A stretch of 61,593 nt of DNA from a virus (IMGVR_UViG_3300032288_002010:1-61593); one strand, 5' to 3'. Positions 1-61,593 are shown, counted from the stretch's first letter. Notes: generated by a model not told the origin, from the sequence alone. Program-made: numbers and translations.

Positions 1-1510
1 CATTACCACCCGCATCACCGGCTGTACCACTTGTACCAGTAGATCCAGTGCTACCGCTTGTACCGCTTGTGCCACTTACACCGCTTGTTTTACTTAAACC
101 ACTTTGACCATTACCACCCGCATCACCAGCAGTGCCGGTTGTACCAGTAGATCCGGTGCTACCACTTGTACCGCTTGTTCCACTTAATTTACTTGCACCA
201 TTTGCACCATTTACACCATCAGTGCCGCTTGTGCCGGTGCTACCACTTGTACCGCTTGTACCACTTGTACCACTCAGTTTGCTTTCACCACTACCACCAT
301 TAGCACCTGTATCACCAGCAGTGCCGGTTGTACCACTTGATCCAGAACTACCACTTGTGCCGCTTGTTCCACTTAATTTACTTGCACCATTTGCACCATC
401 AACGCCATCAGTGCCGCTTGTGCCAGTGCTACCACTTGTACCGCTTGTACCACTTGTACCACTTAATCCGCTTGTACCACTTAAACCATTGGATCCACTT
501 GTACCAACTGTACCACTTGTGCCTGTAGTGCCAGATGTGCCACTTGTACCACTGGTTCCATTTATACCACTTGTTGCGCTTAAACCATTACCTCCAACAC
601 CGGCGCTACCACTTGTGCCTGTGCTACCGCTGCTACCACTTGTGCCACTTGTGCCATTTATACCACTCGTTTTGCTCAATCCACCACCACCATCTGTACC
701 ATCGGTGCCAGATGTACCGCTACTACCGCTACTACCGCTACTACCACTTGTGCCGCTTGTACCACTCAATTTGCTTTCACCACTACCACCATTAGCACCT
801 GTATCACCGGCAGTGCCAGTTGTACCACTTGATCCAGAGCTACCACTTGTACCACTTGTACCACTCAATTTGCTTGCACCATTGGCGCCATCGACACCAT
901 CGGTACCAGATGTTCCACTTGAACCGGTGCTACCGCTTGTACCACTTGTACCATTTAAACCGCTTGTACCGTTTAATCCAGATGTTCCGTCAAAACCACT
1001 TGTACCGCTTGTTCCGCTTGTACCACTAAACCCATTAGTACCACTTAGTCCGCTTGTTCCACTTAACCCACTAGATCCACTTGTACCTTCGGTACCACTT
1101 GTACCTGTTGTACCGCTTGATCCACTAGTTCCAGATGTGCCTGATGTACCACTTAAGTTTGCAGATCCATTATCCCCAGATAACCCACTTGTACCGGCTG
1201 ATCCAGTAGTACCACTTGTACCACTGACACCACTTGTTGCATTTAGACCATCTCGACCAAAAGTACCACTGGAACCAGATGAACCACTTGTTCCGTTTGT
1301 TCCAGAAGTACCACTAAAACCAGAAGGACCGCCTTCGCCAGCGGTACCGGATGATCCACTTGTACCGCTGGTGCCACTGGTGCCACTTGTACCATGTGTA
1401 CCACCTTTACCACTTGTTCCACTTGTACCAGACACACCGGATGTATTGGAATTACCAGAACTTCCGCTTGTACCCATTGATCCTGTAGTTCCAGATGCAT
1501 TTGCTCCGGT
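1..1510 (-). repeat. Degenerate 9-bp tandem repeat (ggtacaagt-type) encoding Gly-X-Y, with longer duplicated blocks
   Basis: accacttgt/accgcttgt units throughout the + strand; block 'tttgctttcaccactaccaccattagcacctgtatcacc' occurs near 278 and near 770. Confidence 0.9.
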
Positions 1511-1981
1511 TGCAACAGCATAACCGCAGGCTGAGTATGAAAAGGTAATAGTTGCTGTATTGTTGTCTACTAACAATATATTTTCTGGTATAATTTGATT
1601 ATAATTTTCATCATATACCTGTACAATAACAAATTGTGTATCTAAATTATGAGTAAATGTCCAAGTTGTGGATGGAGATGCACATGAAAATGCTTGATGT
1701 ACTACGTTACTATAACTACTTAAACCACTTGTTCCCGCAGTACCTCCTGTGCCTGTTGATCCACCTCCACCACCGCTAGTAGACAAATTATTTATCGCAG
1801 CGGCTTGTATATTGGATTGATTTTGAAGATTTACCAGATCATCAGTAACAACGACAAATGCCTTAGAGAGTTTTTTAGCACTTTCATCCTTGATACGTGC
1901 TCTTTCTTCAACATACTCCTTAAGTCTCAAATTGATGAGTTTTACATCAATTTTATTATTTGTGGGTAAATTATAAGGCAT
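1..1981 (-). CDS. Collagen-like (Gly-X-Y, Thr/Ser-rich) fibre protein, 3' end beyond the window
   Basis: Not in the ORF track (no stop in window). Translated by hand from ATG at 1981-1979: MPYNLPTNNKIDVK...TTWTFTHNLDTQFVIVQVYD...GYAVATGANASGTTGSMGTSG..., same frame at position 2 (...GTSGTAGDAGGN). About 500 codons of GTS/GST/GTT triplets. Confidence 0.85.
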   Translation of the reverse strand, partial: MPYNLPTNNKIDVKLINLRLKEYVEERARIKDESAKKLSKAFVVVTDDLVNLQNQSNIQAAAINNLSTSGGGGGSTGTGGTAGTSGLSSYSNVVHQAFSCASPSTTWTFTHNLDTQFVIVQVYDENYNQIIPENILLVDNNTATITFSYSACGYAVATGANASGTTGSMGTSGSSGNSNTSGVSGTSGTSGKGGTHGTSGTSGTSGTSGSSGTAGEGGPSGFSGTSGTNGTSGSSGSSGTFGRDGLNATSGVSGTSGTTGSAGTSGLSGDNGSANLSGTSGTSGTSGSSGTTGTSGTEGTSGSSGLSGTSGLSGTNGFSGTSGTSGTSGFDGTSGLNGTSGLNGTSGTSGSTGSSGTSGTDGVDGANGASKLSGTSGTSGSSGSSGTTGTAGDTGANGGSGESKLSGTSGTSGSSGSSGSSGTSGTDGTDGGGGLSKTSGINGTSGTSGSSGSTGTSGSAGVGGNGLSATSGINGTSGTSGTSGTTGTSGTVGTSGSNGLSGTSGLSGTSGTSGTSGSTGTSGTDGVDGANGASKLSGTSGTSGSSGSSGTTGTAGDTGANGGSGESKLSGTSGTSGTSGSTGTSGTDGVNGANGASKLSGTSGTSGSTGSTGTTGTAGDAGGNGQSGLSKTSGVSGTSGTSGSTGSTGTSGTAGDAGGN

Positions 1982-2031
1982 ACTATCTTAAATAAATATA
2001 AAACATATTATACAATGAGTTATTGTATAAA

Positions 2032-3435
2032 TTAAAAAGGTTGAAACACTGAAGTAGCAACTCTTCTCCACAGACCGGAACTATATATATAAAAATAGTT
2101 CCCATCATAACTTACCCAACCATCTTCTCCATAATCAGTAGATTGATATGGCACTTGATGATAAAACTTATCAGGAAATCTTTGAAATACTCTGAATGCT
2201 GTATTTATTGGTCTTTTATTAGTAGTTGTATAAATAGGATTACCACAATCATCATACCCACTTATGTATGTATTAGTAGATGGATCATAGTCAAATGTAG
2301 AAATGGCTCTTCTGGTCCAACCTAATGGGTACTGATATAAGTACATATAGTTAGAATCATATGCTAACCAGCCATTTTCCCCATATGTTTGTGAATTTTT
2401 TGGAGCTGGATGAAATGGTGTTTTTTTAATAATTACCGACGACTTTTCCAATGGATTTGGCAAGTCCGGCACAATGTTTGTGTTGGATTGAACTCCAATT
2501 CCACTAACATATTCAAAATCAGAATTTTTATCTTTAATAGCAGTGGTATCTTGAATTTGTTGTTGATAAACATTATTTTTAATATCAAGCATTTGCTGAC
2601 CGCCAACTGGTTGTTCATCCAATACAATTTTTCTGATGGTAAACATTTTTTGTGTGGTATTTTTAATACCTTCTATACCAGGAACAAAGGATGGACTTAA
2701 GAGATATGCGGTAACAACCAAATTAAATGTTGTTTTTACATTTCTATCGTTATTATCGTCTAGTTCAATATCTGTTGTAAAGTTATCTACATTAACAATA
2801 AATTTTAAACGTTCTTTATCACCCCAATAATCATTACAAGCAAAATTAATTTGTTCTAACAGCTTGTTATTTTGATCAACATAGTCGGTCCAAATGACGC
2901 ATTCATAAGTAACTATTACTTGTTTTGGCATTGTAACAGTAAATATCTGTTTTGTTGGACGAGAATTGTATAGTACGTTGCTATTTAAAATATTAAATCT
3001 ATCATATTTATTTTTCTCAGTATATGGTACCACAACTTGATAACTCATATAACGATTGAAAGTTGATCGATCCTTGTTGTTTTGAACATCCGATCTTCTC
3101 AACATAAACGCCGGTAAAAGAATTTTGCCTTGATTATCTCTAATAAACCCTTCTTTTTTCATAGCAGTCCATCTTTCTGGACTACCATAGATAATTGGAA
3201 CTTTAACAACGTCACCATTATCCATCACTTGTAAATTTAATTTATTATTTAAATAATCTATAATTGTTGAATCAACATCATGAAGATCTATTGTTATATT
3301 TTGAACAGTATCAGTGTCACGACGAACTGCAAATTCACGCTTATACGATATATCTTTATCGGATTGAGCAATTGGTTGCTGTACAGGATTTGGTACAGCG
3401 CTGGACTTATCTTTTGATGTTGCGTTCCAAGCCAT
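2032..3435 (-). CDS. T4 gp15-like tail completion/sheath stabiliser with two C-terminal GxxGWxxYD modules
   Basis: KVPIIYGSPERW...ILLP resembles gp15-type proteins; follows the two neck genes. Confidence 0.6.
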   Translation of the reverse strand: MAWNATSKDKSSAVPNPVQQPIAQSDKDISYKREFAVRRDTDTVQNITIDLHDVDSTIIDYLNNKLNLQVMDNGDVVKVPIIYGSPERWTAMKKEGFIRDNQGKILLPAFMLRRSDVQNNKDRSTFNRYMSYQVVVPYTEKNKYDRFNILNSNVLYNSRPTKQIFTVTMPKQVIVTYECVIWTDYVDQNNKLLEQINFACNDYWGDKERLKFIVNVDNFTTDIELDDNNDRNVKTTFNLVVTAYLLSPSFVPGIEGIKNTTQKMFTIRKIVLDEQPVGGQQMLDIKNNVYQQQIQDTTAIKDKNSDFEYVSGIGVQSNTNIVPDLPNPLEKSSVIIKKTPFHPAPKNSQTYGENGWLAYDSNYMYLYQYPLGWTRRAISTFDYDPSTNTYISGYDDCGNPIYTTTNKRPINTAFRVFQRFPDKFYHQVPYQSTDYGEDGWVSYDGNYFYIYSSGLWRRVATSVFQPF

Positions 3436-3438
3436 AAA

Positions 3439-4011
3439 TTATGTCTGTCTTTGTACAATATTTAACTTACTTAATCTTGTATAATGAGTATTAACAATTA
3501 AACTCCAAGATTTGTCAGGATGACCACCTAAAAATTGTTCTTGTACAACGTTGTCCATTTCATAAAATCTTTCATTATAAAGAACAACATCGCCAATTTC
3601 TGGAAAAAAGTTTGTTATGATGCAGTCACGTTCTCTAAATCTAAAAACTACGTTTTGATTACGGTCTGGTCCAAACTTGCTAGCATTTTCACCTGTCAGA
3701 TCTTCTCGTTCTGCAAAACATGTTAGATTTATAGCTGGATAAAACATCTTACCTTGAGAAGAAACTGATTCACCATATATATTGACGGTAGTTTCATTCA
3801 AAGCAATCTTGAATACTTGAACAACCACTTCAGATATATCACCATATAATTCGGCATTTACTGACCCAAGCAAATTCATATCTCTTCTTGAGAAGAATCT
3901 GCCTGGTAAATAATTATTATTATAAACGCCTACGTCCTTACGTCCATCCGTCCAATATTGTGGAAACGCAGGATTTTGCTTAGGATATTGTGGTGTGGTT
4001 GGTGCTGCCAT
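3439..4011 (-). CDS. Neck/head-closure protein (T4 gp14-like)
   Basis: NIYGE and PEIGDVVLYNERFYE motifs; position between gp13- and gp15-like genes. Confidence 0.6.
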   Translation of the reverse strand: MAAPTTPQYPKQNPAFPQYWTDGRKDVGVYNNNYLPGRFFSRRDMNLLGSVNAELYGDISEVVVQVFKIALNETTVNIYGESVSSQGKMFYPAINLTCFAEREDLTGENASKFGPDRNQNVVFRFRERDCIITNFFPEIGDVVLYNERFYEMDNVVQEQFLGGHPDKSWSLIVNTHYTRLSKLNIVQRQT

Positions 4012-4014
4012 ATA

Positions 4015-5232
4015 TTATCCAATATAAATGTGTAGTGGAACTTTAGACAACATCTTGTTCATCGCTTCTGCTTCTTTGTCTTTGTTTTCCAATTGATTTA
4101 CTCTTAAGCTCTTTTCCAACATCTCTCTTAATTTATCAAGAAGTGTACCCATTTCCTCCTTGGCTTCGGAACGTAACTCTGCACCATCTAGTGTTACTTC
4201 TCCACCTGGAATTGGAACAGTACTATATTTTTGAAGAATACGACCCAAAGTTTCTTTACATAATGCCAAGAAATACTTCTTGATCCATTGTTTGCCAGGT
4301 TGATTTATCTTACAATATTTGCAATATTCGTATGGAATATCACTTGGATCACTCACATATTCATAACGTGATCCACTATAGAAATTAGTAATATTCTTAT
4401 CTTTTTCTAGATAGTAATCAATCCACAACTTGAAATTATTTGTTGGTATTGGAAATATTCTTAGTTTATTATTACCAACGATTTCAAAACTATATGCACT
4501 TTTACGAACCATGTCGTTGAATTCGATAGCTTGTATGCGTTCCAAATCTTCAAAGATAGGAGTCATCAAGAATTGTGTAGCTGGACTATATGCGCTAAAT
4601 CCCAATTCAGACAAAATGTTACCATAACTCATACCAGTCATGCTAAATGGATCATAAATACGAGCAACGGCTGGTGGTCTATTATGAAATACTCTACGAA
4701 CTTCTATACGTGAACCAGTTAGATGTTCAATTTCATCGCCTATCAGTTTATTCAAGTCATATAATTGTTCACTGCCACTCATGCTTGCAGACACATAAAT
4801 AAAGTTTCTCTTGAGTGGAGTTTCACCATTAACCAAGGCTTCACTACCATATTGTTTACTCAATTGTACAACGAATGGTAGACCTGTGCTTTTAACACCC
4901 AATCCAGTTAAATTTGGATATTGACTTTGGGGTAAACCAGTCAAATCAACCATGTTGTTAACGATATTAAATTCATTAACTACACGATTATATTCTAGTA
5001 CAGACTCTTCAAAGCATGCATAAAAGTTGACATCAATCATTTCTATGTCAACAATTGGATAACCTAGACGTTTTGCAGCCCACATTGCACTGCTACTACA
5101 ATCATTTTCAAAGGTACTTTCGCCAGTACTACAATTTTCGCCTAAGTAGTAACCAAATGGAACGCTTCCAGAAGTAACTGCGCTACCACTTCCTGGCCAT
5201 CTTACTCTATCTTGATCTAAATTAGCACTCAT
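4015..5232 (-). CDS. Neck/head-tail adaptor (T4 gp13-like)
   Basis: RLGYPIVDIE near the N-terminus; WIKKYFLALCKETLG..KY...PGGEVTLDG near the C-terminus. Confidence 0.75.
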   Translation of the reverse strand: MSANLDQDRVRWPGSGSAVTSGSVPFGYYLGENCSTGESTFENDCSSSAMWAAKRLGYPIVDIEMIDVNFYACFEESVLEYNRVVNEFNIVNNMVDLTGLPQSQYPNLTGLGVKSTGLPFVVQLSKQYGSEALVNGETPLKRNFIYVSASMSGSEQLYDLNKLIGDEIEHLTGSRIEVRRVFHNRPPAVARIYDPFSMTGMSYGNILSELGFSAYSPATQFLMTPIFEDLERIQAIEFNDMVRKSAYSFEIVGNNKLRIFPIPTNNFKLWIDYYLEKDKNITNFYSGSRYEYVSDPSDIPYEYCKYCKINQPGKQWIKKYFLALCKETLGRILQKYSTVPIPGGEVTLDGAELRSEAKEEMGTLLDKLREMLEKSLRVNQLENKDKEAEAMNKMLSKVPLHIYIG

Positions 5233-5236
5233 TTAT

Positions 5237-5244
5237 TATAAATA
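5237..5244 (-). promoter_or_regulatory. TATTTATA motif, putative late promoter, 4 nt before the neck-gene ATG
   Basis: + strand tataaata; recurs at many gene starts. Confidence 0.6.
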
Positions 5245-5277
5245 TGGAATGAATGTTAATTTATTGATTTTAATGGA

Positions 5278-5415
5278 TTATAAAAATGAATCAGCCAAAG
5301 TTTTATATATTGATGGTTTTGGCATCGATGCTAACTTTTCCTTAATAACAGCCCTTTCCTTCTGTTTCTTGGCATCCAAGACCTTTTTCAACGTATTTTT
5401 GACTTTATCGTTCAT
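5278..5415 (-). CDS. Small basic hypothetical protein, 45 aa (MNDKVKNTLKKVLDAKKQKERAVIKEKLASMPKPSIYKTLADSFL)
   Basis: Translated by hand; ATG overlaps the upstream TGA (ATGA coupling); fills the gap. Confidence 0.6.
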   Translation of the reverse strand: MNDKVKNTLKKVLDAKKQKERAVIKEKLASMPKPSIYKTLADSFL

Positions 5416-5681
5416 ATAAATTTTTTGATTTTAACCACCAACTTACCAGTTCCTTTGATGACTCGGTGATAAGTTTCCTTGGGTATAAATATCTTTTTAT
5501 CTAATGAAACAGGCAGAGAATTGTCTAATTGAATCAACCAATTTCCACAATTTTCTACAGCTTCGACAAGCCTATCTTCTTTATCTAAATGCCATTCCAA
5601 TTCATGAGTGGGAATATTTGAATCAAACTCACGAATATATTCGTTATTTCCTACGTTCGTTTCTTTGAACGGCAAACTCAT
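5412..5681 (-). CDS. Small cupin-like protein
   Basis: ELEWHLDKEDR...IFIPKETYHRVIKG fits the two cupin motifs. Confidence 0.55.
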   Translation of the reverse strand: MSLPFKETNVGNNEYIREFDSNIPTHELEWHLDKEDRLVEAVENCGNWLIQLDNSLPVSLDKKIFIPKETYHRVIKGTGKLVVKIKKFI

Positions 5682-6703
5682 ATTTTGATAATCTTACTAG
5701 ACGCACCTTTGTCACGCATATATCTATTAAATTCTTTGTATAAATCATCGGCGTTTAATCGTGCATCAACTTCCCATGGCAAAGATCTTTCTTTTTCTTC
5801 GTCATCATATTTAGGATAAACTTTACCATCCCAACTATTATCAACTATATTGTATCTACCATCCTCAACTTGTTTAATATGCCAACATTCATGTGCTAGT
5901 GTTTTGATCTGATCATCACTACTATGAGGACTATTGGTTCTCATAATGATCTTATAAGAATCAACCTTATATGGCTTTGATTTACCCTTAACATCCACTT
6001 TACCCTGAACCTTACCATCCAAACTACCAAATTCTAGTTTAATTTTACCAGTTGGTAAATTTAAAAAATTAGCAAAAAACTTATAAGCCTTTTTAAGTCT
6101 TTCTTTATCAACTACGTTTTTTACAACCATGGAGTTCTCATACAAATTTGAACTAGACTTAAATAGGTTATCGCCTTCATATTTACGTGGCGTAGATAAA
6201 TCCACAACTTTATATTTAATAGGAAGATCTTTTATAGATCTATAAACAGCCGCACCATTTTTTGGGCTATCATCTATAAAAAACACATCGTTGTATCCTT
6301 CATTATTAATCTTGTCAACTATCCAATCAGCTTTGGCTTGTGGACTTCCTGTTCCCAAAGTAACCACAGGTAAATCAATTTTGAATATTTTATGTATAAT
6401 ATCTTTGATGTGACTATTTGCTTTTGGACCTCTAGCGGTCAATATAACGGTCAACCTATCCTTTAAACCGGCATTAACAATCTTATAGAATCGTTTAGCG
6501 ACTGGTTTAATCAAACTAGGATTTATGATTTGATCAAATTGTGAAAAGTCAAACTCATCGCCAGGCTTAGGTTCATATACGGCATATTCGGCGGGAGTTA
6601 AATATGTAAAATTTCCACCGCCTTGTTTCAACAAAACCTTTGCGGTTGTATGGAACAAAGTATCATCAAAATCAAATACTCTGAGTTTTTTAATATTTGT
6701 CAT
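5678..6703 (-). CDS. HAD-superfamily phosphatase fused to a C-terminal HExxH (zincin-like) domain
   Basis: HAD motifs VFDFDDTL, LTAR, K, FIDDS; C-terminal AHECWH...LPWEVDA. ATG at 6703 preferred to TTG at 6709. Confidence 0.7.
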   Translation of the reverse strand: MTNIKKLRVFDFDDTLFHTTAKVLLKQGGGNFTYLTPAEYAVYEPKPGDEFDFSQFDQIINPSLIKPVAKRFYKIVNAGLKDRLTVILTARGPKANSHIKDIIHKIFKIDLPVVTLGTGSPQAKADWIVDKINNEGYNDVFFIDDSPKNGAAVYRSIKDLPIKYKVVDLSTPRKYEGDNLFKSSSNLYENSMVVKNVVDKERLKKAYKFFANFLNLPTGKIKLEFGSLDGKVQGKVDVKGKSKPYKVDSYKIIMRTNSPHSSDDQIKTLAHECWHIKQVEDGRYNIVDNSWDGKVYPKYDDEEKERSLPWEVDARLNADDLYKEFNRYMRDKGASSKIIKI

Positions 6704-7997
6704 TTGCAAACTTTCTTCTATATAAAAGACTACGTAAAATTTCTTTTAATCTTGATTCTTTCTTGACTAATTGATCCAATGGTATACCTCTGTACTTTTG
6801 TCTTATTTGTGCAATAGGCATACCATATTGTTTTTCAGCTTGAGCAATCAAACTATATCTATCTTGTTTTTCTTTTTGTTTAGCGTGTAGTTTACGCTGT
6901 ACAACGGTGTTAACAACACTCTTTATGTTATCTGTATAAGACTTTTCACCCGAAGTCAATAAGTCATTTAGTATCTTGATTTCAATCTCTAAACTATCCA
7001 CTTCTTTTTCAAGATTTTCTTTTTCAGCAGGTGTTAATGCAGCACCAGTTGTATGTAACTTGCCTCTCTTTTCTACGAATTCTTGAGTCTTATCATCAAT
7101 TACTTTTTCCAAACTAGGTTGATCTTCTAGTTTCTGAAGTCCCCAATCTGGATAATCAAATTCGCTACCAACCGGAACACTTAGAAGACCACTATCGGTT
7201 ACCTTTATTGATACATTATTACCTTTAATAGATATAACATCTGCTTTTAAATCAATCCCTTTGATTTTTATTTTGTCACCTACTTTGAAAACCACATCGG
7301 CTTTATCGGTAACAGATGGTTTAGGTGGAGGAGTTTCTTTCTTAGGTTCTTCTTTGCCATACATTTGATCATATGACATCATTTTACTACCAGTTTCATA
7401 CAAACACTCAGTTGGATTATATCCATTGAACTCTATGACCTTTTCATATTGTTCTTTATATGGTGTTACTTTATCTTTATTATAATCCCAGAATGTTACA
7501 ATAACAGCTTTACCACTTGGTATGGTACTTTCAATTTGTAGATCCAAATTTTCAGGTGGTTTATTATCTGTATTCTCTACCTCAAAGATTCTACCCTTCA
7601 TAATAGGATCTGAATATTGACTCATTCTACGCAATCCCTTTAGAATATTTTCCAATTGCAAATGTCCACCACCATTGTTACTGGCCTTTAATCGTTTTAT
7701 ACCTTGTTGTGCCCAATACTTTGATTGTTCGTCACCTTGAAAATCATTACGAAAATCATCACTATATTTGATCTGTTCACCATCTTGCAACTCTTTGATT
7801 TCTTTTAACACATCACTATCATCTGAGTAAAATTCTTTTTTGTTGTCGCTATATCCAAATATTGATTTTTTACCACTCTTGTCGTCTTTGTAAACAAAGA
7901 AAGCACATCTGTTAGCTGGGGTAGTATAACTATAAGTTTTTCTTTTATAGATAACTGTGTCAGGATTTTCCAAAAGTAAATCTTTAAATCGGATCAT
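6690..7997 (-). CDS. Hypothetical protein with MIRFKDLLLE leader, KOW/SH3-like segment and coiled coil
   Basis: 435-aa ORF; FKVGDKIKIKG; TATTTATA 3 nt upstream. Confidence 0.6.
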   Translation of the reverse strand: MIRFKDLLLENPDTVIYKRKTYSYTTPANRCAFFVYKDDKSGKKSIFGYSDNKKEFYSDDSDVLKEIKELQDGEQIKYSDDFRNDFQGDEQSKYWAQQGIKRLKASNNGGGHLQLENILKGLRRMSQYSDPIMKGRIFEVENTDNKPPENLDLQIESTIPSGKAVIVTFWDYNKDKVTPYKEQYEKVIEFNGYNPTECLYETGSKMMSYDQMYGKEEPKKETPPPKPSVTDKADVVFKVGDKIKIKGIDLKADVISIKGNNVSIKVTDSGLLSVPVGSEFDYPDWGLQKLEDQPSLEKVIDDKTQEFVEKRGKLHTTGAALTPAEKENLEKEVDSLEIEIKILNDLLTSGEKSYTDNIKSVVNTVVQRKLHAKQKEKQDRYSLIAQAEKQYGMPIAQIRQKYRGIPLDQLVKKESRLKEILRSLLYRRKFANDKY

Positions 7998-8000
7998 AGT

Positions 8001-8008
8001 TATAAATA
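8001..8008 (-). promoter_or_regulatory. TATTTATA putative late promoter
   Basis: 3 nt before ATG at 7997. Confidence 0.6.
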
Positions 8009-8182
8009 TTAATAAAATCTACTCTTATGCTTACTTTTAAAATTCTTTAATCGTTCTATTATTTCATCACGTTGTTTATCTGTATAAAATGACCAATCCC
8101 TCAACTCTTCCCAAGTACGTCCACATCCTTCACACAATTTATTATCAACAATTACACAGATTCTTTTGCATGGCGTTTTCAT
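8009..8182 (-). CDS. DUF1289-like small Cys-rich protein
   Basis: TPCKRICV....LCEGCGRTWEELRDW pattern. Start moved to ATG 8182 because the longer start overlaps a terminator. Confidence 0.7.
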   Translation of the reverse strand: MKTPCKRICVIVDNKLCEGCGRTWEELRDWSFYTDKQRDEIIERLKNFKSKHKSRFY

Positions 8183-8198
8183 ATTATTTTTGAGCATT

Positions 8199-8224
8199 AA
8201 AAAACCCGTCATTTACGACGGGTT
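8199..8224 (-). terminator. Rho-independent terminator
   Basis: Stem aacccgtc/gacgggtt, 6-nt loop, U-tract on the - strand, just after the stop at 8232. Confidence 0.8.
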
Positions 8225-8231
8225 GAATAAA

Positions 8232-8720
8232 TTATTTATCTTTTAAATGTTTTGCTTTTTGTATAGCAGCCCCAACCGCTTTACGTCTTTTCGTAAGATA
8301 TTTATCGGTGCCATCTACTTTACCATCGTTATTGATATCACTATCTTCTTTACCAACTGGATCCATACCTTCCTCCCAACACTCGTCACACTGCATTTCT
8401 TCCATCATTTTTTCAACGTCCGATTCTTCAAGTGTTTGACCAATGCGACGTTTTAACAATTTATGAACCTTACCAAAAACGTCTACATCTGATTTATCAC
8501 CTTTTGCTTTATTTGCTTTTTCACGATCTTCGATCTTGTTTAACAAATTCTTAGTTACCTTGGTTTCTGGTTCTTTTTGAACCTTTGCATCGGTTTTACT
8601 TGGTTTTGTTGGTTTTGTTGCCTTCGTTGGTTTAGAAGACTTAACTTCTTCATAGGTGTCTTCACCCATAACTTCTTCGTAAACCTCTAGAATCAATTTT
8701 TTAATGTCGTTTTTGGTCAT
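8232..8720 (-). CDS. Charged hypothetical protein with EF-hand-like DxNxDG loop (possible prohead core/internal protein)
   Basis: [23 protein letters not shown]; SD AGGAGA; TATTTATA at 8738-8745. Confidence 0.6.
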
Positions 8721-8761
8721 ATAATAATCTCCTACGTTATAAATATAAATAAACTATCAAA

Positions 8762-9364
8762 TTACCAATATTTTCCTTTACCTTTATTTCCAAGAGAACG
8801 CATTCTGTGACTTCTGCAACTCCAATATCCAGCCGTGGTTCTGTCTTTCTTTTGACTACATCTGTGTCTAGCTGCAAAACTCTTTCTACGAGCCTTGCTA
8901 CTAGCTCTACTTCTCATATTTGGATCACCAAATGTTACTTTTTTAACATTACCACCCTTGCTCTTTACATAAACAGCAAATTTCTTTGGCCCACCAGGAG
9001 TTCTAAAGGGTCTATTTAAGTGAACTGTACGACCTCTATGTTTTAACTCCATTATTAAATCTTCTTCTATTTCAATAGGTGCATCCAAATAAACTTCTCT
9101 ACCTTCGAATAGTCCTTTTTTACCCAGATCACTCTCCACCAATTCAGCGTCTGAATCACATAATTCAATTTTGTTCTTGAAATAAAGAGAACGAACCTCT
9201 TCCAACAACTCAAAATAAGATTCGCTATAAGTTCTAAATATGTTTTCACTCAGTGCAATTTGTTTTTGAAGATGATACTTTAAGTTGTCACTGACTTGAA
9301 CATCTTCGGTTAAAGACATGCCACATAACTCTTGATTTTCAATTAAATCTGTTAGTTTAATCAT
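8762..9364 (-). CDS. Hypothetical protein: acidic N-half, very basic C-half with His/Cys residues
   Basis: MIKLTDLIE leader; RTPGGPKKFAVYVK...FGDP...RRKSFAARHRC...YWSCR. Confidence 0.7.
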   Translation of the reverse strand: MIKLTDLIENQELCGMSLTEDVQVSDNLKYHLQKQIALSENIFRTYSESYFELLEEVRSLYFKNKIELCDSDAELVESDLGKKGLFEGREVYLDAPIEIEEDLIMELKHRGRTVHLNRPFRTPGGPKKFAVYVKSKGGNVKKVTFGDPNMRSRASSKARRKSFAARHRCSQKKDRTTAGYWSCRSHRMRSLGNKGKGKYW

Positions 9365-9378
9365 ATTTATAAATATGA
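9361..9378. promoter_or_regulatory. Perfect 18-bp palindrome TCATATTTATAAATATGA containing two divergent start codons
   Basis: Read directly; each strand reads TATTTATA-AAT-ATG. Confidence 0.75.
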
Positions 9379-10334
9379 AAAAGTTATCTTATATTATAAC
9401 AATATTCTGTTCGTTGTTTTTGTTGAGTTGTTCAACGTTGAGACCCACAAACCAAGTTGATGACAATCAGAAGAAGATCGGTAAAGAAGAAAAAAAGGTC
9501 GAAAATACTATAGAAGAAATTGACAAAAATGCTAAACAAAAGAAAATACAGACCGCTACACTAGCTGCTGGTATTCAACACTCATTGAGTGCTGTAACAA
9601 ATCCTCCAACCGAGGTGAAAACTGCTAAGGATTTAAATGAACGAGTTATTTCTATAGTAGGAGTTCCACATGTAGATGAACTTAATAAAGTGAAACAAAT
9701 GGTTGATTTATTGAATTCTGTAGTAATCGAAGAACGCAAACGTGGCGAAAAAATGTTAGCGGAAAAAGATCAAATTATAAATAAACTACAAAAAGAAACT
9801 ACCGAATTAAAAGAACAATATGATACCCAGATGTGGGCAATGACGGAAAAAGCCGAAGAGATAGCTAAACAAGCAGATGCCAATAAAGCTACATTGGATA
9901 GTATGAGTGGTATGTTTGGCTTAAACGCTGTAATGTGGGGATTAAAGAAGTTTGTTTTCAGTGCATTAACAGGAATTATTATATTTGGAGTAATATTCTT
10001 GGTTTTGAGAGTACTTGCAATGGTAAATCCAGCAGCAGGTGCCGCTTTCAGTATATTCAACATGATAGGTTCTTCTATCTTGGGAATCATCAAAGTATTA
10101 ACACCAAAAGCATTTGAGATGAGTAATTTTACATCAACTTCATCTGTAGATAAATACAAATCCCCACTGGTTAAGATTATTGATATAATTCAAGAATTAA
10201 AAGAAAAACAAAAAGATTTCCCAGAGAAAGAATATCCATTAAAAGAATTATTGGTTAAGTTTGATAAAGAAATGGATAGTCATGAAAAAGATCTAATTGA
10301 TGAAATTCTTTCTAATTTAAAATGGAAACGTTAA
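9375..10334 (+). CDS. Lipoprotein with coiled coil and C-terminal transmembrane segments (spanin-like topology)
   Basis: MKK, hydrophobic stretch, LLSC lipobox; long coiled coil; hydrophobic FVFSALTGIIIFGVIFLVL and AAGAAFSIFNMIGSSILGII. Confidence 0.6.
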   Translation: MKKLSYIITIFCSLFLLSCSTLRPTNQVDDNQKKIGKEEKKVENTIEEIDKNAKQKKIQTATLAAGIQHSLSAVTNPPTEVKTAKDLNERVISIVGVPHVDELNKVKQMVDLLNSVVIEERKRGEKMLAEKDQIINKLQKETTELKEQYDTQMWAMTEKAEEIAKQADANKATLDSMSGMFGLNAVMWGLKKFVFSALTGIIIFGVIFLVLRVLAMVNPAAGAAFSIFNMIGSSILGIIKVLTPKAFEMSNFTSTSSVDKYKSPLVKIIDIIQELKEKQKDFPEKEYPLKELLVKFDKEMDSHEKDLIDEILSNLKWKR

Positions 10335-10340
10335 AAATAC

Positions 10341-10369
10341 TTGACATATTATTTGTGTAATATTACTAT
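10341..10369 (+). promoter_or_regulatory. Sigma70-type promoter TTGACA-N17-TACTAT
   Basis: Near-consensus boxes with optimal spacing; predicted +1 falls at about the ATG at 10376. Confidence 0.75.
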
Positions 10370-10375
10370 GATGTA

Positions 10376-11149
10376 ATGTCAGAGTATTGTGACACATCAT
10401 TAATTTACTTAAAAAGCATCAATAAGAATGTTGCAAAATCTCTTATTGAAAAGAATCATTATTCTCATAAATGGACATTATGCACCGTCGCATATGGAAT
10501 ATATTACAAAGATTATGTAGAAGGCACTTTCTTCGGTGGTTATAATAGTAAATTAATTGGCGTATTGGTGTATGGTAACGCTGTTGGACGTAATGCTAGT
10601 ACAAGTATAAGCCCTCTACTAACAAATGATAATGTATTTGAATTAACTCGTTTGTGGATAGAAGATGGATATGGCAAGAATATAGAAAGTTATTGTATTG
10701 CTGAAAGTTTCAGACTATTGAATATAGAATACCCACAAATAAAATGCATTCTAAGTTACGCAGATAGTGAGGTTGGTCATGCGGGTACAATCTATCAAGC
10801 CACTGGATTTCTATATCAAGGTGATAACTATGTAGATATTGCGTTGATGCCTAACTATAGTGTTAGTTTAGTAGGGCCACCCAAATATGACTGGATACAT
10901 AGTAGAAGCGTGTATTCACGTTGGAAGACTCACAGTGTAGACAAACTAAAAGAAAGAATTGGTAGAACGTTTTGGCGTAAAAGAGAAAGTGGTAAACATC
11001 GTTATATCAAGTTTATTAGTAACAAGATAGAAAATAAAAAGTTAACTAAATCTCTCAAACACAAAACTTTACCATATCTGAAAAGCACATCTTTCAAAGA
11101 AGAAGTACAAGAAATTATTGTCGATTCTACCAACGAATTTTTTGAATAA
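10376..11149 (+). CDS. mom: Mom-family (GNAT-fold) DNA adenine modification protein
   Basis: KNHYSH, FELTRLW and SYADS..GH.GTIYQATGFLYQG motifs typical of Mu Mom homologues. Confidence 0.75.
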   Translation: MSEYCDTSLIYLKSINKNVAKSLIEKNHYSHKWTLCTVAYGIYYKDYVEGTFFGGYNSKLIGVLVYGNAVGRNASTSISPLLTNDNVFELTRLWIEDGYGKNIESYCIAESFRLLNIEYPQIKCILSYADSEVGHAGTIYQATGFLYQGDNYVDIALMPNYSVSLVGPPKYDWIHSRSVYSRWKTHSVDKLKERIGRTFWRKRESGKHRYIKFISNKIENKKLTKSLKHKTLPYLKSTSFKEEVQEIIVDSTNEFFE

Positions 11150-11155
11150 TGCAAG

Positions 11156-11190
11156 AAAAAACCCCCTACCTTTCGGTAGAGGGTTTGTTT
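11156..11190. terminator. Probable bidirectional Rho-independent terminator between convergent mom and capsid genes
   Basis: aaaccccctacc-tttc-ggtagagggttt flanked by A- and T-runs; GAAA loop on the - strand. Confidence 0.8.
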
Positions 11191-11210
11191 TAACTTACTA
11201 ATCGTTCAGA

Positions 11211-12959
11211 TTATACGGTGTCTAGGTCACTGATGATAACCTTACCATAGAATTCAGGACGTACTACCTTCTTAGCGTAGCGGGTCATTACGCCTCTACG
11301 TGGTGTGAAGTTAGTTGGGTCATAAACCAATGGAGTTTGGATTAGTGGAATATATGGAGCATATACTGCACCGGTTTCTAGGAAGTTACTTCCACGGAAA
11401 CCAACCAAGATTACGTTATCGGTCATGTATGGGTTCTTGTAGACTTGGAAGCGACTTGCGAAGCTACCAACACGGCTTACACCCATTGCGAACTTGGCTT
11501 GGTCACCATCGGTGTTAACAACATATCCTGGGATTGATTCCAAGATGGTTGCTACGTCTGGTGAACATACCAAGAAGTTTGCACCACCACGTAGAGTCAA
11601 TTGGTGAATCTTGTTAGAGACCTTTTGGATCTTGTTACCAAGAGTTTGGAACCAAGTGCTCTTTACGTAAGCAGTACGATTTGCAGAAACATTTGTATTA
11701 CGTGTGAACGTAGCTACATTTGTTGAGGTATTTAATGTCTTGCTGAACTCTGTACCGATTTGGGCTGACCAAGCTTCGGTTGTAGTACCAGTGACAGACT
11801 CGTTCAACATGTCTAGGATTTCGAGATCGATTTCCATAGATACATATTCACTCAATAGAGCAGTAAGTTCTGCTTCTGCATCGATAGAGTGATATGCGTT
11901 CAAGTCTTGAGCCAATTCTGGGGTCCAGACTGCCTTCAACTTACGGGTCTTAGCAACGATTGGTTCGCTGTTTAGTACCAAGTTAACTTCTGGGATATTG
12001 ATATCAGTATCAATACTTTGAGTTGCTGTAGCAGCGCTGTTACCAGAACCTTCACCAGCGGTCTTACCAGCTTCGAAGTCACCACGTAGGTTATCGGTTG
12101 GTTGAATGGTGTAGTTCAACTTTGGAGTTTGTGCTGGTGTAGTAGCAGTACTTGATTGACTTACGAACAAATTAATTACATAATTTGGAGCAGACAATGT
12201 ACCATTGTTGATTACGTTAGCATAGGTATTCAATACTGTGTAAGCGGCGTTACCAGTGGTTTGTAGACCGAATGAACGTACTGCGTTCAAGTCAGCGTTC
12301 CAAACGTAACCAGAAGCAGCAACTGCATTGGTTTGAGTATTGTCGTTAATGTCAAGAGAAATCTTGAAGACACCCTTAACGTTACCGCTTCTCAATGATG
12401 AACTGAATTCAGAAGCAAATTGTAGATCGTTCCAGCTTGCTGATGCTACAGTTGCGTTTGCGCTTGTGAAAGCGGAACTTGTTACTGTACGTTCAGAGTA
12501 AGCATAACGACCTTGGCCGTATAGACCGTTTACTGCGGAATCAGTAGAACCGTACTTCAATTGGTTACCACCGAACAAGCTTTCGCCTGCAGTGTGACCC
12601 AAGTGATTACCGGAACCATACTTAAAGTCTAAGTAGAATACTAGACCAGATGGTAGATTCATTGGTTGTACGCTGACGAATTCCTTAGCGGCAATTTCAG
12701 CGAACACACGACGAACCAATGGTAGAGCAACACCAGCCCATTGTTCTGAACTGGTAGAGGTACCAGTTGTAGAAGCTTCGTCTAGAAGTTGCTTTGCTTG
12801 GTTTTCCAAGAGGATTGACATGTGTGCCTTCTCAACGCCATTTACGCCTTCAAGAAGACCTGTCTTTTCCCACTTGCTTTGTAGTCCACGGGTTTCAGCC
12901 ATCAATTTGGCTTGTGGATTCATATTGTTTGTCAATAGACCTTTAATGTCCATACTCAT
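11211..12959 (-). CDS. Major capsid protein (T4 gp23-like)
   Basis: LPLVRR, VQPMNLPSGLVFYL, AKTRKLKAVWTPELAQDL, YAPYIPL, FTPRRGVMTRY. Confidence 0.95.
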   Translation of the reverse strand: MSMDIKGLLTNNMNPQAKLMAETRGLQSKWEKTGLLEGVNGVEKAHMSILLENQAKQLLDEASTTGTSTSSEQWAGVALPLVRRVFAEIAAKEFVSVQPMNLPSGLVFYLDFKYGSGNHLGHTAGESLFGGNQLKYGSTDSAVNGLYGQGRYAYSERTVTSSAFTSANATVASASWNDLQFASEFSSSLRSGNVKGVFKISLDINDNTQTNAVAASGYVWNADLNAVRSFGLQTTGNAAYTVLNTYANVINNGTLSAPNYVINLFVSQSSTATTPAQTPKLNYTIQPTDNLRGDFEAGKTAGEGSGNSAATATQSIDTDINIPEVNLVLNSEPIVAKTRKLKAVWTPELAQDLNAYHSIDAEAELTALLSEYVSMEIDLEILDMLNESVTGTTTEAWSAQIGTEFSKTLNTSTNVATFTRNTNVSANRTAYVKSTWFQTLGNKIQKVSNKIHQLTLRGGANFLVCSPDVATILESIPGYVVNTDGDQAKFAMGVSRVGSFASRFQVYKNPYMTDNVILVGFRGSNFLETGAVYAPYIPLIQTPLVYDPTNFTPRRGVMTRYAKKVVRPEFYGKVIISDLDTV

Positions 12960-13009
12960 ATTTTTGTTTCTTTCTATATTTTTCTGTTAGGTTTTTACTC
13001 GCAAACTAA

Positions 13010-14113
13010 TTACTTCTTGATTCCTGCGAGTTTTTGGAATCTTGAAGTCATCACATCAGCTTGAGGTTCTACAATGGTAGAATCAGGCTTTGTTGATGAT
13101 ACTGGTTTGCTTGCCAAACCCTCGGTGATAGTACTTACAGTTGCATTGGTCTTCTTTTTAACAACTGATCCACCGGCATTAATTGATTCGGCCAAAACGG
13201 TGTATGCCAACTTGACTTCACGAATGTTCTTGGTCAAGTCGAAAGTGTTGATGATCTTCAACTTTTGATCTTCAGTAAGAGCCTTACCTTTGAACAACTT
13301 GTTGGTGTATAGCAACTTAGCATTCAACAAATTGGTTTCAGCGAGAACACCCTTCAAATACTTGACGGTGTTTACGTGTTCACTCAATTGGTCTTTCAAT
13401 GCTTCGTTTTCTTCATTGATAGCTACTAGAGCTTCAGCCATTTCTTCGTAAGTTACTTCACCTTCAGATGGTGATGGTACTTGACCTGGAACTGGTGCTG
13501 GAGCTGGTGCTGGAACAGCAGCAGCCATAGGATCTACTGGAGCAGCTGGAACTGGAGCTGGAGCAACTGCAGCTGCAGCTGGATCAGCAACTTCATCTTC
13601 CATTTCTAATTCTGCCAATAGTTCGTCGAGGTTTACTTCTTCACCTTCGTCAACAGTTTCTTCAACTGATTCGTTGGTTTCTTTTTCCTCACCTTTTTCT
13701 TCCTTCTCTTCCTTTTCTTCACTAACTACTTCACCTTCAAGTTCAGCTAGAATTTCATCTAGTTCTTCACTGGTGATTTCTTCGTCAGAAGCACCTGCTT
13801 CTTCTTCCAACTTCGCATCAAACTCTTGAGATCCTGGTTTGACGGTGTTCTTGTTTGCGGCAGGTGATGGTTTTACAGGATGTTGCTTTGAAGCTTCATT
13901 TCCTTTTTCTCCACCAATCTTTGAAGTTGACAAGTTTTCTTCAACTTGTTCTTCGGCTGCTGGTTCGTCTGTCATTTCTTCCTTGAGTTTTTCTGCGAAC
14001 ATTTCTTTCATGCTCTTAGCAAAATTTTCCTCAAGAAAGGTCTTTGCATTGGCAATTGCTGTTTCACGAACAGCCTTTGCGTCTGCGATGCTTTCCTTTA
14101 ATAGATCGCTCAT
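13010..14113 (-). CDS. Prohead scaffolding/core protein (gp22-like)
   Basis: Acidic coiled coil directly upstream of the capsid gene; many L-x-E sites; ends RFQKLAGIKK; SD GAAAGGA at 14126-14132. Confidence 0.75.
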   Translation of the reverse strand: MSDLLKESIADAKAVRETAIANAKTFLEENFAKSMKEMFAEKLKEEMTDEPAAEEQVEENLSTSKIGGEKGNEASKQHPVKPSPAANKNTVKPGSQEFDAKLEEEAGASDEEITSEELDEILAELEGEVVSEEKEEKEEKGEEKETNESVEETVDEGEEVNLDELLAELEMEDEVADPAAAAVAPAPVPAAPVDPMAAAVPAPAPAPVPGQVPSPSEGEVTYEEMAEALVAINEENEALKDQLSEHVNTVKYLKGVLAETNLLNAKLLYTNKLFKGKALTEDQKLKIINTFDLTKNIREVKLAYTVLAESINAGGSVVKKKTNATVSTITEGLASKPVSSTKPDSTIVEPQADVMTSRFQKLAGIKK

Positions 14114-14268
14114 ATAATATTACTATCCTTTCTTATTGTTTTTTGGTGAAGTTATTGGAGAACTCCAAAGAAGATTAATTTAGATGTAGACATCAAATGA
14201 TTGATGTATTTGATAAATAAATATAATTAAAAATCGCAAGATGTTAAAAAAAATGATATTTATTGTAT

Positions 14269-14889
14269 ATGCCAGCACAAAGTGAAAAGCAAGCAAGATT
14301 ATTTAGACTAGTACGTGGAGTTCAAAAAGGCGATGTAAAACCATCTAGTGTATCTCCACAAGTACGTAAAATGGCTAAAACTATCAAACCAGGCAGTGTA
14401 AAAGATTTTACTAAGGTTAAGGAAATTATCAATAGACTAAAAGAAGATGATACTGCAAAAGGTGTTGGATCTGAATATACACTTAGTAAAGCAAAAGAAA
14501 TTACAGACAAACCATTTGATCAAGTTTTAAGAGAAAACGTTGGTGTACCATTTGATCAAAAAGAATTATTAACCTTTCAATCCAAACAAAAAGGTTTTGC
14601 TGGTTTTGGTCAAACAAACTTTATTCATAAAAGAAGTACCAGAGAAGTATCTGCTGATGTACAAAGCAATGATTCAAATAAAAAGTTTGTATTCAAGAAG
14701 TTGACTAACAATCAGAACAAAGGATTTTATAACTATGCTTGTTTTGTTAGAATCGTATCAGATGATTCGGATGAACCAACTGATAAAGTGTTTTATGTTT
14801 TGAGTAGCATGTTTGAAGACGAAGACGGAACAAAGAAAACCAAAATCCTAGCAGATTTTATAGATAGAATTAACTCATATGGCCTATAA
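14269..14889 (+). CDS. Hypothetical protein (MPAQSEKQARLF...)
   Basis: ATG at 14269 with TATTTATT at 14257-14264. Confidence 0.65.
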   Translation: MPAQSEKQARLFRLVRGVQKGDVKPSSVSPQVRKMAKTIKPGSVKDFTKVKEIINRLKEDDTAKGVGSEYTLSKAKEITDKPFDQVLRENVGVPFDQKELLTFQSKQKGFAGFGQTNFIHKRSTREVSADVQSNDSNKKFVFKKLTNNQNKGFYNYACFVRIVSDDSDEPTDKVFYVLSSMFEDEDGTKKTKILADFIDRINSYGL

Positions 14890-15307
14890 TTACAACCCAA
14901 ATTTCGGTAAGCACATGGAAATTAGTAAAAGTAATTCTAAGTTCTTAAAACAACTCAGAAATAACGAGAACTTTAATTACAAACCTACAACCATGAAGAT
15001 GAGAAATTTTCTAAATAACGAACAAGAAGAAATTCAAAAGTATAAAATTGCTGATATTGATAATCCAAATGGTTGGTGTTTTAACGAAATTGACACATTA
15101 GGTCACATGGGATTCAAGATGGATGATGATTATGATTTATCTTGTGAAGTAGAAATTCCAACATTAGAAATGGAAGGTAATAAACAAACCGTTAAGGTAT
15201 ATAAAGAAGAAGACGGGTATGTTTTGGAAACATCCCGTCGTTATGTATTTGAAACTTTTAATAAATTAATTGAATTTATTGATAGTATTCCAACCAAAAT
15301 ATTTTAA
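14879..15307 (+). CDS. Hypothetical protein
   Basis: 142-aa ORF overlapping the previous gene; convergent TTAA overlap with the next gene. Confidence 0.6.
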   Translation: MAYNYNPNFGKHMEISKSNSKFLKQLRNNENFNYKPTTMKMRNFLNNEQEEIQKYKIADIDNPNGWCFNEIDTLGHMGFKMDDDYDLSCEVEIPTLEMEGNKQTVKVYKEEDGYVLETSRRYVFETFNKLIEFIDSIPTKIF

Positions 15308-15732
15308 ATCTGAGTTGGTGGCTTTTGTTCACCAGTTGGATCTTGTGTTGGTTGTGCAACGTCTGCTATTTCAAAATAGCGTTCTAGTTTCATACCAATT
15401 TCTTCATACAACATTTCCATTTGCTTTTCTACACCTTTGATCTTTTGTGATTCTTCGTATAGTTTGGTAGCCATCTTTTTGACTTCCTTCATATCACGTT
15501 CAATCATCTTGGCTTCCATCCATTCGTTACACTCTTTAATAGCATAACGTTCTGCCAAATTAACTGCTTCCATAATTTTGGTTGCGGTTTCATAGACATT
15601 TTCGGCCTTCAATGAACCACGATATTCATTATAAGCTTTGATGGTTTCGTACAACTTCTTCTTTTCTTCTTTAGTCAAAGGAGTGTAAGCAATTTCTGTG
15701 GAATTTTCTACTAAATGTTTTAGCTTAATCAT
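15304..15732 (-). CDS. Helical hypothetical protein with MIKLKHLVE leader (head module)
   Basis: Follows the prohead protease; TATTTATA at 15738-15745. Confidence 0.65.
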   Translation of the reverse strand: MIKLKHLVENSTEIAYTPLTKEEKKKLYETIKAYNEYRGSLKAENVYETATKIMEAVNLAERYAIKECNEWMEAKMIERDMKEVKKMATKLYEESQKIKGVEKQMEMLYEEIGMKLERYFEIADVAQPTQDPTGEQKPPTQI

Positions 15733-15755
15733 ATGAATATAAATATTGTTTAAAA

Positions 15756-16358
15756 TTACAATTCAGAAAGAATATTGTGAATTAGTCTTTCTACGTTATT
15801 GTATGGGTTGATGATAATTCTTTGATCAACACTTTCGTTGATTTTACCTTGAGGATACATGAATGCACCTTGTGTACTAGGATTGCTTACAAAGTCAAAG
15901 GCAATTAAATCAAAATCATCTTGTACTACGTCAGCACCTTCTCTCATGTCTTTCTTAACACTACCTAGACCACGACTACTGATACCCAATAAAATTCCAG
16001 ATTGTAGTAGATCTCTGAGAATATTACCACTTGGTGTAGGAAGAATTTCAACAGTACCAACTAAATCTTTACCATCCCACCCCATATCTGTGATGTTATG
16101 ACTAACGTTTTTTAAGTTAACAACAGATGATTCTGGATGATCAAGTTCACCCATAGCACGACGTTGTTTAACAAAATTATCCATGTATTTTGCTGCTTCA
16201 CGTTTTAAAATCTCTTCTGGATATACACGGCCGTTTTGATTCTTTGCGTCGGCACGTTGTAATACACCATTTACAAGAAGTTTGCCATCTTTCAATGATT
16301 CGTTTAGTGATGTCTTTTTAAATTCAAAAGGTAATACGTCGATTAGAATTTGTTTCAT
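15756..16358 (-). CDS. Prohead maturation protease (T4 gp21-like)
   Basis: NQNGRVYP, GELDHP, GISSRGLGS, DFVSNPS. Confidence 0.92.
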   Translation of the reverse strand: MKQILIDVLPFEFKKTSLNESLKDGKLLVNGVLQRADAKNQNGRVYPEEILKREAAKYMDNFVKQRRAMGELDHPESSVVNLKNVSHNITDMGWDGKDLVGTVEILPTPSGNILRDLLQSGILLGISSRGLGSVKKDMREGADVVQDDFDLIAFDFVSNPSTQGAFMYPQGKINESVDQRIIINPYNNVERLIHNILSEL

Positions 16359-16359
16359 A

Positions 16360-17514
16360 TTAAGCAGTAGGTTGAGATTGTGGTGGTTTTTCTCCAGCGG
16401 TTTGTGAAGTTACTGGAGGTTCTTCAGATGTCACATTATTTGCAGATTGTGTTGCCACCTGTTTGTTTGGATCAACTAATGCTTTTGATTTAGCTATTTG
16501 ATATTGATCTTTAGGTTTGACATCTGCTTTTCCTAAAATTTTGATTTTGAATCCTGGCTTGATGAAGAACTTAGCAGTCTTTTGTTTGCTTTCTTCACGA
16601 CCAATAATTACAATAACATATCGATCATAGTAATAATCGATTTGTACACCAGTTACATTAATAGTATAATCGGCTTCTGGTTGTTTGTATCCTTTACTAG
16701 CACGAACCACAATCTTTTTATCTAAAATTGCATCTTGAATCTTTTTTTGAAGATCCACCTTCAATTGTTCAGTACTATTTTTCAACTTGGCATCAAAGTC
16801 GGTAAAATCTGGTTGAATATCATACGATTGTAGATTTACATCAACCGGAGCTTTTTGAGCTTGTGGTGTTGGTTGTGCTGGAGCTGACACGGGTGCGGTA
16901 GATGGTGCTGGTTGAGCACCTACTTGTTGTTCAGCCTCACTTTTCAATTTATACAATAACCCACCAACACCTTCTTTACGCATTTGTCTAACAAGTCTAT
17001 TTGCGTGTTCAGTTACAGGCAAAATTCCTTGTTCATGACCAGCCAATGCTGGATCCAATTCTGGATCTCCATGTTGTACTAAACCATTAGAATCTTTATA
17101 TGTAGCAACTGGCTCTATATTTTGAGCAGGAGTAACATATGCTGGTTCACTATACATTTGATTCTCTAAAGCATAACCAGGACTTTTCTTTACAGGTTTA
17201 GCCAACTTAAATCCGAATTGTGTTGCAGCACGTACATTACCAGGAGATTTTTTATTGGAACTAAATGCAAATGGTGTCATTACACCAGGAACACCCGATG
17301 TTGTACTAGCTTCATTCTTCTTCTTCAACTTGGCATCCACCTGCTTTTTTATTTTTTCACGAGTAGATGGTGAAATTTTATCTGCGTGAGATTGCAACCA
17401 CGCATTGTATTCTTGTTTAGAAATACGAGCTAACTCGCTATCTCTATAATATTCAGCGTATTTTTTAACAATATCTCTAAATGGGTCACCTGATTCTTTA
17501 AGGAGTTTTTTCAT
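16360..17514 (-). CDS. Hypothetical head-module protein with several x-x-E candidate cleavage sites
   Basis: MKKLLKES start; NEASTTSGVPGVMTPFAF; between portal and protease. Confidence 0.6.
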   Translation of the reverse strand: MKKLLKESGDPFRDIVKKYAEYYRDSELARISKQEYNAWLQSHADKISPSTREKIKKQVDAKLKKKNEASTTSGVPGVMTPFAFSSNKKSPGNVRAATQFGFKLAKPVKKSPGYALENQMYSEPAYVTPAQNIEPVATYKDSNGLVQHGDPELDPALAGHEQGILPVTEHANRLVRQMRKEGVGGLLYKLKSEAEQQVGAQPAPSTAPVSAPAQPTPQAQKAPVDVNLQSYDIQPDFTDFDAKLKNSTEQLKVDLQKKIQDAILDKKIVVRASKGYKQPEADYTINVTGVQIDYYYDRYVIVIIGREESKQKTAKFFIKPGFKIKILGKADVKPKDQYQIAKSKALVDPNKQVATQSANNVTSEEPPVTSQTAGEKPPQSQPTA

Positions 17515-18373
17515 TTTGAATCTTTTTTAATTCCTCAACCAATTCATATGCAGTCAAAAGAGATGTGAGTTGGTTCTCTTTTACTAACCCACTGATAGTT
17601 TTGTTTGAAAGTTGAGTGATAGTTTCATTCAACTTAATCTTAATAACTTCGTTGTTTTTAATTACCGAAATAGTTTCTTTTAAAATTTCAGAGACTCTCT
17701 TATACTCTAAATTTACAAACTCAGTAAACTTGTTTGTGTTGGACACATTTGTAATATACTCCTTTAACAAACGCTTTTGATCCGGTAATAGATTGCTATA
17801 TTTTTTGTTGAAGTTTTCAATTAGGAACTTATAAGCTAACAATCTAACTTCAGCTGGTTGACTATCATATATATCAAGAGGTTGTGAATCACTCTTCTTA
17901 TCCTTAGTCAAACTTTCAATAACACATTCTCTTGCTTCAATCAATTCTTCTACTCCGAACTTTACTTCATTCAAATTTTGATTTTCAAACAATTTATAAA
18001 CTGAAGCGTATAGTTTATAATTTGGAATCTTATTCTTTAAGAACTCATCGATATTATATTGTTCTTTAATTTCTTTTACCAGATTATACTTCTGTTTATT
18101 TAATTCACGAGCATCAATCTTGGAACGAGTTTGCAAAACTACATCGAGAATGCGTTCTGCTGTTTGAGGATTTTTAGAGGATTGTGATGCTATGAAGTTG
18201 TACAATTGGAACTCTTTGCCCAACTCCTTTGACTCGTTGAAGTATTTGAACATCAGATTTTTCGTGAATGATTCATCACGACCTGCCAAAATATCAGACG
18301 TTATTTGTCTGGTAAGTAGTTCGAATAGAACACCGCTATTCTTAAACTTTGAATGTTTCGCTTTCTTATGCAT
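17498..18373 (-). CDS. Helical hypothetical protein downstream of portal
   Basis: KHSKFKNSGVLFELL; ATG at 18373 preferred; TATTTATA at 18388-18395. Confidence 0.65.
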   Translation of the reverse strand: MHKKAKHSKFKNSGVLFELLTRQITSDILAGRDESFTKNLMFKYFNESKELGKEFQLYNFIASQSSKNPQTAERILDVVLQTRSKIDARELNKQKYNLVKEIKEQYNIDEFLKNKIPNYKLYASVYKLFENQNLNEVKFGVEELIEARECVIESLTKDKKSDSQPLDIYDSQPAEVRLLAYKFLIENFNKKYSNLLPDQKRLLKEYITNVSNTNKFTEFVNLEYKRVSEILKETISVIKNNEVIKIKLNETITQLSNKTISGLVKENQLTSLLTAYELVEELKKIQNEKTP

Positions 18374-18434
18374 AAGTTCCAATTAAATATAAATATAAGT
18401 AGAATTTAAAAATAATCACTATTTATACTATTCT

Positions 18435-20342
18435 TTATTCTTTTATGTTTGTTTCGTCCATGAACGAAGGTTTATTTTTTGACTCCTTTAAAATGTCTTT
18501 GTGACCATTGAATGCCTGCATCAATGATGATAATGATTCAAGTGATAATGGAGACTTGTTTTTGTATTTGTGTGTAGGTGATAAATCACTATCTCTATTA
18601 TTTTCTAATGTACCAAGTGGATCTTCACCAAATGGATATTTACTAGCGTCTTTTCTGCCAGTTTGATCACGTTTTTCGGCTAATTTAGGAGGTGTTTCTC
18701 CACCACCTGCACCTCCAGCTCCACCTGTTTCTCCACCGGATGGAGTAGCTTCTCCACCTGTTTCACCACCTGATTCTGGTGATGTAGATTCGCCGCCTCC
18801 AGTATCACCGCCACCGGCGGACCCCCCACCACCTTCTTCACCTTTTGATTTCAAGAAGTTGAGTGCTGGGTCGTTACCTTCTTCTTCAATTTGCTTGAAT
18901 CTATACGCACCCTTAGCATCATCAACAAGTTGTTTTTGTAGGGTAATCATATCTTGATCACTCATACTAAATACATTTTCATAAATCCACTTTTTGCTGA
19001 ACAATTTTTGTTCTTGCATGTCCTTGCTAACTTCAACCTTACTCTTCCAAACATCAATCTTTTCTTTTTCAAAAATAGTAGATGGGTTAGTTAATTCTAA
19101 AGTAAAATCAACCAATGATTCATCTCTATATCCTTGTGAGTATAAATGAATAACCGCAATCTTGTTCAATTCACTAACAATGATACGTTGTATACGTTGA
19201 ATTGTACGTGCAAAACGAATATCTTCTGCTGCCAATGTAGCTTTACCACTTAAACTTTCATCATATCCTAAGAATGCCTTTGGAATCTTAAGTGCTGCCA
19301 TCATCTTATTACGTAGATATTCAATATCGTCCGTACCTGTCCATTCAAGTCCAGGCAAATTACTAATATCAGTACCACTATCACCACCACGTACTGGCAA
19401 GAAAAAGTCTTCTACCATGTTTTGTAGATTAAAACGTAAATTATAATCACCAGTTGCTTGATCCAAGTATGGTGTCTTTTTCATCTGTGCGATAATACGT
19501 TCCATATGATTATCGACTTCATTTGGAGGAATATTACCAATATCAACTTTGAAAATACGTTTTTCAGGAGCACGCATGATACGATGAATTAACATTGCGT
19601 CTTCCATCAAACTCAATTGTTTCCATACACGACGAGCGCCTTCTAACATACTCTTACCATATGGTAAGAAGTTACTATCACTCAACAATCGGAAATGAGC
19701 CATTTGGTAGTTTTCAAGATCTTCAATTTTGTTACCATAAGGAAGATTAACTTGGAACTTTACAAAATTCTTATTTTCTAGATGGGCATTTTCTACACGG
19801 GTCACATAATATGAACTCAAAGGTTCAACCATGTAAACACCATATTCAGGACTAATGTGCAATCTCAAATAGAAATCACCATACTTTACCAAACTACGAG
19901 TCCAACTCCATAAATTAAATTCAATGTTTAGAATATCATAGAACAAATTGTTTAATATTTGTTTAATATCGTCGTTTGAGGATTGTACAGAAATGATATC
20001 ACCTAATTCATTTTTACTTGTACATTCATCCGCATAAATGTCTAAAGCGGATGCTAGGATTGGATCCATATCCATTGTATCATAGTCACGAAATAATTCT
20101 ACACGACTACTTTGATAACTAAGATTGAAATCTCTGGTATATTGATTATATGCGGTTGTACGTAATCTATTAAAACGATCTCTTAAACTATTACGATCTG
20201 TTGCATATTGAATTTCATCGGTATCTATAACCTTCAACTTTTTGCCGCCAATGTTTCTGACAATTACGTCATTACTAAACAAGCGCTTTAGTCTTGCAAA
20301 AAGTGATCTATTCTTTAATTCTTGAAATGCTTTATCAGTCAT
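18435..20342 (-). CDS. Portal protein (T4 gp20-like) with Gly/Glu-rich C-terminal extension
   Basis: LMEDAMLIHRIMRAPEKRIFKVDIGN, EDFFLPVRG, LPG, ALKIP. Confidence 0.93.
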   Translation of the reverse strand: MTDKAFQELKNRSLFARLKRLFSNDVIVRNIGGKKLKVIDTDEIQYATDRNSLRDRFNRLRTTAYNQYTRDFNLSYQSSRVELFRDYDTMDMDPILASALDIYADECTSKNELGDIISVQSSNDDIKQILNNLFYDILNIEFNLWSWTRSLVKYGDFYLRLHISPEYGVYMVEPLSSYYVTRVENAHLENKNFVKFQVNLPYGNKIEDLENYQMAHFRLLSDSNFLPYGKSMLEGARRVWKQLSLMEDAMLIHRIMRAPEKRIFKVDIGNIPPNEVDNHMERIIAQMKKTPYLDQATGDYNLRFNLQNMVEDFFLPVRGGDSGTDISNLPGLEWTGTDDIEYLRNKMMAALKIPKAFLGYDESLSGKATLAAEDIRFARTIQRIQRIIVSELNKIAVIHLYSQGYRDESLVDFTLELTNPSTIFEKEKIDVWKSKVEVSKDMQEQKLFSKKWIYENVFSMSDQDMITLQKQLVDDAKGAYRFKQIEEEGNDPALNFLKSKGEEGGGGSAGGGDTGGGESTSPESGGETGGEATPSGGETGGAGGAGGGETPPKLAEKRDQTGRKDASKYPFGEDPLGTLENNRDSDLSPTHKYKNKSPLSLESLSSLMQAFNGHKDILKESKNKPSFMDETNIKE

Positions 20343-20367
20343 ATTTTACCGCCATATATATAAGTAT

Positions 20368-21969
20368 TTATAACAACCATTTTAAGCTTTCTTTTTTACC
20401 GTTTACATTAGCATTTGGACTAAACTCCCACGATTCAGACATCTGTCCAAGTGGTTTTGTTAACATAGGTTGATTACTAACACTAGTAACTTTATTAATA
20501 CCAGCCAACATTTGTCTATTGTAAGCGATTTGTTCGTTTCTGAGTCTTAATGCTGTTTCACGTACCCATAATCCAATACCCATAGACATAACTAAATCAT
20601 CGTTATATCCACGCATTGCTTCTGCTTTTGGACCATTCCATATGAATACATTCAACTCTTCAAACAATCGTTTAGACTTCATAATTACTTGTTTTTGTCT
20701 AAAAAATAGTTCCAATCCACTCACAATTAATGGACGATTTCTGGATGTTGTTGTAAATCCAGGTACCAATTTTTTATCTTGTGTGTTTAATTTATTGCTA
20801 TATGTTTTTTCTACATCTACAATAGTAAGATCAGATGCACTATAAAATGTATTCTGGTAGTCTCTATCAATGATCTGTTGAAGTGTTCCCCAACCTACGT
20901 TGTTGTTTTCTACAACCAATAGTGCGTTATTATATTCGGTTGCAACACTAACCAGTAGATTACCATAATCTTTGGTAGTTAATTGTCCTCTATATTCTGC
21001 GACTTGTTCTAATGTTTCAACGTCAATAACATGAAATGCACTAAAATCTCCACCATCTCCTCTAGCACAATCCGCAGTTAATAGATAATTTTTACTATAA
21101 TTTGGATAATCCCATATCCATAAGTCTTGATTATTCCCTCGTTTTTCTACAGGATCTTTAATATACGTCTGTTTATAAAACTCTAAAACCTCTACACTTA
21201 CAACTTGATTACCAGATGTACTAAAGTCACAATCACACTCTTGAGCAGCACCTTTTACACCGGATAATTCAGTTTGTTTATCTCTCCAAGCTTGATCTCT
21301 TTCTGGATGTAAATGCCATGGCAAACGAATGGTCTTGAAATTGTTTTTACCCTCTTCAGCATCAACCCAAGTCTTATGAAAGAAGTTGCCTACACCATTT
21401 GGAGTACTCAATATAATAGCTCTACCGCCAGTAGATAGTGTATATTGGGCTGACAACCAGATTTCTTCAATACCATCAATAAATGCAGCTTCGTCAATAA
21501 TTAGTAAGGATAGTGCAGATGAACGACCTGCGGTACCAGCGGATGATACTGCTTTAATCTGAGAACCATTCTTTAAACGAAGTGATAAACGATTGTCTTC
21601 TACGCATGGTACTTTCAACCAAGATGGCAAGTTATCGTTAGCAAATCTGACCTTGGTAACAATTTCCTTTGCGGTTTCCTGTGTAATACTAATACATAAA
21701 ATGTTCTTATCATTGTGGAATGTCATCAACCACAAACTATAAGCTGCAGTAAGAGTACTAATACCCATCTGACGACTTTTAAGAACAATGTTTAATTGAT
21801 TGTCAACAAAGTCTTGAAGAGCATTTTCTTGGAACGGATATAGTTCAAACCCAACCGTTCCTCTTATAGGATGTTGAATCTTTACATACTTCTTCATGAA
21901 GTATATAGGATCTTCTATACATCTCTTATACTCTTGCTTTATTATCTCTCTTAAGTTTGGCTGACTCAT
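20368..21969 (-). CDS. terL: Terminase large subunit
   Basis: Walker A KSRQMGIST, Walker B LLIIDEAAF, STPNG, nuclease ADCARGDGGDFS and DDLVMS. Confidence 0.95.
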   Translation of the reverse strand: MSQPNLREIIKQEYKRCIEDPIYFMKKYVKIQHPIRGTVGFELYPFQENALQDFVDNQLNIVLKSRQMGISTLTAAYSLWLMTFHNDKNILCISITQETAKEIVTKVRFANDNLPSWLKVPCVEDNRLSLRLKNGSQIKAVSSAGTAGRSSALSLLIIDEAAFIDGIEEIWLSAQYTLSTGGRAIILSTPNGVGNFFHKTWVDAEEGKNNFKTIRLPWHLHPERDQAWRDKQTELSGVKGAAQECDCDFSTSGNQVVSVEVLEFYKQTYIKDPVEKRGNNQDLWIWDYPNYSKNYLLTADCARGDGGDFSAFHVIDVETLEQVAEYRGQLTTKDYGNLLVSVATEYNNALLVVENNNVGWGTLQQIIDRDYQNTFYSASDLTIVDVEKTYSNKLNTQDKKLVPGFTTTSRNRPLIVSGLELFFRQKQVIMKSKRLFEELNVFIWNGPKAEAMRGYNDDLVMSMGIGLWVRETALRLRNEQIAYNRQMLAGINKVTSVSNQPMLTKPLGQMSESWEFSPNANVNGKKESLKWLL

Positions 21970-22573
21970 ATTGTATTTCTAATTCTGATATTTCAGAGTC
22001 TATATTTGATAGACGTTCATTTATAACCTCTAGATCTTTTGTGACATCTTCAAGTATTTTAGAAAAGTTTTCTACACCACTCCAACGTTCAATAGTGCCA
22101 TCTTCTTCAGAAAACTCAATGTTTTTACCATTGTTTTGTTCACACCACTTTTTTGTTTCCTCAAACTTTTGTTTATAATCTTGAAGAGCAGATCTTACGT
22201 TTTTAAGTTCACGAATTTTATTGAATGTATCCCAGATTCCTAATGTTTTGAGTCTGGTTTCCTCATTTGTAAAACATTCATAACATAGTCCGGTTTTTGG
22301 CCAAGTTCTATCGTCCAAGTAACTACCCCAGCGAACATCCATATTACAACAAGTACATCTTTGTTCTATAACAAGTGTTGCACGTTTTGGAACTCTACGT
22401 TTGCTTCCATTTTTCCATACCCATTTTCTACCTTGACTATCCTCCCATTCTTCACCCTCTTTACGTTTTGCGTTTTCCAAGTTAGGATCATATCCTACTT
22501 GGATGAATGGACGAACTCCATCAACATAGTCTTTAACAATATCTAGATTGTTTTTACCCGATGCTCTTTTCAT
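21926..22573 (-). CDS. Hypothetical protein with Cys pairs and coiled coil, directly upstream of terL
   Basis: RKEGEEWED..GRKW; CTCC...CYEC. Confidence 0.6.
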   Translation of the reverse strand: MKRASGKNNLDIVKDYVDGVRPFIQVGYDPNLENAKRKEGEEWEDSQGRKWVWKNGSKRRVPKRATLVIEQRCTCCNMDVRWGSYLDDRTWPKTGLCYECFTNEETRLKTLGIWDTFNKIRELKNVRSALQDYKQKFEETKKWCEQNNGKNIEFSEEDGTIERWSGVENFSKILEDVTKDLEVINERLSNIDSEISELEIQYESAKLKRDNKARV

Positions 22574-22591
22574 AACAAATATGTATTTAAT

Positions 22592-23626
22592 TTATTTCTT
22601 AAACTTACTTTCCAGACCTTTTATAATAAAACTTCCTGTAATTTTAAACGGATTATTGTAAATGTTTGGATCTCTAACTACTATTCCTTCGTGTTTATCT
22701 AGATCTCCAATTTCACTAGTAGCATTCTTTAATACTTCATCTCCTAATTTAATTGTTGCTAAATAAACAATGGTATCATTTATAACCTTTTGAATATCTT
22801 GACCCGTGAAATCTTGTGAAATATTTTTGCTGTTTGAAGCATTAATAAATTGTTCACGGGTAATAAGCGGTAAATTAATTTTTACATTTTTTAACCAATC
22901 CTTTAACGACTTGGTTTCAGCTACTTCTGTAGGATATAAAGTTATTGGTTCTCTCAATACTTTTGCTAAATTTGGATCGGCTTTGAAAGATGTACCAACA
23001 CTTCCTAAAACTTTGAACCCATACTTCATCGCAACCTTATTTAATTTATTGATATAAGACTGCATTGCCGCTTTATCATATGGTATTTCCACAGCTACAC
23101 GGGATTTAACACTACCATCCTTACCAAATGTTTTTGGTTTGATCTCCTTTAGTCCGTGTATCGCTAAGAAATTCCCTATATCTCCATATCCAACAACATT
23201 GGTGGTTCCTTCAACATATTCAATATTGAACAAGATGTTTGGATTGTCTAACAAACCCAACTTTTTTAATTCGGATTTGGTGCTTGGAATAGCTTCATCA
23301 AAAATGTTTATTACTTTTGTTCCTATATTAATAAATCCATGGCCAGGTTCAAATCTGTTAGGCAAATCTTCTGGTCTCATTCCTTTAATATCAAGTGGTT
23401 TTGCACTACCACGATCCATTACAAATTGACCATTAGATAATCTAATACTAGCATTTACACCATCGATTTTAACACTACCACCACCTTGTTTTAGTGATTC
23501 GACTGCTTTAACAAATACATTTACTAAATCTTTTCCGTTGGATGAAAAATCGAATGGATGTGCCATATGACCTCCAGCTCCACCTTCTTTAATCATTTCG
23601 TTCAAAATATTATTCAGCTTTATCAT
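22592..23626 (-). CDS. Ligase-superfamily nucleotidyltransferase-like protein
   Basis: Motif I KIDG, III NIEY, IV EGIVVR, V FKI; N-terminal MIKLNNILNE leader. Confidence 0.55.
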   Translation of the reverse strand: MIKLNNILNEMIKEGGAGGHMAHPFDFSSNGKDLVNVFVKAVESLKQGGGSVKIDGVNASIRLSNGQFVMDRGSAKPLDIKGMRPEDLPNRFEPGHGFINIGTKVINIFDEAIPSTKSELKKLGLLDNPNILFNIEYVEGTTNVVGYGDIGNFLAIHGLKEIKPKTFGKDGSVKSRVAVEIPYDKAAMQSYINKLNKVAMKYGFKVLGSVGTSFKADPNLAKVLREPITLYPTEVAETKSLKDWLKNVKINLPLITREQFINASNSKNISQDFTGQDIQKVINDTIVYLATIKLGDEVLKNATSEIGDLDKHEGIVVRDPNIYNNPFKITGSFIIKGLESKFKK

Positions 23627-24395
23627 ATGGTTTTAAAAATGTTTTATCAAATACTCTGATTGCTTTATCATAGGATCGTTTGGTTTCGTCTGTATCGTCT
23701 TGTGTAAATTGCCAATTCCAAAACAATTGATCGGGGGTTTGAAATTTATAGTAGTCGCCTAACACAGCTTTTTGTGTGTCTACGACTTGTTTTCCGTGCC
23801 AGTTTTGTCCAACAGCAATAAATCCAGCTTCAATGTCTTTCACTACATTCTTTTCCCCTAACGTAGAATGTCTATTTTCAATCCAAGTTAATCTCTCAAT
23901 TAACTTCTGATAGTATCCATTGGCCTGTCCCCATCTAACACTTGCAAAAAATACAACGCAATCGCTTTCAAATAATTCTTTGGTAATCTTCCAAAGTTCG
24001 TCGTTTTTATTATTTAAACTAGCCCAACAACGATGATATCCACTTGGATTTTTGTCGTCATCTTTGAGTAAAGCTCCTTTTACGCCACAATGATTGCCAT
24101 CATATTTCAGATTACTACTTACATTGCCTTCACAAGGAGCTATATTTAAACTAGGTACTTCAATTAATGTTACTTTCTCTTTACCTAATAGTTCTTGTAT
24201 TTTGATCGCTAACTGTGTACTTTTTGGAACATCGTCTTTGTGTTGACTCCATCTATTACTTGTAGTCAATAGTAATATTTTGTTCTTTGTACGTAAATAG
24301 TCAATAGTCTTCTTGTATTTACGAGCATAAATATCCATATCTTGCTCGCTTTGAGGAAGTTTGGCTTCTAGTAATATATCTGAAAGACTAATCAT
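23610..24395 (-). CDS. Flavodoxin-fold protein (NADPH-dependent FMN reductase / iron-sulfur flavoprotein-like)
   Basis: LLTTSNR...S, PCEGNVS...HC...RCWAS, SDCVVFFASVRWG, KLIERL. Confidence 0.7.
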   Translation of the reverse strand: MISLSDILLEAKLPQSEQDMDIYARKYKKTIDYLRTKNKILLLTTSNRWSQHKDDVPKSTQLAIKIQELLGKEKVTLIEVPSLNIAPCEGNVSSNLKYDGNHCGVKGALLKDDDKNPSGYHRCWASLNNKNDELWKITKELFESDCVVFFASVRWGQANGYYQKLIERLTWIENRHSTLGEKNVVKDIEAGFIAVGQNWHGKQVVDTQKAVLGDYYKFQTPDQLFWNWQFTQDDTDETKRSYDKAIRVFDKTFLKPYDKAE

Positions 24396-24682
24396 TTTGC
24401 TAAATTGTCTAATTTATTTTGCATAGTCATACCACGAATAACTTCGGGAGTACCACCATTATCTCTATTAAAATATCGTTTGTAATTACTCAGTGCTACG
24501 TTCAACTTGTCTTTATCAATAGGTTCTTTTGATATAATATCTTTGATCATCTTTAAATTATTCACGACCAAAACGTTTGTATCACTGATTACTTCATCTA
24601 TTAACTTTAAAAGAGATGGATCTACAGATTCTTTAACATGTGGTTTAGTTAAATCCTCAACAATTCGTGTCAATAGTATCAT
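24392..24682 (-). CDS. Hypothetical protein with MILLTRIVE leader
   Basis: TATTTATA at 24686-24693, 3 nt before ATG. Confidence 0.6.
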   Translation of the reverse strand: MILLTRIVEDLTKPHVKESVDPSLLKLIDEVISDTNVLVVNNLKMIKDIISKEPIDKDKLNVALSNYKRYFNRDNGGTPEVIRGMTMQNKLDNLAK

Positions 24683-24705
24683 GATTATAAATATCTAAAT
24701 TAAAT

Positions 24706-24734
24706 AAAAAACCCCACCTTTTTAGGGGTGGGGT
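24706..24734 (-). terminator. Rho-independent terminator after tail sheath
   Basis: accccacc...ggtggggt stem with U-tract on the - strand. Confidence 0.8.
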
Positions 24735-24754
24735 CTTGTTTTATTCTATTTCAA

Positions 24755-27700
24755 TTAGATATTGAAACTTGCACCAGTTGGTAGAATGTTGAAGTCAAGG
24801 ATAATGAATTCAGCGGTTCTAGTTGGTTGGATGAAGATTTGACCATATAGAATATTTCTATCAATTAGGTCAGGAGTATTGTTTTGTTCATCCATCTTAA
24901 CTTGGTAAGCATAGATACCATTACGTTGTTGTACAGATTCCAAGTAAGGATTTACGATACTCAAGAATCTATTACGTGTAGCAGCTACGTTTTGTTCGAA
25001 TACCAAGTAGTTGCTTGAACTTGCGACGAACTTCTTCAAGTTGATCAACAAGCGACGAACATTGATACGATCCAAGGCACTTGGAGCAATTTGTAGAGTC
25101 TTTTGACCCCATACACAAATACCTTGGCCAGGGAATGCTGCGATTGGATTTACACGACCTTCATACAAGGTGTCACGTTCGTTATGAGTCAAACGATCAA
25201 GTACTTGTACTGCGGTTGGAATACCACCACGATTTAGACCGGCTGGTGCGTACCATTCGGCAGCAGCGTTGTCGTTAGCAGCGTAAACTGCTGGCAATAC
25301 TACTGAAGGTGGAACGCTAATAACCTTGTTGGTATTAGTATCTAGGATCTTAACCCAAGGATAATAAGTACATACATAGTTACTATCAATTGTTGCTACG
25401 CTGTTGATAGCTGCATCAATTAATCCAACGGTTTGGTTACTTGCTGGGAACACGATGTTATCCATGATGTAGAAACAATCGCCACGAGCTTCGCACATAT
25501 CGATAGTAATCTCGGTTACGTAGCTGTGTTGTTCACGGAAGATACCAGGCAACACAATCAAGTTGATATCAAATTCATCAGCGTTACCTAAAGCAGCAAT
25601 AGCTTGTTTATAAGCAATGCTACCTGGGCTGTTGATATTTGTACAATCTAGACCTTGTGTATTACCGGCGGTAATATCACTACCGATGTTGATTGGAATT
25701 GCTGGCCATTGACCATCAAATCCACCTTGGAAACCTACCAAGAACTTACGCAACTTGACGTAGGTTGATTCATTTACTGGATCATAGTTACTTGGAATAC
25801 TACCACTTAGGGTTGGTGACAATAGTGATCCTGTTCCATTTGCATAGAACTTAGCACTATCGGTACCCCATGTCTTGTCTTCCAAGTCGAAGTCAATATT
25901 TACACCATTTACACTACTTGGTAGTGGTTTGAAGTATTGATATGTATCATTATATACACCCACGTTAGCAGATGATGTAGGATACAATGAGGTCAATTCA
26001 TCATCAGCTTGTGGTACTGCGTTAAACACTGTACCAGAAGCATATTTACCAGGAGCCAATGACCAGATACTTGCTTTGCTGTATCTTACTGGAGGAATAA
26101 TATCAGCCAAGGTACCAGCAACTGGAGTTGAATATGATTCAAATCCATATGGAACAGATACTTCTGGATATAAACCATCAGCCATTTCAATTCTGATAAA
26201 TTGACTCAAGTTTGCGTATGTACCAAACTCAATAATTTTACCAGCAAATGTAATGTAAGCATATCTATCACCAATTCTACGAGCAATGAAGTTAGCAGAT
26301 GCAGGATCTAGATTCAAGTTTTGATAAATTTCCAAATATTTTGGACGCTTATCAGTATCACTATAAGCACGTACTGCCAATGTGAAACTACCCCAATCAC
26401 TACCTGGGACTGTACCAGACAACTTAACGTTGCTGATTTCAATCTTATACTTCTTATTACTCAAAGTACCATCGCTCAATGTGTGTACTTTAAACAATTG
26501 GAATTTGGTTGGAGTGGAAGCACCAGATGCACTACCTTTGAATGGAGCAATCTTTTGAGAATAGATCCATGGAGTATAAGCATTTGTGATACTGAATTGG
26601 CTATCACCAGCATTCAAGTTTGTGCTGTATTGATCGACGAACTTTAGAGGTTCACCAACTGCAAATCCTGTTTCAGGAGCAGTCTTAGCAGACAATCTCC
26701 AACCGCCGCCTTCTGCACTTGGACGAGTCTTTTCTGCTACGAATCTTTGAATACTATCATTGAACAACAAGTAGTTGTAGGCAGCTTCTACTTTTTGTCC
26801 AGCAACTTGTTTAGCAGGATTACCAGCGGTAGGATCCATACCAAATACGTTTGCAATATAATTATTATCACTTTCATTTAGGGTGAAGTCATAGTAACCA
26901 TATGTTCCCGAACTTGTGCTACCATCATTATTTGCGAAGTTATACTTCAAAATTAGTTGATAAGCATTTTCGTTTGGATTGATTAATCCCTTATATGGGA
27001 ATACTGAACTTGTCAATTGACTCAAGGTTGATGTGTCAAATCCAAATACTTCATAGCTACTATTGAATTGGGTTGAACCATTTTGAGTATTATTCAAAAC
27101 AGCCAATACCATCTTGGTTCTAGCAGATGTGTTTGGATTACATGGATCTCCACCTGAATTATCTTGACTTGTGAATGTACCATTGAAATCACCATAAGCA
27201 CCACCAATTAGACCCAAGAATTGTAGTGAAGAACCACAACTGGTTGAACTTCTAATAGATTTTACACTTGCGCTATATACTGATAAGATACCATTTACAT
27301 CAAATGTAGTTGTATCGTAATCCAAGGAAATCTTGGCACTTGAAGTCATTGATGCTGAGAAGTAAGCAACCGTTTCAGAACTTTCATTGAAAGCTGTAGA
27401 AACCTTAACTTCTGGACTTACGTTTTGAGATTGTACACTGGAACTTAGATAGTAATAACCAGCAAATAATCCAGATGTTGGAGTTACTCCTGTGATCTTT
27501 CTATACAAATATGTGTTAGCACCAGAACTATTTGTTGTGCTTACTGTTCCAATATTTACTTGTTTTCCAGCATACAATACTGAACCACTTAGTGATCCGC
27601 CTGTACCATTGTACCCAGATGGATAGTTACTTGTAGCGGCCTTTGGAGCAAACTTACCGTTAACTGTACCATTTAGTCTCAAACGAGATGTATCATATCT

Positions 27701-28696
27701 ATAAACAAATGCTGCAGTTGATTTTGAACTGCTTATACTTGCATTACTAAAATCAAGAGTATTGTTTGAGGCATATTTACCCAATACCAAACCATAAGTT
27801 ACATCATTACCACTTAGAGTATAAGATGCGGTCAAATAGTTATAATATGGTAGTGAACTTGCCAAATATGATGATGAATAAGTAACTGAATATCTTGTTG
27901 ATCCGATAGAAGCGGAAACTACACCCGCGATTAAAGATCTATCATAATCAAAATTTGCCAACGTATAATCACTAGAACCACCTGGTGGTTGAACCTTGCT
28001 GCCTTGTTGTACTACAGATGCACTAAAGATGTAACTATTTCTAGTGGTTGCGATCTTAAACAACTTACCTTTACTACCAGAAGCAGCTAGTGATGCGGAT
28101 AGTGTAGTACTATTTGTTGCGGTAGGCCATCCAATAGATACTAGGAATTGTGCAATTTCTGTATTTGTAGCTTTGGTGACGTTTACAGATGAAGAAATTG
28201 TTCCAGTAGTACCTGCTATACCACGAATTCCCGTCACGCTCGATGCGATTGTTGAAGAACTATATTCAAGAATGATGTTTGATGTATAGGAATCACTATC
28301 CAAATACATGAATGATGCAGTGGTCAAAGCACCCAAGTCGCTATTTCTGTTCCAGTAACCTGGTTCAGCGTATACAACTAATGGATTCTTTTGCCAGTAT
28401 CCGGTTAGACCGCCGATACGAACGACGGTTACTACACCTTGTTGAATTAAATATTCTTTGGCAGTGTATGGACCATAATATACCCCGTCAGCTACGCCGA
28501 AACGTTGTTCGAGCATTGCTACTTCGGTCATTCTTGCTGGGAAGAATGCTGGTCCATCTGAAAATGGTGCTACGATGGCACCTCCGATATTGGCTACGCC
28601 TTGGGCTAGCCCTGACAAGTCATTTTCTCTGGTAAATACACCAGGACTTACTATATTTTGTGTTGGTGAAAATCTTCCACCTTCTTGTATTGGCAT
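24755..28696 (-). CDS. Contractile tail sheath protein (gp18-like) with large Ser/Thr-rich insertions
   Basis: VSPGVFTRE start; WYAPAGLNRG, VNPI, WGQKTL, DRINVRRL, PTRTAEFI. SD GAAAGGA; TATTTATA at 28728-28735. Confidence 0.93.
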   Translation of the reverse strand: MPIQEGGRFSPTQNIVSPGVFTRENDLSGLAQGVANIGGAIVAPFSDGPAFFPARMTEVAMLEQRFGVADGVYYGPYTAKEYLIQQGVVTVVRIGGLTGYWQKNPLVVYAEPGYWNRNSDLGALTTASFMYLDSDSYTSNIILEYSSSTIASSVTGIRGIAGTTGTISSSVNVTKATNTEIAQFLVSIGWPTATNSTTLSASLAASGSKGKLFKIATTRNSYIFSASVVQQGSKVQPPGGSSDYTLANFDYDRSLIAGVVSASIGSTRYSVTYSSSYLASSLPYYNYLTASYTLSGNDVTYGLVLGKYASNNTLDFSNASISSSKSTAAFVYRYDTSRLRLNGTVNGKFAPKAATSNYPSGYNGTGGSLSGSVLYAGKQVNIGTVSTTNSSGANTYLYRKITGVTPTSGLFAGYYYLSSSVQSQNVSPEVKVSTAFNESSETVAYFSASMTSSAKISLDYDTTTFDVNGILSVYSASVKSIRSSTSCGSSLQFLGLIGGAYGDFNGTFTSQDNSGGDPCNPNTSARTKMVLAVLNNTQNGSTQFNSSYEVFGFDTSTLSQLTSSVFPYKGLINPNENAYQLILKYNFANNDGSTSSGTYGYYDFTLNESDNNYIANVFGMDPTAGNPAKQVAGQKVEAAYNYLLFNDSIQRFVAEKTRPSAEGGGWRLSAKTAPETGFAVGEPLKFVDQYSTNLNAGDSQFSITNAYTPWIYSQKIAPFKGSASGASTPTKFQLFKVHTLSDGTLSNKKYKIEISNVKLSGTVPGSDWGSFTLAVRAYSDTDKRPKYLEIYQNLNLDPASANFIARRIGDRYAYITFAGKIIEFGTYANLSQFIRIEMADGLYPEVSVPYGFESYSTPVAGTLADIIPPVRYSKASIWSLAPGKYASGTVFNAVPQADDELTSLYPTSSANVGVYNDTYQYFKPLPSSVNGVNIDFDLEDKTWGTDSAKFYANGTGSLLSPTLSGSIPSNYDPVNESTYVKLRKFLVGFQGGFDGQWPAIPINIGSDITAGNTQGLDCTNINSPGSIAYKQAIAALGNADEFDINLIVLPGIFREQHSYVTEITIDMCEARGDCFYIMDNIVFPASNQTVGLIDAAINSVATIDSNYVCTYYPWVKILDTNTNKVISVPPSVVLPAVYAANDNAAAEWYAPAGLNRGGIPTAVQVLDRLTHNERDTLYEGRVNPIAAFPGQGICVWGQKTLQIAPSALDRINVRRLLINLKKFVASSSNYLVFEQNVAATRNRFLSIVNPYLESVQQRNGIYAYQVKMDEQNNTPDLIDRNILYGQIFIQPTRTAEFIILDFNILPTGASFNI

Positions 28697-28783
28697 AATT
28701 TATTCCTTTCAAAAGTTAGGTTTAATTTATAAATAGTGCCAGAAAAAGTCAACATCTCACTATTTATTATATCTTTTGAAATT

Positions 28784-29311
28784 TTATAATGTGCCTATAA
28801 ATTTTTTAATAATTTCTATAGAATCAACTCTGTTTAAATCAAATGACTCTAAGTTATATATGATATTATACTTTTCTCTGGAAATTTCAAAATTATCAAA
28901 CTCATCATTAAATTCTGTCATATTTATCTGATATTTGAAATTAGTACCCCGAGTTTGATTATATAAATCTATATAAGATCCCCAAATTCTAGAATCTTCT
29001 AAACTAGAAGTTTTTAAATTAAACATGAAGTTATAATCTTTTATATTAAATTCATATTCATCTATTAAACTCACACCATTTTCCAAACTGAACGCGTAGA
29101 GTTTAATATAATCAAATTGTAAGGATTTAATATTTGTTCGTAAATACCAATGTCCTATCTCAGGAGTTTCTGTTGAATAAAACTCATGTTCTTTGCTAGA
29201 AATTACATAATGTAGAGTATGATTAAAATATCTGTCTGGTATGTTAGCAAATGTCAATTTAATAAACGACTCCGTATATTTTACATTAAAAAAATTATTT
29301 TTTGATCTCAT
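28784..29311 (-). CDS. Hypothetical protein, last gene of the glycosylation cluster
   Basis: 175-aa ORF with a 4-nt overlap with the carbamoyltransferase gene. Confidence 0.55.
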   Translation of the reverse strand: MRSKNNFFNVKYTESFIKLTFANIPDRYFNHTLHYVISSKEHEFYSTETPEIGHWYLRTNIKSLQFDYIKLYAFSLENGVSLIDEYEFNIKDYNFMFNLKTSSLEDSRIWGSYIDLYNQTRGTNFKYQINMTEFNDEFDNFEISREKYNIIYNLESFDLNRVDSIEIIKKFIGTL

Positions 29312-30951
29312 TGTAATTTATAAATTTTGTTGTTTATGATTAATAAATCAATAGTACCCTCAGATAGATGTGATAACGCATCATTTGGAGAATTAATTAT
29401 TGGTTCACCATGACCATTGAAACTAGTGTTCATTAACACAGGTATATTTGTTTTTTCATTAAATTTACTTAATATCTTATGAAACAAAGAGTGTCGATCC
29501 TTATTAACAACTTGTGGACGGGCTGTATTATCATGAAAGTTTATAACCGCAGGTATCTTTTTAGCCCATTCTTCACGAACTGTATAACACAACGTCATAA
29601 ATTCAGCGGCATTTTTAGATTTATAAACATGACATATATTTTCGATATGTTCTTCCATAATAATAGGAGCAAAAGGCATTATTTCATCTCTCTTTAATCT
29701 TTTATTTATGTAAGCATGTGTTTCTAATCTAGTTGGTTCAACGACTATAGATCTAGATCCTAAAGCTCTAGGCCCATACTCAGTAGCTCCTTCAAAAATA
29801 CCAATAACTTTTCCATCAACAAGATAGTTTGCAACATTATCAAAGTTTAATTCTTCTTCTATAATGTTTTTTCTAAAATTTGTAGAAAAATTATCTAAGT
29901 CGTTCTGTATATCTACAGAAGAATGTTTTTTTCCAAAGAAAACATCTTTTATACGACGATTTGTAAACTCTCCCAGTTCAACTCCATATGCAATCGCAGA
30001 TCCTAATGATAATCCTTCATCACCCATCGCTGGATAAATCCATATATTTTTAAATGGAAGGTATTCATTAATTTTTTGATTTAACTTTACATTTGCAAAC
30101 ACTCCTCCAGCTAAACAAATGTTATCAAATGGACCATACTGATCATATAATGATTTAATATGAGTCAACAGAGTGTTTTCTGTTAAGTATTGTAGATTAT
30201 ATGCTAAATTTCTTTTTAAATTAATAGCTTCTTCTGGATTTAAATTCTGCAAAAGATTTTTAAATTTATTTTCAATTGTACATGAAGCTTTTATCATGTC
30301 ATTCTTTACAAAGAAATTTAATATATCATAAATTTTATGATCGAACTCTCCTTGTGCAGCAAGACCCATTATTTTACCCTCATCTTTTAAAGGAGTAAGA
30401 CCAAATATATAACACATCAAATACCACATGTTTGCGATACTTCCATGTTTTACTCGTTCACCTATTTCAACCAATTTACCATTTTTAACTATATATGATG
30501 CCGATTGATTATCATTGAGATTATTAAACCAGTTGTATCTTTGATAATTGGAAATATTTAATTCTGTCCAATTATCATCTCCTATGTCACCACCATCATA
30601 GGAGATGACCAACGTATTATCATTAAATCCGGATGTATAATAAGCACCACATGCGTGTGCGTAATGATGACCTATTAGTCTTATACTTTTATTTTTTAAT
30701 ATATTTACGATATCATCGTGTCTGTGGTGAATGGCAGGTTTTGCAATTGCAAATTTTACACTCGGATCTTTTATGTCAAAATCAAAATCTTTTTGAATTG
30801 CTGAAAAACTATGTGATGGAAACAAACCGCCAGCGTATGCTGATTTCACTCGCGAGAATCTCTCCTCTGTATAACAAGCTAATATTTGATTATTTTCAAT
30901 CAAAGAAAAACCTACATCATGTGCGCCGATATAACTTCCTACAATTTTCAT
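29308..30951 (-). CDS. O-carbamoyltransferase (NodU/CmcH/TobZ family)
   Basis: HD...EERFSRVK, HHYAHA, DGGD, EGKIMGLAA, LAGGVFANV, EYGPRALGSRS, PFAP, NTSFN.HGEPI. Confidence 0.92.
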   Translation of the reverse strand: MKIVGSYIGAHDVGFSLIENNQILACYTEERFSRVKSAYAGGLFPSHSFSAIQKDFDFDIKDPSVKFAIAKPAIHHRHDDIVNILKNKSIRLIGHHYAHACGAYYTSGFNDNTLVISYDGGDIGDDNWTELNISNYQRYNWFNNLNDNQSASYIVKNGKLVEIGERVKHGSIANMWYLMCYIFGLTPLKDEGKIMGLAAQGEFDHKIYDILNFFVKNDMIKASCTIENKFKNLLQNLNPEEAINLKRNLAYNLQYLTENTLLTHIKSLYDQYGPFDNICLAGGVFANVKLNQKINEYLPFKNIWIYPAMGDEGLSLGSAIAYGVELGEFTNRRIKDVFFGKKHSSVDIQNDLDNFSTNFRKNIIEEELNFDNVANYLVDGKVIGIFEGATEYGPRALGSRSIVVEPTRLETHAYINKRLKRDEIMPFAPIIMEEHIENICHVYKSKNAAEFMTLCYTVREEWAKKIPAVINFHDNTARPQVVNKDRHSLFHKILSKFNEKTNIPVLMNTSFNGHGEPIINSPNDALSHLSEGTIDLLIINNKIYKLQ

Positions 30952-33089
30952 AAATTATGATCTTTTATCAGACTATCAATTTTTTCTATAACCATTTGCG
31001 GAGTAATTGATTTTGTACACTCAAACATTTCCTTTTTATCGGGTTTTGGGCACCACATCCAATTACCTCTGTCGAAATAATTATCATTCCAACATCCATT
31101 ACACACATTTTTATTTTGAACTCTATATGGAGTTTCAAATTCAGTATAGTCATGAGAAAATCCACTAATTAATGTTACTGGCTTTCCTATAGACCAAGCC
31201 AACCAAGATAATCCGGATGGAAGTCCTATAAAAAATGAACTATGATAGATTTGATTAATACGATCTTCTAATGAATAATTTCCGGTTAAATCTAACGCAT
31301 TAGAAGGGATTATATTCATATTATTATTATTTCCAAAAGAACTATTTTTATCTATACAAACTACATCGAATCCTTTTGATTTTAAATAATCAACTATAAT
31401 ATTCCAACCACCTTTGTAATTCCAATATTTTGCTTGTGCAGTACTTTGCGTTGCAATAGTAACATATGGCTTTGTGAATTTAGATGGTGATAATCTATAA
31501 TCTAAAGATGGCCTTTCAGGAACATAATTTAAACCCAAATAATCACTCGCTACTTTTTGCAATGGTTGTTTTCTAATATCATTCTTACATCGCATCGCAT
31601 TAATAGAACTATTATCTACATACCATCCAGGCTTATATGTTGCAAATAAATCGGGGACAGATTCATCAAAATTTATAAATTTAATATCCTTATATTTATT
31701 TTGAAACAATTCACGAAGTCTTATTTTTAAGAATAAATTACATTTGTGTTTTTTTCTAAATTGTTCTGCTATTGGCATCCAACATAACTGATCACCCAAC
31801 GCATTAGTTTCATATTCTATTAGTACATTCTTATCTTGCAAGTCCAAGTCATAATTTAACACGATTTCATTTGTTAAATTACTTTTAACTATTAAATTGT
31901 ATGGTATAAAATACGTATAATCACATCTACCCCACCAACCATCTTGCAGATTGGTATCATACAAAACTTCATCCGTTAAGGAGTTTTTAAATTTTACGTT
32001 AAACGTTTCATCTTTATTAGTACACTTTGTAATTTGTACAAATGCATTATCATTAAATGAATATTCAACATGTACTTTATTGTTAACTTTATTTGTATTT
32101 TTATTTAAGTTTGAATAAATATCTATAAATTTTTTCGCAAACAATTCATTTGTATACTCGTTATATAACTCAATCAGTTGATCAACTCTATTGGTATACG
32201 AATTATTATTTGCAGCTTTTAATGATTCGGTATGATAATATTCATAGTTTGAAATAACTTTATTGATTGCATCTTTTATTTGTTTTGTATCTCTATCAAC
32301 GACGATCATTCCATCATAACGTTTATTTTCAAACGTTCCTACAACTGGTAGTCCACAAGCCATAGCTTCCAGTAATGTTAAATTAGGATGACCTGCTTCT
32401 AACTCAGATGCGTGAATGAATATGTCATGGTTGTTGTATAACTCTATTAAACCATTTTCATCAAGATCAAATATCTTAGTTAGATGTTCATAATTGTTCA
32501 ATGATGGATCTAAAGTTTCAAAAAACTTTTTATTGTTACTTGGTCCAGCAATTGTAATAGGTAGATTCAACTCTTTAGCAGCTTGTATTGCATACGTGAA
32601 TCCCTTTCTATCATAAGATTGATTGTTTGCATAACCATTATTGGCAACACATAGTAATTTATATCCTTCTCTATTATAATTTTTATACTTAAATACATCG
32701 GTATTTACAGCATGTGAAAAATAACGTAACTTTTTACTAGCAAAATAATCAACCAAATATTTTGCTGGACATGTTGATATTATACTATTTTCTATAGCCT
32801 TTAGATTTTCTTTAAAAACATCTGAATTTTTTCCATATAGGAATGCGTGATGATCGTGTAATGTAAAAATATATGGTATACCACGTTCATAACATTCATT
32901 GGCTAAGTTTGCAACGTGAACATGTACGATTGTATTGTCATTATATTTAATATCATTTAAATATTTAATCTCACATTGTAATCCCTTAGAATTTAATTGT
33001 TGATGATAATCCCAAATAATTTTTTCAATAGCCCCCCAACCATTTGGTGGAATTGGAAGCAAACCTAAATGTACTTGTACTACTTTCAT
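30948..33089 (-). CDS. Fusion of GT4 glycosyltransferase and Aah/TibC-type protein O-heptosyltransferase
   Basis: N-half PPNGWGAIE...E.GHPNLTLLEAMACG; C-half ALGDQLCW, IATQSTAQAKYWN, FIGLPSGLSWLAW, LISGFS, CNGCW...WCP...FEC iron-finger cysteines. Confidence 0.85.
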   Translation of the reverse strand: MKVVQVHLGLLPIPPNGWGAIEKIIWDYHQQLNSKGLQCEIKYLNDIKYNDNTIVHVHVANLANECYERGIPYIFTLHDHHAFLYGKNSDVFKENLKAIENSIISTCPAKYLVDYFASKKLRYFSHAVNTDVFKYKNYNREGYKLLCVANNGYANNQSYDRKGFTYAIQAAKELNLPITIAGPSNNKKFFETLDPSLNNYEHLTKIFDLDENGLIELYNNHDIFIHASELEAGHPNLTLLEAMACGLPVVGTFENKRYDGMIVVDRDTKQIKDAINKVISNYEYYHTESLKAANNNSYTNRVDQLIELYNEYTNELFAKKFIDIYSNLNKNTNKVNNKVHVEYSFNDNAFVQITKCTNKDETFNVKFKNSLTDEVLYDTNLQDGWWGRCDYTYFIPYNLIVKSNLTNEIVLNYDLDLQDKNVLIEYETNALGDQLCWMPIAEQFRKKHKCNLFLKIRLRELFQNKYKDIKFINFDESVPDLFATYKPGWYVDNSSINAMRCKNDIRKQPLQKVASDYLGLNYVPERPSLDYRLSPSKFTKPYVTIATQSTAQAKYWNYKGGWNIIVDYLKSKGFDVVCIDKNSSFGNNNNMNIIPSNALDLTGNYSLEDRINQIYHSSFFIGLPSGLSWLAWSIGKPVTLISGFSHDYTEFETPYRVQNKNVCNGCWNDNYFDRGNWMWCPKPDKKEMFECTKSITPQMVIEKIDSLIKDHNL

Positions 33090-33091
33090 AA

Positions 33092-35083
33092 TTATTTAGC
33101 TATAAAATGTCCGTTGTTTTTTAATTCTTCGATTGACGAAAATTCAGTTAAAACTTCTTTTATGATACGAGCTTTGTCTTTGTCAAAAATGGTGTTTAAT
33201 ACTTTATACTTGTTATTTTCACGAAAATCAACCTCTATGTGCCACCAACCACCATTTATTATTTGTTTAATTTCTTTCTTAATCAAAATGTCATTTTCAT
33301 AAACACATATTTCATTTAGTTTATTGTCAATTTTATTATTAAAATTGCTCAAACATACAAATTTGTTTTGATTTGGAATAGGTAGAACAGTTAAATATTC
33401 ACACATAGAAAACATGTTAATTTCACTATTATTGAAAAAACTTTCTTCATTGTTTTTATAGTCAATGTATATATCTTTCTTTTTATGTATCAGTTTATTA
33501 TAATAAAATTGTTCAAGTCCATTTGATATGCCTGTTTCTTTTACAAATCTCTCATATGTGGTTGGAGTAAAGTACTCAAATAGTTCAAGATAGAAGTCTG
33601 TATTAATTGCATGAAATACCGTCTTTATAGTATCTCCCTCTAACGCTTTATCATAGAAGAAAAATCCTTTTTTTGTTTGCATGATATTTTTTATCATGTT
33701 TAATTGATTAAAATCTTTCTCAGATATAACAACGTCGTAATTAAACGCAAATACGTTTTTGTAACCAATCTTATTAGCAAAACCAATTCCATTATAATAA
33801 TTTAAAGCAACTCCTAATCCATGATATTTATCAGATCCACATGATGGTAGATAAACTTTTATATCATGATGTTGATTTACATATGTCCAATTTTTATAAA
33901 AATTATGAATCAATAATGGATTGTTTTTGTCGTAAACATAATAATCGGCTGCAGATTGTAATCTAGTACTAACTGGATAATGTGAGGATAAAATGACTTT
34001 ACATCCAAATTTTTTAATTTGTTCTATGGATTTTAAAGTTGTTTCTTCTATAATATCGTAATTTGGATGTGTGGAGATTACTGCTACAAACTCTTTTTCA
34101 TCAAAACGATCTATAGATTTATTTCCATACACAACATTACGAATTAAATTTACATTATTCTCGAAATTTGTTTCATTTAAATATGATACATTATCATAGC
34201 AGTTGTATCTATCTAGATATACAGGAAGATTATAAAATAGACTTGGTATATTATAAGCTATAGCTTCTTTGATAACGATAGGTGCTGTTTCTTTATCGTT
34301 AGCATGTCCACGACTGGTAAACAAAAATAAGTCCATACAACTATAAAAATTATGTACGTCTTTTCTCTCACCCCAGATTTTAACATTTTTTGGCAAATCT
34401 ATCAATAATGGTTCCCAATAGAATTTGAAATTATCTGCCATATTACCAACGCAATGAAATTGAATATTTTCACACTCCATCGATTTAGCATATTCAATGA
34501 ATTCTTTTTGATTTTTTCTTGGAGTAAATAATCCGACATGTAATACGTGTTTTTTCTTAGGATCAAGACCTAATTTTTTTAATCCATCTTCTCTTTTTTG
34601 ACGAGTTCTTACTTCAATTGGATACTCAATGACTTTTGATTTAACAGGAATAGATTTTACATTATTTTCTTGAAATTTGCTCACAAATGTAAAATGGTCT
34701 GGATACACCATCTTGGTAGATGGATTAAAACTACTATCATGTGATGTTTCAACTATAAAATATGATCTAGACACATCATATATTTTTGAAGAAATAGAAA
34801 AATCCATGAAATATTCCGGCATCTCTTCTAATGCAACTATATCCGGTTTTACTTTTTTAATTATAGTAATTAATTCTGATTTATCATTGCCTAAAACATA
34901 AAATCTATTCTTACATAGATTTTGAATCTGTTCTCTTTGTACTATCAACACACCACCTGTGTGATCATTATATTCTACACAATGTATTTCGTAATAATTA
35001 TTTAATGCTTGGATTTTTTTTAACAAAAATTGAGGCAAACCTCCTGTTGATAAGTGTGGAGATACAAATAACAATTTTTTCAT
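33092..35083 (-). CDS. GT4-like glycosyltransferase fused to an uncharacterised C-terminal domain
   Basis: PHLSTGGLPQ, VGLFTPRKNQ, FLFTS..ETAPIVIKEA; C-terminal VILSSHYPV..DYYVYDKNN domain. Confidence 0.75.
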   Translation of the reverse strand: MKKLLFVSPHLSTGGLPQFLLKKIQALNNYYEIHCVEYNDHTGGVLIVQREQIQNLCKNRFYVLGNDKSELITIIKKVKPDIVALEEMPEYFMDFSISSKIYDVSRSYFIVETSHDSSFNPSTKMVYPDHFTFVSKFQENNVKSIPVKSKVIEYPIEVRTRQKREDGLKKLGLDPKKKHVLHVGLFTPRKNQKEFIEYAKSMECENIQFHCVGNMADNFKFYWEPLLIDLPKNVKIWGERKDVHNFYSCMDLFLFTSRGHANDKETAPIVIKEAIAYNIPSLFYNLPVYLDRYNCYDNVSYLNETNFENNVNLIRNVVYGNKSIDRFDEKEFVAVISTHPNYDIIEETTLKSIEQIKKFGCKVILSSHYPVSTRLQSAADYYVYDKNNPLLIHNFYKNWTYVNQHHDIKVYLPSCGSDKYHGLGVALNYYNGIGFANKIGYKNVFAFNYDVVISEKDFNQLNMIKNIMQTKKGFFFYDKALEGDTIKTVFHAINTDFYLELFEYFTPTTYERFVKETGISNGLEQFYYNKLIHKKKDIYIDYKNNEESFFNNSEINMFSMCEYLTVLPIPNQNKFVCLSNFNNKIDNKLNEICVYENDILIKKEIKQIINGGWWHIEVDFRENNKYKVLNTIFDKDKARIIKEVLTEFSSIEELKNNGHFIAK

Positions 35084-35084
35084 A

Positions 35085-38000
35085 TTACTTATATATTACT
35101 TTGCTAAATCCGTTGTCTTTTTTTATTTCGATCTGGTTATCAACCATGTCTCTCATTTGATCCAAGTGGCTAATAATCCAGATAAAATCAAATTGATGTT
35201 TTAAGTAATTAAATAAAGCACCCATCTGACCAAGATGATCACTGTCAGCACATCCAAATCCTTCATCGATACAGATAATATTGGGTCTTGGTAAATTACT
35301 GATATTAATCAATGCAACTCTGATGGCTAATCCACTAATAAACTTTTCCATACCACTAGCCATTTCCAATGGCCATTGTCTGTCATCATAAATGATGTTG
35401 GTCATAATGTTCTTACCATCGGTTTGCAAAGATATAGTAAATTCTACCAACTGATGGAGAATATTATTCACTTCCTTTTCAATTTCTGGAAGAGTCTTGG
35501 TTATGATTTCATATGGAATACCATCTCGACTAATAATATTGGTATATAGCTTGTAAGCCTCATAAGAATCTTCAAGTTCTTTCACCTTATTTAGTTGATC
35601 TGTAGTATTCTTATATTGAAGTTCTAACTTTCCCTTCTCAGTTGATGCAGAAAACAATTTATTGTTGATGTTTTTAATATCTGATTCTACGTTCTTAATT
35701 AGAGTCTTAACCTCAGTAATTTCTTTCAACAATTTAGAGTTGTTCTCAATGATATCTTTGTTCTTGTAAAATATATCAATATTGTCAACAACAGACTTCA
35801 AGTTATTTTGACGAGTAATTAATACATTTTCATCACGTAATACCGCATTGGATAGAACTTCCTTTGATTTTTCCAACTTAACTTTTTCAGAATCAATTCG
35901 TTGACATTCTTTATATTTAAATTCTATGTCACCAAAAGACTCCAATTTAACCTTGATAGAATTATATTCATCCATCAACGCTTTACCTTTATTTTTGTCT
36001 AGTTCAATTTCCTCTTTGGTTTTAATTGCGTCTTTTACGAAGACGTTATTTACGCAATAACTACAATTAGGATCGTACTTGTGATCTTCTAGTTTTTTAA
36101 GTTTATCAATTTTATTTTTGACTACAACTTTCAACTTTTCTAATTCAGAAGACTTCTTAGCCTCTTCATCTTTACAAGATCTATATTGTTCATATTCAAC
36201 TTCGATATTTTCACAAGATTTCAAAGATGCAGATAGTTGACTCAGTTGAGTATCAATCTCAATAATCTTATTCTTTTTATCACTAATATCAGTTTGAATA
36301 GAATCAATCTTAGTTTTCAAATCAGATTGTTCTTTTTCCAAAGATGTAATGTCAAAATCAAACGTTGTAGTTTTGACAATATCATTGGATAATTCTAGCA
36401 GTTTATTATTCTGTAATTCCTTATCTGATTCATATCTTTTAATCTCATTATTAAATTCTGAGATTTTAATATTATTTGAATCAATACTACCAGACACATT
36501 TTGCAATTGTTCTACTAATTGTTCTTTGCTGATATTTTTAAGAAGGGTATTAGTCTCTTTAAACTTGTCATTTGCGATTGTGTACAATTGATCAAAGATG
36601 TTTAATCCCATAAATTGACACAATAGATCCTTACGTTCAGTTTGACCTAAATCAATAAATGATCCAGTCTTGCTATTTTGAATGCTAAGAACCGTTAGAA
36701 TAAAATCTTCGTATGTACCAACATAATCACGAATGATATCATTGGTATTACGACGAGCTTCTCCATTCAATGGTACTTCATTTCCGCCTTCCTTCTTATA
36801 GAATTTAACTTCTACCTTAACATTACCTTTTTTATCAGCTTTACCTTCACGTTCGATAAAATAGTCTACACCATTTACTTCAAAGTTAAACTTGCAACGA
36901 AAACTCATTTTCTGAGTATTCAATACGTGAGATGCTTTATATCCTTTACTGAACTTATCAAATACGCAAAAGGCCAGTGCATCCATAATACTAGATTTAC
37001 CACTCGCATTTGGTGCAAACAATCCAATAGCACCTTTTAACTTTGTAAAGTCAATATAATTACCCTCTCCATAACTAAACATATTATCAAACTCAAAAGT
37101 CTTTGGTTTCCAACGAATGTTCTTTGGAGCCTTATCTTTTGGAATACTATTGTTTATAGATTTATTTAAATCTTTAACCTTTTCAATGAGATTGCTTGTA
37201 ACTTTCTTTTGTACAAGGTTATCTTCAATGAGTTTATTTTGGTAATCAACATCGAATATGTTATGTACATCAAATATCTGACCATTCTTTAGGGTCATAT
37301 CAATCGATTGTTCATCAACTCTGATAAAGGTACTCTCTATGATTTCACATTTAGTTACCAAATCATTCATCACCTCTTTTACTTGTGATGGAATAGTTTC
37401 ATAACACATAGTTCTAACACGAGCCTTCTTTGGAATATCAGAAACATCGGTTACTAACTTACCTTTATTGATTTCGATAGTATAAAATCCATAGTCATTC
37501 AATAATTCATAATGTTTGAATACTCTGCGCTTTAAATCCCAAAGCAAAAATCCATGACCTTTTAAATCTTCACCATGATTTTGTTGAACCATAGATCCAG
37601 CATAAACAATAATAGGTTTTTGATTGATATCATCAAACTCTTGTAAGATCTGGTGCTTATGAATATCACCCAACATGGCCATATGATGACCGTCAAATAG
37701 TTCGTTGGTGATTGATCTACTACTAACTGTGTATCCAACATCAGTCACGGCATTATTTACTGGTCCATGAAATAAAGCGATGTGGTGATCAGTTTCATTT
37801 TTATACCTTGTAGGAATGGTATTATAGTTTGTATACTTATCTGGATCATCAAATACACTGAAATTATTAAACAAGATGTTCTCATAACGAAATACATCAG
37901 AATCCTTCAGATAAAATAGATTTGGATGATTTAAAGCATCAACAATTGGAGTTAAACAATCCAATCTAGATTTATTTGCTAATGTAGCATCATGATTACC

Positions 38001-38273
38001 TGCGGTAAGAATAGTTGGAATTCTATCTGCACAATTCTTAAGAAAGTCACTACCAATTTTTACACACTCAGGACTAAGATCCGACTTATTATGAAATACG
38101 TCTCCGGCGATAACTAATACAGCATTAGTTACCTTTTTTACTTTGTCAAGAGAATCGTATAATTTTTTAAAAATCGAAGTATATTCATCGTGTCGTTTAG
38201 TCAAACGAATATGAATATCTGCGATATGAACGACATTATCGATCTTCTGATTTGTGTTTTTTAATACTATCAT
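35085..38273 (-). CDS. Fused SbcD/Mre11 nuclease - SbcC/Rad50 ATPase (gp47-gp46 fusion)
   Basis: HIADIH, AGD, GNHD, HG, GDIH; Walker A NASGKSS, Zn-hook CSYC, signature ASGME, Walker B IDEGFG, ISH. Confidence 0.9.
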   Translation of the reverse strand: MIVLKNTNQKIDNVVHIADIHIRLTKRHDEYTSIFKKLYDSLDKVKKVTNAVLVIAGDVFHNKSDLSPECVKIGSDFLKNCADRIPTILTAGNHDATLANKSRLDCLTPIVDALNHPNLFYLKDSDVFRYENILFNNFSVFDDPDKYTNYNTIPTRYKNETDHHIALFHGPVNNAVTDVGYTVSSRSITNELFDGHHMAMLGDIHKHQILQEFDDINQKPIIVYAGSMVQQNHGEDLKGHGFLLWDLKRRVFKHYELLNDYGFYTIEINKGKLVTDVSDIPKKARVRTMCYETIPSQVKEVMNDLVTKCEIIESTFIRVDEQSIDMTLKNGQIFDVHNIFDVDYQNKLIEDNLVQKKVTSNLIEKVKDLNKSINNSIPKDKAPKNIRWKPKTFEFDNMFSYGEGNYIDFTKLKGAIGLFAPNASGKSSIMDALAFCVFDKFSKGYKASHVLNTQKMSFRCKFNFEVNGVDYFIEREGKADKKGNVKVEVKFYKKEGGNEVPLNGEARRNTNDIIRDYVGTYEDFILTVLSIQNSKTGSFIDLGQTERKDLLCQFMGLNIFDQLYTIANDKFKETNTLLKNISKEQLVEQLQNVSGSIDSNNIKISEFNNEIKRYESDKELQNNKLLELSNDIVKTTTFDFDITSLEKEQSDLKTKIDSIQTDISDKKNKIIEIDTQLSQLSASLKSCENIEVEYEQYRSCKDEEAKKSSELEKLKVVVKNKIDKLKKLEDHKYDPNCSYCVNNVFVKDAIKTKEEIELDKNKGKALMDEYNSIKVKLESFGDIEFKYKECQRIDSEKVKLEKSKEVLSNAVLRDENVLITRQNNLKSVVDNIDIFYKNKDIIENNSKLLKEITEVKTLIKNVESDIKNINNKLFSASTEKGKLELQYKNTTDQLNKVKELEDSYEAYKLYTNIISRDGIPYEIITKTLPEIEKEVNNILHQLVEFTISLQTDGKNIMTNIIYDDRQWPLEMASGMEKFISGLAIRVALINISNLPRPNIICIDEGFGCADSDHLGQMGALFNYLKHQFDFIWIISHLDQMRDMVDNQIEIKKDNGFSKVIYK

Positions 38274-39184
38274 AAAATGGTTTTAAGCTTCAGACTATAC
38301 AAGTCACTTTCTGTTAGTCTATCACAACTATCTATAAACTGCCAAGTTTTTTTATGACCAATTTCATTTGGGTCTTTACCCTCAAGTCGAATCAAATAAG
38401 TATCTATATTATTTTGTAGGAGAAAATCACAGATTCTTAGACTTGATTGTAATGCATCGTTATCCAACAATACATTTACTCTCGGAGGTCTACATGACAT
38501 CAACTTAATTTTCAGTTTATTAGACAAGTTCTTACCAAACAATGGAATAGCGTTGTATTTAACTGCAAATGCATCAAATACACCTTCTACTAAAGTTAAT
38601 GGCTGATTGAAATCAGTATACAATTCAAATCCAACAATATCTTTTGTAGCTTCACACAATCGATACTTCATCTTACTCTCATAGAAATCCCGTCCACAAT
38701 AGAAATTCAAATTTCCACCATCATCGTAAGACGGCACAACTATTCTATTTCTAAAATTACCATCTGAACAATATCCTATATTATATCTTACTATTTCGTG
38801 GATTGTTAAACCTCGTTTAAAACAATACGAAAGTGCGTGTTTATACTCAATATCAGAGTTATCTTTATATAATGGCTTGAATCCCTCAGGCAACATCAAC
38901 TTAATTTCAGTCTTATTCGATGTGTCATGTTTAATTTTATGTTTACATAGTAATTCAAAATATTCTTTAGGAGCGCCAATCTTTTTAAGAAGAGTAGAAA
39001 AACTCTTTCCACTGAAGTTACAAACCCAACAATGATAATAACCAGTGGTGGTGTTAATATTCAGTTTTCTTTTATAATGTTTGCAGTTTGGACAGAAAAA
39101 TAGAGCTTCCTCACCACCTTTTTGTATGGATGGTTTGTGCTTGAACAACTTTGTAAGCGTATCTATTACGGAAATTTCTAACAT
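38270..39184 (-). CDS. DNA primase (Zn-finger plus TOPRIM)
   Basis: CPNC...CWVC; FRNRIVVP; VEGVFD; DND; KDPNE. Confidence 0.85.
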   Translation of the reverse strand: MLEISVIDTLTKLFKHKPSIQKGGEEALFFCPNCKHYKRKLNINTTTGYYHCWVCNFSGKSFSTLLKKIGAPKEYFELLCKHKIKHDTSNKTEIKLMLPEGFKPLYKDNSDIEYKHALSYCFKRGLTIHEIVRYNIGYCSDGNFRNRIVVPSYDDGGNLNFYCGRDFYESKMKYRLCEATKDIVGFELYTDFNQPLTLVEGVFDAFAVKYNAIPLFGKNLSNKLKIKLMSCRPPRVNVLLDNDALQSSLRICDFLLQNNIDTYLIRLEGKDPNEIGHKKTWQFIDSCDRLTESDLYSLKLKTIL

Positions 39185-39198
39185 AACGTCTCGTCATG

Positions 39199-39226
39199 AT
39201 TATACGACGAATATTTTAAACATCAA
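39199..39226 (-). promoter_or_regulatory. Sigma70-type promoter TTGATG-N16-TATAAT upstream of primase
   Basis: + strand catcaa at 39221-39226 and attata at 39199-39204. Confidence 0.55.
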
Positions 39227-39735
39227 GTTATTTTATAAAGAGAACAAACTATTCCGTCGTACATATCACCATTTTTTTCATCCCAATTGCCTTTTTTGTT
39301 CAATACAGAAAATTTAGTGACTTCTGGAATTAACTTTTCTAGCTCTATCTTGACAAAATCTTTTGACTTGACACCCTTGATTCTGCATTTGCCAAATAAC
39401 TGCTTTCTCATAGTATTTACAGACAACAAATTTACTTTTACTTTAAAATGTTCTTCTATAATATAAGCAAAAACCGCATTGTGTCTAGCTAGTGTAATGA
39501 TAACTTGTTGTGAAGTAAATCCGCCGGCAAATCCACTTAAAGCTGCTTCTAGGTTAATATATCCAACCTGTTTCATCAGCTTATTTTTTTCTAATATCTC
39601 TATAACATGATAAGTTTTTTCCTTGGTGGTTTCAAATTTTTTAGTGTCTATAAAACCAGCATCAAGAACTTTACCATTTTCAGAAAACGCCCAACCCGTA
39701 ACAGACGTTGAAGAGTCTAATCCTAATATAACCAT
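39223..39735 (-). CDS. RuvC-like Holliday junction resolvase
   Basis: ILGLDSSTSVTGW, central E, C-terminal D..DG acidic residues. Confidence 0.75.
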   Translation of the reverse strand: MVILGLDSSTSVTGWAFSENGKVLDAGFIDTKKFETTKEKTYHVIEILEKNKLMKQVGYINLEAALSGFAGGFTSQQVIITLARHNAVFAYIIEEHFKVKVNLLSVNTMRKQLFGKCRIKGVKSKDFVKIELEKLIPEVTKFSVLNKKGNWDEKNGDMYDGIVCSLYKIT

Positions 39736-39747
39736 TTAGAATATATA

Positions 39748-40065
39748 TCAACGATTAATCACTGCGCTACCATATTTTGTAGAACTGAAACCCTTTAGAT
39801 ATACAGATTGTTGGCGAGAGTTTGATCCATCACCAACGTCTTTGAATTCACTTTGTTGCAATCCCATTTGTAACTTGAAACCTTTAGTCTTGGTATAATT
39901 GGTTTCAAAGGTGCTTCCACCCAATGAAATTTCATTGGCGCCACTGGTCTTAACGTTTTGTTGAACATTAAACGCACCACCGGCTTTTTGAGTCTTGTAT
40001 CTATCAGCTAGGCTGACTTTACTAGATTCACGATCAATTACTTTACTATCAGATGAGGTTGCCAT
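39748..40065 (-). CDS. Hypothetical protein
   Basis: 105-aa ORF; SD AAGGA; TATTTATT at 40082-40089. Confidence 0.6.
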   Translation of the reverse strand: MATSSDSKVIDRESSKVSLADRYKTQKAGGAFNVQQNVKTSGANEISLGGSTFETNYTKTKGFKLQMGLQQSEFKDVGDGSNSRQQSVYLKGFSSTKYGSAVINR

Positions 40066-40092
40066 ATTTTATCCTTATAATAATAAATATAA

Positions 40093-42546
40093 TTAAGTAT
40101 CCCATTTAACAGCAATATTAATAGGCAACTCACCACTATTTTTAATTGGTTGTGCCAATTTAGCTATTGCCACTAAATCCGCACCACTATACAATCCTAC
40201 TTGAGTAATATATGGTGCTAAATAAGATCCGGTTGGATCAAAAGATGAACTATATTGGTAATTAAAGAAATCCTTCTTAATATAATCTTTATTACCTTTT
40301 CCAGTATTTGTATCCAAGAACTTAATCATTCCATCGTATGTATTTCGTTTACTATTAGGATTAATATAGTTTTTGTAATTTTGAAAAGTAAGGTTGTTTA
40401 TAAAATATTTCCAAATAGCATTACCATCTTGGAAATCTACCTTACCATCACCATTAACATCAAAATTCTTAGTTGCCAAAATACACTTCAATGGTTCAGT
40501 CAATTTATTATCTTGGAATTTTGATCCTTGAATATAAGATGCATATGGTGTGGTAACATCATACGATCCCGAATAAAAAGAAAGAATGCTGGTTTCAACA
40601 TCACCTGATACCATCGTATTCCACCATTGTTCACTTCTAGGACTTGTTATTTTATAATTTATGTATCTTAAGATAAGATCTAAGTTATTGAAATCGAAAT
40701 CGGTCTTATTAACAATTCCATAATTAATCACACTGCCGGTTACAGCCGTTGGGTTTGTTGAAATGTTAAACTCACCTGGTTCAACAGTACAAATGTATTG
40801 TTTTTCATTCAATTGAATCAAACTTTCGTAATCCATGTATATGTACGACTCGTTAGGATTTGCTGGATTTCTAGCTATTAAATTTAAACCACTACCAGTA
40901 TTATTAATAACGACTCGGTTATTATTGTAAAATACATTTCCAACGTTAAAATTCTTTTGAAGATCGGATGAATTATAAATAAAAACACTTCCTTCAATTG
41001 CTGTATATGGTGAGTCAGGAACTTCCTCACATAGTGCAACATACACAGGAGCTCCTGTATCTGTAGTAACCGATTGTTCTATTTGAAGAAATATTACACT
41101 TGATGTAACATCACATCCTTCGGCATAATAAGAAGATGTTAATTTATAATTAGCATCCGCCATACTTCCAGATTCCGTAATATATGGTGTGTTTAAATAA
41201 TAATCTCTCAATAGTGGTATAGGAGATCCTATTACCAGATTGTTTCCATAGATTGAAACGGCACTTCCAAATGCTTGAAATGGACTATTATCACTTTCCT
41301 TACGTTTAGAAATAGGATAATCGGTCATTTTTACTAAGCTAGATCCTGTGACAGAATAGTACAATACTTGACCTAAGAAGGTTGACGCTCCAAAATCATT
41401 TGCGTCGGAAATATTTTCATAAAAATTCAAAGACCCAGATATAAAGAGCGATGAGAATGGAGAGTATCTTTTTGGAGAACCAATTAATATATTATTATCA
41501 TATACACATACAGATTGTCCTAACAAATTATCTTTGAACGTATTTTCATCTCCATAAAGTTTTGATATTAAATTGTAACTACCAGTTGGCTTTTCATCAC
41601 ACGGATTTGTAGAATATACATAAAAAGCGCCTCTTTGTCTTTGAATGGTTGATCCTGAGTATTCATAATAAACCAAATCATTTGGTGATCCCACTACAAT
41701 AATCTTATCATAAATAGAAACTGAATGGCCATAGTTAGAATTTAATAATGATACTGGATACCAATTAAACACGCTATTTTCAACAGAAAGCGATCCTGTT
41801 ACCTGCACAAATGTTTGCTTTAATCCCCAACCGCCGGACGACGATTGATATAGATAAACTCTAGATTGAGACAATTGATTACTTCCAATAACAATTCTAT
41901 TTTGATTTTTTTTATCAAACGAAACGGAATATCCAAAACCTCGTTGTTTAGGGTATAAAGTTGGATCTGGAGTCAGAACAGACTCTAACTTGTATTTAGA
42001 AGCAGAAAATTGATAAATATACACTCCACCACGGTTACTATTATCAGATGGAGAACCAATGGCAAGATATTTATTGGTTATACTAACAGATGTGCCAAAA
42101 GAATTTGATCCAGTAAGTGTAACCAATGGTGTGTTTGAATAAGTTTGTGTATTAATACTTTCATCTACACAATTATTATCTGCTACGAGAGCACCACTCA
42201 CAACATTATAGTTGGAGTCAATAACGTATACATCAACAAAGGAACCTTTTGTAACACTAGCTGATAGCACACTATTACCTACGGCTAAAAAGTAATCGGA
42301 TAGATCTACAGATTCACCAAAACGAGTACTATAAATTGTTTGTCCACTTAAACTTTTTGTAAATGTGTATGATGAAGAATAATTGGAATTAAAAGTATCA
42401 CGTTTGATTAATTTAACTTCACCGATTCTATAAAATCCCTCTGCTGGATCATAATCATGAGTAGGAGGATTTCCAACTGCGATGTAATTGTCATTGGCTG
42501 AAACAGAAGTTCCATATCTCTCGTTATATATGTTAGTAAGACTCAT
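40093..42546 (-). CDS. Virion/baseplate protein with FG-GAP-like propeller repeats and a dockerin/EF-hand-like loop
   Basis: About seven [FY]G.SVS...L.IGSP repeats; DVNGDGKVDFQD; C-terminus YITQVGLY..LVAIAKLAQP. Confidence 0.7.
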   Translation of the reverse strand: MSLTNIYNERYGTSVSANDNYIAVGNPPTHDYDPAEGFYRIGEVKLIKRDTFNSNYSSSYTFTKSLSGQTIYSTRFGESVDLSDYFLAVGNSVLSASVTKGSFVDVYVIDSNYNVVSGALVADNNCVDESINTQTYSNTPLVTLTGSNSFGTSVSITNKYLAIGSPSDNSNRGGVYIYQFSASKYKLESVLTPDPTLYPKQRGFGYSVSFDKKNQNRIVIGSNQLSQSRVYLYQSSSGGWGLKQTFVQVTGSLSVENSVFNWYPVSLLNSNYGHSVSIYDKIIVVGSPNDLVYYEYSGSTIQRQRGAFYVYSTNPCDEKPTGSYNLISKLYGDENTFKDNLLGQSVCVYDNNILIGSPKRYSPFSSLFISGSLNFYENISDANDFGASTFLGQVLYYSVTGSSLVKMTDYPISKRKESDNSPFQAFGSAVSIYGNNLVIGSPIPLLRDYYLNTPYITESGSMADANYKLTSSYYAEGCDVTSSVIFLQIEQSVTTDTGAPVYVALCEEVPDSPYTAIEGSVFIYNSSDLQKNFNVGNVFYNNNRVVINNTGSGLNLIARNPANPNESYIYMDYESLIQLNEKQYICTVEPGEFNISTNPTAVTGSVINYGIVNKTDFDFNNLDLILRYINYKITSPRSEQWWNTMVSGDVETSILSFYSGSYDVTTPYASYIQGSKFQDNKLTEPLKCILATKNFDVNGDGKVDFQDGNAIWKYFINNLTFQNYKNYINPNSKRNTYDGMIKFLDTNTGKGNKDYIKKDFFNYQYSSSFDPTGSYLAPYITQVGLYSGADLVAIAKLAQPIKNSGELPINIAVKWDT

Positions 42547-43223
42547 GATATTACACTTGCTAATCCGTAAGTTCCTTTTTTAATTAACCCACTATTATCG
42601 GAATTAAAGCCGAAGTAATTAATGAAGTAACTTCCAGATAAATATAGGTTATAATTACTATCATCTACGATATATCCAATTATATCCCCACTTTGATTAT
42701 TTATACGAACTGAACCAGGTCTAATACGATCACCAGCCTGAGAAGATGCAAAACTAAATAAAGAAAAATCGTTTGTTAGATTCAATTTAGCTTTTGATGT
42801 ATCATATCCATCAAATCCAAATATGTTATATCCGTTATTGTAACTATTATAATACATTCGATTGATAGTATTATAAACTTGTCCTTGATATGTTCCAATC
42901 GAATTTGTCGGATTGGTTTTTACATTATAAAACTCACTTTCTTTTGGATAAAATACAACACTAGAAGTGATATATTTTCCAATTTCAAAGTTCGGAATTA
43001 CGCCGGAATACTGAGATTCAGCCAGATATGATTGATTAGAAAAATTAGGTTCACAACTGCCAGATACATTGTAGTCACATTCGTCATTAAATATTAATAT
43101 TGGGAAATAATCAGTGGAATCATTTCCGGCTATCAAATCAGTAACAATGTTATTAACGTTCTGTGTAGATGCTACAGAGAACGCAGTAACAAGTATGTCT
43201 TCGTTTTTGAAAAATTTAATCAT
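42543..43223 (-). CDS. Putative virion structural protein
   Basis: GDRIRPGSV similar to KDQIDPGQI in the adjacent gene; TATTTATA at 43229-43236. Confidence 0.55.
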   Translation of the reverse strand: MIKFFKNEDILVTAFSVASTQNVNNIVTDLIAGNDSTDYFPILIFNDECDYNVSGSCEPNFSNQSYLAESQYSGVIPNFEIGKYITSSVVFYPKESEFYNVKTNPTNSIGTYQGQVYNTINRMYYNSYNNGYNIFGFDGYDTSKAKLNLTNDFSLFSFASSQAGDRIRPGSVRINNQSGDIIGYIVDDSNYNLYLSGSYFINYFGFNSDNSGLIKKGTYGLASVIS

Positions 43224-43253
43224 CCTAATATAAATAGGAAGATTTATTGATAA

Positions 43254-44348
43254 TTAAAAGTCAATTCTAACTTTAATCAACAATTCATTATCAAATGATT
43301 TTTGAGTAGGACGACTTAACTTACCAATTGCTAGCAATTCATTGTTGTCATCATACAAACCAACCGAAGTGATATAAGTACGTGGATTGTTTATCAAGTC
43401 TTGATAAATAATTGTACCTTTTGTTTGACCATCCGTACCATCTGATACAAATGTTGGATTGTTGCTATAATTAAACTCTCTATTCTTAACACGAACGAAG
43501 TAATTTGTAGATGGTACAAACTCACTCTTTCGTACAGCCATCAATTTGGTTGTTCCCTTTAATGCTTTGAAAAAGTCTCTGATCCAAACTCTCCAGTGAC
43601 CATCAACATTTGTAGATGTTGAGTTTGGAAAACCGGCTCTGTTTGCGATTTGAGAATTAATTCCAACACGCTTTTGTAAATTTAAGGCATTTAATACAAC
43701 AATACCATTTGTTGGATAAGACAATCCGATACCTTCATATTGAACAGTATTATTCTTCAGATATGGTGTTGGTATACCATTGATAATAGAACCTGAAATG
43801 ATATTATATACACCTAGAGACTTATTAACAATCTGTGAGTCATCAATAAATGAATAAATTCCATTTGCACCACTCAAATTTAGTTGGATTTGACCTGGAT
43901 CAATTTGATCTTTAAACTTATCGGCTGAAAAATTAACAGCAAAAATTGCTTCACTATCAACTGGGTTATCTACACTGCCAGAAGCAAAGCTGAATAGTGT
44001 ATCGCCTGGTTGTAGTAATGTATTCTTGTATTGTGTGTAAATAACTTTAGTTTCATTAGTTAATACAGGTACAGAATAACTTGGATTATCATATTGAGAA
44101 CTACCTGTGTTTGCATAGTCTCCATATGCAACTGCAAAATATTGTTCACTACTATAATAAATGTCTAAGTAGTATTGACCATTCTTAACATCATATGGTG
44201 ATGAACCGGTCAATTGACGACCCTGTGTAGATGATGTGGTGAATAAAGATTGGCTGACTTGCAAGTCTCCAGATCCAAATAATCCAGATGAAACTTGGTT
44301 AATTCTACCAGCTACGATGTCATCTTTTGTAAATTGACTAAATATCAT
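43254..44348 (-). CDS. Putative baseplate structural protein
   Basis: C-terminus YITSVGLYDDNNELLAIGKLSRP, paralogous to 40093..42546. Confidence 0.65.
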   Translation of the reverse strand: MIFSQFTKDDIVAGRINQVSSGLFGSGDLQVSQSLFTTSSTQGRQLTGSSPYDVKNGQYYLDIYYSSEQYFAVAYGDYANTGSSQYDNPSYSVPVLTNETKVIYTQYKNTLLQPGDTLFSFASGSVDNPVDSEAIFAVNFSADKFKDQIDPGQIQLNLSGANGIYSFIDDSQIVNKSLGVYNIISGSIINGIPTPYLKNNTVQYEGIGLSYPTNGIVVLNALNLQKRVGINSQIANRAGFPNSTSTNVDGHWRVWIRDFFKALKGTTKLMAVRKSEFVPSTNYFVRVKNREFNYSNNPTFVSDGTDGQTKGTIIYQDLINNPRTYITSVGLYDDNNELLAIGKLSRPTQKSFDNELLIKVRIDF

Positions 44349-44354
44349 AATTTA

Positions 44355-44993
44355 TTAAGTTGTTGGTACTGTTACGGTCACGTTGATTGCGGTATTACCA
44401 CCACTTTCATTACCAATAATTGTAATATTGGTTGTGGTAGTCTTTGAGAGAGACGCATTTGGAATAAATCTAAACTTATTACCAACAACAGCTTGTGAAG
44501 TGTTGGATGCCAAATCTCCAGCGAATGTTGGAATAGTTGCAGTAGAAGAATTGATACTATTAGTTTCAGTTACAACCAATGTACCCACGTTCTTATTTGA
44601 CAAAATAGCAGTATAACCCAAGGTTACGTTATAAGTTGGGTTAGTACTTGGACTCAACAATATTTCTCCAGTAAAGTCTCTTGGAACATTTATAGAAGAA
44701 ATATTCAAATTGATTGTAGGTACAGCCGTCACCCCATCATTCAATGTCACCAACTTATATTTCATCAACTGAGACTCATCTGTGATTGGTTCCATTACAG
44801 GCGTGTTACGAATAGCTATATCGTAGTATGCGCTACCAAGTGGGTGGTTTGGGTTAAACTGAGTATAGTCGATTTCATCATCGGCTAGAGCGAAAGCAGT
44901 GATGTTTAAACCACCGGTTTTTGCTAGGATTTCTCTACCCTTCTTAGTAAGTATCGCGTTTACTGTAAGAACGTTATTGTCTAAATATGCCAT
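44355..44993 (-). CDS. Putative baseplate structural protein
   Basis: AILTKKGRE.LA...ITAFALADDEIDY; beta-rich C-half; in the baseplate operon. Confidence 0.6.
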   Translation of the reverse strand: MAYLDNNVLTVNAILTKKGREILAKTGGLNITAFALADDEIDYTQFNPNHPLGSAYYDIAIRNTPVMEPITDESQLMKYKLVTLNDGVTAVPTINLNISSINVPRDFTGEILLSPSTNPTYNVTLGYTAILSNKNVGTLVVTETNSINSSTATIPTFAGDLASNTSQAVVGNKFRFIPNASLSKTTTTNITIIGNESGGNTAINVTVTVPTT

Positions 44994-45039
44994 ATATAAT
45001 AATTATCTCTAAGTTTTGTTTTTTTATCGAAATTTGTAA

Positions 45040-48000
45040 TTATAAATTCATTATGTACATATCCAAACTTGCACTCGTATATATGGATGCGGTTATTGGT
45101 AATTGTACAAATATTGATTTAGGTTTACCAACGGATCCAGTTAATGTACCATATTTAGGGAATGTACTACTCGTAACTTCCATAGATAAGAATCCAGGAA
45201 TAGAAATTACTGGTAATGATCCATTTGGTAATCCGTTTCTATTAACGGTTCTAGTATAATCATTCTTACCCTTTGTGAATGGATAATATGTTAAAGAACC
45301 CATACTTTTATCTAACTTCACACCATTTGTAATTCTGGTTACAGAACCACTTACAGCACGATATCTGTTTCTTGAACCAGCAAATACAAACTTACTCAGA
45401 TGTCTCTTAGAATAACCTGAATTTAAATCACCCTTGTATAAATCTCTATAAACTGTACTACCAGTTACAGATCCAGATCCAACAATTTGAACTTCAAAAT
45501 AACTGGATGTAAATCCAACTACGCTTGGAAGTTTGTTATTGGTCATCAAGTAGTAACTACTTTGACCTACCTTAGATAAATCTCTAATATAAGGTCCGTT
45601 TTTATCCACACCCACATCCTTGCCATACTTGCTGTATACGAAATCTCTCACATCATATGATGGCTTGATTTCAAACATCGAATAATTATACTGATCTTTA
45701 TCTGTATCTATATCAGTTGTTTCAAACATTGTTACAATGCCACAGCTAGATGTGTCACTAGTATTAATTAAACTTGATGTAAAAGTAGCATAATTATTAA
45801 ATGTTATTAGACTAGATGATGAAGCGAGTGGATTATCAGGATCCAAAGCTGTTACACCCACATTTTTATAGTTGAATTTTTTACGTTCAAAAATAGAAGG
45901 TTCTAGTAGTATACCACGTTTTAATGTAGCTCTTTGTGGAGTAAGTTTCTTGATAAAATCAAATATAGAAAAATCAATATAAAACTTATAGGTGCTTAAA
46001 AATTCTTGTGGATATATGTATTTTTCATTTAACTTGGCAAAGTCTCTTTGTAGAACCTTTAGTTCTGGATAACTTTGACTAGTTAAATATGCTGGATTTC
46101 CTATGACATCTGTAATACCTTCTTTACCCAAAAAGTCTTCAATCTTTGAATTCAAATATTGGTATGGAGATATGTAGTATCCAACAAGATTTGAATCAGC
46201 ACCGATAACATCTTCCGTATAGGCTGATTGTTCAGATGGTACCAAATTTGTATTAAGTAACATGTCAATCTTATTTATCTTACTATTATTTCTATAATTT
46301 GGTCCAAATTTATTTGAGTTAATTGCTTGTTTTATAGATAATTTCTCAAATTGATAAGGAAACTTAGTTACTTCAGATGGTTTACAAATAGGATAAGGTA
46401 GTGTTTCTATTTGAGCCGGGAAATTAACAGCTTGGAAATTGTCTTTGTAATATAAGTTTTGATTTGGTATCAACTTGGTTGAAGTCGATGAGTATAAACT
46501 AACCGGAGTGTCAAAACTCCAAACATATCTTGCATTCTTATATTCTCGTTCCTTATCATCTATTGCAAACGAGTTAATATTGTATGAGTGTTCGTCAAAA
46601 TTCTCAGAAGATACAGGATCTAAATAAACTTTAACTTTATCGATATTACCAAAAAATTTTACAGATGATGAAAAGTTACCAATATGATAACTACCACTTG
46701 AAAAATATTGATTGTGATCATATAGAATTGTAGAATTCTTTTTAGCACTAAAATTCAATTGACTTCCATAATATTGATTGATAGCTAATGTATAAACATA
46801 AGGTGCAAATTTATTTGCAGCAGATGATGTTATAGATTGTGTAAGTGGATAGTGGTTGATGTTTGTAGTTGGAGTATCAAATACACCAGGAGCAACATTT
46901 CTAGTCAATAGAATTGTATAAATATCCCCATTTAATAATGGAAGTTCTTGAAGTACAATAGAATTTGAATCAGTTCCTTGAGGTTGAAAATTAAATATTA
47001 ACTGGCCACTTACCTGTTGTATGGATTTCTTAATATAAATTTCCCAATCAACTTGGTTGTTTCTGTATTTTTTAATTAATGGAATTCTATCCAAATAATC
47101 ATAGTTATTTTTATTGAATCTAAAAGAACACTCCAACGCTGATAATCCTGTAAACACTTCACGATATGATTGTGTAATACCAGTACCAGGCGTTGCACTT
47201 TGAGAATATGGTAAACCACTGGATTGTAATATAAATTCACTTCCTGTATAATTGAATTTTATATACTCGTTGTTTGTGAACTTAGACATATACACTATGT
47301 CATCGAAATCATAAAATACCTGTCTGTTTACCAAAACATCACTGCTTCCATATTCAACTGGTTGAATTAGATCGGCAGATACACCAAAAATACTTCTTAC
47401 CAATTCATACGAAGTAGTAGTGCCTTTAGTCTTATATACACCGCTCATATTATTTGCAAATCTATTGAGTATAGATTTAGCATAATCAAAGTATGATGAC
47501 GATAAAGATCCAGTCTGTTCTGATGCATTAAATAACAATTGACTTATATCACTCTTTTCAAATTTTATATTATCAATATTCCAGTTGAAAGAGTTTAACA
47601 ACTCTTCTATGTAATTTTTTGGATAATCATTGTTATCGTTATAGTTAATTGGATATGCTCTTGGAAACTTTTTGATATAAACCAATATATTATCAAAGAA
47701 ATGACCAACCATTGATGTAAACTTTATATAATCCTCCGATTGCGGATCATTCTTCAAATATTCAGGCAATTGATTCAACAAACTATCGTAATTGTCTCTA
47801 TCGTAAGAAACACCATCTTGTATTTTGTCATCTATACTAGACGTATTAAAGAACAAATATGATTCATATTCATCAAACGTATTTAACAAATTGATTTGAG
47901 TTTGTGTAATTGAATCATACTTTTCAGATAAAGAAGATGATATAGCTATGTTAGCAGTATCGGCTTGTTTGCTTATTTGTATTTTTGATACATCATAACT

Positions 48001-49485
48001 ACTATATTGATTAATCTTATTCTTAGCTATCTTAGATCTAAGTTCCGCAGAAGAATAATTTATGAAATTATCAAAGTTATCGTAATTGATTAATAAATCA
48101 TTAACTTTTTCTTTTAACTTTGATTTTGCATAAAACAAAGTGTTTCTGTCCAAGTCTGAAAATTTATCATTTGTAGGACTTATGGTTGGTACTTGTACTG
48201 AAAAATTAACACCATTTAAGTACACCTTTCTGGATACACTATCGGCATATATATTAACTTTAAAATATAATGGAGCTATTGAAATGTTTGATATCCAACA
48301 AGTTGATTTAACGTTGTATTCTGTTGGAAGAGGAGAATCTAATTTTACCTGTACGTTATTGACTCCATCGATTGTATTATAATAACTGGTGTGACTTAAA
48401 ATCTTAATAAGATTTCCGTTATCAAAATTCAAAGCATTCTTATATAAACCAAAAAATCTGTCAGAATAATTTGATAGAAGTAAATTGGTCTGAGGTTGTA
48501 GCCAATCAGTATACAATATTTGTACAAATAAATTAACTGCGTCTTGTAAATCAATAGCATTTAAAGATGTTTTTTGTACAATTCTATCTTGAGAGACTTT
48601 AGTTACTATTGTTTTAAAAGCAAGTTGTATTTCTTCCCCAGAAAATTCTACGTCGTTATATTGATAAATAAAATTCTTTAATTGTTGTGCTATACCTGTG
48701 AACTTGACCGATTGATAAGACAGCACATCGGAATTTTCAGTTCTATTTAAAACTAAAACTCTATCAAATCCAACATATGAATCAATTATAAATTGTGTTA
48801 AATCGGCTTCATTTTTGAAACCTAAATTTTGACAAATTTTTATTAAATTTGCGTTTTGTCGTTCTATAGAAAAATTCTGAGAGATAGGATTATTGTCAAT
48901 TATCTTGATCAAATTATCCTCTAATTGCAAGAACAAATATTTTTTATCAGCGAATGCTGTAGTCTTAATCGCAGATAGTCTGTTAGAAGTACTTGCGTCT
49001 TTATTAAAAGCAAAGGAAAGTTTTAGTTCAGTTCTACTCGGAGAAATTTCTTTTATTACCAATTTATTTGTAGAATTACCAGCTACATTTCTGGTTGGGT
49101 TATACAAAAGATAATACAACCCAGGACTTACTTGATTGAACTTTAAATCAAATTGTGGATGTAAAAGTATGTTATAATCGAATCTAGTTATATTAGTATT
49201 TGGATTTAATACTCTATAATTTTTTGGTTGACCATTTATATCCAAATAATCACCTTGGATTACACTATAAGTAATACTTGGAACTATTCTATTAAACGTC
49301 AATGGTTCTTGATTAGAATTATACAAACTGAACTCTATTAAATCATCATCTGAGTCTCCGAAAAATACTTCATTTGTACTATATTGTTGTTCATACAAAG
49401 ATTGCAATTCAACATCAAAATAAGAAGCACTTACCAAACCCGAATTTAGTCCACTTTCATTAATTGTTAGGTAATTATAAGGCAT
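45040..49485 (-). CDS. Large baseplate wedge-like protein (1481 aa)
   Basis: NQLPEYL, KTKGT and LTP.RA.L..GIL motifs of wedge-type proteins; beta-sandwich-like middle. Confidence 0.55.
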   Translation of the reverse strand: MPYNYLTINESGLNSGLVSASYFDVELQSLYEQQYSTNEVFFGDSDDDLIEFSLYNSNQEPLTFNRIVPSITYSVIQGDYLDINGQPKNYRVLNPNTNITRFDYNILLHPQFDLKFNQVSPGLYYLLYNPTRNVAGNSTNKLVIKEISPSRTELKLSFAFNKDASTSNRLSAIKTTAFADKKYLFLQLEDNLIKIIDNNPISQNFSIERQNANLIKICQNLGFKNEADLTQFIIDSYVGFDRVLVLNRTENSDVLSYQSVKFTGIAQQLKNFIYQYNDVEFSGEEIQLAFKTIVTKVSQDRIVQKTSLNAIDLQDAVNLFVQILYTDWLQPQTNLLLSNYSDRFFGLYKNALNFDNGNLIKILSHTSYYNTIDGVNNVQVKLDSPLPTEYNVKSTCWISNISIAPLYFKVNIYADSVSRKVYLNGVNFSVQVPTISPTNDKFSDLDRNTLFYAKSKLKEKVNDLLINYDNFDNFINYSSAELRSKIAKNKINQYSSYDVSKIQISKQADTANIAISSSLSEKYDSITQTQINLLNTFDEYESYLFFNTSSIDDKIQDGVSYDRDNYDSLLNQLPEYLKNDPQSEDYIKFTSMVGHFFDNILVYIKKFPRAYPINYNDNNDYPKNYIEELLNSFNWNIDNIKFEKSDISQLLFNASEQTGSLSSSYFDYAKSILNRFANNMSGVYKTKGTTTSYELVRSIFGVSADLIQPVEYGSSDVLVNRQVFYDFDDIVYMSKFTNNEYIKFNYTGSEFILQSSGLPYSQSATPGTGITQSYREVFTGLSALECSFRFNKNNYDYLDRIPLIKKYRNNQVDWEIYIKKSIQQVSGQLIFNFQPQGTDSNSIVLQELPLLNGDIYTILLTRNVAPGVFDTPTTNINHYPLTQSITSSAANKFAPYVYTLAINQYYGSQLNFSAKKNSTILYDHNQYFSSGSYHIGNFSSSVKFFGNIDKVKVYLDPVSSENFDEHSYNINSFAIDDKEREYKNARYVWSFDTPVSLYSSTSTKLIPNQNLYYKDNFQAVNFPAQIETLPYPICKPSEVTKFPYQFEKLSIKQAINSNKFGPNYRNNSKINKIDMLLNTNLVPSEQSAYTEDVIGADSNLVGYYISPYQYLNSKIEDFLGKEGITDVIGNPAYLTSQSYPELKVLQRDFAKLNEKYIYPQEFLSTYKFYIDFSIFDFIKKLTPQRATLKRGILLEPSIFERKKFNYKNVGVTALDPDNPLASSSSLITFNNYATFTSSLINTSDTSSCGIVTMFETTDIDTDKDQYNYSMFEIKPSYDVRDFVYSKYGKDVGVDKNGPYIRDLSKVGQSSYYLMTNNKLPSVVGFTSSYFEVQIVGSGSVTGSTVYRDLYKGDLNSGYSKRHLSKFVFAGSRNRYRAVSGSVTRITNGVKLDKSMGSLTYYPFTKGKNDYTRTVNRNGLPNGSLPVISIPGFLSMEVTSSTFPKYGTLTGSVGKPKSIFVQLPITASIYTSASLDMYIMNL

Positions 49486-49486
49486 A

Positions 49487-49960
49487 TTAAATTATTGGTA
49501 AGAATGGATAGTCATCACTAAAATCAGATGGTACATTACCTTGTCCAAGTTCAATTCTAAGTTTGATAATTTCACTTTTCATAGAAGCAATGACTTGTTT
49601 ATCATCATTCACTTCGTATTTTTCAACCAACTGATTTATGGTCTCATTCAAAATACGATTCTCAGCGATTGCAACATTGTATTGTTCAAGAATTTGATCA
49701 ATGTTTCTATTGTCAACCGATTCTTCAGTTTGCATCTCAGTGAAATCAGTTGTATTGGTATCAACAATTTTAGATTCGTTGTATACAAATACTTTGAGTG
49801 GAACATTTACATAATTTAAACTACCACTTACAGATTGTGTGACTGAATAGACTTGTTTTAGATTTCCAAAATCATCAAAATTATTAGCGAATGTACCAAA
49901 GTCTCTGAACTTTTGAACATCAACCAAAGATACATTATAAACTAATGGTATATTTGCCAT
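49487..49960 (-). CDS. Hypothetical protein with coiled coil (baseplate operon)
   Basis: 157-aa ORF with 1-nt gaps to both neighbours. Confidence 0.6.
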   Translation of the reverse strand: MANIPLVYNVSLVDVQKFRDFGTFANNFDDFGNLKQVYSVTQSVSGSLNYVNVPLKVFVYNESKIVDTNTTDFTEMQTEESVDNRNIDQILEQYNVAIAENRILNETINQLVEKYEVNDDKQVIASMKSEIIKLRIELGQGNVPSDFSDDYPFLPII

Positions 49961-49961
49961 A

Positions 49962-51854
49962 TCATCTTACTATCTTGAATATTTTGCCAGTATCCGCAAT
50001 ATCAACGGTACCATCACTATATTCTACTTTAATAAGTATTTTGAAATATCTTTCTTGTGGTAGTCCTGTAGTATCTATTATAAAGTAATTTCCCTTTGAT
50101 GGATCACAACTTAATTTTGTATATCTGTCAAAATCTACTAATACCTCTTCTGATTCCGCATCTTTAATCATGTAATATGATGATTTTGGCAAATACTTAG
50201 GTGTTACCATTACTGGTTGTTGATAAGCCTTATTAAAAGTTTTTAATGGATATTTATCTCTTCCAAATACAAATACTTTAGGAATACTACCAGCTTTATA
50301 AGCCTCTTTTAGATATTGAAGATTTATTAAATTGTCTGTGGACCCACTAAGAGGAGCTAAACTACCAGTATTAAATATCACATCCTCCCAAGCCACATCC
50401 AAATATGGTGAATAAATTGTATTAGATTCTTTACTAAAGAATTGTAATAATCCATTGGTATATTCTAATGGAGGAGTACTCAATTCAAATGAAGTTATCA
50501 AAATTAACCCGTTATTTGGAACACATCCACACAACCAAGATCTCACCATCGTGGTTATATCCATGTTTATATCACTTTGCGATCCATATGAGAATGATTG
50601 ACTAGCAATCAAACTTGATCCTCTTAATCCAGGAAAAAATGATGAACTACAAATCCAATTACGCTTGTTGGTATATGTTGGTGGAACATTATAATACCAA
50701 GTTCCACCTTGGTTTTTAAAACTTCCGGTAGCATAAGATGATGTTAATAGATAATCAACTTGTTGATAACTACGAGTTTGTAAATTACGATACCACAATC
50801 CACTGCCTGAATAATTTCTATAATCCCAGCTGGCTCCTATTTCACTACCATCGTTTGCATATCTACCATTACCATTTTCCCAACTTGCACTCAATGGATA
50901 TGCATAGATCTTATAATCCAATGGAATATTTCTAGCACCAGCCGCTTTCAGATTTAAAGAAAACTTCATGTATGAACTTGAAATTTGTCGGCTTGCGATT
51001 GACTGACTTAATTCTGTTAAATCAAACTTAATTAATGTTCTTGAGAATTCTGGATACAATAAATAAGTTGCGGTTGATGGTCTTGTGAAATTGCCATTAT
51101 ATTGACCATCGAAGTATCCAATAAAATTAGTAACATCTGTTCTATATAAACGAGATGAAGTTACGGTTTGAATATATCCATTAAAATTGGATGAAGAAAA
51201 ACTTCCTGTAAATGATCCGCTTAAAAATGCTCGAACTGGTCTATAAAATCCTGTACAACAAGGAAGCCCTGTATTTGATCTACCATCGATGATACCTGTC
51301 AAATTCTTGAAGCTACCAGTACCAGTTACAGAAGCGGTAAGTGGAGACGTAAAATTTCTCGATCCAATTCTTAATTGGGTAAATGAAGATTTAGCTCGTA
51401 TAGATCCTGAAAAACTGCCTGTTGTCCAAGAACCGCTAGCATGAAAATTGTTATTAATAAAATTATAACTTCCGCTAAAAGATCCAGACGTAAATCCCGC
51501 AGATCCTGATACAAATAGTCTTTTTCTAGGAACGCTTATCACATTAGATAATCTTCCATTAAAATTAGCAATAAATGAAGTTCCAGCAATTGTATCTGAT
51601 GTCAAACTAAACTTTCTCCAAGTACTACCAGAATATATGAAAAGAGAGCTTGTATTATAAGCTAACCAACCTTCATTTCCATATGACGAAGTGGTCTGTG
51701 GAGGAGTCTGCCAATTTGGGGTCGTATATATTGTTTCTGACCCTTTGTTTGATGCATAGATTTCTAATATCTCATCAATACCAAAATTTTTATCTTCAAA
51801 TTTGGATGAGTTATTGATGTATGTATCTTTAGCTGGATATATAAATTTATGCAT
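49962..51854 (-). CDS. Baseplate-associated virion protein, very SGS/TGS-rich
   Basis: KDTYI...NFG.DEILEI, SRTLIKFDL, W.NG.G, FFSKE...P.L..W; GNEGWLAYN module. Confidence 0.6.
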   Translation of the reverse strand: MHKFIYPAKDTYINNSSKFEDKNFGIDEILEIYASNKGSETIYTTPNWQTPPQTTSSYGNEGWLAYNTSSLFIYSGSTWRKFSLTSDTIAGTSFIANFNGRLSNVISVPRKRLFVSGSAGFTSGSFSGSYNFINNNFHASGSWTTGSFSGSIRAKSSFTQLRIGSRNFTSPLTASVTGTGSFKNLTGIIDGRSNTGLPCCTGFYRPVRAFLSGSFTGSFSSSNFNGYIQTVTSSRLYRTDVTNFIGYFDGQYNGNFTRPSTATYLLYPEFSRTLIKFDLTELSQSIASRQISSSYMKFSLNLKAAGARNIPLDYKIYAYPLSASWENGNGRYANDGSEIGASWDYRNYSGSGLWYRNLQTRSYQQVDYLLTSSYATGSFKNQGGTWYYNVPPTYTNKRNWICSSSFFPGLRGSSLIASQSFSYGSQSDINMDITTMVRSWLCGCVPNNGLILITSFELSTPPLEYTNGLLQFFSKESNTIYSPYLDVAWEDVIFNTGSLAPLSGSTDNLINLQYLKEAYKAGSIPKVFVFGRDKYPLKTFNKAYQQPVMVTPKYLPKSSYYMIKDAESEEVLVDFDRYTKLSCDPSKGNYFIIDTTGLPQERYFKILIKVEYSDGTVDIADTGKIFKIVR

Positions 51855-51855
51855 A

Positions 51856-53835
51856 TTAGACTACCAATCCCTTAATGTCGTTGTTTGGATATTTAACCTC
51901 AAATACTGATGGATCCTTTGATGGATACACGATATTATTTTGAGTGGCGATACTGATATTATAAGCAACCGGAGAATAGTTTCCATCATCGATGGTTAAA
52001 TTTTTCACCTTAATATCAGTGACAGATTGGACTCCTTCAATCTTCATGATTTCAAAATTCAATTGACTAAGATTAATTGGTTGATTGAAACTCCACTTAT
52101 CAATTTCAAAGAATGATTTAACAGATTGAATACAATTATTTAAAACATCACGTTTATTGAACCCTTGAAATACTGATATTTTAAATTCAACGCCGATATT
52201 AATTATGAATCCGTCAATTATATTAATCTTATCGGTTAATATTCTATAATTTTTTATGTAGGTAATTAAGTTCTGAAGAGTAGCTTGGTTGATAGTAGTC
52301 AAGTTTTTATTTGCATCATAACCCAATAAATATAGATTATTTGTAAATGGGTTATTTGACTCTAAGAACTTTCTTCTATCCAAAAGATTAATTGGTGTCA
52401 AATCAACATTTAAATTATTATCAATAGTTGTTATACCAGATACCAATCCGTTGTAAGTAACTTGTTGTGTTAAATTACTTTGAACATAAGCTTTAGCAAT
52501 ATTTCCTAAGTCTGGTGGAAGTGCATATACTCTCAACAAAAAGTCATCTTGGGTAACCATTCTGTTTTGAGATGAAAAGTTTAAAATAGCATTTTGACGA
52601 ATCTCTTCATCTGATTCTGCATCATCGCCTCCGGTAGAAGCTTCATCATTATTCACTCTCAACGAGTTCTTTATATTATTTAATAATGAAATTTCACTAT
52701 CGGTTAAACCTGTAGTATCGTTTTGGAATGATGTTGCAGAAATTTTACTAATATCTCCGGCATTTACATTCGAATTGATTCCACCACCTATAATGTAAGT
52801 AATAGTTAAAGTTGTATTTGATGGAGATACGCCGTAAGAATTGCTTTTTAATACATTCGTACCATCTAAGCTGATATTTAAATTCTTTAGATTGGATAGT
52901 GCAACACCAACATTCGTTGGATTTGGGATTACAATTGTATTCTCAAAATTTTCAGTGTTTGCACCAAATTGTAAATACGTAAAATTGTTTTCGTCAATAG
53001 TTGTTACAAATCTTTTCTCAGTTCTTAAATATTTAAGAATTTTTGGAGTTTCACCTCTGTATTTAGATAAAGTCTGGTTTGTTAACGGAACATTATCGAT
53101 CTTGAGTGGAATGGTATCTTGCGCCAAGTAATCCACTTCATAATAATTGTTATTATTTGAGTCTATTACACTTACAACTTTAAGAACATTGGTTTCATCT
53201 AGCTTTATAGACAAAAATGGAGTAGCGTTTGTAACACTAACTTGTTTTGTTACTATTGTTCCAGAATAAGCCTTGGTTGATTTCTTTAATAGGAAGAATT
53301 GTGGAGCGCCGGTTTCGTCTCTATTGAAAACGCTAATTTCTCTAGGCGAGAATAGTGTGTCTTGAGTGAAATCCACACTTTCTTCAACAATAAAGTTAAC
53401 ACCACTTATACTTGATAGTTGAGTAAATGGTCTTAGTATCAACGCATATCGTTCATCTGGTACATATTCATTATTTGTTGTTTGAATTGATGGTACTAAT
53501 TGAAATATATCAACTGATGTTGATGAAGCAGATGATACTTTTGGTTTGTAACCCAAAAATTTAGCTAAATTTATAATATTTCTACGATCAACCGCAAATT
53601 GGATGAAACTTTCCAAGAATTGTTGATCGGTATAATATGATAATACATCACCTACATATGCGGCTTGTTCAATAAAGATTTGGCCTGGAGAACTTTCACT
53701 AAAATCTCTGTAAGACAACGGATAATATTGCTTGGTGAAGTCAATCAGTTGTTGTTTTAAAGATGTAAAGTCCCTATTCACATAGTTAACATCCTTTGTG
53801 TTTGTTCTAAACGTTTTGTTAATTAGTTCTGACAT
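51856..53835 (-). CDS. Baseplate wedge protein (T4 gp6 / baseplate J-like)
   Basis: RDFTSLK, DFSESSPG, AYVGDVLSYY, LGYKP, GG.DAES.EEIR, QNRMVT..D. Confidence 0.85.
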   Translation of the reverse strand: MSELINKTFRTNTKDVNYVNRDFTSLKQQLIDFTKQYYPLSYRDFSESSPGQIFIEQAAYVGDVLSYYTDQQFLESFIQFAVDRRNIINLAKFLGYKPKVSSASSTSVDIFQLVPSIQTTNNEYVPDERYALILRPFTQLSSISGVNFIVEESVDFTQDTLFSPREISVFNRDETGAPQFFLLKKSTKAYSGTIVTKQVSVTNATPFLSIKLDETNVLKVVSVIDSNNNNYYEVDYLAQDTIPLKIDNVPLTNQTLSKYRGETPKILKYLRTEKRFVTTIDENNFTYLQFGANTENFENTIVIPNPTNVGVALSNLKNLNISLDGTNVLKSNSYGVSPSNTTLTITYIIGGGINSNVNAGDISKISATSFQNDTTGLTDSEISLLNNIKNSLRVNNDEASTGGDDAESDEEIRQNAILNFSSQNRMVTQDDFLLRVYALPPDLGNIAKAYVQSNLTQQVTYNGLVSGITTIDNNLNVDLTPINLLDRRKFLESNNPFTNNLYLLGYDANKNLTTINQATLQNLITYIKNYRILTDKINIIDGFIINIGVEFKISVFQGFNKRDVLNNCIQSVKSFFEIDKWSFNQPINLSQLNFEIMKIEGVQSVTDIKVKNLTIDDGNYSPVAYNISIATQNNIVYPSKDPSVFEVKYPNNDIKGLVV

Positions 53836-54248
53836 CAGATTCTAGGGTTTGAAATTGCTACATCCGTCGTTGCAGTCGTATTATTATAAGTAAACACGAC
53901 GCTTATAAATATCTTATTCTTATCATTATTAATTGTTCCCGTGAATTTTTGTTCATTCGATAATGATACCTTTACATCGGTAACTATCACACCATTAACA
54001 AACTTATCAACATCACGTTGAACTGCATCAACAATAATTTCTTTAGACACCTCCAAATCATTCATTTGAAACAATAGTCCATATAAACTTGAACCAAATG
54101 TGTTGTTGAATCGTCTTTCTCCAGGCTTAGTTAACAATAGGTTCTGAATATTTGAAGACAATTGTTCAGCAGTCAAAGAATTGGTTTGAAAATATCCATC
54201 TTGACCCAAAGTAATTGGTAGTTTTAAACCTAATGCTTTTTTAGCCAT
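53835..54248 (-). CDS. Baseplate wedge subunit (gp25-like)
   Basis: NIQNLLLTKPGERRFNNTFGS.L..LLF. Confidence 0.85.
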   Translation of the reverse strand: MAKKALGLKLPITLGQDGYFQTNSLTAEQLSSNIQNLLLTKPGERRFNNTFGSSLYGLLFQMNDLEVSKEIIVDAVQRDVDKFVNGVIVTDVKVSLSNEQKFTGTINNDKNKIFISVVFTYNNTTATTDVAISNPRI

Positions 54249-54251
54249 GTA

Positions 54252-54725
54252 TTAAACCTTGTTTCTCTTCTTGTCTATAGCCTTCATCAACTTTGAATAG
54301 TCTCTGGTCATGGCTTGATAAACACCTTTTACTTCGGCGGGAGCACTTTCAGGAGCTTTAACTGGTGCCACAACTTCGTTGATAATTGATGAATCTCCAC
54401 CTATGTTTGAAAATCCTTCGGATAGACCAACATATTGACCTTCTCTTGGAATTCCACCCTTGGTCTCATTTAGTATTTGATTCAACACTTCGTTGTTTGT
54501 ATATTTAACAAACTTCTTTGGTGGTTCGGGTACAACTTCTTCTTTAATAGATTCCTCAAGCATTTCTTCCATCTTGATAGGAGCATCTTCTCTTATTTTA
54601 GTTTTCTTAGCGTCTTCTGCAAGAATTATTTCTGCTAAACAAGATCTCAATTCCTTTTTAAGAATAGATTTAACTTCTTGATGTACTATTTTTTTGATTA
54701 CTTCTTTCAATGCATCACTTTTCAT
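54252..54725 (-). CDS. Hypothetical protein
   Basis: LKEVIKKIVHQEV start; LNQILNET; TRDYSKLMKA. Confidence 0.6.
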   Translation of the reverse strand: MKSDALKEVIKKIVHQEVKSILKKELRSCLAEIILAEDAKKTKIREDAPIKMEEMLEESIKEEVVPEPPKKFVKYTNNEVLNQILNETKGGIPREGQYVGLSEGFSNIGGDSSIINEVVAPVKAPESAPAEVKGVYQAMTRDYSKLMKAIDKKRNKV

Positions 54726-54741
54726 ATGCTTATATATATAA

Positions 54742-56343
54742 TTATACTAGACCAGACAGATTTTGATTAATATTTGATATTTGTTGACTACCTATATCAG
54801 GTAAAGACATGGCTTCTTTTTGTAGTTCGGCCGAAGTTGGAACATTTATATCCCCAGTGTAGTTTTTAGGTTTCTTCACCTTAATCGTCTTTATTCTGGG
54901 TTGACTTGGTGGTTTTGGTACTTTTGGTTTTGGAACTCCATTTTTTATAGATGACAATTTTGCAGCTGCCGCACCTAATGCACCACCAGATACAGCTCCT
55001 ATTATTGCACCCCTTTTACCACCAGCTATTGCTCCTATACTAGCTCCAAGACCAGTTCCAGCCAAAGCACCTCCAGTAACACCTCCTATTGATAATCCTG
55101 TACCAACGGCAGCACCACCTAATCCACCAATTAAAGCACCTTTTCCGCCTCCAGCCAATGCACCTATTCCTGCGCCAGCAGCACCACCCAATAAACCAGC
55201 TCCCAAAGCCTTTTTAGCAGCATCAACTTTGGCTATAGCTTGAGTGGATGATATCTGCCCAGTTTTTGGATCTATAACCTTGTCATTTCCTGCAATAGAT
55301 GTTGGATTAAATTTATCCGGATTCCAATCTTTACCCAAACCATCGGCTTTAGACTTTAAACTACCAACTACACCACCCAATGCTGCTCCAGAAATTCCAC
55401 CAATCAAAGCACCTTTTCCACCCCCGGCTAACGCACCAATTCCTGCACCGGCTGCACCACCCAATAAACCACCAGTTAATCCATTTAAAGCACTACCGGC
55501 CGATTGAGCCTGATTTGTTACGTTACCAACAGCTCCTTGAGCTTGTGAAGTTACATTACTAACTGAACTTTGTGCTTGTGAAGTTACTCCGCTAACAGCT
55601 CCTTGAGCTTGTGAAGTTACATTACTAACTGAACTTTGTGCTTGTGAAGTTACTCCGCTAACAGCTCCTTGAGCTTGTGAAGTTACATTACTAACTGAAC
55701 TTTGTGCGTTTGAAGTGGCCTGTTGTGCTGCGGTAGAATCTAGTTGTTTAACTTCTTGTGTTGGAAGTTTTACATTCGGATTATCTACAACCGGCGCTTT
55801 ATTGGTAACACCGGATATAGTTTGTGTTGGTGGACCTGGCAACGATGGATCTGGATCAGTTAATGGAAGATCCTTCTCTATAGTAAATCCTCTCGTTGCT
55901 AGTTGATCTTTTATAGTTTGAACAAAAGACTCACGTAGATAACTTAAAGACTTTGATACAGATTCTCCGGGAGATTTTCTTTGTTGAATATCGGTCTTAC
56001 TCTCAGCTGCAACAATTGTTCTAAACTTTTTACCTGGCACAGGATTTTTTATATCAACGCCACCTGTAGTAAACGACCTAAATAATCCATATTCATTTGG
56101 AGTATCAACTACATAACCTTCAACCGAGAAATCAATTTGCTGTGGGAAATTTGCATCAGGTGTTAAATTTCTAGTCTTAACATCAAAAACCAGAGATGCG
56201 TCTTTGTCAGTTACTAAATTTGGGTTTTTAAGATCTATATTTGATACAAACGCATTCCAATCTTTCCTAAATTGATTGGGAGAGAATGTACCATTCCAAG
56301 GAATTGCTTGTTTATACGCAAAATAATATTTTTTAGTAGCCAT
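54742..56343 (-). CDS. Protein with 22-aa tandem repeats and glycine-zipper hydrophobic segments
   Basis: SSVSNVTSQAQGAVSGVTSQAQ repeats; GLLGGAAGAGIGALAGGGKGALIGG twice plus a degenerate copy. Confidence 0.65.
   Translation of the reverse strand: MATKKYYFAYKQAIPWNGTFSPNQFRKDWNAFVSNIDLKNPNLVTDKDASLVFDVKTRNLTPDANFPQQIDFSVEGYVVDTPNEYGLFRSFTTGGVDIKNPVPGKKFRTIVAAESKTDIQQRKSPGESVSKSLSYLRESFVQTIKDQLATRGFTIEKDLPLTDPDPSLPGPPTQTISGVTNKAPVVDNPNVKLPTQEVKQLDSTAAQQATSNAQSSVSNVTSQAQGAVSGVTSQAQSSVSNVTSQAQGAVSGVTSQAQSSVSNVTSQAQGAVGNVTNQAQSAGSALNGLTGGLLGGAAGAGIGALAGGGKGALIGGISGAALGGVVGSLKSKADGLGKDWNPDKFNPTSIAGNDKVIDPKTGQISSTQAIAKVDAAKKALGAGLLGGAAGAGIGALAGGGKGALIGGLGGAAVGTGLSIGGVTGGALAGTGLGASIGAIAGGKRGAIIGAVSGGALGAAAAKLSSIKNGVPKPKVPKPPSQPRIKTIKVKKPKNYTGDINVPTSAELQKEAMSLPDIGSQQISNINQNLSGLV
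55528..55707. repeat. 66-bp tandem repeat, about 2.7 identical copies
   Basis: Unit starting aacagctccttgagcttgtgaagttac at 55528, 55594 and 55660. Confidence 0.9.
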
Positions 56344-56346
56344 ATA

Positions 56347-58056
56347 TTATTCAAATTCAAATTCGATTTGCACTGGACCTTCACGGCGATTTCTACCTTT
56401 GAAATCACCCACAACACCTTCTCCGGTCACCGTATTAATTTTAACTGGATCTTTGCATTCGGATCCACTACCAGATGGTTTTACACCATTACTGCCAGGA
56501 GCATATCCACCACCAGTTAAAAATACTCTTCTACTCAATGTTTTATGTAGATTATCTCTCAACAACTTCAATGTTATTTGTTGTACTGGAATTTGTGTTT
56601 GATCTGGTTGTGCATCCATCGTATTTTGTTGATTAATAGCACCGGCATCTTGATGCCCGTGTGGATGTGGATGTACGTGGTGATACCAGTGTACATGATC
56701 CAATAACCAATTACAAAGATCATACAACCAATCAACGGTTGTTTGTCCCAACATTGCTGGTTCATTAGTTTCTCCATATTGTCCCAAAAATATCTGTGGA
56801 GAGTTTAAACATGTTAATCGGTTGGTGGTGATTATAACTTGATCATTTGCATCAACTGTGTATTCATTATCTGTTACTACAGCATAACGTTTTTTGCTAA
56901 AGTGTAATGTCTCAGCAAATCTGCTACTTAAAACTAAACGATCTGTGTTTATAACAATTTGATCTCCATTCAAAGATGGCATCACAAAATTTGTAGAATT
57001 TGAAGGATTAAATTTTGTTTGTTCTTCTGTTGGTTCGTTATCTTGATTTACTCCGAATACACTTTTATATATTGTAGTTTTCCATTTAGATATTGTTGCT
57101 CCGCTTGATATTTCTATGGTACTACCATCGTGATTTATATCTTCCTCTATTTGTCCGCCATAGTTTTTTTCCAGAGGATTTATTTTATTAATCTTTGGTA
57201 ATTTTGGATGAACAGATTGATCTACGTCTCTAGAAATATTTCTTTGTCTATTTCTGATTGTGATTTTTGGATTACCATATCCACCTAATTGAGATTTCTT
57301 GAATAGATTTTTATCTAAAATATATGATGAATTAGTTATATTTTTATCAATCAATCTATTATCATCATAAGCACTGAATCTAATTGATTGCCCAAATCTA
57401 CTTTCTATAGCAGTGTCACCTTCGTATTTTTTAACTGATCGAATATACGGATTGATAATAAAATAGTTACCAAAAAAACCAGTTTGATTTAAATTAGTAA
57501 ATAGTGGATGTGAAATATAACTCTCTTTAAAAGGAGGTTTTAAATATGGGATTGCACTATTTGCGGTATCACTAGCCGATTTCTCAGTAACAAAATCTCC
57601 GTTAGTACCTACAAAATTATACTTACTTAATGGTTTTGTATAATAGTAGCTATCTCCTATTTTGATAACCATCACCTGTTCATTTATTAATGGATATTGT
57701 GTTATGGTGGTATCCAAAGGAATAGCCCATGGTAACTTTTCCACCGCAGTTTGTTTTTCCAAACTAAGTATTCTTATTTTCGCTCTACCGATATAACTAT
57801 AGTCAACATCTGATGCATTTGGAACTGCGGTGTTGTAATTTACAGGAATCTGTTGATACTTAATTGTAGGTGCTGGATATGAATTTGGATCATTTTGATT
57901 CTTACCCATGAATGGATGATTTTCATCAAGTATAATATCAACCACAACTGCTAGTTGAAAGTTTGGATTGGCTGATAAAATATTCGTAGGATCCATAGAT
58001 TTAGCCGGTTGGCTAAGGTTCCTTACGATATTCATTACATTAGTAGAGCTGCTCAT
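56347..58056 (-). CDS. Baseplate central spike/hub protein (gp5-like) with His-rich tip
   Basis: N-terminal OB-like IGRAKIR..WAIP..YPLINEQV; EGD..IESRFGQSIR; beta-helix-like GDQIVINTDRL; HVHWYHHVHPHPHGH. Confidence 0.7.
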   Translation of the reverse strand: MSSSTNVMNIVRNLSQPAKSMDPTNILSANPNFQLAVVVDIILDENHPFMGKNQNDPNSYPAPTIKYQQIPVNYNTAVPNASDVDYSYIGRAKIRILSLEKQTAVEKLPWAIPLDTTITQYPLINEQVMVIKIGDSYYYTKPLSKYNFVGTNGDFVTEKSASDTANSAIPYLKPPFKESYISHPLFTNLNQTGFFGNYFIINPYIRSVKKYEGDTAIESRFGQSIRFSAYDDNRLIDKNITNSSYILDKNLFKKSQLGGYGNPKITIRNRQRNISRDVDQSVHPKLPKINKINPLEKNYGGQIEEDINHDGSTIEISSGATISKWKTTIYKSVFGVNQDNEPTEEQTKFNPSNSTNFVMPSLNGDQIVINTDRLVLSSRFAETLHFSKKRYAVVTDNEYTVDANDQVIITTNRLTCLNSPQIFLGQYGETNEPAMLGQTTVDWLYDLCNWLLDHVHWYHHVHPHPHGHQDAGAINQQNTMDAQPDQTQIPVQQITLKLLRDNLHKTLSRRVFLTGGGYAPGSNGVKPSGSGSECKDPVKINTVTGEGVVGDFKGRNRREGPVQIEFEFE

Positions 58057-58057
58057 T

Positions 58058-58402
58058 TTATTCGGAGGTTTTACTTATCTTGATTACTTCATCCATTAGT
58101 TGTTTACGTTCTTCGTCTGAAATTAAAGTTTGCATTCCTTCGGCACTATTTTCTGACTTTGCAACCAATCTCTGTACGACCGCAGCTATTTTAATCAGTT
58201 GTTCGTCATTCTTTACGCCAACATCAAAATAATCTTTGATAAGTGGTACAATAATAACTGCGTCGTTAATGGTTTTGATTAAACCTCTTAGTTCAGAAAC
58301 CAGTATATCGATTTGATCCTTTTTATTTTCTGAGTTCTTCACAATATCTTTGCAAAGTCCAGAAAAGGATTTTCCTTTATATATCTCAAAATTTAGATCC
58401 AT
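58058..58402 (-). CDS. Helical hypothetical protein
   Basis: 114-aa ORF; TATTTATA at 58407-58414. Confidence 0.65.
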   Translation of the reverse strand: MDLNFEIYKGKSFSGLCKDIVKNSENKKDQIDILVSELRGLIKTINDAVIIVPLIKDYFDVGVKNDEQLIKIAAVVQRLVAKSENSAEGMQTLISDEERKQLMDEVIKISKTSE

Positions 58403-58415
58403 ATCATATAAATAG

Positions 58416-58443
58416 AAAAAACCACCTAATTTCTTAGGTGGTT
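58416..58443 (-). terminator. Rho-independent terminator
   Basis: aaccacctaa-tttc-ttaggtggtt: 10-bp stem, GAAA loop, U-tract. Confidence 0.85.
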
Positions 58444-58459
58444 AGTTAATTTAATTGTT

Positions 58460-59458
58460 TTAAATGACTCCTCTATTCAAATAATTCTGCATTATAAAGT
58501 TCTGATAATTCTTCATTTTGTTAATAACTTTGGTAACCTGCTGTGTTTTACATCCACTAATTTCTCTAATATAAAGATATAATGTTTTTTTATTGAATGT
58601 CTCTAATCTATCACAACTTCTGAATAACTCTATAACTGCATATGCAATATGCAAATCTTTTTCCTTGTTAAAAATCTTACGAATATTTTTTTCCCAGTAA
58701 TCAACCAATAATTTCATTAACTCTTGAGTCTGTACATTTTTATGATGTGCATCTTCCGTTTGTAAACACACAGAAGATTCTCCAGGAGTTTCTGAAATGT
58801 CTACGTGTTGATTAAAACGTTTATAATTTGAATTGTTATGAAATATTAAATAGTTCTTAGCTACGATACTAAAATAACTAAATGCTTTACCCTTACCAGC
58901 TTGAAATTTATGCATATTTGATACCAAATGTGATACAGTTTCCTTTTGAATTTCAAGTGGACTATTGTCAAAATAAGTAAACTTAAATGTATTAAATATA
59001 TTTTCTACCAATTTATCAAAACTATACTTTATCTTCGTTTCATATATTACATTTCGCATCTTTATGTCTTCAGTCTCATTGTAAGCAACTATGGCCTCTT
59101 CGGTAGCTTTGCTAAAGTAAATCTTTTCCTTTTTATTTCTACCTCTTCTTCTCTTCTTTGGTTCATTTTCATCAACCAATGTAATTTCCTCAGATTCCTC
59201 AACATCAACGTTTGTCTTTGGTACAATATTACTTCTTGGTACTACAATCTCCGAATTAACACTTAACTTTGTTTTAGGCTCTTTGTTGGGTTTAACTTGT
59301 TTCTTTTTCTTGGTATCCTTTTTTAGGATAACAGAAATAGATATTTTTGGCTTTTTTGAAACCTTTATACCCTTAGATTTACTAGTCAACTTGACAAGTT
59401 TCTTCTTAGTTTTTGTTGGTTTTTTCATTAATGTTGGCTGGATTACTGGACTCATCAT
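58460..59458 (-). CDS. Phage-encoded RNA polymerase sigma-like factor (gp55-type) with Lys-rich N-terminal extension
   Basis: Region-2-like KFQAGKGKAFSYFSIVAKNYLI; C-terminal helix-turn-helix-like segment. SD GAAAGGA at 59462-59468 favours ATG 59455. Confidence 0.6.
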   Translation of the reverse strand: MMSPVIQPTLMKKPTKTKKKLVKLTSKSKGIKVSKKPKISISVILKKDTKKKKQVKPNKEPKTKLSVNSEIVVPRSNIVPKTNVDVEESEEITLVDENEPKKRRRGRNKKEKIYFSKATEEAIVAYNETEDIKMRNVIYETKIKYSFDKLVENIFNTFKFTYFDNSPLEIQKETVSHLVSNMHKFQAGKGKAFSYFSIVAKNYLIFHNNSNYKRFNQHVDISETPGESSVCLQTEDAHHKNVQTQELMKLLVDYWEKNIRKIFNKEKDLHIAYAVIELFRSCDRLETFNKKTLYLYIREISGCKTQQVTKVINKMKNYQNFIMQNYLNRGVI

Positions 59459-59711
59459 TTATCCTTTCGTTAGTTATCTTTATAATATTGAGAATGTCGG
59501 AAAACAAAAATCCAACATCATCATCTTTTTCAAAGATACCACGATTATCAACATCCTTCAACTTTTTGTATACATTATTTACTGATTGTTTGAAATCAAC
59601 TAACCATTCTTCTAACATATCAATCGTATAAAATGCACGACGCAACGATATGATTAAAAAGACATTAGCCATTACCGATATCAGTAAAACAAATATTAAA
59701 AAGTATATCAT
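59406..59711 (-). CDS. Small single-TM membrane protein
   Basis: N-terminal hydrophobic helix; D.RG.FE.DDDVGF. Confidence 0.6.
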   Translation of the reverse strand: MIYFLIFVLLISVMANVFLIISLRRAFYTIDMLEEWLVDFKQSVNNVYKKLKDVDNRGIFEKDDDVGFLFSDILNIIKITNERINDESSNPANINEKTNKN

Positions 59712-59715
59712 TCAG

Positions 59716-59850
59716 TTATTCCACAATGTCATCAGACACATCAATAAATTCGGCTATGTAGTCTAGTGATTCTTTAACAGAGTTCCAATCAGTATTTTCA
59801 TAACTATACTTGATCAGTCTATAGAGTTCTTGCAATTCTTCTTCGTTCAT
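59716..59850 (-). CDS. Small acidic hypothetical protein, 44 aa (MNEEELQELYRLIKYSYENTDWNSVKESLDYIAEFIDVSDDIVE)
   Basis: Translated by hand; fills the gap and stops 4 nt before the next ATG. Confidence 0.6.
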   Translation of the reverse strand: MNEEELQELYRLIKYSYENTDWNSVKESLDYIAEFIDVSDDIVE

Positions 59851-59916
59851 ATATATTGAATATTTATCCTCAAGTATAAAATATATATTACGATTTGAAG
59901 AAATTAATTTTTTTAT

Positions 59917-60954
59917 TTAAAAGCTTGTAAACATTCCTCTTACTCCTGGAACTTTTTGTTTAACAATCTTTTCTACTGGTTTTTCAACAACCTTTTCAAC
60001 AATTTTTTCCACAGGCTTTTCAACCTCAACAACTTTCTCTACAATTTTTTCGACTTCAACAGGCTTTTCTACAATTTTTTCAACCACCTGTGGTTCAGGT
60101 TTTTGTTCAACGGGTGATGATTCTTTTTGTTTATCAACATTTTTATATAAGTTATAATCCTTATCATCTTCATCGTTATAAACTCTGTTTGAAGATATAT
60201 TGTAAGCTAATAATAGTATAATGGCAAGTGGGTCAAACACTACAATCAATATTATAATGAACCATTTAGCTACTTTTTGAATAGTGGTGTTGAATTCATC
60301 TGCTACGAATTTAAATGTAGTGATATCCTTCTTTTGACTATTCTCCATTTTTAACTTAAATATACCATCATCTATTTTAGAAACTTTATCACCAGAAATT
60401 TTCAACTTTTCATTTTCAGCTTCCATTTGTTTATTAATGTCTGTGATTTGGTCATTAATTTGGTTTTGTATATTTTGAAATTGAATTGGATTTCTAGCAA
60501 TAACAACATTTGTTAATGTTTCTGATAATCTAGATTCTTGTGAAGATCTTAACTTAAACAAATTACTAATAGAACTTTTTGTGGACTCGATTTTTTTACT
60601 TTCTTCGACTTTTTGAGTCTCTAACGCCGCAATTTTAGATATAGACACTTCGTTTTCAAGTGAAGATTTTTGAAATGCAGATGTAAGAAAACCAAAAACA
60701 CCGAGTGATGTAATTGCCATCAATGCAAATACAGCAAAAATCATGTAAACTCTCATTAATATATTCGCTCTATCCCAATATCTAAACAACCAAGAAGTTG
60801 TTACGAGTTTGCCCAATTCTAAAGAAGATGCCATAATCATTGCAGCGATTGTTGCTCCTGAAAATAACATACCAATACCGTATACACTAAAATACGCAGC
60901 ACATCCAGCTATTAGTAAAGAACTAAGTATCACCAAGTGTTTAAATTTTATCAT
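59917..60954 (-). CDS. Multi-TM membrane protein with coiled coil and VEK repeats
   Basis: Three N-terminal TMs, coiled coil, TM IIILIVVFDPLAIILLLA, VEKIVEKPVE repeats; TATTTATA at 60958-60965. Confidence 0.7.
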   Translation of the reverse strand: MIKFKHLVILSSLLIAGCAAYFSVYGIGMLFSGATIAAMIMASSLELGKLVTTSWLFRYWDRANILMRVYMIFAVFALMAITSLGVFGFLTSAFQKSSLENEVSISKIAALETQKVEESKKIESTKSSISNLFKLRSSQESRLSETLTNVVIARNPIQFQNIQNQINDQITDINKQMEAENEKLKISGDKVSKIDDGIFKLKMENSQKKDITTFKFVADEFNTTIQKVAKWFIIILIVVFDPLAIILLLAYNISSNRVYNDEDDKDYNLYKNVDKQKESSPVEQKPEPQVVEKIVEKPVEVEKIVEKVVEVEKPVEKIVEKVVEKPVEKIVKQKVPGVRGMFTSF

Positions 60955-60975
60955 ATATATAAATATTTGAATATT

Positions 60976-61005
60976 AAAAAACCCCGTTAATTTAATAACG
61001 GGGTT
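60976..61005 (-). terminator. Rho-independent terminator after Hsp20
   Basis: aaccccgtta/taacggggtt stem with U-tract. Confidence 0.85.
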
Positions 61006-61025
61006 AACATAACCATGATTGACTA

Positions 61026-61508
61026 TTAATCAATCTTTACTTTTTTTGTTTCTGGAACTGTAGGTTTAACCTTTGAGAGTGTCACCTTTAACAATCCATT
61101 TTCAAACTTTGCCGTCGGATTTCTTCGATCAATTTGATCACCCAATGTAAAACTGCGCTTAAAACTACTATGTTTTAACTCTCGACGAATGTACTTTCCT
61201 GATGATTCTTTATCATCAACCTTTTTAATCTTCTGACCACTTATAGTGAGTACATTTTCTTGTACATCGACAGAAACCTCTTCTTTTGATAAACCAGGAA
61301 TTTCAGCCAGAATTTCTACACGATCATTGTAATCGATAACGTCTACTCGGGGATAACTCTGTTTTTCAAAAAAACCAACACCTAACTCTTTGTTTAATTC
61401 TGGGAAATGAGCCGCAAATACTTCATCAAATACGCGGTCAAATGGGGTTAAAAACTCATCACGATCAACATGACGTAATGCAAACGGACTATATTTTACT
61501 ACTGACAT
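61026..61508 (-). CDS. hsp20: Small heat shock protein (Hsp20/alpha-crystallin)
   Basis: YPRVDV, AEIPG..KEEV.V, LTISG, SFKRSFTL, AKFENGLLKV; SD GAAAGG. Confidence 0.93.
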   Translation of the reverse strand: MSVVKYSPFALRHVDRDEFLTPFDRVFDEVFAAHFPELNKELGVGFFEKQSYPRVDVIDYNDRVEILAEIPGLSKEEVSVDVQENVLTISGQKIKKVDDKESSGKYIRRELKHSSFKRSFTLGDQIDRRNPTAKFENGLLKVTLSKVKPTVPETKKVKID

Positions 61509-61593
61509 ATATTTACCTTTCTTTTTTAATAATTCTATTGAACTTATTAACCTAATAGCCTCACTCGAGCACTATAGTAGATGATGTCTATAA

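Follow-up and report, generated by a model that had tools for sequence, protein, structure and literature searches.

Why do unrelated virion proteins of one phage share a short serine pattern, [ST][GASQ]S, and is a sugar attached to it? The question arises from the window, our name for the whole stretch of viral DNA analysed here (IMGVR_UViG_3300032288_002010, 61,593 nucleotides), a 23%-complete fragment from an abundant clade of uncultured, ~290-kb phages. A preliminary description had proposed the pattern as a possible glycosylation sequon. We regard it as plausible, though unproven, that the motif is a glycosylation acceptor site kept by selection, and put the probability of this reading at roughly 0.4. 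The enrichment, its asymmetry, the conservation and turnover of sites, the family membership of the enzyme and the pattern of co-occurrence were observed directly; the modification of any motif serine, and the enzyme that would perform it, are inferred.

Six virion proteins, encoded on the minus strand like every other window feature with coordinates below, carry the motif in excess. Their pooled count is 105 against 29.0 expected (z 14.6), and the highest of 1000 shuffles reaches 47; expectations for single proteins come from 500 whole-protein shuffles of each of 51 open reading frames (ORFs) of the window. The highest count belongs to a 630-aa peripheral baseplate protein (49962..51854), whose gene follows that of a gp6-like wedge and whose 26 sites (5.5 expected, z 8.9; T-x-S 10, S-x-T 0) reach their highest density in the SGSF-type repeats of aa 116-232. 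The strings FVSGSAGFTSGSFSGSY, ASGSWTTGSFSGSI and LSGSFTGSFSSS, quoted in the preliminary description, all occur in it, and z is 6.0-10.5 in all 120 homologues among the matches listed. A 1481-aa protein of the baseplate/fibre block (45040..49485), without a match in Pfam or PHROG, has 25 sites (6.6 expected, z 7.3; T-x-S 13, S-x-T 3). The 817-aa FG-GAP beta-propeller protein (40093..42546; PF14312, E 1e-21), probably a fibre or receptor-binding protein, has 19 (5.1 expected, z 6.1; T-x-S 9, S-x-T 0), and a 364-aa protein (43254..44348) has 6 (1.8 expected, z 3.1); the latter matches five ORFs of phage Mel-JY01, and its C-terminal domain recurs in several fibre proteins of that phage. Seven sites (0.9 expected, z 6.1) lie in a 405-aa neck or head–tail adaptor-like protein (4015..5232; phrog_211, E 7e-10), which contains PGSGSAVTSGS and SASMSGS, as quoted earlier. 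The sixth protein, a 1313-aa tail sheath (24755..28696), has 22 sites against 9.1 (z 4.6), a weaker and less specific enrichment in which related patterns are also mildly raised. Seventeen of these sites fall in aa 100-700, within a large lineage-specific insertion, and one in the core at aa 975-1312; sheath homologues of other lineages lack the enrichment (1 against 3.4 in G004, 3 against 3.8 in LR756501).

The preliminary description had called the structural proteins dense in the motif and had located them at 24755-51854. Six proteins bear out the density, but the capsid, wedge, tape-measure-like and portal proteins do not, and the neck and capsid genes fall outside that interval. The gp23-type major capsid protein (11211..12959; PF07068, E 7e-76) is not significantly enriched, with 6 motifs against 2.7 (z 2.0) and against 4.0 in block shuffles (p 0.22). 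The gp6-like baseplate wedge protein (51856..53835; phrog_219), an internal negative control, has 1 where 1.9 are expected; the tape-measure-like protein has none against 3.5 and the portal none against 1.5. Both remaining classes of this genome stand at expectation: 19 motifs against 18.5 in 17 other virion or morphogenesis proteins, and 13 against 10.7 in 21 enzymes and others. The rarity in enzymes noted earlier is confirmed, with one motif in the terminase, none in primase or Mom, and one and none in the glycosyltransferases.

Might the excess be an artefact of Ser/Gly-rich composition, of low-complexity patches or of a DNA-level repeat? The six proteins are Ser-rich (8.6-13.7%), and shuffling inside 10-residue blocks lowers the sheath z from 4.6 to 2.6. 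Under the same local control z is 7.8, 6.5 and 6.2 for the three main proteins (630-, 1481- and 817-aa), 4.3 for the neck protein and 3.2 for the 364-aa protein. In none of the three main proteins does the mirror pattern S-x-T exceed expectation, T-x-S outnumbers it 43 to 9 over all six, and [ST]-bulky-S is depleted (5 against 12.2; 8 against 19.7). Among all tripeptides in these proteins, TGS and SGS show the strongest over-representation, and hence the motif was not cherry-picked. Codons at motif sites are as varied as elsewhere, so no repeat exists at the DNA level, and a Ser/Thr/Gly-rich collagen-like fibre from the same window is not enriched (27 against 32.3). Local shuffles and codon mix together refute such an artefact for five of the six proteins, the sheath being partly open, and we give this explanation almost no weight. 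In five unrelated phages (T4, T5, CBA120, SPO1 and phiKZ; 537 ORFs) there are 421 motifs against 392 expected and exactly as many T-x-S as S-x-T (190 each); three of these ORFs exceed z 4, each with at most five motifs, and the tail fibres and spikes show nothing similar. The motif enrichment is real, directional and Ser-specific, and sharper than the preliminary description had it.

The six proteins have no BLAST similarity to one another except a 39-aa C-terminal stretch shared by the 817-aa and 364-aa proteins. That unrelated proteins sharing one motif point to selection on the motif rather than homology, as argued in the preliminary description, is borne out. In its extended form the motif reads hydrophobic-[S/T]-small-S-hydrophobic (small being G, S, A or Q), with a hydrophobic residue before it at 65 of 105 sites and after it at 68. 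Across 110 homologues, the serine at position 3 is kept at 89.6% of positions and replaced by Thr at 4%, compared with 65.7% and 12.6% for other serines; in the 817-aa family (39 homologues) the corresponding values are 70.9% and 2.0%, compared with 39.0% and 9.2%. Judged from these alignments, position 3 is under Ser-specific constraint and Thr is avoided there. Many sites are conserved in position, with substitutions that stay within the pattern, and three persist down to 32-36% identity. Members of the 817-aa family have about 19 motifs each (range 12-23), of which 11.4 align with sites of the query.

In the AlphaFold model of the 630-aa protein, aa 81-260 (pLDDT 71-95) form long beta strands, and 8 of the 12 confident motif sites are assigned inside strands. 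In the confident propeller region of the 817-aa model, 7 of 8 sites are at strand ends, tight turns or loops (four at a strand end with a tight turn, two directly before a strand and one in a hairpin loop), and one is in-strand. Surface turns had been expected earlier; in these models the sites are strand ends and tight turns with hydrophobic flanks, or fall within strands, and are not free surface loops. The hydrophobic flanks could reflect partial burial. Sites that lie within predicted strands or at their ends, with such flanks, and conserved in position with changes inside the pattern, favour a purely structural explanation, in which the motif is a preferred tight turn or strand end (a serine ladder) of beta-rich accessory modules, inherited with the modules and never modified. 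We hold this to be credible, at somewhat less than even odds. Yet position 3 rarely changes to Thr, although Thr is the better strand former (2-4% swaps, compared with 9-13% for other serines), and a structural preference leaves unexplained both this avoidance and why six unrelated folds have come to share the motif when inner virion proteins and enzymes have not, and why motif number stays constant while sites move. The unenriched sheath homologues of other lineages, and the fibres and spikes of the five unrelated phages, also count against it.

For modification of the motif, the window offers a candidate enzyme. A 713-aa protein (30948..33089) fuses an N-terminal GT4 glycosyltransferase (PF00534 at aa 160-286) to a C-terminal TibC/Aah-family protein serine O-heptosyltransferase (BAHT). 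The latter half matches TibC (4RAP) at E 1.9e-70 over aa 340-705, and aa 338-706 score 329.3 bits against the TIGR04414 equivalog (cut-off 200; model positions 9-373 of 374). TibC residues D110, T226, K230, R286, P300 and W305 are all identical in the alignment; Asp-110 is the catalytic base of TibC, and Thr-226, Lys-230, Arg-286 and Trp-305 bind the sugar (PMC4358343). An alignment of 33 homologues shows no variation at the equivalent positions of the fusion, D433, T550, K554, R610 and W629. The iron-finger cysteines C339, C342, C358 and C370 are kept, with C663, C666, C680 and C691 of the fusion invariant in this alignment, and the donor-selectivity Pro-300, kept in the window enzyme, lies outside its invariant or near-invariant columns. 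The thumb tip that makes the dodecamer contacts (Phe-265/Val-266) is not conserved and aligns to Asn-Asn, so the oligomeric state of the phage enzyme may differ. By sequence, the C-terminal half is a genuine TibC/Aah-family member, and its predicted activity is transfer of heptose from ADP-heptose to protein serine. GmhA, of the heptose pathway, is absent from nine related records, occurs only in LR756504 and was found nowhere in the window's clade.

Two further genes complete the cassette. The conserved partner of the fusion is a 663-aa GT4-type glycosyltransferase (33092..35083; PF00534, E 2.4e-12); in 73 of 80 viral loci, and in phage LR756501, a homologue of it adjoins the fusion. The gene of a 547-aa NodU/CmcH-type carbamoyltransferase (29308..30951; PF16861, E 3.8e-53; PF02543, E 1.6e-32), present in only 7 of 80 related loci, shares 4 nt with that of the fusion. 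No GtfA-type family model matches the GT4 domains of the window at E<=0.001, and NCBIfam gives these parts only matches far below cut-off, such as IagA/BgsA with 43 bits against 460. The cassette counts as a genuine candidate, since serines at strand-loop-strand motifs are the targets of TibC/Aah enzymes; PMC3835316 and PMC5000012 describe the BAHT acceptor in this way and not as a linear sequon. The mapped TibA sites, N-S-G-G and T-S-A-A (PMC4358343), do not fit [ST]-x-S-hydrophobic.

Across genomes, BAHT presence does not track the motif. Counting as motif-rich a protein with z>4 and at least 8 motifs, the BAHT-encoding phages LR756501, LR756504 and G004 have none in 511, 395 and 143 ORFs, respectively. 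The complete genome of phage immuto lacks BAHT, GT9 and a homologue of the 663-aa protein, and yet shows the motif bias, again in favour of T-x-S (tail spike 61 against 21; T-x-S 29, S-x-T 4). The original sequon proposal is partly supported, by the selection on the motif and by a BAHT encoded on the same contig, but the distribution of that enzyme speaks against it. The bias accompanies a baseplate module shared by the window, G005, Mel-JY01 and immuto, as a structural explanation would have it.

The BAHT pair instead tracks collagen-like (Gly-Thr-Ser)n fibres. The window encodes one, a tail fibre truncated by the window's edge and at least 660 aa long (2..1981; PF01391, E 3.5e-50; tail-fibre PHROGs) and holds 61 TSG, 55 GTS and 54 SGT tripeptides. 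G[ST][ST] collagen-like runs occur in five of six BAHT-encoding genomes or large contigs (the window, Mel-JY01, LR756501, G004 and G005, not LR756504) and in none of six genomes without BAHT; the distance between the collagen gene and the fusion is 400 bp in G004 and two genes in Mel-JY01. The T-S-G context of the repeat resembles the TibA sites T-S-A-A and N-S-G-G (PMC4358343), and the fibre is another candidate for the substrate on which the BAHT system acts. Were the motif structural, the glycosyltransferases would act elsewhere, most consistently on this fibre. Given an enzyme distribution that departs from the motif, and sites in strands and turns, the structural explanation is nearly as likely as the acceptor reading.

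A second candidate enzyme for the acceptor reading follows the motif more closely. A conserved GT2 glycosyltransferase of the type of immuto gene 101 occurs, along with a rare-sugar pathway, in four of four motif-bearing lineages: in immuto itself, in contig G006 of the window's clade (48.6% identity, E 2e-135), in G005 (38%) and, as a partial match, in Mel-JY01 (24-29%); for the window's clade it is seen in the relative G006 and not in the window, itself only a 23%-complete fragment. It is absent from seven other genomes (G004, LR756504 and the five control phages), and LR756501 gives one weak match. The association is confounded by ancestry, because all four lineages share baseplate genes. 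In the window's clade this GT2 is the last step of a rare-amino-sugar pathway, and glycosyltransferases and sugar-pathway genes are unusually numerous in every motif-bearing lineage. These glycosyltransferases are conserved between phages that infect Flavobacterium and phages that infect Microcystis, which suggests that the acceptor is intrinsic to the phage.

Under the acceptor reading, the motif would be a short polar stretch between two beta strands, either a turn or the end of a strand, scattered over six unrelated outer virion proteins (peripheral baseplate, fibre-like, sheath insertion and neck), and a phage-encoded protein O-glycosylation system would maintain it by selection. Virion proteins would be modified in the cytoplasm, ahead of assembly, leaving the tail and baseplate with a glycan coat. 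Candidates for the enzyme responsible are the window's own cassette (GT4–BAHT fusion, GT4 partner and carbamoyltransferase) and the gene-101-type GT2. The fuller version, in which outer tail, baseplate and fibre proteins of the clade bear dozens of O-glycans at strand-turn-strand sites of the form hydrophobic-[S/T]-x-S-hydrophobic, added by phage enzymes from a rare sugar made by the phage, from heptose or from both, possibly with carbamoylation, is less likely than not. Another trans-acting agent, such as phosphorylation, acylation or binding by serine-rich hairpins (for example, weak polysaccharide adhesion), would leave the same marks of selection on a linear motif, and no one glycosyltransferase is proven both necessary and sufficient. 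No kinase or acyltransferase appears among the 51 window ORFs listed, most of them scanned against Pfam, PHROGs or NCBIfam, and with the wealth of glycosyltransferases and sugar-pathway genes in motif lineages this makes such an agent improbable.

Several known systems resemble parts of the glycosylation scheme. In serine-rich repeat adhesins, the GT4-family enzymes GtfA/GtfB O-glycosylate serine in S-x-S-x type repeats in the cytoplasm; the window motif differs in being dispersed in folded beta domains and not in a long disordered repeat. Freeman et al. reportedly described, in 2023, virion glycosylation of mycobacteriophages by phage-encoded glycosyltransferases. Mycobacteriophage glycans are carried on capsid and tail-tube subunits, and we know of no defined internal sequon for them, whereas the window candidates are outer tail and baseplate proteins with a short internal motif. 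The likeness lies in glycosyltransferase genes among structural genes, proposed or shown to decorate virion proteins; phage group, hosts and enzyme families all differ. Chloroviruses, too, rely for capsid glycosylation on glycosyltransferases and a sugar pathway that they encode themselves, and not on those of the host. Their glycans are N-linked at atypical sites. The best solved relative of the first enzyme in a three-gene operon of G005, immuto and Mel-JY01 is the chlorovirus glycosyltransferase B736L (PDB 3OY2, E 1e-8), but the similarity is weak and chloroviruses are viruses of eukaryotic algae. Like E. coli TibC/Aah acting on TibA/AIDA-I, the phage domain is an equivalog-level match with the named catalytic, sugar-binding and iron-finger residues, and would act in the cytoplasm on serines of beta-rich repetitive proteins. 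TibC/Aah enzymes are stand-alone (~406 aa) and encoded beside their autotransporter substrate; the phage enzyme is a GT4 fusion with a second GT4 partner, in a block of structural and replication genes with no autotransporter nearby, and departs from them also in its thumb tip and in the lack of a heptose-pathway gene found in its clade. For phages, PMC12582341 mentions extensive virion-protein glycosylation.

The open-access literature that we found defines no acceptor motif for phage-encoded virion glycosylation, a process known from another phage group, and contains no description of a phage-encoded BAHT and no paper on Mel-JY01. The fuller version, if true, would mean that an acceptor motif for glycosylation of phage virions had for the first time been defined by sequence, and that a virus had for the first time been seen to use an autotransporter-type heptosyltransferase. 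If the motif serines are glycosylated, glycan-coated phage tails would become predictable from sequence alone. It would bear on host recognition, on resistance to proteases and defence systems and on phage behaviour in water and mucus. Whatever the role of the motif, the contig shows that large environmental phages have acquired, in the form of a GT4 fusion, the TibC/Aah protein heptosyltransferase family, which was earlier described for its virulence-associated modification of adhesins in E. coli. This form was present in all 80 viral loci fetched and is rare among sequenced phage records (4 of 50,697); it was confirmed in 286 viral contigs, with 2418 database proteins matching at E<=1e-10.

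The preliminary description noted that structural proteins of this phage are dense in the tripeptide [ST][GASQ]S, read as a possible glycosylation sequon, and that by eye the motif is much rarer in terminase, primase, Mom and the glycosyltransferases. The peptides it quoted are present in the window proteins, and against 500 whole-protein shuffles per protein the density is confirmed for six of them: the 630-aa baseplate protein (26 motifs observed, 5.5 expected, z 8.9), the 1481-aa protein (25, 6.6, z 7.3), the 817-aa FG-GAP protein (19, 5.1, z 6.1), the 405-aa neck protein (7, 0.9, z 6.1), the sheath (22, 9.1, z 4.6) and the 364-aa protein (6, 1.8, z 3.1). All enzymes lie at expectation in the same shuffles, as had been proposed. 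The enrichment does not extend to every structural protein: the gp6-like wedge, the tape-measure-like protein and the portal are at expectation, and the capsid, listed earlier as motif-rich, is unconvincing (6 vs 2.7 expected). Taken together, the six proteins contain 105 motifs vs 29.0 expected, with a maximum of 47 in 1000 shuffles; the count is 19 vs 18.5 in 17 other virion or morphogenesis proteins and 13 vs 10.7 in 21 enzymes and other proteins. Shuffling in blocks of 40, 20 or 10 residues leaves the signal almost intact in the 630-, 1481- and 817-aa proteins (z 7.8, 6.5 and 6.2 with 10-residue blocks) and weakens it in the sheath (z 2.6). When all tripeptides in the six proteins are ranked without bias, TGS and SGS are the top two and TSS is third. 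Block shuffles, a mirror-pattern control and this ranking rule out an artefact of composition or low complexity for five of the six proteins, the sheath excepted. In the capsid (11211–12959, minus strand), [ST]-x-S is not enriched and T-[GASQ]-T is (7 vs 1.6, z 4.5).

The motif is more specific than first described. It is directional, with 43 T-x-S (11.2 expected) and 9 S-x-T (11.2 expected), and [ST]-bulky-S is depleted. At 65 of the 105 sites the motif is preceded by L, V, Y, F or I, and at 68 of 105 a hydrophobic residue follows it, against a background of 35% and 28% after other serines. Motif codons in the six proteins are mixed, which places the signal at the protein level and rules out a DNA-level repeat. 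Comparison of the six with one another rejects paralogy: they are non-homologous save for 39 C-terminal residues common to the 817-aa (40093–42546) and 364-aa (43254–44348, minus strand) proteins, a likeness of E 0.002 covering about the last 39 residues of each. The C-terminal domain of the 364-aa protein is found again at the ends of five fibre proteins of Microcystis phage Mel-JY01, a recurrence that probably marks it as a common module for baseplate attachment.

The window, at 61.6 kb, is the entire record and a fragment (CheckV completeness 23%) of an uncultured contractile-tailed phage whose relatives are about 290–305 kb. Nearly all genes lie on the minus strand and include a gp23-type capsid, T4-type portal, terminase, prohead protease, the 1313-aa sheath, a gp15-like protein, a neck adaptor, gp25-like and gp6-like wedges, a tape-measure-like protein, Mom, a nuclease–ATPase fusion, primase and a collagen-like fibre. 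The closest cultured relatives, Mel-JY01 and Flavobacterium phage immuto, are distant, with 32–36% identity to the C-terminal half of the 630-aa protein and a syntenic baseplate block. The Mom-family protein (10376–11149, plus strand; PF25680, E 2.9e-42), from one of four plus-strand genes in the gene set used, suggests that adenines in the phage DNA are modified. The 1062-aa nuclease–ATPase ORF (35085–38273, minus strand) joins a calcineurin-like phosphoesterase to an SMC/Rad50-type ATPase in an SbcD–SbcC-like fusion, kept in Mel-JY01 and contig G005 at 38–46% identity.

The 630-aa family is abundant: of 8000 scored candidates, 400 reach E ≤ 1e-5. All 120 homologues among the matches listed are enriched (z 6.0–10.5), together holding 1219 T-x-S vs 106 S-x-T. 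Across 110 homologues below 75% identity, 89.6% of non-gap positions keep the position-3 serine and 4% have threonine instead, vs 65.7% and 12.6% for other serines; position-1 threonine becomes serine in 22%, and substitutions remain within the pattern (SAS/SQS, TGS/SAS, SGS/TGS). In 39 homologues of the 817-aa protein below 60% identity, position-3 serine is kept at 70.9% and changes to threonine at 2.0%, vs 39.0% and 9.2% for other serines; homologues in this family carry about 19 motifs each (range 12–23), of which just 11.4 align to query sites. Of the 22 sheath sites, 17 fall in a lineage-specific insertion and one in the conserved core. Many 630-aa homologues are 555 aa long and are missing about 75 residues of SGSF-type repeats, corresponding to about aa 135–210 of the window protein (49962–51854), so this repeat block appears to be gained or lost as a unit.

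Bias of this kind is absent from five unrelated phages (T4, T5, CBA120, SPO1 and the first 200 kb of phiKZ), whose 537 ORFs of at least 150 aa hold 421 motifs vs 392 expected, with T-x-S and S-x-T equal at 190 each and only three ORFs at z > 4, each with at most 5 motifs; a generic property of tail fibres and spikes is thereby ruled out. The bias is limited to 4 of 114 ORFs in immuto and 14 of 155 in Mel-JY01, mostly in the baseplate and fibre block, the rest of each proteome being neutral. The immuto ‘tail spike’ (L006:33270–36431) has [ST]AS[YF] and SGSFSGSFxGDGSxLTGI repeats in its N-terminal 600 aa, and its C-terminal third (aa 804–1011) is similar to trimeric autotransporter adhesin head repeats (BpaC 7O23, E 6e-10).

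Four signs that a linear motif is under selection make a trans-acting agent the preferred reading: unrelated proteins converge on the motif, the position-3 constraint is serine-specific, motif density is held while sites turn over, and the motif is restricted to outer virion parts. With almost the same probability as the glycosylation that we favour, the motif may be no more than a structural turn signature that came along with these modules. Among predicted structures, the 817-aa model is confident for an FG-GAP propeller (aa 10–445), in which four of eight sites (145, 181, 235 and 400) combine a strand end with a tight turn, sites 226 and 321 immediately precede a strand, site 297 is in a hairpin loop and site 57 lies inside a strand. 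With an overall pLDDT of 57 the 630-aa model is poor, its confident part being aa 81–260, a region of long strands; 8 of the 12 sites there are within strands and the remainder at strand ends. A Foldseek search of this model against the PDB gave no match at E ≤ 0.001, and a profile of the family matched nothing among PDB sequences.

O-glycosylation is the most likely agent selecting the motif, with a probability of roughly two in five, because every motif-bearing lineage has an exceptional glycosylation toolkit. In the window, three abutting or overlapping minus-strand genes between the sheath and the nuclease and primase encode a NodU-type carbamoyltransferase (29308–30951), a 713-aa glycosyltransferase (30948–33089) and a 663-aa GT4 protein (33092–35083). 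The 713-aa protein is a fusion of GT4 and BAHT, the TibC/Aah-family serine O-heptosyltransferase; its residues 340–705 match TibC (4RAP, E 1.9e-70) and score 329 bits against the TIGR04414 equivalog (cut-off 200). Aligned to TibC, with residue roles taken from PMC4358343, it conserves the catalytic base D110, the sugar-binding T226, K230, R286 and W305, the donor-selectivity residue P300 and the four iron-finger cysteines, the sole exception being the thumb tip F265/V266; equivalents of the conserved residues are invariant in 33 homologues, except the proline. The same paper describes TibC as heptosylating serine, not threonine, of the TibA β-helix, with its gene usually adjoining that of its substrate, and PMC5000012 describes BAHT-type enzymes as rather promiscuous. 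This profile score, the kept catalytic residues and the literature on TibC acceptors indicate that the phage encodes a genuine protein-serine glycosyltransferase, as predicted from sequence, whose known acceptor geometry resembles the motif. The carbamoyltransferase stands beside the glycosyltransferase pair in just 7 of 80 related loci, so the closest relatives of the window acquired it recently.

BAHT homologues occur in 4 of 50,697 phage records, and metagenomes frequently contain the GT4–BAHT fusion. Among 80 viral loci, 73 have the 663-aa partner next to it, 58 the terminase, 41 the sheath (motif-rich in 36) and 7 the carbamoyltransferase. The fusion accompanies the bias in the window clade (the window and contigs G001, G006 and G007), in G005 and, as a variant fusion, in Mel-JY01. 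The complete genome of immuto has no BAHT, GT9 or 663-aa homologue, and bias and asymmetry are still present. BAHT-encoding phages LR756501 and LR756504 (the latter with a lone 296-aa ORF) and contig G004 (65% complete) show no bias: motif-rich proteins (z > 4 and at least 8 motifs) number 0 of 511, 0 of 395 and 0 of 143 ORFs, and the G004 sheath has 1 motif vs 3.4. These four genomes reject a simple link between BAHT and motif. The five control phages have no close homologue of the window BAHT domain. Some 27 kb from the stand-alone BAHT-like ORF of LR756504 (636 kb) lies a gene for a GmhA-type sedoheptulose-7-phosphate isomerase (430122–430517), the sole heptose-pathway gene among the BAHT-encoding phages examined.

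The contig's BAHT is tied more consistently to the collagen-like fibre than to the motif. Of 6 genomes or large contigs with BAHT, 5 (the window clade, G005, Mel-JY01, G004 and LR756501) have G[ST][ST] collagen-like runs and LR756504 does not; of the 6 without BAHT (immuto and the controls), none does. In G004, 400 bp separate the collagen gene from the fusion, and in Mel-JY01 the two are two genes apart; adjacency as a rule is rejected, being found in just 5 of 80 loci, all of one divergent group. The window's collagen-like tail fibre (2–1981, minus strand) consists mostly of Gly-Thr-Ser triplets (TSG 61, GTS 55, SGT 54) and runs past the window end; similar proteins of 3343–3487 aa in G004, G005 and LR756501 are found together with the BAHT fusion.

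In immuto, five glycosyltransferases lie in a sugar cluster of 11 kb. Three of them (genes 89, 90 and 92) make up a collinear operon that Mel-JY01 and G005 share and that G004, LR756501, LR756504 and the five controls lack; missing at the syntenic place in G006, it is rejected as the common factor. All four motif-bearing lineages have a fourth enzyme, a 400-aa GT2 of the gene-101 type: immuto, G005 (38%), Mel-JY01 (partial, 24–29%) and the window clade, where it lies outside the window and is known from G006, a relative whose matched segments in the shared region are about 68% identical in nucleotide sequence. G004, LR756504 and the controls do not have it, and LR756501 has a weak match only. 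This second glycosylation system follows the motif, an association confounded by shared ancestry; no glycosyltransferase-free relative was found as a control among the relatives checked. The conserved GT2 matched nothing in the PDB. In G006 it closes a gene run with a PseB/PglF-type dehydratase, an epimerase, a DegT aminotransferase, and WbqC-like, PIG-L-type and radical-SAM proteins. This cluster (L347:297–8284), about 50 kb from the window-matching region, comprises nine genes for an unusual amino sugar, a Polysacc_synt_2 gene among them, and its terminal GT2 is 48.6% identical to immuto gene 101.
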